From positions 1 to 26,337 of the forward strand of contig CADBQE010000194.1 of NCBI GenBank assembly GCA_902796695.1: a DNA stretch of 26,337 nt, written 5' to 3'. Of the stretch, positions 1-26,337 are shown piece after piece. The DNA comes from an uncultured Lachnospiraceae bacterium (lineage in GTDB: Bacteria; Bacillota; Clostridia; Lachnospirales; Lachnospiraceae). The notes beneath the pieces are model-generated. The model was not told the origin of the DNA. It saw nothing but the letters and a program-made list of their open reading frames with translations, and made no database searches. Within the stretch, counting starts at the first letter, position 1. Each line of letters opens with the position of its first letter. The position numbers and the translations under genes were made by a program.

Positions 1-13
1 AAGGTCCGCCCTC

Positions 14-42
14 TGTACAAAAACCGGGCTTTCTGATATAAT
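14..42 (+). promoter_or_regulatory. Putative sigma70/SigA promoter for the nucleotidyltransferase gene
   Basis: TGTACA (14-19), 17-nt spacer, TATAAT (37-42) preceded by TG (extended -10, TGaTATAAT); ATG at 85. Confidence 0.6.
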
Positions 43-84
43 CCGGTTTGAAATAATCCACTGATTGCAAGGAAAAGCCAGCCC

Positions 85-1158
85 ATGAATCCGGAAATCA
101 ATGCTCTGATCTCTCTCACCGCGTCTGCCGTTCATCAGACGGCCCCCGCTCCCGAGCTCATTGCTTCGCTTGATCTCGAAGCTCTGAAAAATGCCGCGGC
201 CGCCCATGACCTGTCCGCCGTCCTGTTCTACGCCCTGGAATCCGCCGGCGCAGCCGACAATCCGTTCAAGGAAGACTGTGCGCGCTCCATCCGGCGGAAC
301 ATGCTGATGGACGTGGACCGCGAGGCGATCTTTTCCGCCTTTGACGAGGCCGGGATCTGGCACATGGCCTTAAAAGGCGTCGTCATGAAGGAATACTATC
401 CGCAGCCCGGCATGCGCCAGATGTCGGACAACGACATTCTGTTTGATGCCTCGCGGGCCGAGGACGTGAAAACCATCATGGAATCCCTGGGCTTTACCAC
501 CATTCATTTCGGGACCGGCTACCAGGACGATTACAAGAAGAAGCCCGTCAGCCATTTTGAAATGCACCGGATGCTCTTCCTTCCCTTCCGCGAGCAGCTG
601 TACAATTATTACCAGAACATTGAGGACCGCCTGATTCCCGGCCCCGGCTTCGAACGCTTCTTCACCGATGAGGATTTTTACATTTACATGCTTGCCCACG
701 AATACCGCCACTATATCTGGCGGGGAACCGGTTTGCGCTCCCTGGTGGATATCTATGTTTTCCTGAACCGTCCCGGATGCAGTCTGGACCGGGCCTATCT
801 GGATGCCGAGCTGGAAAAGATCGGCATTCTGGAATTCGAAGAAACCAACCGGACGCTGGCCGGGAAGCTGTTCGGCGGCGATGCGCAGCCGGAGCCCCTG
901 AACGAAAAAGAATCCGAAATGCTGGAATACATCATCTCTTCCGGCACCTACGGAACCCGGGAGCAGGGCGTCCAGAATGCCGTCAAACGCTTCGGCATAA
1001 CCGGCTACGCCGCCCGCAGGGTGTTTCTTCCCATGAGCGCCGTGGAAAAGCACTATCCCTTTTTCTACCGACACAAAATCCTGCTGCCCTTCCTCCCGCT
1101 GTACCGCCTGATCCGCAACCGCAAGCAGGTTCAGGAAGAATTCAAAGCAATCAAATAG
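85..1158 (+). CDS. Uncharacterised nucleotidyltransferase family protein (NTP_transf_5-like), 357 aa
   Basis: Motifs ALKG and RQMSDNDILF, FEMH and YxYMLAHxYRHYIWRGTGLRSLVDIY, which are typical of this family; followed by an intrinsic terminator. Confidence 0.8.
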   Translation: MNPEINALISLTASAVHQTAPAPELIASLDLEALKNAAAAHDLSAVLFYALESAGAADNPFKEDCARSIRRNMLMDVDREAIFSAFDEAGIWHMALKGVVMKEYYPQPGMRQMSDNDILFDASRAEDVKTIMESLGFTTIHFGTGYQDDYKKKPVSHFEMHRMLFLPFREQLYNYYQNIEDRLIPGPGFERFFTDEDFYIYMLAHEYRHYIWRGTGLRSLVDIYVFLNRPGCSLDRAYLDAELEKIGILEFEETNRTLAGKLFGGDAQPEPLNEKESEMLEYIISSGTYGTREQGVQNAVKRFGITGYAARRVFLPMSAVEKHYPFFYRHKILLPFLPLYRLIRNRKQVQEEFKAIK

Positions 1159-1160
1159 CG

Positions 1161-1190
1161 AAAAAGCCGGGGCATCCCCCGGCTTTTCTT
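1161..1190. terminator. Bidirectional intrinsic terminator between the convergent nucleotidyltransferase gene and rfbA
   Basis: Perfect 11-bp stem AAAAGCCGGGG-catc-CCCCGGCTTTT (1162-1187) with A/T tracts on both sides. Confidence 0.85.
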
Positions 1191-1231
1191 CTTTCGGTCA
1201 GTTTACACAGGCTTGTTTCCGCACCGCATCT

Positions 1232-2140
1232 TTATACCACGATCTTGCCTTCCATGACAGCCCTTAAGTGTTCGCCGTACGGGCTCTTGCCGTACCGCTC
1301 CGCACTGGCTTTCATCATCTCATCGTCGATCCAGCCGAAACGGTAGGCGATTTCTTCCGGCGCGGAGATCGTCATGCTCTGATATTCCTCGATCATACAT
1401 ACAAAATTGGTGGCTTTCCGCAGAGAAGAAAACGTTCCCGCATCCATCCAGGTAAAGCCGCGGCCCAGAAGTTGCGCCTGAAGGCGCCCTTCCTGCAGAT
1501 ACATGTCGTTCAGCGTGGTGATCTCGAGTTCTCCCCGGGCACTGGGGGTGATTATTTCCGCCTTTTCGCTGACCCCGGCCGGATAGAAATACAGGCCTAC
1601 GACCGCGTAATTGCTCTTCGGCACCTTCGGTTTTTCCTCCACGCTGAGCACGGTCACTGTTCCGTTTTCCGAGTCCTTGTCCCGGCGCACGAATTCCATC
1701 ACGCCGAAGCGTTCCGGATCCTCCACAAAATATCCGAAAATGCAGGCCTTGCCCGACTCCGCCATTTTCTTCGCGTCCGCCAGTTTATGGCCCAGGCCGT
1801 TGCCGTAGAAAATATTGTCGCCCAGGACCATGGCGCAGCAGTCATCGCCGATAAAATCCTTGCCTATCGTAAACGCCTGCGCCAAGCCTTCCGGTTTTTC
1901 CTGCACGGCGTAGGACAGGGAGATCCCGAAAGCGGATCCGTCCCCCAGCAGCTGTCTGATCCGGGGCGTATCCTCCGGGGTGGAAATGATCAGAATATCC
2001 TTGATCCGGGCCAGCATCAGCGTCGACAGCGGATAGTAGATCATCGGCTTGTTATAGACCGGCAGCAGCTGCTTGGACGTCACCATGGTAAGAGGATACA
2101 GTCTGGTCCCGCTTCCCCCCGCAAGAATAATACCCTTCAT
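1232..2140 (-). CDS. rfbA: Glucose-1-phosphate thymidylyltransferase (RmlA/RfbA), 302 aa
   Basis: MKGIILAGGSGTRLYPLT, SKQLLPVYNKPMIYYPL, LGDNIFYG, EEKPKVPKSNYAV, PSARGELEIT. Start moved to the ATG at 2140, which follows a GGAGGT RBS. Confidence 0.96.
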   Translation of the reverse strand: MKGIILAGGSGTRLYPLTMVTSKQLLPVYNKPMIYYPLSTLMLARIKDILIISTPEDTPRIRQLLGDGSAFGISLSYAVQEKPEGLAQAFTIGKDFIGDDCCAMVLGDNIFYGNGLGHKLADAKKMAESGKACIFGYFVEDPERFGVMEFVRRDKDSENGTVTVLSVEEKPKVPKSNYAVVGLYFYPAGVSEKAEIITPSARGELEITTLNDMYLQEGRLQAQLLGRGFTWMDAGTFSSLRKATNFVCMIEEYQSMTISAPEEIAYRFGWIDDEMMKASAERYGKSPYGEHLRAVMEGKIVV

Positions 2141-2216
2141 ATTTCTTACCTCCGTTGGTTCCCGGCTTATTTCTTCACCAAAACGCATTTCATCGGCTGC
2201 CGGCTCTGATTATAGA

Positions 2217-2245
2217 ATAATATTAAACATTTCAGGCCTTGTCAA
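2217..2245 (-). promoter_or_regulatory. Putative SigA promoter for rfbA
   Basis: Minus strand TTGACA (2245-2240), 17 nt, TATTAT (2222-2217). A further TATAAT lies at 2214-2209. Confidence 0.7.
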
Positions 2246-2272
2246 GCACTCTTCTCCCGCCGCGGCCATAAT

Positions 2273-2299
2273 AAAAGAGCGTCCGATGACGCCCTTTTT
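2273..2299 (-). terminator. Intrinsic terminator ending the polysaccharide operon after wzx
   Basis: Minus strand GGGCGTC-ATCG-GACGCTC followed by TTTTATTAT; the stem has one G-U pair in this orientation. Confidence 0.7.
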
Positions 2300-2337
2300 C
2301 CGGTCACGGCAGTTTTCTCCGCTTATTCTGCGGGTTT

Positions 2338-3876
2338 TTACCGTTTCAGTTTCTTCAGGAGCCGCCCGGCCATGCCCTTGACGTACCGGAATTCTTCCGT
2401 CTTCCGATACAGGATCACGACCAGCAGATTCGGAACTATGCAGGCGATGATCAGCCGAATTACAAAGCCGAGCAGCGGACGGGTTGCCGGCAGCAGCAGC
2501 CCCAGGCCGTAAGCCGCCGCGCAGCTGAGCGCCGTCACGGCCGCATAAACCGCATATTTAACGAAGTAGCCGCAGACCGGTCTTTTGAACACTCTCCGGT
2601 AAACCAGCCAGGGGTCGTACCACACCTGCGTTGCCAGGCGGGATACGGTCGTCGCCGCAAAGATCCCCAGGATCCCCCAGGCTTTTCCCCAGAAGTAATC
2701 CAGCACGATATTGAGCACCGCCATGATCGCCGGCCGCATCCATCCCTGCACAAAAAGCCCGTTGGCTGTGCGGAAGGACTCCACCGGAAACACCATGACC
2801 GCGATATAATAATTGGCCGTCATCACGCCTATGATCAGCATGCTGACCTTGTAAGACTCGTTGAACCAGATATCTCCCACGAAAGGATTCAGCAGAACGA
2901 ACATGCAGGTGCAGGTAAAGCAGCACACCCAGAATGCCAGGAAATTCATTCTGTTGAAGACCGCTTCCTGCTTATCGTTGTCGGATGTCGCGGCCAGATT
3001 GCCGATGCTGGGCTTGGCCGCGTTTACGATCTGGGACACGATATGCCGCACGCTGTTGATGATCAGGGAGAAGTTTCCGATGATCGCGACCTGCACCGTC
3101 CCCACGAATGCCGAGATAAAAATACTGTCCGTACTGTAGATCACGACCCCCGCCGTGGAATACACCGTAAGGCAGGCCAGGTCGCGGATCAGTTTCCTTG
3201 TATCTTCTTTGGACAGCGTCTCCCCGGTCTTTGCGACATACTCCGGATACAGCTTATCGGTCTTCCGCGACAGGATCAGGTTGCGGGCGACGGTCGCGAT
3301 CAGGTGGACGATCAGGTAAGCGTAGAAAGCCCGGAAGATGAACAGCAGAATGACTTCAATAATGCTTTCGGCAATATAGATGATCGTTGTCCAGTTGGAA
3401 ATGATCCGTGACTTCTGGTTGGCCCGAAGCAGCACCGTCTTGTAGACCAGAAAGTATGAAAAGGCCGTCGTCACCACATACATCAGGAAGATCCCGCGGA
3501 TATCCTCCCGGATGTTCGGGACGCCTTTTACAATATACTGCAGAAAGGGTACACAGAGAACACCGGCGCAGAGAACTACCACGCCGATGATCGTAAAGGC
3601 CTTCCGATAGAAGGTCATCAGCGCGCAGATACGCTTTTTGTCCTGACGGGCGACCGGGCCGAACAGCGCATAGACCATGGACGTGTCCAGTCCCAGCTCC
3701 ATCAGGGACAGAACCTGGAGAATATCCGTAAAAAGGCCGGAGATGCCGGTATATTCATTTCCGAGGAAATAAATAAATACGGTCCGCATTCCGAACTGGA
3801 TCAGCGTATGGACCAGCCGGTTCAGCAGACTGGCTCCGGAGTTCTTGATCACATTACTGGTTCTGCTGTCCGCCAT
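2338..3876 (-). CDS. wzx: Wzx-type polysaccharide flippase (MOP superfamily), 512 aa
   Basis: Many hydrophobic segments; RTVFIYFLGNEYTGISGLFTDILQVLSLMELGL and STDSIFISAFVG are typical of Firmicute Wzx; last gene of the operon. Confidence 0.88.
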   Translation of the reverse strand: MADSRTSNVIKNSGASLLNRLVHTLIQFGMRTVFIYFLGNEYTGISGLFTDILQVLSLMELGLDTSMVYALFGPVARQDKKRICALMTFYRKAFTIIGVVVLCAGVLCVPFLQYIVKGVPNIREDIRGIFLMYVVTTAFSYFLVYKTVLLRANQKSRIISNWTTIIYIAESIIEVILLFIFRAFYAYLIVHLIATVARNLILSRKTDKLYPEYVAKTGETLSKEDTRKLIRDLACLTVYSTAGVVIYSTDSIFISAFVGTVQVAIIGNFSLIINSVRHIVSQIVNAAKPSIGNLAATSDNDKQEAVFNRMNFLAFWVCCFTCTCMFVLLNPFVGDIWFNESYKVSMLIIGVMTANYYIAVMVFPVESFRTANGLFVQGWMRPAIMAVLNIVLDYFWGKAWGILGIFAATTVSRLATQVWYDPWLVYRRVFKRPVCGYFVKYAVYAAVTALSCAAAYGLGLLLPATRPLLGFVIRLIIACIVPNLLVVILYRKTEEFRYVKGMAGRLLKKLKR

Positions 3877-5131
3877 TGCTTAACAGCCTCCTCTGTGCTC
3901 TTTGTTCCAGCGCAATATTGACGCTGATGCCCGCGGCCGCCCAGATCGCCATCCGGTGCCACAGGGTTCCCGACAGCAGCAGCTGGCAGCTGGCGGCAAA
4001 AAAGATCAGATAGATCCCGACCCATTTCGAACGGTCATGCATCCGGAAGATCTGAACGGAACGTGCAATCATTCCCGCAATGATCAGGATGCCCGGGATC
4101 ACGCCGGTATCGACCAGGATCTCCAGCACAATGCTGTGCGGATGTCCGACATCCACGTAATGATAGATCACGTGACGCGTTCCCATCGCGCCGTATCCCA
4201 GCGGATTGGTCCGGATCATTTCGACCGCGGCATTCCAGATCGGCTCTCGCCCGCTGTCGTCCGCCAGAGCGCCCGAGATCAGTTTTTTGATAAAGCGGGA
4301 ATTGATTCCCAGGGAACTGACCAGAGACTCCAGCAGGGACAGGAGCCACTGGTAGGAAATCGCCAGGAACGCCGCAATGATCAGGAAAAACAGGATCTTG
4401 ACCGCTTTATTCCTGGTTTTCTTCATGCCGAACGCCGCATAGATCACGCAGAAAATACCGATATCCAGGATCGGTCCCCGGGATCCGCCCAGGAAGATCA
4501 TGATCACGGCTCCCACAAAGAATATCCAGTCCACCGCCCGCTTTTCCTTTAACGCCGCATACAGCGTAATCAGGGCATACAGCAGCGTATCATAGCCGAA
4601 GGACAGATTGTAGCTCATGCGGTATTCCGACCCGTCCGGGTTCACCGAAATGACCCAGTATCCCCGGTTCAGCGCCGCTATCAGGCGGTACAGGGAATAC
4701 ATCAGCATGATATAGGCGCAGACCCGCAGGGCCTTCAGCAGCCGGTCCGGATCCCTCTGAAGCCGCAGGAACAGATAGGCATAGATTCCGTTGTCGGGCC
4801 GCAGGACGTAATCCCATACGCCGTAGGTTTCCCGCTGATAAAAATATTCGTATTCCGGATGCAGCAGCAGCGTGATCCCCAGATAGGCGATCAGAAACAG
4901 ATAGACAAACAGCGCATCGATCGGGAATCTTCCGGGGTTCCTTAAGATCACGACCGCAAGCGGAAGGTACGCAAGCAGAATGCAGACCGCTCTGGCATAG
5001 GAACGCAGCCCGACATAGGACAGCGCCTTGCCGACGATCCAGTTGAGGGGGGAACTGCAGATGAACAGCACCAGTGACAGTTCGATCAGGAAGTCCCACG
5101 ATATTCGTTTTTGTGTGCTTAAGGCCTGCAT
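3854..5131 (-). CDS. wzy: Wzy polymerase / O-antigen ligase family membrane protein, 425 aa
   Basis: Polytopic, with Wzy_C-like motifs GGSRGPIL, DSGREPIW, PLGYG and HPHSIVLEILVDTG; overlaps the wzx start by 23 bp. Confidence 0.8.
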   Translation of the reverse strand: MQALSTQKRISWDFLIELSLVLFICSSPLNWIVGKALSYVGLRSYARAVCILLAYLPLAVVILRNPGRFPIDALFVYLFLIAYLGITLLLHPEYEYFYQRETYGVWDYVLRPDNGIYAYLFLRLQRDPDRLLKALRVCAYIMLMYSLYRLIAALNRGYWVISVNPDGSEYRMSYNLSFGYDTLLYALITLYAALKEKRAVDWIFFVGAVIMIFLGGSRGPILDIGIFCVIYAAFGMKKTRNKAVKILFFLIIAAFLAISYQWLLSLLESLVSSLGINSRFIKKLISGALADDSGREPIWNAAVEMIRTNPLGYGAMGTRHVIYHYVDVGHPHSIVLEILVDTGVIPGILIIAGMIARSVQIFRMHDRSKWVGIYLIFFAASCQLLLSGTLWHRMAIWAAAGISVNIALEQRAQRRLLSNGGQQNQ

Positions 5132-5176
5132 GAAAAGTCCGTGCCCCCTATCCGAATAACAGCGGCTTAACCCCCG

Positions 5177-6394
5177 TTATGAAAGAAATTCAAAATCATA
5201 TTCCGCCCGGATCGTTTCCTCCCGGAGCTGCGCGCCCAAGACCCGGCTGACGATCTCCGAAACATCCCGGAGCAGGTTTTCCCGCTTTTTCCCGCTTACC
5301 GTATCGGCCAGGCGGTCCGCCGGCCAGACGCACAGGATCCCGTTTTCTTCCTCCACCATTTTCAGGACCGAAAACGTACATTTCCGCAGTTTTTTCTCTT
5401 CGGTATACAGATGCACGGCCAGACCGTATTCCGGCAGATTTTCGTGCAGCAGATACGCGGAGTTGGGCGACATGCTGAAATTCCCGAGCGAGTAGAAGCA
5501 GGGAACCCGCCCTTTGCGTGCGGCTTTCTGTACCACATGGGGGTGCGATGCCAGGATCACGTCGCAGCCGGCTTCGACGGCCCGGTCAAACACATATTCC
5601 GTAAACGCTCCGGGATTTTCATTGAACTGGCCGCCCGTATGCGGGAAGAATACGACCAGATCCGCTTCTTTCCGGGCGTTCCGGATATCCTCCGTCATTT
5701 TTTCCAGGAAAGGGTCTGCCGTGGATCGGTCCAGGAAATTGTCTTCGTGCGCCCGGTTGTACGGCAGATGAAGCGCCTTTTTGATCCGGCATCTCTTTTC
5801 ATAATCCAGCGAGGCGGTCAGTCTGCTCACGATCCGTTCCGCCGGGGAGGGCCTGCGCTTTTCCGCCGTAAAGTAGCGTTCCGGCTGAGGCCGCAGCAGG
5901 CAGACGGCGTTTTTCTCCTCTTCTTTCAGGCAGATCCGGTTGTCGCTGTAGTTTGTTCCGTATGTATAGGAAACCACCGCAATCCGGCACTCTCCCGCGG
6001 AGAAGAAGCAGACCCCGTTGCGCCGATCCGGATCGTCGCTGATTCCGGCAAAGCCAATGCCTTTCTCACGCAGAACGCCGGCGGTACGGACAAGACCGTC
6101 CAGGCCTCTGTCCAGGCAGTGATTGTTCGCCGCCGTCACTGTCAGGATGCCCGCATCCTTAACGGCATCCGCGAATGCATCCGGCGCATTGAAGGAAAAC
6201 AGGCCGGCGGTATATCCCGCGGCCTCGCCGGCCAACGGGGTTTCCAGGTTGCCGACCGCATGATCCGAAGCCTCAAACATGGGCCTGATCTGTTCAAATA
6301 CTCCGGAGAAATCATAGCCGTTTTCTTTTTCGGCCGCCCGCAGCATCCGCGGTTCGCACATGATGTCTCCGACAAATGTTATCCGTTCTCCCAT
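5177..6394 (-). CDS. CapA/PGA_cap family metallophosphoesterase-fold protein, 405 aa, no N-terminal anchor
   Basis: FVGDIM, GNLETP, ANNHCLDRG, FPHTG, ASHPHVVQ and FYSLGNF are the CapA-family motif set. Confidence 0.88.
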   Translation of the reverse strand: MGERITFVGDIMCEPRMLRAAEKENGYDFSGVFEQIRPMFEASDHAVGNLETPLAGEAAGYTAGLFSFNAPDAFADAVKDAGILTVTAANNHCLDRGLDGLVRTAGVLREKGIGFAGISDDPDRRNGVCFFSAGECRIAVVSYTYGTNYSDNRICLKEEEKNAVCLLRPQPERYFTAEKRRPSPAERIVSRLTASLDYEKRCRIKKALHLPYNRAHEDNFLDRSTADPFLEKMTEDIRNARKEADLVVFFPHTGGQFNENPGAFTEYVFDRAVEAGCDVILASHPHVVQKAARKGRVPCFYSLGNFSMSPNSAYLLHENLPEYGLAVHLYTEEKKLRKCTFSVLKMVEEENGILCVWPADRLADTVSGKKRENLLRDVSEIVSRVLGAQLREETIRAEYDFEFLS

Positions 6395-6413
6395 AAGTCC
6401 CCTGCTCCGCGGA

Positions 6414-7487
6414 TCATGATCTTTCGCGGATGAATTTCAGTATCTCTTCCGTATAGCGGCCGAAAAACGGTCCGGAGCATACCTGGGGCACCATGGAATC
6501 CGGATTCTTCAGATTCATTTCCACAATGACCGGTTCTCCGCTTTCGGATACGCACACATCCCAGAACGCAAACCCGAACCGCGCGATTTTCCGGTGCGCC
6601 TCTTCCACGGTCCGGCAGATCTTGTCAAACGACGGGATTTTGCGGCCCGCAAAATCGTATCCGCTCGGAATCGCGTCATATTTATTGTAATCATGGTCGA
6701 TGGCGTAATCCATAAAGGTTCCGTCTTCCCGGATCCCGATAAAGCGCCGGTCGTGGCCGCTGTTGTCGGCAAAGGCGCCGGCCTGTCCCACCTTTACGAA
6801 GGCGGACATGACATGGGCCTCATCCTGCAGCAGGACGCTGTTCACGCGGATCGTATTCACGGACGATTCGTTCAGCTTTGCCATTTCCGGATGCTGTCTG
6901 AGCGGGATCTGGACCACAAAATTCCTGCCGTGGCTCTCTTTGATCTTCTCCAGCGAGAACGGGCTGCGGAGCAGGACGACGCCTTTCCCCGTATTGGTAT
7001 CGACCGCGGGCTTTACGACCAGTTCCTCAAAGCGGGAAAGGGTCTCTTCCGCCTGCTTTTCCGAAATCAGGCGGTGATCCGCGTCCAGCCATCTGCCGTT
7101 GACATTGCGCAGGACGCATTCGACGGTCGGAGTTCCCTTCAGGAAGAAGTCCAGGTAAGCCTTGTCGCTCCAGGCGGCTCCGTATCCGACGTCATTCATG
7201 GCCGGTTTGATGTCCTGGAAGAAAAACGGGGCGGGAATGAAATCCGGCCGGATCATCCCCGTTTTGGCATAATAGAAGCGGTGCCACTGCAGCGGGACAT
7301 CTTTATAGCCGTATGCGCCCCAGAACTCCCGAATTTCGGCGATCTGGGAGGCGGTCAGTTCCGGAACGGCATCACCGCTCTTCCGGATCATGTCTTCTAT
7401 CAGGCGGATCAGCCTTTTCTGCTCTTTTTTCCGCCTGGCCGTTTTCCAGGAGCTTTTTATGCTCTTTTTCAGTCTGCCTAATCCCAC
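6414..7487 (-). CDS. Sugar-transfer-associated ATP-grasp protein (ATPgrasp_ST-like), 357 aa
   Basis: SDKAYLD, KPAVDTNTGKGV, QHPEMAKLNESSVNTIRV, FWDVCVSESGEPVIVEMN. Confidence 0.85.
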   Translation of the reverse strand: MGLGRLKKSIKSSWKTARRKKEQKRLIRLIEDMIRKSGDAVPELTASQIAEIREFWGAYGYKDVPLQWHRFYYAKTGMIRPDFIPAPFFFQDIKPAMNDVGYGAAWSDKAYLDFFLKGTPTVECVLRNVNGRWLDADHRLISEKQAEETLSRFEELVVKPAVDTNTGKGVVLLRSPFSLEKIKESHGRNFVVQIPLRQHPEMAKLNESSVNTIRVNSVLLQDEAHVMSAFVKVGQAGAFADNSGHDRRFIGIREDGTFMDYAIDHDYNKYDAIPSGYDFAGRKIPSFDKICRTVEEAHRKIARFGFAFWDVCVSESGEPVIVEMNLKNPDSMVPQVCSGPFFGRYTEEILKFIRERS

Positions 7488-7512
7488 TTGTTATTCTCCG
7501 CTGTCAGTTTCC

Positions 7513-8493
7513 TTACCGGCACTGCATGATCATCCGGTATTTTCCGATCCCGTCCTGCTGCATGCCGTTGCTGCCCTGTCTGATATTGGCCTCAATCAGT
7601 TCGCAGCCGGTTTCCGTAATCGCTATGTCCCACCCGATATAACGCAGATGGGCCGGAATGCGGCCGGCTTCCCGGACCGTTTCCTTCACCTGTTCCCAGT
7701 TCGGGATCTGAAGCCCGATCATTCTGGTATTCGTGGAGGGATGATAAAAAATATCGCTTTCCCCGTTGAAGCGGACGCCGCCGCCGATGATGACTCCGCG
7801 TTCGATATCCACCGGATACTGAACGCCGTCCGCATGCAGGTTGTCCACCACACTGCCGGCTCCGCCGCCGCGCAGGCTGGCTCCGACGATATGGACATCT
7901 CCTTTGGCGTCCCGCACCGTGCAGATCCGGGCCGTGTTGACCGAGGTCGGATTAACGTCCCGCAGCACCGGATGCTGGTCGATAAAAGCCTCCAGCAGGA
8001 ACTTTTCCCGTACGGCCGTCTCATAGAAGCGTTCCGGCCCCTCTTTCAGATCTTCCGGCGTCAGAAGCCGCACGCCTTTTCCCTGGGTCTGATTGTCCGG
8101 CTTGATGATGACCTTTTCGTTTTCCTGGAGGAAAGCTTTAAAGTCCTCAAGGGAAGCGTCCGGCGCGTAGATCCAGCTGCGCCCGATAAACCGGGCGAAC
8201 GTTTTATTGAACAGCGCCTTGCTGGCGATCTGTTCGATCTCTTCCCGCGGCGCCGTGTTGAAGATTTCCTCTATCCGGGCCGATTTTCTGGCAGTCACAA
8301 ATGTGGCGCGCTCCCGCCGGCAGAGTTTATAGAACCGAAAAGCGAAATACTGATCGGGATTGGCGCCGTCCCGCAGCCGGCTCAGGAAGCAGTCCCGCCG
8401 GATCTGTCCTTCCGAGCAGCCGTAGCGCTCCGCGATCTCCCGGATCTTTCCGCCGTATATGCTCAGTCTTTTTTTATAGTCACTCAGTTTCAT
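7513..8493 (-). CDS. Sugar-transfer-associated ATP-grasp protein (ATPgrasp_ST-like), 326 aa
   Basis: SKALFNKTF, KPDNQTQGKGV, QHPVLRDVNPTSVNTARI, IGWDIAITETGCELIEAN. Confidence 0.87.
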   Translation of the reverse strand: MKLSDYKKRLSIYGGKIREIAERYGCSEGQIRRDCFLSRLRDGANPDQYFAFRFYKLCRRERATFVTARKSARIEEIFNTAPREEIEQIASKALFNKTFARFIGRSWIYAPDASLEDFKAFLQENEKVIIKPDNQTQGKGVRLLTPEDLKEGPERFYETAVREKFLLEAFIDQHPVLRDVNPTSVNTARICTVRDAKGDVHIVGASLRGGGAGSVVDNLHADGVQYPVDIERGVIIGGGVRFNGESDIFYHPSTNTRMIGLQIPNWEQVKETVREAGRIPAHLRYIGWDIAITETGCELIEANIRQGSNGMQQDGIGKYRMIMQCR

Positions 8494-8500
8494 CTTTTTT

Positions 8501-9589
8501 TCAGGCTTTCCGCCTGCTGTCGTTCAGAATCATTCTTACGGTCTCGCGGCCCAGCTTTTCCAGCGTGCGGCCTTCCGCCCGCATGCTTCTTCCCAGAGCG
8601 GCCGATGCGATCTCGATCAGGGATGTCGCGATGGGCGTAGGGACCTCAAGGGCCTCTCCCAGCGCTTCCAGCATGACCAGGCCCTGCGGCACGTCCTCGG
8701 AAATATAGCGCGAATCCACTTTGGTGGGGCCTTTGGCACGGGTGTCCATTTCCGCGTAATCCAGGAAGACCTGCTTTGCGTCTTCCTTCTCATCCAGAGA
8801 ATTGCGGTATTTGCAGGCTTCCACGTACGGCAGACGCTCGAATCCCAGTTTTTCCAGGATATTCATTTTTTCCGCATCCAGCGCTTCCAGGATGCGCCAG
8901 GTGGCGGGGTTGTCCCTGGTATAGGCCTCGTGATACAGGCAGAAATCGCCCATAGACTTTTCAATCCGCGGGATGCTCATGACAGAGCCGACCGTATGCA
9001 CGACCATATTCGGGTTGTGGAGCGCCGCTTCCACGACCGAATCCAGATAGACGAGGCGTTCGTCCAGCTGATCCAGCTTCGCGATGGCTTCCTCCCGTCT
9101 TGCCGCCGGATAGATCCCGATCGGATTGCGCACATTGCGGAATCCGACCCGGAACAGGCCGGGTTCCATGATCCGGCCGTCGATAAACGAGCTTTCCGCT
9201 TCCGCGATAATCAGGTTTTTCCCGCTGCCGTGCTTGAGCATATAAGCTGTGGACAGATAGCCCGGGTTGATCAGCACGAGCTGGCCGTCCTCCAGGAAGG
9301 GCATAAGCCTTTCGATCAGCTGCTCATGGAAATTGGTCTGGATGTAGATGATTACGATCTCTTTTCCGCGGACTTCTTCCAGGTCCCGGCAGACCTTATG
9401 GATGCAGGCGGTCTTGACACCGCCGAACTCATTGAGCGTCATCTTGCCGTTATGTTCGACCAGGTAATTGAAATTGTCGTCATGCATGGCATGCGAGGTT
9501 TTGATCAGGGTTACTTCATGTCCTTTCAGCGTCAGATCTGCTGCGACCGCACATCCCGCATTTCCGGCTCCTACCATCGCTATTTTCAT
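8501..9589 (-). CDS. NAD/NADP-dependent octopine/nopaline (opine) dehydrogenase family protein, 362 aa
   Basis: Rossmann motif VGAGNAG, ALHNPNMVVH, and C-terminal SRYISEDVPQGL (Octopine_DH signature RYxxEDVPxGL). Confidence 0.9.
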   Translation of the reverse strand: MKIAMVGAGNAGCAVAADLTLKGHEVTLIKTSHAMHDDNFNYLVEHNGKMTLNEFGGVKTACIHKVCRDLEEVRGKEIVIIYIQTNFHEQLIERLMPFLEDGQLVLINPGYLSTAYMLKHGSGKNLIIAEAESSFIDGRIMEPGLFRVGFRNVRNPIGIYPAARREEAIAKLDQLDERLVYLDSVVEAALHNPNMVVHTVGSVMSIPRIEKSMGDFCLYHEAYTRDNPATWRILEALDAEKMNILEKLGFERLPYVEACKYRNSLDEKEDAKQVFLDYAEMDTRAKGPTKVDSRYISEDVPQGLVMLEALGEALEVPTPIATSLIEIASAALGRSMRAEGRTLEKLGRETVRMILNDSRRKA

Positions 9590-9652
9590 AATACATTTCT
9601 CCCTTGTCTCTCAGATGGCGCATCCGGCAAGTCGGCCTTCTGCCGTCCGTGA

Positions 9653-10741
9653 TTACTGCTTTTTCTTCTTTGTCAGGTAGACCTCTTCCAGCACTTCATC
9701 GGTCAGATCCCCGAAGGTGGGACCGCCCGCGACCTGGTTCTGGTCCGGCATCAGATTGAATTCGATCAGGACCGGCGTGCCGTCTTCCCGCACGGCGAAA
9801 TCCCAGCCGATCAGGTTGAAGTATGGAAGCAGCCGGTGGCAGCGGAACGCCGTCTCAATCACCGTATCGTATGACGGAACATGGATGTCCTTGAACAGCA
9901 GTCCGCTCGGATGACGGTCGGACCATTCCGACTTGCGGGTCACCGATTTCTCCTGCAGCCATCCGTCCGGTTTGATCGGGCAGGAACAGCCTCCGGACGT
10001 CACGTTGTCGATCTTGGAGTTGTTCGTTCCCATGCGCAGCTGCGCGGAAAGCAGATGAAACTCCCCTTTGAAATGGAACGTCATCACGCGGATGGTGTTC
10101 AGAGACGTATCATTGATCCGGGCCAGGTCCGGGTGCTGCTTCACGATGCGCTGCGCCACAAAATTGACGCGGAACAGGTCAAAGTACTTCAGGATATCCT
10201 CTTCGCCCATGCTGTCGGATTCATAGAACTGGATCCCGCCGCCGCCGCCGCTGAAGATGGCGGGCTTGAAGATCAGTCTGTCTTCCTTCAGGCAGAGGGC
10301 CAGCGCCTCTTCCCGGGTAATCAGGTTGTTGTCTCCGTCCATATAGTAGCCGCCGGAGTTCTTGACCACCGTTTCGGGGTGGGCCACGCCGGGCAGCATT
10401 CTTTCCAGCGCGCCTTTGTCGGTATAGGCCTTGCGGAAAATCAGGTCGTTGTAATAGGGAAGGATCTTCCGGGACCAGATGGAATCCGGAATATAGCGGG
10501 GATCGTATTTTCCGTCGCTTTCGCAGTAGATATCGTACCAGTATTTCTTGGGATTCACCCCGAACTTTTTCCAGTAAGGCACGACAACCTTCCGGAATTC
10601 CTGCATGGATCCGTTATATCCGCCGTTGATCAGGCGGATTCTTTTCTTGGCGATCTTCGTCGTTCTTACCGCTTTTCTGACGGCGTAGCAGGTCGAATAA
10701 AACGAATCCAGTGAATCCAGCCGTGTTCCTTTAGTAATCAT
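9653..10741 (-). CDS. Sugar-transfer-associated ATP-grasp protein (ATPgrasp_ST-like), 362 aa
   Basis: TDKGALE, KPAIFSGGGGGI, QHPDLARINDTSLNTIRV, IGWDFAVREDGTPVLIEFN. Confidence 0.87.
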   Translation of the reverse strand: MITKGTRLDSLDSFYSTCYAVRKAVRTTKIAKKRIRLINGGYNGSMQEFRKVVVPYWKKFGVNPKKYWYDIYCESDGKYDPRYIPDSIWSRKILPYYNDLIFRKAYTDKGALERMLPGVAHPETVVKNSGGYYMDGDNNLITREEALALCLKEDRLIFKPAIFSGGGGGIQFYESDSMGEEDILKYFDLFRVNFVAQRIVKQHPDLARINDTSLNTIRVMTFHFKGEFHLLSAQLRMGTNNSKIDNVTSGGCSCPIKPDGWLQEKSVTRKSEWSDRHPSGLLFKDIHVPSYDTVIETAFRCHRLLPYFNLIGWDFAVREDGTPVLIEFNLMPDQNQVAGGPTFGDLTDEVLEEVYLTKKKKQ

Positions 10742-10772
10742 TGTTTCTCCTTTTCAGCTGCCCGTCTTCCGG

Positions 10773-11900
10773 TCAGTCATTGCCGGACTGCAGATCCGGT
10801 TTGTCCCACAGTTTCAGATTGATGCCGATGCCCCGCTGTTTTGCCTTCTCATAGCATTCGTAAGCCCAGGAAACATCCTCGATCGGAATGCCGCCGCTGG
10901 CGCAGATGTAAACCGCGGCGGAATCACGCACGAATGACGGATCCGAAACGATTTCGGGAAGGTTCAGGACATTCTTTCCCGCTGCCAGCCATTCGCTGAG
11001 CGCCCCTTTTACCGTTACCGTTTTTGCTTCTTCCTCGGTTTCGGGTCCGGCATCGATTCCGCGGTTTTCCATATACATCCGCTTATCGTCCGCCACAAAT
11101 ACGCATGCTGTATCCGGGGCGTCCGAATAGCTCCGGTCGATCCGGATCGCGGAAGTGACGATCACACAGGCGCCGGGCTTCAGCACGCCCGCCGGAATCA
11201 GCGGATAATCGCCGAAGCGGGATACCTGCGTGCTGGCTGTAATGATCACGTCGGCGTCCTCGCAGGCTTCCGCGATGGAGCTGCAGTCCACGACCGGCGG
11301 ATAGCCCATCAGTTCGCAGTGCGAGATCATTCTCCTGCGGCTTCCGATTCCTCTGCCGAACATTCTGATCTGCTTTGCCTCTCTGCATTCGCACATGACG
11401 CCGTCCAGAGAATAGCGGCCGATCACGCCGGGGCCGATTACGGCTATCTTTTCGGCATGAGGATCGGCAAACTTTCTCGCAAACAGTCCGCTGACGCCGC
11501 CGGTTCTCATCGCGCTCAGAATATTGGCCGACATGTAAGCCAGCGGAAGGCCGGTCACGATGTCCAGCAGCTGCATCATCAGGATCGACCGCGGAATTCC
11601 CGATGCGGGGTTGTCCTGATTGGCTCCGTATGTTTTAAATCCGAAGCAGTGGTATTTCCCGCCCAGATAGGCGGGCATGGCCGTAAACCAGCGGCCCGGC
11701 GCATCCAACGGCATGCCGGGGATATCGGACTCTTTCGGGAAGCGGGTGCGCAGGCCGTGATCGCTGTTGTGCGGACCGCCCAGCCGGTAATCTCCCCTGT
11801 GCAGAAGACGGAAGGTTTCATCCATCGTATCGATGCAGTGCGGCATTTCCTTAACGCCGGCCCTGATCATATCCTCTTCGCTAAGATACAAAAACTCCAT
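10773..11900 (-). CDS. Ornithine cyclodeaminase/mu-crystallin family protein (resembles the group annotated tyramine oxidase subunit B), 375 aa
   Basis: FLYLSEEDMIRAGV, AMPAYLGG, PRSILMMQLLDIVTGLPLAYMSANILSAMRTG, IGPGVIG, GGIPIEDVSWA. Start moved to the ATG at 11900 after a GGAGGT RBS. Confidence 0.85.
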   Translation of the reverse strand: MEFLYLSEEDMIRAGVKEMPHCIDTMDETFRLLHRGDYRLGGPHNSDHGLRTRFPKESDIPGMPLDAPGRWFTAMPAYLGGKYHCFGFKTYGANQDNPASGIPRSILMMQLLDIVTGLPLAYMSANILSAMRTGGVSGLFARKFADPHAEKIAVIGPGVIGRYSLDGVMCECREAKQIRMFGRGIGSRRRMISHCELMGYPPVVDCSSIAEACEDADVIITASTQVSRFGDYPLIPAGVLKPGACVIVTSAIRIDRSYSDAPDTACVFVADDKRMYMENRGIDAGPETEEEAKTVTVKGALSEWLAAGKNVLNLPEIVSDPSFVRDSAAVYICASGGIPIEDVSWAYECYEKAKQRGIGINLKLWDKPDLQSGND

Positions 11901-11919
11901 TATCTTAACCTCCGCTTTT

Positions 11920-13194
11920 TTATTGAAGCAGTCTGCCGACGTCAAACGGCTTATACATCATATCCCTGCCGTTTTCATCCCGCACGGACAGCGTATTCTG
12001 GATCTGCCGGATTTTGCGGACCATCCCCTCAAAGCTGTTTTCCAGAAGAACGATCTCCGCGAAACGCTGTCTTGTGGTATAGGTCCACTCCACGGTATCT
12101 CCGGCTTCATACCGGCACTCCATCGCATAAACGGCAGGATCCCGGGCCACTTCGTCAATGCCTTTCACTTCGGACACCGTTCCCGCCCCCAGCGTCGGAT
12201 ACAGAATGCAGGCGCATTTGCCGTCCAGATACACATTCCGGTCGGACAGCTTCAGTTCCGGCATTTTTCCGGTAAGCGCGAAGGTGATCATGATCTCGGC
12301 CAGATCAGCCCCGTAGAGGGATCGATAGATCGCCTCGTAATCCACGGCCGGGAATCTCAGGCCGGGATCATAAAAGCGGAACACGCCGTCGTCATAGAAT
12401 CCCTGCGCCATGACCGGGCCGTTCCGGAAGCCGATGGACCGCATCATTTCGACAAATCTGTCGTTGACCTGCGCCATATATTCTTCTGTATAGACCGAAG
12501 GAGAAACGCTGCACAGGGCAACCCGGTCCAGTTTTTCCTCTACCAGCCCTTTGTAGCCGTCCGTGGTCCGCAGGACGTACGCCTTTCCGTCCGCGAACAG
12601 ATAGTTTACCTGAAAACTGTTTTTTCCGCCGATATATTTTTCGATAAGGATATTCCCCGAGAGGGAATTGCTTCTGGCGCAGGCGATGCCGGCTTCCAGC
12701 TCCCGCTCGTTCCGGCATACCGAAACACCCTTGGACGCCCGGCTGTCGACCGGCTTTGTCACGACGGGGAAGCTGATCCGGTGCGCCTTGGCATCATCCT
12801 CCGTATATTCCGGGATAACGCCGATCCCGTTCCGGCGGCAGAGTTCCTTGAACCGTCCCTTGTCGGACATAATGCGGAACTGTTCCGGCGTTCCGTAGCA
12901 CGGCAGCCCCAGGGCTTCGCAGATCTCGGCATACGGCATCTGGGAGATATCGCTCCACGCGGCGACGACGCCGTCAATACCGGATTCCTTTGCCTTCCGG
13001 ATCAGGCTCTCGACATCCAGAAGACTGATATTCCAGTTCTCATCGGAAATCAGCTTGGCCGGAGCCGCCTTGGAAGGTTCCAGGTAATCCGCCACGATGG
13101 TATAAATGCCCATCTCCCTGGCTTTCCTGACCACCTTTACGTGCGGACCGGTACCGGACAGAATCAACAGCCGCTTTCCTTTCATCGACTCCAT
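11920..13194 (-). CDS. ATP-grasp domain amino-acid ligase (CPS-like / L-amino acid ligase-like), 424 aa
   Basis: N-terminal KRLLILSG...GIYTIVAD, SDKGRFKELC, KPVDSRASKGV, LIEKYIGG, FYDPGLRF. Confidence 0.85.
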   Translation of the reverse strand: MESMKGKRLLILSGTGPHVKVVRKAREMGIYTIVADYLEPSKAAPAKLISDENWNISLLDVESLIRKAKESGIDGVVAAWSDISQMPYAEICEALGLPCYGTPEQFRIMSDKGRFKELCRRNGIGVIPEYTEDDAKAHRISFPVVTKPVDSRASKGVSVCRNERELEAGIACARSNSLSGNILIEKYIGGKNSFQVNYLFADGKAYVLRTTDGYKGLVEEKLDRVALCSVSPSVYTEEYMAQVNDRFVEMMRSIGFRNGPVMAQGFYDDGVFRFYDPGLRFPAVDYEAIYRSLYGADLAEIMITFALTGKMPELKLSDRNVYLDGKCACILYPTLGAGTVSEVKGIDEVARDPAVYAMECRYEAGDTVEWTYTTRQRFAEIVLLENSFEGMVRKIRQIQNTLSVRDENGRDMMYKPFDVGRLLQ

Positions 13195-13198
13195 CTTG

Positions 13199-14008
13199 TC
13201 AGTCTCCTTTCACCTCTTCCCACAGGTCCGGATACATTCTCTTGAAGCGGTTCAGCGTCGTGGCCACGCCGGTGTGGTCATATCCGGCAAAATAGCCGTT
13301 GCCTTCCGCGGCTTTGCTGCGGTGCCTGACGTTGAAGGTCATTTTAAACAGCAGCAGAATCATTTTGAGATCCACCGCGAAGCTGACATGCTCCACATAC
13401 CAGATATCGTTTTCAAACTGGTTCTGATACTGGCAGATCTCCGGATCGCCCGCCAGCACGCGGGGGCATTCCAGGCCCGGCCGCACCGCCGCACGCTTTT
13501 TGTGGCGTTCGCTCATCCGTTCCTGATAGGAAACCGGCAGCGGCCGGGGACCGATGATCGACATGTCGCCCTTGACGATGGACCAGAAATTCAGCAGTTC
13601 GTCGAGAGACAGCTTCCGCATGAATTTCCCGAATTTCGTGGTTCTTTCCTTCGGAGAGAGCATCTTCCCGTCCGCATCCGTTTTGTTGTTCATGTTGCGG
13701 AATTTGACCAGGACAAACGGCTTTCCGCCCCTCCCGATCCGGGACTGCTTGTAGAAGATCGGTCTGCCGACGTCAAAGAATGTGCAGATTCCGAAGATCA
13801 CATTAAACGGCAGCGTGATCAGAAAAGCGGGGACTCCGACCAGCAGGTCCAGTCCGCGCTTGACATATCTGACATAGAAATTGTCCGCCGGATGCACTTC
13901 CGCACTTTCCGCGTTGACTTTTGCCAGATTGTTCTCCCGCAGATAGCTGATCAGTTTTTCCTCGTCTCCGGTGATCAGATTGTAATTGCCTATCGTTCCC
14001 GTTTCCAT
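13199..14008 (-). CDS. Small monotopic (PglC/EpsL-like) phosphoglycosyl transferase, Bac_transf family, about 269 aa
   Basis: YVKRGLDL, PIFYKQSRIG, KFRNM, LDELLN, GDMSIIGPRP, VRPGL, DIWYV, DLKMI. ATG at 14008 (AAGGA upstream) preferred over the TTG at 14029. Confidence 0.9.
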   Translation of the reverse strand: METGTIGNYNLITGDEEKLISYLRENNLAKVNAESAEVHPADNFYVRYVKRGLDLLVGVPAFLITLPFNVIFGICTFFDVGRPIFYKQSRIGRGGKPFVLVKFRNMNNKTDADGKMLSPKERTTKFGKFMRKLSLDELLNFWSIVKGDMSIIGPRPLPVSYQERMSERHKKRAAVRPGLECPRVLAGDPEICQYQNQFENDIWYVEHVSFAVDLKMILLLFKMTFNVRHRSKAAEGNGYFAGYDHTGVATTLNRFKRMYPDLWEEVKGD

Positions 14009-14048
14009 CCCGTCTGTTCCTTCCGCCAAGATTGTGTGTGTCCGAGTG

Positions 14049-15242
14049 CTACCGCAGTGAATACGGGCAGATCAGATCCATGCGGCTCATGATCTGCCGC
14101 AGCGGCTCCTTGAAGCCGGTCTCCGTGCAGGCCTGCTGGACCAGTTCGCCCGACGGATTGATTTCTACAACGACCCATCCCTGTTTCGAATAGGCCAGGT
14201 CAAAGCTTTTGTATTTCATCTCCGGCAGGACCAGGGAGGCCTCCCGGCAGATCCGGAGCGCTTCCTCCCAGTCGGGGAAAGCAAATCCGATATACGGGAT
14301 GTGCGTATCCGGATGCTCCGCATATTCATTCCCGAATTCGTCCACGCCGTGTGCGGACACGATGCCCTTCTCCACGTCGATCATGGCAAAGATCCCGCCG
14401 GCGCCGGCATTGTCCACAAAGGATCCGGGTCTTCCGGTCCTGATGAATCCGTAGGCGGGAAGCACTCCGTCCCGGGTCAGATAGGTCGCTACGCGGACCG
14501 TGTTGATGGAAGAGGTGTTGAAGCGGGCCATTTCATCGCCCTGTTCGATCCGTTCCTCCAGCAGCACCTTTCCGTGGCGGATGATCTCGTTGAAATCACG
14601 GCGCAGATCATCCGTGACCTTCTGCAGCCAGACCCCCATCCCCATGGAGGAATTGACGATTTTTACCACAAAGACCGGATGCTTCCGGGCAAAGGCTTCG
14701 TACTTTTCAAAATCCCGGCCGGTTTCCAGCGTTACCGCTTCCCGCTTATACCAATCCTTGAAATAGCGGTACACTTTGCTCTTGTCGGCCAGCGCGGACT
14801 GCGTAAAATCATTCATCGTATGCTTTACGCAGGTTCTCTCCGTATTGGAAATAAAGGTCCGCATGTCCCTTCTGTCCAGATGGAAATAGGCAAAATCCTT
14901 GGGAGGGAACCCGTAGGCATAATAGGCATATTCGATTTCATCCCGCAGCGCTTCCACTCTGGCGCTGTCAAAGCCGTAGCGCGGTTCCGCGATCAGATTC
15001 CGGAGCCGGCGTTCCAGGTCCTCCGCGCTTGCGGGATGCTTTTCCCGGTGTCTGCGGATGATTTCCGGTCTCAGTTCCGGGTGTTCTTCACAGGTTTTCA
15101 GTTCCGGAAGCGGAAGCATGAATGCGGTAATTCTGCCGATCTCCTTCGCCGTCAGATATCGCTTGAGCGACATCGGCGCGAACGACATCACTTTCCGGAA
15201 GGAATCCTTTGCCTTGCGTTTTATGGCTTTCCTGCTGATCAT
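14049..15242 (-). CDS. Sugar-transfer-associated ATP-grasp protein (ATPgrasp_ST-like), 397 aa
   Basis: ADKSKVY, KIVNSSMGMGV, LLEERIEQ, NTSSINTVRV, VDNAGAGG, FDLAYSKQGWVVVEIN. Confidence 0.83.
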   Translation of the reverse strand: MISRKAIKRKAKDSFRKVMSFAPMSLKRYLTAKEIGRITAFMLPLPELKTCEEHPELRPEIIRRHREKHPASAEDLERRLRNLIAEPRYGFDSARVEALRDEIEYAYYAYGFPPKDFAYFHLDRRDMRTFISNTERTCVKHTMNDFTQSALADKSKVYRYFKDWYKREAVTLETGRDFEKYEAFARKHPVFVVKIVNSSMGMGVWLQKVTDDLRRDFNEIIRHGKVLLEERIEQGDEMARFNTSSINTVRVATYLTRDGVLPAYGFIRTGRPGSFVDNAGAGGIFAMIDVEKGIVSAHGVDEFGNEYAEHPDTHIPYIGFAFPDWEEALRICREASLVLPEMKYKSFDLAYSKQGWVVVEINPSGELVQQACTETGFKEPLRQIMSRMDLICPYSLR

Positions 15243-15243
15243 T

Positions 15244-16215
15244 TCAGGCGTTCAGTTCCTTTCTGAAGGTAAATTTCAGACTCCGCTCACAGCCCACGCT
15301 CTCCTTGAAATTGCCGAGCCCGTAATTCGGGATACTGTCCTTGCCGGCGGTCGCCTTGTCCAGGATCTCATAGCCCCGGTCCCCGTAGTAGCGGATCGTG
15401 TAATAGGTCAGCAGGTTCATGCCGTTGCAGTCCATGTAATCCGGATGGGTCCCCGTATAGATTCCCTGAACGATTCTGTCATTGATCCGGTACAGGTACT
15501 CCGCCACGATGCCGACCCCGTCCTTGCGGACAATAAACGCATCGTGGGCCACCAGTTTCAGCGTGTCCGAGAGCTGTTCGTAGGACATATGGACCGGGAA
15601 TCCTTTGGCGTCATGCCCGATCTGTATGATCCGGTATGCTTCCCGATAATCCTCTTCCGTTTCGCAGCGGATGATCTCCAGCCCCGATTTTTCCGCTTTG
15701 CGCAGCGCCTTCCGGCCTTTCTGCGTGATCATCTGACCGTAGGTTTCTTCGTCCGTATTCAGCTTTTTCAGGTCCAGGAAGAAATTCAGATCGATATTTT
15801 CAAAGCGGTACTGCTTCCGGTAAAGAGCGCTCACCCAGCCGCTGAGCTGGTGTTCGTCATAGAACAGCGGCGGAAAAATAAACCGGATCGATGCCGCGCC
15901 CTGTTCCCGGCAGTAGTCCTCATAGATCTCCAGCGCCGCGTCGATCGTTTCCTGCTTCGACTCGTTGATGATCGCGACCGGGTAGGAGTACGGCGCGGAA
16001 AAAGGCGTCCGCATCTCCTCTCCTGTTTTCCCGGCGATCAGTCCGAACCGGGCGGAATTCTCCCGCATGAAGATCAGATAATGCACTTCATCGGCTTTGT
16101 CCCTGTTCAGTTCCGTAAAAGCCGGTTCGTTGAAGAAGATGCGTCTGTCCGGAACCAGTTCCCTGTATTCGTCGGCGGACACCCTTCTGATATACCACAA
16201 GCTCTTGTCTTCCAT
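15244..16215 (-). CDS. FemAB/BioF2-like double-GNAT acyl- or aminoacyl-transferase, 323 aa
   Basis: PFSAPYS, RKALRKAEKSGL, NLLTYYTIRYY and PNYGLGNFKESVG match the FemAB-like GNAT pattern (R..rKa.k.Gl ... GL..FKes.G). Confidence 0.65.
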   Translation of the reverse strand: MEDKSLWYIRRVSADEYRELVPDRRIFFNEPAFTELNRDKADEVHYLIFMRENSARFGLIAGKTGEEMRTPFSAPYSYPVAIINESKQETIDAALEIYEDYCREQGAASIRFIFPPLFYDEHQLSGWVSALYRKQYRFENIDLNFFLDLKKLNTDEETYGQMITQKGRKALRKAEKSGLEIIRCETEEDYREAYRIIQIGHDAKGFPVHMSYEQLSDTLKLVAHDAFIVRKDGVGIVAEYLYRINDRIVQGIYTGTHPDYMDCNGMNLLTYYTIRYYGDRGYEILDKATAGKDSIPNYGLGNFKESVGCERSLKFTFRKELNA

Positions 16216-16306
16216 AAACTGTTCTCCGCCCGGAAGCCGCCCGCCTGTTTTTCCGCGGCCCGCTCCGGGGATGCCATATTAATGATTTTTAAAAACCGGC
16301 CTCGCC

Positions 16307-16987
16307 TTAATCCAGCATGAAGCTGTCTTCCATGTTCAGCCAGGCGACATAATCAAAGAAGATCTCATAGTCACGGAAGCCGTCTTTTCTGAGTTTGCTC
16401 CAGTTTTTGATGCGGTCGCGGCCGTAGCGCTTTACGTAAAAGATCTCTTTGCCGTCCGCCCGTTCCTCATTCCAGGTAAACATGATCTTCCGCTTCAGGT
16501 CCAGATGTTCGTCCAGATGCCGGAACTGCTCCACCTGCTCATCCGTGAGGTTCTGGTCCGCGACGACGACAAAGATATTGTCCGTCATTCTTTCCTTGCG
16601 GTCTTCCCACTTGGCGCGTGCTTCTTCTTCGGTCTTGAAGTGCTCGAAAAAGATTTTTATGGTTTTGTCGCCTTCCCCGATGGTTCCCTTGGGATAGGTG
16701 GTGCTTTCGTAAAACCGGATCTCCTGCTTCAGATAATAGGGCATATCCGTCAGGAATTTCAGGAAATCCGCGTCCTTGATGCTCATATTGATCGTGGGAG
16801 ACAGGAACTGTCTGCCCATCGTATGATAGATCAGGCCGGCCATGCAGTCGCTCGTCAGCATCGTAAAGTCCGGGAGGCTGCTGCTGCGTTCGCGGATCTC
16901 TTTGACATATCTGTCATATTTCCCTTTGTTCAGAAGTTTTACGCCTCCGCGCAGGAAGTTCTTCAGGGCACCATCTTGCATTCTCAT
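16307..16987 (-). CDS. DUF1919 family protein, 226 aa
   Basis: TSDCMAGLIYHTMGRQFLSPTINM, IFFEHFKTEEEARAKWEDRKERM (family pattern S.nC.gG.iY..lg..f.SPtiN ... F.HY....eA..KW.rR..R); AGAGGA RBS. Confidence 0.8.
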   Translation of the reverse strand: MRMQDGALKNFLRGGVKLLNKGKYDRYVKEIRERSSSLPDFTMLTSDCMAGLIYHTMGRQFLSPTINMSIKDADFLKFLTDMPYYLKQEIRFYESTTYPKGTIGEGDKTIKIFFEHFKTEEEARAKWEDRKERMTDNIFVVVADQNLTDEQVEQFRHLDEHLDLKRKIMFTWNEERADGKEIFYVKRYGRDRIKNWSKLRKDGFRDYEIFFDYVAWLNMEDSFMLD

Positions 16988-17001
16988 CTTATATCCTCTT
17001 T

Positions 17002-18093
17002 TCAGTACCGATTGATTACATCGATCACATACCGCAGTTCTTCATCCGGCAGGCCGGCATAGATCGGCAGCGAAACTTCTTCCCGGGCATAGCGGGTCGC
17101 ATTCGGGAAGTCTTCCCAGTGACAGCCCAGGTCGGCATAGCAGTCCGCCACATACGGCGGGATCGGATAATGGACCTGCGTATGGATGCCGTTTTCCTTC
17201 AGGTAGGCCAGGAAGTTTTCTCTGTCCCGCACCAGGACCGGGAACAGATGATAGACATGCTCCGCGGCGGCATAGACGGGAGGGATGATCACTTTCGGGT
17301 TCCGGAGGCCTGCCTTATAGGCTTCCGCCTGGCGTCTGCGTTCTTCGGTCCCTTCGGCCATATGCTTGAGGCCCACCTTCAGCAGGGCGGCCTGCAGTTC
17401 ATCCATACGGCTGTTGACGCCGTTGATCTCGTTGTGATATTTGATGCGGCTTCCGTAATTGCGGAGCAGTCTGACGCGTTCCGCCAGTTCGTCGTCGTTC
17501 GTGACGATCGCGCCGGCGTCGCCGAAGGCGCCCAACGGCTTGGTCGGATAGAAGCTGAAGCATCCGATCGTTCCGAAAGTCCCGGTCAGCTGTCCCCCGT
17601 AGGTGGAGCCGTGGCACTGCGCGCAGTCTTCGATCAGCAGCAGGCCATGCTTCCGGCAGATCTCCGTGATTTTATCCATGCGGCTGCTCTGGCCGAACAG
17701 GTGGACCGGAAGGACGGCTTTGGTATGGGGCGTGATCTTTTCCTCGATCCGGTCCGCATCCATTTCCATGTACTCGTCCGCGTCCACAAAGACCGGTGTC
17801 GCGCCGTTTTCCGTCACGCCGATCACGGAAGCGATATAGGCGTTGGCCGGGACGATCACTTCATCCCCGGGGCCGATGCCCAGGGCCCGGACCGCAAGGA
17901 TCAGAGCGTCCGTGCCGGAGTTCAAGGCGACGCAGTGCTTTACGCCAGCCCATTCGGCAAATTCCTTTTCAAACGACTCCATCTCCTTGCCCAGAATATA
18001 CCAGCCGGAGTTTAAAGCCCGCAGGGCCGCTTCTTCATATTCTGCCTTGTGCAGTTCAAATGTTCTCTTCAGAACGACGGAATTGACGTTCAT
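17002..18093 (-). CDS. DegT/DnrJ/EryC1/StrS PLP aminotransferase, FdtB/QdtB-like (dTDP-3-amino-3,6-dideoxyhexose synthase), 363 aa
   Basis: GWYILG, NSGTDAL, IEDCAQCHG, FSFYPTKPLGAFGDAG (PLP lysine), NSRMDELQAA; adjacent to FdtA-like cupins. ATG at 18093 preferred over the GTG at 18132. Confidence 0.9.
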   Translation of the reverse strand: MNVNSVVLKRTFELHKAEYEEAALRALNSGWYILGKEMESFEKEFAEWAGVKHCVALNSGTDALILAVRALGIGPGDEVIVPANAYIASVIGVTENGATPVFVDADEYMEMDADRIEEKITPHTKAVLPVHLFGQSSRMDKITEICRKHGLLLIEDCAQCHGSTYGGQLTGTFGTIGCFSFYPTKPLGAFGDAGAIVTNDDELAERVRLLRNYGSRIKYHNEINGVNSRMDELQAALLKVGLKHMAEGTEERRRQAEAYKAGLRNPKVIIPPVYAAAEHVYHLFPVLVRDRENFLAYLKENGIHTQVHYPIPPYVADCYADLGCHWEDFPNATRYAREEVSLPIYAGLPDEELRYVIDVINRY

Positions 18094-18116
18094 GGGATTC
18101 CGTTCTCCTTCCTGTT

Positions 18117-18560
18117 TCACTCGCTTTTCCACGCTTCTTCTTCCTTAATGTGTTCCATCTCGAGCAGAAAATCATCGAAGCTTCTGATATATTCCCCCGC
18201 GTCATAATACTCATTGGTCAGGACCATCAGAACGGAGTCCTCGCTGAAATCATACATTTCCTTCCAGACCATTCTGGGCAGATAGACGGCCTGGCCCGGC
18301 TCATTCAGTTCGTACACTTCTTCATGAAGGTTTTCATCGATCGTCTTGACTTTGCTGGTTCCCTTTACGTTGAACAGAACGAATTCCGATTTGCGGTTGG
18401 AATGCTTTCCTCTCACTTTTCCGACATTCCCCTGTCCGTAGATGTAAAACACCCGCTTGATCTCAAAGGGAACATCGCGGAGTCCCTCCACCCGGATGGC
18501 TCCTCCGTTGCTGAATTCCGGAAAAGACAGCATTTTTACTCCCGCATAGTAACTGTTCAT
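18117..18560 (-). CDS. FdtA/QdtA (WxcM-like) cupin, sugar 3,4-ketoisomerase family, 147 aa
   Basis: DVPFEIKRVFYIY, VRGKHSN, VWKEMYDFSEDSVLMVLTNEYYDAGEYIRSF. Confidence 0.88.
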   Translation of the reverse strand: MNSYYAGVKMLSFPEFSNGGAIRVEGLRDVPFEIKRVFYIYGQGNVGKVRGKHSNRKSEFVLFNVKGTSKVKTIDENLHEEVYELNEPGQAVYLPRMVWKEMYDFSEDSVLMVLTNEYYDAGEYIRSFDDFLLEMEHIKEEEAWKSE

Positions 18561-18620
18561 AGATTCGATTTCATCTCTCTTTTCGCGTTGTGACGGACGG
18601 CGGACTGACCGGCGCCGCCT

Positions 18621-19805
18621 TTAATCGATAATCCCGCCCAGGACCTCCGCGGATTCGATGGTGGCGGACCAGTCGCGGATCCGGAGGAACTGCAGATACT
18701 CGCTGTAATCGCTGTTGAGCTTGTCGTAATCATAATGATCCGACGCGGCTACGCACAGAACGCTTCCCTGCTTTTTCCATACCATTTCGCGCCAGACGTG
18801 CGGATTGAGAATGACGCCTTCCGACGGTTTGGAAAGGCTGATCGTTTTCCGTTCCTTTCCGGTATCCACGATCACGTCGATGCTGCCGTACGGGCAGAAC
18901 AGAAAATGCCAGCTCTGCTTATGGGCATGAAAACCGCGCTGCTTCTCCTGCTCGGATTCGAAGATCGTGTAAAAGCAGCGGATCTGCATGGGAATATCGC
19001 GTTCGCTTTCAAAGAAGGACAGGCCGGACGTCTGGTCTTCCTTGGACAGGGCGGTCTGGATGCCGATGATCTCGATATCCGGGGCCGTCCGGATCGGATT
19101 CCGGAAAACGGAGATTCCCATATTTCTGGATTCGCGCAGCAGCACTTCCGGCACGTCTATGCTGTTCGGTCCGCAGATATAGACTCTGTCGATCTGCTCC
19201 CAGGCCAGGAAAGCGACCGCATCCTTCCGGTCCACGATGACCGGGATATTGTCCATTGTATACTCGTTGGTTTTATCGGTAACAAAAATGCCCTGAATGT
19301 CCATTCCGGCCTGGGCGGCCACGGCCAGCCCGTCGCGGGCGTATCCGTCCGTCGTGACCAGCAGAACGGACGGCGGCGTAGACCGTGCGGCATTTTTCCT
19401 CCGGACAATGCTTCTCAGAAGAATATGGGCCAGAATGATCAGGATCAGGTATAATGCGTAGGCCGTATAGATTGTCAGGCGGGAGAATTCCGTTCCCTGC
19501 TTCGTGGAAAACAGGACGATCGCGAGGATCGCGAACGAGATCACCACTTGCTTGAAGCTCTGGACAACCTCAATGCGCTTCCGCCGTCTGATCACCCCCT
19601 TGAGGGTATTGAAGACCAGGCTGACGAAAACGTCGATCACTATCATGCAGATAATGACAAAGATATAGCGTCCGGAATCATTGCTGCGGCTGCCGACGGT
19701 TTCATAAAAACGGACAGCAAGAAAATTGCTCAGCAGCAGGCAGGCCAGATCCAGAAGGATATATCCCACATATTTAATTTTGCCCCGATGCAGTTGTTCC
19801 TTCAT
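18621..19805 (-). CDS. Fusion protein: WcaJ/CpsE-like N-terminal membrane + Rossmann-like region joined to a C-terminal FdtA/QdtA cupin, 394 aa
   Basis: Four hydrophobic segments in about aa 12-130, then LLVTT...EQIDRVYI...MGISV (priming-GT N-terminal pattern), then DIPMQI...QRGFHAHK...VWREM...SVLCVAASDHYD (cupin). Confidence 0.72.
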   Translation of the reverse strand: MKEQLHRGKIKYVGYILLDLACLLLSNFLAVRFYETVGSRSNDSGRYIFVIICMIVIDVFVSLVFNTLKGVIRRRKRIEVVQSFKQVVISFAILAIVLFSTKQGTEFSRLTIYTAYALYLILIILAHILLRSIVRRKNAARSTPPSVLLVTTDGYARDGLAVAAQAGMDIQGIFVTDKTNEYTMDNIPVIVDRKDAVAFLAWEQIDRVYICGPNSIDVPEVLLRESRNMGISVFRNPIRTAPDIEIIGIQTALSKEDQTSGLSFFESERDIPMQIRCFYTIFESEQEKQRGFHAHKQSWHFLFCPYGSIDVIVDTGKERKTISLSKPSEGVILNPHVWREMVWKKQGSVLCVAASDHYDYDKLNSDYSEYLQFLRIRDWSATIESAEVLGGIID

Positions 19806-19858
19806 GGTTTCGGTCTTTTCTTTACAGACTGCCGTACGGTCACAAACCCGGGTCAGCC

Positions 19859-21697
19859 TTACGGGCTGACCCAGTCGCCGTTGTAGACCTGGCGGATCAG
19901 GTTCTGGGCATAAGACACCGTGCCCCAGTTCGGATACATGACATAGGCTGCGGTTCCGATGCTGAAGCAGTATTCCAGGCCGCCGCTTCCGTTCACGTTG
20001 TAACTGGCGATGTTCCAGCTTTCGCCGCCCAGTACGCTGCGGCCGAACGCCGCGATCGTTTCATAGGGCACCGTGGTGCGGGCCAGGCCGCCCACCGCGC
20101 TCATGACCTGGTCCAGGTTGGCAATGGTGGAGAAGGAGGCCAGTTTGGAGATCACAGCCTTGATCAGAGCCATCTGATTGCCGCCGCGGTCTCTGTCGCC
20201 TCCGGGCAGATGACGCCGCTCCCGGGCAAACGCCAGGGCCTTCGCGCCGTCCACCGTATTGTTCCCGGCCACGAAATGATACCGGTATGCGGTTTCGTAG
20301 CGGGGTTCCGCGGATTCATCCGTGGAGGATTCCGGATCCGTGATCAGTTTCTGATAGGAGCCGGTATCGAATTCATAGGAAGAATAGACCGTAACGCCGC
20401 CCATGGCGTCGATCAGTGTTTTCATGCCGTCAAAACCGACCCGGAAATAATACTGGCTGGTAACACCGTACAGATTTCTCAGGGCATCCATGCTGGCCTG
20501 CACGCCGTAGTAGCCCGCGTGGGTCAGTTTGTCCCGCGTACCGCCCAGGGACGGGAATGCCACGAAATAGTCCCGGGGGGTGTTCAGCAGCAGCACCTGA
20601 CGGCTGTTCATATTGACGACCGCCAGAATGTTCACGTCGCTGTTGCCCCGGTCGGCCAGACCGCCGCCGCGGGTATCCAGGCCGGAGATATAAATGGTAA
20701 AGATGCGGCCTTCCTGGCCCTGCGGCACCGTGATGGGGCCGGCTGTGGGCGGCTGGGTGGGAGGCGGGGTCGTGCCGATGGGAGCGTCCGTATAGATCGG
20801 AGCCGTCCACGACGGCGCTTCGGTCTCGATGACTTCACCGGAAGCTTCCGTAGATTCGGACGTTGCGTGCTTGATCAGGATCCAGCTGCGGGTCCCGTGC
20901 GTGGGATCCTCCGCTTTTTCGGAAGCATCCGCTGCCGTGGAAGCAGCCGATTCGCCGGGAAGCGTTGAGATCTGGGTCGGTCTTTCTGCGTAGAAATCCG
21001 TGATCAGGCGGATCTTCTCCGTCACATCGGAGAATCCGCTGATGCCCGAAAGCATGGCAATGTGCTCATGAGCCAGAATGACGGCCCGGACTTCGCCGCT
21101 GTACAGAGCATTGACTGCCTCGGCAGGGCTGCCGTAGGTTCTGACCTGAGGCTGCTCTTTCATTTTTGCGGAGATATCATCCAGCGCCTGTTCCGCCTCG
21201 TCTCTGTCGAGCACTTCCAGAATGCCGATCACGGCGCCCGAAAGGTCTTCTATCGAGGCTGCCGTATCATCTTTCAGCACATAGACATCCATGGCGACCG
21301 TCTGCTGCATCTCCGTGGAGGGCTCCTGCCACTGATTCATGCTGTTCTGCGTTTTATTGATTATTCCGGTTCCGATAATAAGCCCCGCGCTGACCAGCAC
21401 GGCCAGCAGCGCACCGATAATAAAGCGGACCTTTCTTTTAAAGTTCCAGCACAGGAATCCGACCGCGCCGGCCAGCAGCAGCAGGCCCAGCGCGATCAGC
21501 ACCATGAATTTTCCCGGCACCATCTGGAAGCGCAGCAGCCGGAGGAAAAACCAGCCTTCTACCAGCAGAAACAGTCCGGTCACGAGAATGCCGGGCAGGT
21601 TCAATGCCGCTCTTCTGTTCCGGCGGCTGCGGGACATTCTGGCTTCCGGTTCAAGATCCGACAGCTTGCCGTCATCCATTCCGTTGCTATATTTCAT
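19859..21697 (-). CDS. LCP (LytR-CpsA-Psr) family cell-wall polymer attachment protein, CpsA-like, 612 aa
   Basis: Three N-terminal TM segments, an accessory extracellular domain, a P/T/A-rich linker, and an LCP domain (YISGLD, SDVNIL, TPRDY, DKLTHAG, IDAMGGV, ALAFARER, DRDRGGNQ). Confidence 0.92.
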   Translation of the reverse strand: MKYSNGMDDGKLSDLEPEARMSRSRRNRRAALNLPGILVTGLFLLVEGWFFLRLLRFQMVPGKFMVLIALGLLLLAGAVGFLCWNFKRKVRFIIGALLAVLVSAGLIIGTGIINKTQNSMNQWQEPSTEMQQTVAMDVYVLKDDTAASIEDLSGAVIGILEVLDRDEAEQALDDISAKMKEQPQVRTYGSPAEAVNALYSGEVRAVILAHEHIAMLSGISGFSDVTEKIRLITDFYAERPTQISTLPGESAASTAADASEKAEDPTHGTRSWILIKHATSESTEASGEVIETEAPSWTAPIYTDAPIGTTPPPTQPPTAGPITVPQGQEGRIFTIYISGLDTRGGGLADRGNSDVNILAVVNMNSRQVLLLNTPRDYFVAFPSLGGTRDKLTHAGYYGVQASMDALRNLYGVTSQYYFRVGFDGMKTLIDAMGGVTVYSSYEFDTGSYQKLITDPESSTDESAEPRYETAYRYHFVAGNNTVDGAKALAFARERRHLPGGDRDRGGNQMALIKAVISKLASFSTIANLDQVMSAVGGLARTTVPYETIAAFGRSVLGGESWNIASYNVNGSGGLEYCFSIGTAAYVMYPNWGTVSYAQNLIRQVYNGDWVSP

Positions 21698-21762
21698 TGA
21701 TTATCCTCACTTTTCCAATAGCATACAAGGCATCAGAAAAACTCCTCTGCCTTTCGCGCTGT

Positions 21763-21791
21763 ATTATAACAAAGCCCCCCTGAAAATGCAA
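21763..21791 (-). promoter_or_regulatory. SigA promoter of the surface-polymer operon
   Basis: Minus strand TTGCAT (21791-21786), 17 nt, TATAAT (21768-21763), with extended -10 TGtTATAAT. Confidence 0.75.
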
Positions 21792-21863
21792 GCATAACGG
21801 TAACCCTCCGATTACGGCCTGAATGCGTGATATTTCGATGTCCGGCGGTCCTTTTTCCCCCAG

Positions 21864-21909
21864 AAAAAAAAGCATCCGGAGCCCGGAAATGCGGGATCGG
21901 ATGCTTTTT
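21864..21909 (-). terminator. Intrinsic terminator downstream of ald (possibly bidirectional)
   Basis: AAAAAGCATCCG...CCCG-gaaatg-CGGG...CGGATGCTTTTT, a long interrupted stem flanked by A8/T5 tracts. Confidence 0.75.
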
Positions 21910-21960
21910 ACTCTTTAATATTTCCTTACGGGAACCGGGATGCGGTCCCGGGCCGCCGGA

Positions 21961-23076
21961 TCAGAACAGCGTATGGATATCCGTATACTCGTAATCCGTG
22001 AAGCTGTCCGCCACGTTCTTGCAGGTCAGCTTGCCCGCGTACGTGTTGATGGCGGAGTAGATGCAGGGGTTGGCCTGGCAGGCCTTCTCCAGGCCCAGGT
22101 TCGCGATCTGCAGGCCGTAGCGCAGGGTCGCGTTGGTCAGGGCGATGGTGGAAGTGCGCGGCACGGCGCCGGGCATGTTGCCTACACAGTAGTGGACCAC
22201 GCCGTCCACGACGAAGATGGGATCGTCATGCGTGGTGGCATGGGTGGTCTCGCCGCAGCCGCCCTGGTCCACGGCCACGTCCACGAAGACGGCGCCGGGC
22301 TTCATTTCCTTCAGGTAGGCTTTCTTGAACAGCTTGGGAGCGGACTTGCCGGGGATCAGCACGGAACCGATCACGAGGTCGGCTTCCTTCACGGCGTTTT
22401 CGATATTGGCATCCGTGGAGACCAGGGTCTGGATGCGGGAGCCGAAGAGCTCGTCCAGGTACTCCAGACGCTTCAGGTTGATGTCGATGATGGTCACGTT
22501 CGCGCCCATGCCGACCGCGATCTTGCAGGCGTTGGCGCCCACGGTGCCGGCGCCCAGGATCACCACGTTGGCCTTGGGAGTGCCGGGCACGCCCGCCAGC
22601 AGCACGCCTTCGCCGCCGAAGGTCTTCTCCAGATACTTGGCACCTTCCTGGATGGACAGGCGGCCGGCGATCTGGCTCATCGGGATCAGCAGCGGCAGGG
22701 AGCCGTCGCGCTCCACGAGGGTCTCATAGGCCACGCCCTTGACCTTGTGCTGCAGCAGCGCATCCGTCTGGGGCTTGTCGGCGGCCAGATGGAGGTATGT
22801 AAACAGGATCTGGTCCTCTTTCATCAGCTTGTATTCCGGCTCCAGGGGCTCTTTGACCTTGACGATCATTTCCGCATCATTCCAGACCTGTTCGGCCGTG
22901 GGGATGATCACGGCGCCCGCCGCTTCATACTGCGCATCCGTGAAACCGGAGCCCAGACCGGCTCCTTTTTCGATCATCACGGTGTGGCCGGCTCTTACAT
23001 AAGCCTTCACGTTGTCCGGGGTCAGACCCACGCGGTTCTCATTGTTCTTGATTTCTTTTACGCATCCGACTTTCAT
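21961..23076 (-). CDS. ald: Alanine dehydrogenase, 371 aa
   Basis: KEIKNNENRVGLTP, IVKVKEP, FTYLHLAAD, MSQIAGRLS, ILGAGTVG, DVAVDQGGC, NMPGAVPRTST; AAGGAGG RBS. Confidence 0.96.
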   Translation of the reverse strand: MKVGCVKEIKNNENRVGLTPDNVKAYVRAGHTVMIEKGAGLGSGFTDAQYEAAGAVIIPTAEQVWNDAEMIVKVKEPLEPEYKLMKEDQILFTYLHLAADKPQTDALLQHKVKGVAYETLVERDGSLPLLIPMSQIAGRLSIQEGAKYLEKTFGGEGVLLAGVPGTPKANVVILGAGTVGANACKIAVGMGANVTIIDINLKRLEYLDELFGSRIQTLVSTDANIENAVKEADLVIGSVLIPGKSAPKLFKKAYLKEMKPGAVFVDVAVDQGGCGETTHATTHDDPIFVVDGVVHYCVGNMPGAVPRTSTIALTNATLRYGLQIANLGLEKACQANPCIYSAINTYAGKLTCKNVADSFTDYEYTDIHTLF

Positions 23077-23150
23077 CAGGCGCCTCCTTCAGCAGATATT
23101 ATTCCGGGAGTATTTCCGTACTTCTTTTTATATCTCAGGTTTACCATAGG

Positions 23151-23184
23151 AAAGAAAAAAGGGCAAGAGGTTTCCCCCTCGCCC
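23151..23184 (-). terminator. Intrinsic terminator after copA
   Basis: Minus strand GGGC-GAGG-GGGAAA-CCTC-TT-GCCC followed by TTTTTTCTTT, 22 bp after the copA stop. Confidence 0.65.
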
Positions 23185-23205
23185 CGGAATAACTGTTTTT
23201 TGAAA

Positions 23206-25767
23206 TCAAACGATGGCTTTTACCTTATAATCCTGCGCCTCCACGGCATTTTTCAGGACTTCATCCGCGATTTCTTCGGTCAATTCCACGACCGCGGTCC
23301 CTTTTTCGTGGCTGGGAACCGCCGATTTTACGCCCGGCAGGGCTTCCAGCGCTTTCTTCACGCGTGCTTCGCAGTGCGTGCACATCATGCCTTCGATCTC
23401 CATGGTTTTCGTCATTGTCGTTTCCTCCTTCTGTGACGGACCGGATGCTTTTTCCGGAACGGGCGGAGCGGGCGCTTCCCCGGCCGGGTGCGGGTCTGCC
23501 GCCGCCTTAGCCGAGGCGGGATACAGTCTGACCCGGTTCAGCCTGAGGGCGTTCATGCACACCGTAAAGCTGGACAGGCTCATGGCCGCCGCTCCGTAAA
23601 TGGGTTTTAATTCGATCCCGAGCAGGCCCATGGCCAGCGGGATGCAGATCAGGTTGTAAATAAAGGCCCAGAACAGGTTCTCGTGGATATTGCGGATGGT
23701 GGCGCGACCGAGTTTTACCGCCGCCGCCGCGTCCATGAGCGAGTTCTTCATCAGGACGATGTCCGCGGCATCCAGTGCCACGTCCGTTCCGGCGCCGATG
23801 GCCAGGCCCACGTCCGCGCGCACCAGGGCGGGCGCATCGTTGATGCCGTCGCCTACCATGGCGACTTTTCCCTGCTCCGCCAGCGAGCGGATCACCTCTT
23901 CCTTGCCCTGGGGCAGCACGCCGGCCGCCACGTCCTTCACACCGGCCTTCGCCGCGACGGCGCGGGCGGTCTTTTCATTGTCGCCGGTCAGCATGACGGT
24001 CTTTAAGCCCAGTTCTTCCATATAGGCTACCGCGGCCAGGGAATCCTCCTTCAGGGCATCCGCCACCGCGATGATCCCCAGATAGTCGCTGTCCCGGGCA
24101 AAGAGCAGCGGCGTCAGGCCCTGCTCCGAAAGCGCGGCGGCCTGACGGGAAGCCGTCTCCGGCAGCGCCAGTTCGCCCGTCATGTATTTCAGGCTGCCGC
24201 CTTTTAAGGTCAGGGTGCCCAGGCGGGCCGTCAGGCCGTTGCCGGGCAGCGCGGCAAAATCATCCGCGGGCGGAGCGGAAATGCCGTCTTCCGCAGCTTT
24301 TTTCATGACGGCTTTTGCCAGCGGGTGCTCGCTCTTCGCTTCCAGCGCCGCGGCCAGCCGCAGCAGTTCAGAGGCGGATACGCCCTCCGCCGGATACAGG
24401 CCCATGACTTCCGGCTCGCCCTTGGTCAGCGTGCCGGTCTTGTCCATGGCCAGGATCTGCGTGCGTCCGACGCCTTCCAGCGCGGCGGCCGTCTTGAACA
24501 GAATGCCGTTTTTCGCGCCGACGCCGCTGCCCGCCATGATCGCCACCGGCGTGGCCAGGCCCAGCGCGCAGGGGCAGCTGATGACCAGCACGGAGATCCC
24601 GCGGGCCACGGCAAAGCCGAACTCCTTCCCGGCGATCAGCCAGCCGGCCATGGTGAGCAGCGCCAGCCCGATGACCGTCGGCACGAAAATGCCGGACACT
24701 TTATCCGCGATGCGGCCGAGCGGCGCTTTGGTGGCCGCCGCGTCCGAAACCATCTGAATGATCTGCGAGAGCGTCGTATCCTGTCCCACGCGGGTGGCGC
24801 GGCAGGTCAGATAGCCGGAGCCGTTGACGGTAGCGGCGGAGACCGGATCGCCCGCCTGCTTGTCCACGGGGATGCTCTCCCCGGTCAGGGCGGCTTCGTT
24901 CACCGCGCCGCTTCCGGATTCCACAATGCCGTCCACGGGGATGCTTTCGCCTGGCCTCACGACAAAAATGTCGCCGGTCTTCACGGCTTCGATATCCACG
25001 GTGACTTCCCGGCCGTCCTTCAGCAGAACCGCCGTCTGCGGGGTCAGTTCCATGAGGCCGCGCAGCGCGTCGGTGGTGCGTCCCTTGGAGAGGGATTCCA
25101 GCAGCTTGCCGACCGTGATCAGCGTGGGGATCATGGCCGCCGTTTCAAAATACAGGTTTTCACCCAGGCGCATGACTTCCGCATGGTTCATGTCCCCCTG
25201 CGCCAGCGCCATCAGCAGCAGCTCCGCCAGCGAGTAGGCAAAGGCGGTGCCGGAGCCCAGCGCCACCAGGGTGTCCATATTCGGGGCGCGGTGCAGCAGC
25301 GAGCTGATGCCGCTGCGGAAGAATTTTCCGTTGACCGCCATGACGGCAAGTGCCAGGCACAGCTGGAAGATGCCCATGAAGACCATGTTGTCGAAGGCCT
25401 TCGGCGCCGGGAAGCCCGCCATCATGTGACCCATCGAAAAGTACATCAGGATCAGCAGCAGCGCCGCGGAAATGATCAGGCGCTTCTTCAGCTTCGGGGT
25501 CTCCTTATCCTCCAGCGCTTCCCGGGTCTGCTTCAGACGGGCCTGATAGGAGGCGCCTTCCGCCGGCGCGCCGCGCAGGACCGCCCCGTAGCCCGCCGCT
25601 TCCACTGCGCGGACAACGGCTTCCGGAGACGCGCTTCCCTTCACCGCCATGGAATTCGTCAGCAGGCTCACCGTGCATTCCGTGACCCCTTCCACACCGG
25701 ATACGGCCTTTTCCACCCGGGCGCTGCAGGCCGCGCAGCTCATCCCGGTCACAGTATACTGATCCAT
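23206..25767 (-). CDS. copA: Copper-translocating P1B-type ATPase with N- and C-terminal HMA domains, 853 aa
   Basis: [57 protein letters not shown], and C-terminal GMMCTHC. Confidence 0.95.
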
Positions 25768-26063
25768 TATTTCATCACCTTCTTCAGTGTTTCTACCAGC
25801 TCGTCGACCGTCTCCGTTCTGCCGTCCCGGATATCATCCGTCACACAGCTGCGGATGTGCTCCGCGAGCAGCACCTTATTAAAACTGTTCAGCGCCTGAT
25901 TCACCGCGGAAACCTGAATCATGATCTCCGGACAGTACGCATCCTGCTCCAGCATATTCTGCAGACCGCGCACCTGTCCCTCGATCCGCTTCAGCCGGTT
26001 CATCAGATTCCTCTTTTCCCTTTCATCCCGCAACTTTTTGGGATGACAGCAGGTATTATCCAT
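25767..26063 (-). CDS. csoR: CsoR family copper-sensing repressor, 98 aa
   Basis: [17 protein letters not shown]...EHIRSCV (C-H-C ligands); stop overlaps the copA start (TAATG). Start moved to the ATG at 26063 after GGAGGAAGG. Confidence 0.92.
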
Positions 26064-26105
26064 GCCAGATCCTTCCTCCGGCGTCTCCCGCCGGTCCGAA
26101 CCGCA

Positions 26106-26122
26106 ATACCGGCCCGGGGTAT
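26106..26122. promoter_or_regulatory. CsoR operator (downstream site)
   Basis: ATACC-GGCCCGG-GGTAT, an ATACC/GGTAT inverted repeat around a GC tract, matching described CsoR operators. Confidence 0.75.
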
Positions 26123-26133
26123 CCTTCCCCCTC

Positions 26134-26162
26134 ATCATATACCCCCGCCCGGTATTTGTCAA
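26134..26162 (-). promoter_or_regulatory. SigA promoter of csoR-copA
   Basis: Minus strand TTGACA (26162-26157), 17 nt, TATGAT (26139-26134). Confidence 0.85.
26139..26155. promoter_or_regulatory. CsoR operator (in promoter spacer)
   Basis: ATACC-CCCGCCC-GGTAT, located between the -35 and -10 boxes. Confidence 0.8.
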
Positions 26163-26170
26163 GCAAAACA

Positions 26171-26202
26171 TGACAGGGGGACGGTTCCTTTGTCACATTT
26201 TG
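26171..26202. repeat. 32-bp hairpin-forming direct repeat, copy 1
   Basis: TGACAGGGGGACGGTTCCTTTGTCACATTTTG, identical to 26306-26337; contains TGACA/TGTCA inverted arms. Confidence 0.9.
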
Positions 26203-26258
26203 CCTTGCTCCCGCGGGCCGCTGACACACAAGGTGAATTGCCGCACAGCGGCAAGAGA

Positions 26259-26284
26259 GGGCGGCCTGGGCCGGCGGCCCCTAC
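26259..26284 (-). repeat. GTAG-type REP-like palindrome
   Basis: Minus strand GTAG-GGGCCGCC-GGCCCA-GGCCGCCC: a GTAG tetranucleotide followed by an 8-bp stem with a single mismatch. Confidence 0.6.
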
Positions 26285-26305
26285 GATATCGGTTCCCGTG
26301 ACATG

Positions 26306-26337
26306 TGACAGGGGGACGGTTCCTTTGTCACATTTTG
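26306..26337. repeat. 32-bp hairpin-forming direct repeat, copy 2 (ends at the window edge)
   Basis: Identical to 26171-26202; here the inverted arms extend to ATGTGACA/TGTCACAT. Confidence 0.9.

Follow-up and report, generated by a model that had tools for sequence, protein, structure and literature searches.

Streptococcus pneumoniae-type Wzx/Wzy cps loci begin with an LCP/CpsA gene, encode a Bac_transf primer, carry the Wzy and Wzx genes late and rmlA at the end, and have a variable center between conserved flanks. In lipid II assembly (MraY, Mur ligases, Ddl, FemXAB, and MurJ), a nucleotide- or lipid-linked sugar receives a peptide stepwise from ATP-dependent ligases together with an aminoacyl-tRNA-dependent Fem transferase, a MOP-family flippase is used, and polymerization takes place outside. 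As for ATP-grasp enzymes within surface-glycan loci, the only biochemically proven case that we can cite is the C-terminal domain of Cj1438 from Campylobacter jejuni HS:2, a TupA-like ATP-grasp in the capsule locus that installs an amide bond on the glycan as it grows (PMC11800379). The locus described here is in the window (the whole 26,337-nt stretch analyzed, which is one entire contig) of a MAG with 67% completeness from an uncultured goat-rumen bacterium. It shares all the above positions with the cps loci (its relatives have rmlAB at the end), whereas its center lacks glycosyltransferase (GT) genes and instead contains five ATP-grasps, a Fem-type transferase, and amino-acid-modifying dehydrogenases; the window also differs in lacking CpsB/C/D. 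The best explanation is a Wzx/Wzy-type, LCP-anchored pathway in which amide-bond enzymes, not GTs, elaborate the repeat unit.

Re-reading of the ORF coordinates gave 17 tightly packed co-oriented ORFs (g01–g17, all on the minus strand, 2338–21697, approximately 19 kb), with intergenic gaps of at most approximately 90 nt or small overlaps. All 17 ORFs in the initial annotation are present at their coordinates, and the Pfam assignments agree with it, including the wzx, wzy, and LCP set for export, polymerization, and anchoring and the Bac_transf primer. The putative σ70 promoter that it placed at 21763–21791 (minus strand) is directly legible as TTGCAT, 17 nt, and an extended −10 element, TGtTATAAT; a consensus scan misses this promoter because the −35 hexamer matches at just three of six positions. 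The alaDH gene upstream of the operon ends in its own hairpin and T-run (21875–21887). At the terminator proposed in the initial annotation, a terminator-like hairpin (2273–2298, 11 bp with an A/U extension) and a U-run are found at 2266–2298 on the minus strand, and RNA folding gives −16.8 kcal/mol with a z-score of only −1.8. The hairpin at 2273–2298 is also listed on the plus strand. The gene for glucose-1-phosphate thymidylyltransferase, RmlA (1232–2188, minus strand, PF00483, 1.5e-68), has its own strong promoter (2217–2245, consensus match 11/12). RmlA supplies the dTDP-sugar pathway, and RmlB is encoded on another contig (C118:5308–6270, TIGR01181, 498.9 bits). Pfam assignment of the window proteins found no CpsB/C/D, Wzz, or uronic-acid genes.

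The first gene encodes an LCP (Cps2A-like) glycopolymer-to-peptidoglycan transferase (g01, 612 aa, 19859–21697, PF03816, 5.9e-31) with approximately three N-terminal TM segments; its match to NCBIfam LCP_trans_Cps2A (1.8e-68) is below the family cut-off. Since the LCP gene leads the operon and CpsC/D genes are absent, "wall-anchored polymer" describes the product better than the term "capsule" used in the initial annotation. g02 (18621–19805) is a fusion of a phosphoglycosyl transferase (PGT) N-terminal part (PF13727, 9.6e-10) with an FdtA-type 3,4-ketoisomerase cupin (PF05523, 3.5e-30). The PGT portion, approximately four TM segments and CoA_binding_3, is the noncatalytic N-terminal part of a large PGT, and its match to TIGR03025 spans positions 1–221 of 445. 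The cupin keeps the HxH motif as RGFHAHK, and the fusion is conserved in the related loci G004 (74%), L027 (38%), and L032 (37%). In the stand-alone FdtA-family cupin g03 (18117–18560, PF05523, 2.6e-33), Asn replaces the second His of this motif in the alignment. g04 (17002–18132, PF01041, 2.6e-114) is a DegT/FdtB-type PLP sugar aminotransferase. Judging from homology, RmlA, RmlB, the ketoisomerase (g02 cupin and g03), and g04 would produce dTDP-3-amino-3,6-dideoxyhexose, and such a dTDP-amino-dideoxyhexose pathway is the sole dedicated sugar pathway in any of the related loci.

g08 (13199–14029, PF02397 (Bac_transf), 5.9e-45) is a small monotopic PGT with one re-entrant hydrophobic helix (segment 63–81), and g02 and g08 are a split priming transferase. 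The closest solved structure to g08 is that of PglC (8g1n, 1.8e-35), whose substrate is an N-acylated amino-6-deoxy sugar. We know of no monotopic PGT that uses a dTDP-sugar, and a literature search linking the two found no paper; a dTDP-sugar donor for g08 would be new if so. We infer this donor use by the PglC-like primer, as well as the chemistry of the product.

Profile searches of the 17 proteins gave no match to GT families at E ≤ 0.01, and a six-frame search of the whole genome found neither PF00535 nor PF00534 on the operon contig. The structures of g05 and g06, to which Pfam gave no firm family, were predicted. The model of g05 (16307–16987, a soluble DUF1919 protein, PF08942, 7.3e-40; pLDDT 92) matches only an uncharacterized structure, 2g6t (Z 22), and HI_1244, the others having Z ≤ 5.3. 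Cys48, His116, Arg130, and Arg133 are invariant. A DUF1919 gene lies directly 3' of FdtA-DegT in L029 and is also found in a GT4-rich cps locus, L030; g05 is possibly a candidate for acyl transfer. Neither this model nor that of g06 (pLDDT 95) has a GT-A or GT-B fold, so that both were rejected as GTs, and together with the profile searches the models bear out the earlier claim that the operon proteins include no recognizable GT.

With weak Acetyltransf_6/FemAB Pfam matches, g06 (15244–16215) is a FemX/Sbb17-type tandem-GNAT protein. Foldseek ranks Sbb17/Sba18 with streptothrisamine first (E 3e-16, TM 0.71/0.79), followed by FemX, FemA, and MprF. Orf11, Sba18, and Sbb17 (PDB 9wqw–9wqy) resemble g06 in fold and in the predicted transfer of a tRNA-borne amino acid to an amino-sugar amine, and the transfer from Gly-tRNA to streptothrisamine by Orf11 is a published precedent for such chemistry; however, g06 is only 17% identical to these enzymes, which belong to a secondary-metabolite pathway and not to that of a lipid-linked wall polymer (PMC12945691). 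The g06 gene adjoins the DegT and PGT genes in G004, L027, L029, and L032 (54–87% identity). g06 is thus predicted from the model to be an aminoacyl-tRNA-dependent aminoacyl transferase acting on an amino sugar. Because of the structural resemblance to amino-sugar-aminoacylating enzymes of this type, the first residue is probably derived from tRNA and not from an ATP-grasp. The annotation as FemAB-like stands as Fem-type, but the first residue would fall outside the ATP-grasp assembly.

Four of the five ligases are ATPgrasp_ST proteins (PF14397): g07 (14049–15242, 6.2e-35), g11 (9653–10741, 5.3e-34), g13 (7513–8493, 6.6e-42), and g14 (6414–7487, 1.6e-23). All four retain the catalytic residues K, K, R, D, and ExN. 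This family is defined in Pfam from surface-polysaccharide neighborhoods, and no determination of its substrates was found in the literature. The tree shows the ligases as conserved orthogroups, each holding its own gene position. g07 forms a separate orthogroup (56% identical to an L032 gene), g13, with 93 homologues, falls in a post-dehydrogenase clade, and g14 is 65% identical to the equally positioned gene in L021. The g11 clade is always located just upstream of a dehydrogenase gene, be it of the Octopine_DH or AlaDh_PNT family; the L021 gene preceding AlaDh_PNT is 72% identical to g11. The opine-type dehydrogenase slot is conserved among the related loci. The fifth ligase, g09 (11920–13194), is a classical ATP-grasp (PF13535 (ATP-grasp_4), 2.2e-9) with an L-amino-acid-ligase C-terminal domain (PF18603 (LAL_C2), 1.2e-6), and its PDB matches include L-amino acid ligase 3vot (1.6e-8).

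g10 (10773–11945, PF02423, 1.2e-39) is an SbnB-like NAD enzyme of the ornithine cyclodeaminase (OCD)/mu-crystallin family (PRK06199, 7e-96, below the family cut-off; closest solved structure, 4m54). g12 (8501–9589, PF02317 (Octopine_DH), 5.9e-41) is an opine (N-carboxyalkyl-amino-acid) dehydrogenase matching CENDH (1bg6) over its full length (8.7e-28), with orthologues in four congeneric genomes (78–89% identity). g15 (5177–6394, PF09587, 5.2e-60), with a metallophosphatase fold, belongs to the CapA/PGA_cap family as annotated; however, its location is cytoplasmic, and it resembles the epimerase MslH most closely rather than a part of poly-glutamate export. Its matches to NF038314 epimerase_MslH (4.6e-19, below the cut-off) and to the PDB 8gq9 family (1.8e-14) make it a candidate MslH-like peptide epimerase. 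A TM scan found no segment in any ligase, g05, g06, g12, or g15, and one marginal hydrophobic segment in g10; it places the PGT, Wzy, and Wzx in the membrane. A separate soluble metabolite, such as an opine-type peptide or metallophore, might be the product of the ligase, opine, and OCD genes, which would then be embedded in the glycan operon by chance or for co-regulation, given that Octopine_DH-family enzymes also produce opine metallophores and L-amino-acid ligases produce free dipeptides. This idea is highly improbable: the ligase block lies inside one transcription unit between the PGT and Wzy/Wzx and is kept there in eight or more loci whose gene content differs, Wzx is the sole exporter, and the very definition of ATPgrasp_ST points to surface polysaccharides.

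The layout recurs in relatives. At least three ATPgrasp_ST genes are present in 7 of the 19 species of the genus, while the remaining carriers sampled in the order nearly all have single copies. Eight related loci from goat-rumen MAGs and metagenome contigs contain zero or one GT each. The complete ones on 171-kb and 83-kb contigs extend from CpsA-D through RmlAB with five to seven ATP-grasp genes and zero GT; the G004 and L032 loci also have zero, and one GT2 is present in two locus types (L025 and G017). The ATP-grasp-rich and GT-poor arrangement pointed out in the initial annotation is therefore found again in this survey. Between the window and G004, the flanks are 72–92% identical and the center 27–62%.

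Other contigs of the genome do contain GT matches (10 GT2 and 2 GT4), four of the GT2 genes being on the 7.9-kb C270, and genome-wide absence is limited by the 67% completeness, as a trans-acting GT could lie outside the assembly. These observations, and the single GT2 in some related loci, would suit a conventional heteropolysaccharide, in which g08 uses an ordinary UDP-sugar for priming, GTs encoded elsewhere (e.g., the C270 GT2 cluster) assemble a repeat of several sugars and attach the dTDP-amino sugar, and the ATP-grasps do no more than attach amino acids singly, in the manner of amidated uronic acids. For ligases of this sort in capsules, the one role shown by experiment is the amidation of a single residue by a TupA-like ATP-grasp (PMC11800379). 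We nevertheless consider this structure unlikely. On long contigs, complete cps-type loci of this class have no GT from CpsA to RmlB, and the window lacks uronic-acid genes. The other GT genes adjoin their own large PGT (C61) or RmlB (C118), or form separate clusters (C270 and C118). Furthermore, five ligases and a Fem-type transferase would be a large set if a one-amine sugar received only single decorations. The sugar offers one amine and two hydroxyls, and therefore six acylating enzymes fit only a chain or branched peptide.

The last two genes encode a polytopic Wzy_C-family protein (g16, 3854–5131, PF04932, 8.6e-19; 39% identical to the L021 Wzy) and the MOP-superfamily flippase Wzx (g17, 2338–3876, PF01943 (Polysacc_synt), 9.9e-9; 76% identical to the G004 orthologue). 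PF04932 includes polymerases, ligases, and O-oligosaccharyltransferases alike, and g16 is a polymerase or possibly a ligase. Formation of no polymer, with LCP making one transfer of a single flipped glycopeptide unit to peptidoglycan, or Wzy_C passing it to protein or lipid as a WaaL/PglL-type ligase, is a distinctly improbable reading. The breadth of the family, the absence of Wzz/CpsC-CpsD chain-length genes from the window, and the position of the G004 Wzy_C gene outside the operon on the opposite strand are consistent with it. On the contrary, L027 and L028 carry Wzz, CpsD kinase, Wzy, and Wzx, the classic polymerizing set, and the Wzy gene adjoins that of Wzx in the window, L021, L023, and L032, which argues for polymerization.

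We thus favor, with a probability of roughly 55%, a lipid-II-like line that builds one amino sugar with an amide-linked, opine-containing oligopeptide, which is then flipped, polymerized, and wall-anchored. The fold and conserved gene position suggest that g06 would transfer the first amino acid from aminoacyl-tRNA to the 3-amino group of the sugar. g08, beside the membrane-tethered g02, would transfer the single sugar phosphate to undecaprenyl phosphate. The cytoplasmic ligases g07, g09, g11, g13, and g14 may then add further carboxylate/amine building blocks stepwise, among them an N-carboxyalkyl (opine-type) amino acid made by g12 and the product of the SbnB/OCD-like g10, and the MslH-like g15 may epimerize one residue. 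Wzx would flip the lipid-linked glycopeptide, Wzy would link the units, and LCP would attach the chain to peptidoglycan. The product proposed in the initial annotation, a core of one or two sugars with an ATP-grasp-built, opine-containing oligopeptide, would be of this kind.

Compared with known systems, Cj1438 shares with the window an ATP-grasp within a surface-glycan locus, but that enzyme is a single ligase, from TupA-like PF14305 and not ATPgrasp_ST, activates a uronic-acid carboxylate, adds one small amine without forming a chain, and acts in an ABC-transporter-dependent, GT-rich pathway. Teichuronopeptide (Halalkalibacterium halodurans, TupA) and the poly-γ-glutamate capsule (CapBCA) are likewise wall-associated polymers with or of amino acids, associated with CapA-family and ATP-grasp genes; the window, however, has no TupA-family match, uronic-acid genes, or CapB/CapC, and its cytoplasmic CapA homologue is closer to MslH. 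In Providencia/Proteus-type O-antigens, amino acids or N-(1-carboxyethyl) amino acids (alanopine) acylate the nitrogen of 3- or 4-amino-6-deoxyhexoses, an N-acyl amino-dideoxyhexose chemistry similar to that of the proposed product, though these O-antigens are multi-sugar repeats made with several GTs and bear a single acyl residue. To our knowledge, no genes have been assigned to their opine residues. The likeness to lipid II assembly is an analogy and not membership: the operon enzymes are unrelated, with a PglC-type PGT for MraY, ATPgrasp_ST for Mur ligases, and Wzy for SEDS/PBP, the sugar would be a 3-amino-3,6-dideoxyhexose, and cross-linking enzymes are absent. The operon product is probably an undescribed sugar–peptide polymer, made along lines that resemble those of lipid II.

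Seventeen tiled minus-strand ORFs (2338–21697), nowhere more than about 90 nt apart, make up the operon and are numbered g01 (first) to g17 (last). The families that the initial annotation assigned to these genes are each confirmed by Pfam and NCBIfam. A LytR-CpsA-Psr (LCP) protein (g01) is followed by the four-TM/CoA_binding_3 N-terminal part of a large phosphoglycosyl transferase (PGT) fused to an FdtA cupin (g02, 18621–19805), a second FdtA cupin (g03, 18117–18560), a DegT aminotransferase (g04), a DUF1919 protein (g05), and a protein with a weak FemAB/Acetyltransf_6 match (g06). Next come an ATPgrasp_ST protein (g07), a Bac_transf protein (g08), an ATP-grasp_4 protein with an L-amino-acid-ligase C-domain (g09), an OCD/mu-crystallin protein (g10), a second ATPgrasp_ST protein (g11), an Octopine_DH protein (g12), two further ATPgrasp_ST proteins (g13 and g14), a PGA_cap protein (g15), Wzy_C (g16), and Wzx (g17). 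The previously proposed promoter has an extended −10 element (TGtTATAAT) with a weak −35 element 17 nt upstream and is not listed by the consensus scan; the proposed terminator is an 11-bp hairpin followed by a U-run. The window is an entire contig (C194, 26,337 bp) of a MAG of 1.71 Mb in 303 contigs that is 67% complete. Relatives from goat-rumen MAGs include Lachnospiraceae bacterium RGIG2734 Goat_Omasum, congeneric and with a syntenic contig, and Clostridia bacterium RGIG3226 Goat_Reticulum. The ligase homologues carry Oscillospiraceae or Clostridiales MAG labels.

Just past the operon terminator, rmlA (1232–2245 including its promoter) has a near-consensus promoter of its own (TTGACA, 17 nt, TATTAT). 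The plus-strand gene of an uncharacterised nucleotidyltransferase (NTP_transf_5, 85–1158) converges on rmlA. This gene is kept at 72% identity in a compared genome, G004 (G004:C37:25150–27513), where a same-strand Wzy_C gene is next; the window contig stops before the matching point. Directly upstream of the operon lies a bona fide alanine dehydrogenase gene (21961–23076, minus strand; AlaDh_PNT_C, 1e-82) with its own terminator. At 23206–26171 on the minus strand, the gene of a copper P-type ATPase that carries two HMA domains is paired with that of a metal-sensing repressor of the CsoR type, an ordinary copper-resistance pair unrelated to the operon. Long plus-strand ORFs at 21940–23436 and 24325–25899 are without family matches and were rejected as shadow frames.

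The interpretation of surface glycopolymer loci relies almost wholly on their glycosyltransferases (GTs). In this operon, GT families give zero matches among the 17 proteins (Pfam, E ≤ 0.01), and a six-frame search with PF00535 and PF00534 finds no match on the window contig. Only g05 and g06 lack a firm family, and both were therefore folded, with models built from alignments of homologues. The g05 model is confident (pLDDT 92) and resembles only 2g6t (Z 22), an uncharacterised structure, and HI_1244 from H. influenzae; the remaining matches (Z about 5, at most 5.3) are generic three-layer, flavodoxin-like or SGNH folds. A hidden GT was thus rejected for g05, and likewise for g06, whose FemX/Sbb17 tandem-GNAT fold (pLDDT 95) is neither GT-A nor GT-B. 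The lack of family matches in the proteins and on the contig, together with these two non-GT folds, means that the absence of a recognisable GT from the operon is real, as had been claimed from the sequence.

The GT2 and GT1/4 models have 12 matches in a six-frame search of the genome, all on other contigs. This leaves room for an alternative in which GTs act in trans and the ligases are mere decorators. However, a WbaP-type large PGT adjoins a GT2 on contig C61, four GT2 lie together on C270, and three further Wzy_C matches occur in the genome (two on C175 and one on C8), so that the GTs elsewhere are apparently part of separate, conventional glycan loci. We consider the supply of GTs in trans rather unlikely.

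Loci were annotated in the genomes with g12 orthologues, which are 78–89% identical in four congeneric genomes, and on metagenome contigs reached via g13 and g05 homologues. The survey of related ligase-rich loci that the initial annotation had proposed speaks for its reading: the layout recurs, and the loci examined have zero or one GT. In G004, the LCP gene, g02–g04, g06, g08 and, later, Wzx, RmlA and NTP_transf_5 match the window at 62–92% identity, whereas the ligases at the centre are only 27–62% identical and are accompanied by two PGA_cap, two Acyl_transf_3 and one epimerase gene; this locus has no GT. Such shared flanks around a differing centre are typical of a variable, serotype-like locus. 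A 171-kb JGI contig holds a complete cps-type locus with zero GT, in the order CpsB, LCP, Wzz, CpsD, a 394-aa FdtA fusion, DegT, a g06 homologue (71%), PGT (63%), a soluble DegT-like protein, ATP-grasp_4, epimerase, ATPgrasp_ST, Acyl_transf_3, ATPgrasp_ST, AlaDh_PNT, two more ATPgrasp_ST, Wzy, Wzx, RmlA and RmlB. On an 83-kb ENA contig, the locus combines seven ATP-grasp genes with a CitMHS transporter, YdjC and PGA_cap and likewise has zero GT, and the RGIG3226 locus keeps the common core with zero GT in its visible part. A single GT2 is found in two other locus types, one (L025) also with a GLF gene and the other (G017, G018 and G005) also with a TupA-like ligase.

Some genes of these loci are not found in the window. 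One is a dTMP-kinase-like gene (L028:7319–7984) that precedes DegT in the ENA locus. A soluble protein of about 325 aa (324 aa) without a Pfam or NCBIfam match always follows the PGT (L015:8841–9815, L021:2162–3151 and L029:12556–13527) and is absent from the window. Readings of this protein, compared from G004, L021 and L029, as a GT or as a further Fem-like enzyme were rejected; hhalign against the g06 family gave nothing, and its neighbours in the protein atlas are divergent DegT-like PLP proteins. Two loci that share the FdtA-DegT-DUF1919-Fem-like-PGT-ATP-grasp core with the window carry genes for C-C_Bond_Lyase, 2-hydroxyacid dehydrogenase, MmgE/PrpD and a CitMHS-type transporter (L029:14841–18301 and L025:18622–20993). 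The presence of these genes suggests that some locus types use organic (citrate- or methylcitrate-like) acids, not amino acids, as acyl building blocks.

Judging from sequence, the pathway to a dTDP-3-amino-3,6-dideoxyhexose (Fuc3N or Qui3N) appears complete: RmlA (1232–2188), RmlB, 3,4-ketoisomerase from the FdtA domains in g02 and g03, and the DegT aminotransferase g04 for C3. The rmlB gene is on another contig of the source genome (C118:5308–6270, above the equivalog cut-off), with a GT2 and an RmlD-like gene as neighbours; it adjoins rmlA in L021, L023, L025 and L029. The HxH motif of the fused cupin in g02 is canonical (RGFHAHK), as in the stand-alone FdtA of L029, and the stand-alone g03 reads RGKHSNRK, with Asn for the second His. 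The actual ketoisomerase may be the fused copy, with g03 as a variant whose activity is changed or lost. In this fusion, kept in four loci including G004, L027 and L032, the ketoisomerase is tied to a non-catalytic membrane portion of a large PGT, which would place sugar synthesis at the primer. A predicted complex of g02 and g08 scored 0.00, which bears neither way on a split large-PGT/ketoisomerase assembly. A left-handed beta-helix N-acetyltransferase (FdtC/QdtC, Hexapep/LbH) was not found in the operon, where DUF1919 and the FemX-like g06 occupy that position.

The starter PGT, g08 (PF02397, 5.9e-45), is closest to the small monotopic PglC structure 8g1n (1.8e-35). The natural donor of PglC is an N-acylated amino-6-deoxy sugar. 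No paper connecting monotopic PGTs with dTDP-sugars was found in the literature search. The dTDP-amino-dideoxyhexose is the sole dedicated sugar pathway in every locus of the class, and g08 would move this sugar phosphate straight onto the lipid carrier, the simplest route since no GT is available. Use of a dTDP-sugar by g08 would be a new donor class for PGTs.

The position of g06 among acyl-transferring enzymes should be noted. Its best Foldseek matches are Sbb17/Sba18 (E 3e-16), aminoacyl-tRNA-dependent peptide synthases whose structures were solved with the amino sugar streptothrisamine, followed by FemX (1e-13), FemA and MprF; TM is about 0.7 for Sbb17/Sba18 and FemX. The FemX-like Orf11 carries out tRNA-dependent glycylation of streptothrisamine (PMC12945691). 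Against Pfam FemAB, g06 scores 20.7 bits, below the cut-off of 24, and its fold is common also to acyl-CoA-dependent tandem GNATs (2wpw and VipF in the Foldseek list). In the g05 family alignment, a Cys, a His and two Arg are invariant, which suggests a role in acyl transfer or hydrolysis. Since its gene occurs both directly after FdtA-DegT in one related locus and in an ordinary GT4-rich cps locus, DUF1919 has the look of a modifying enzyme.

ATP-grasp ligases beside polysaccharide genes are already known, and that association defines the Pfam family ATPgrasp_ST (PF14397), which was reportedly defined by Iyer et al. in 2009; no paper naming the family was found in the literature search. With a family cut-off of 31.4 bits, its four members in the operon score 83.8–144.1. 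The residues expected of active ATP-grasp enzymes (Lys, Lys, Arg, Asp and Glu-x-Asn) are invariant in 28 of 28 aligned proteins. A maximum-likelihood tree of these 28 proteins, from seven loci, separates the four window paralogues into four well-supported orthogroups within two deep clades, and the orthogroups retain gene position. The g11 clade is always directly upstream of a dehydrogenase, either Octopine_DH (the window, G004, G017 and G018) or a short AlaDh_PNT paralogue (L021 and L023), and the g13 clade is downstream of it. The divergent AlaDh_PNT paralogue (326 aa; about 116–120 bits against the 392-bit alaDH cut-off) fills the opine-dehydrogenase slot in related loci. That the dehydrogenase is swapped for a non-homologous one while its ligase neighbours are retained speaks for a slot that provides a building block for those ligases to install. 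ATPgrasp_ST was found in 28 of 301 genomes in the order sample, in one copy each except for the source genome (four) and one tandem fusion; the fusion, in a genome of the same bacterial family (G112:C2:2332–4239), has two domains in one 756-aa open frame. In the genus, 7 of the 19 species carry between three and six.

Three further enzymes, g12, g10 and g15, may contribute unusual residues. The opine dehydrogenase g12 is full length (PF02317, 5.9e-41, at residues 182–331; NAD-binding matches at 2–105) and aligns end to end, over residues 4–348, with N-(1-D-carboxyethyl)-L-norvaline dehydrogenase (CENDH, 1bg6). The g10 protein is nearest to SbnB. The g15 protein, without a membrane segment, is closest to the structures 8gq9/8itg, and its best-related NCBIfam model is MslH, a lasso-peptide C-terminal epimerase, at a score below the cut-off. 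In keeping with assembly at the cytoplasmic face, none of the soluble operon enzymes has a clear TM segment, although g10 has a single marginal hydrophobic stretch. An alternative, a pathway to a soluble metabolite that is embedded in the operon, we regard as highly improbable.

Export and anchoring are represented by a MOP-family flippase (g17, Wzx; PF01943, 9.9e-9) and by g01 (PF03816, 5.9e-31; TIGR00350 above cut-off), which has an N-terminal TM anchor. The Wzy-type g16 (PF04932, 8.6e-19) is a polymerase or a ligase. If it is a ligase, the unit may not be polymerised and may be ligated once; a chain-length regulator/tyrosine kinase (Wzz, CpsC/D) is absent from the window and present in the related L027 and L028. 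Ligation of a single unit seems unlikely to us.

We favour, as somewhat more likely than not, a wall-anchored glycopeptide polymer whose units are assembled in a lipid-II-like way. A sugar with one amine and two hydroxyls, set against one Fem-type transferase and five ligases, implies an oligopeptide, with its amide bonds made in series or on branches. This oligopeptide would have an opine-type residue (from g12), the g10 product and possibly a D-residue (from g15), and Wzx would export, Wzy join and LCP anchor the units. A bolder form of this reading, with a probability of roughly 35%, is a second, lipid-II-like glycopeptide wall polymer for which the PglC-type PGT would use a dTDP-linked, tRNA-aminoacylated 3-amino-3,6-dideoxyhexose donor and be the first dTDP-using PGT. 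Position-specific ATPgrasp_ST ligases would build, on a single lipid-linked sugar, a non-ribosomal, opine-containing and partly D-configured oligopeptide, Wzy would polymerise the units and LCP anchor them, and amide ligases would replace GTs as the diversity generators of such a serotype-like locus for the surface of rumen Clostridia.

A recurring GT-less class of loci, diversified by swapped amide ligases and amino-acid-modifying enzymes, would escape glycan-prediction pipelines. Such a class would point to an unexplored chemistry, sugar-peptide-opine polymers in the walls of uncultured Clostridia that are abundant in rumen and gut. It would also raise a possible dTDP-sugar-using PGT and offer functions that can be tested for three large families lacking a known substrate, namely ATPgrasp_ST, the 320-aa Fem-like family of g06 (959 representative clusters, E ≤ 0.001) and the cytoplasmic CapA/MslH-like proteins. 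The operon enzymes could be tools for glycopeptide synthesis.

Among known systems, a proven capsule amidoligase is Cj1438C (PMC11800379). No paper on a cps-type locus with amide ligases in place of GTs was found in the literature search. A poly-gamma-glutamate or teichuronopeptide reading was rejected on the absence of CapB/CapC, TupA and uronic-acid genes. In contrast to the poly-gamma-glutamate capsule systems (CapBCA/PgsBCA), the window has only the PGA_cap protein, which has no TM segment, and neither the Mur-ligase-like synthetase CapB nor CapC. It differs from teichuronopeptide loci (TupA) in having no PF14305 match and no UDP-glucose dehydrogenase; a TupA-like gene is present only in the G017 locus. 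Compared with lipid II assembly, the logic of the operon is parallel, but the enzymes are unrelated.
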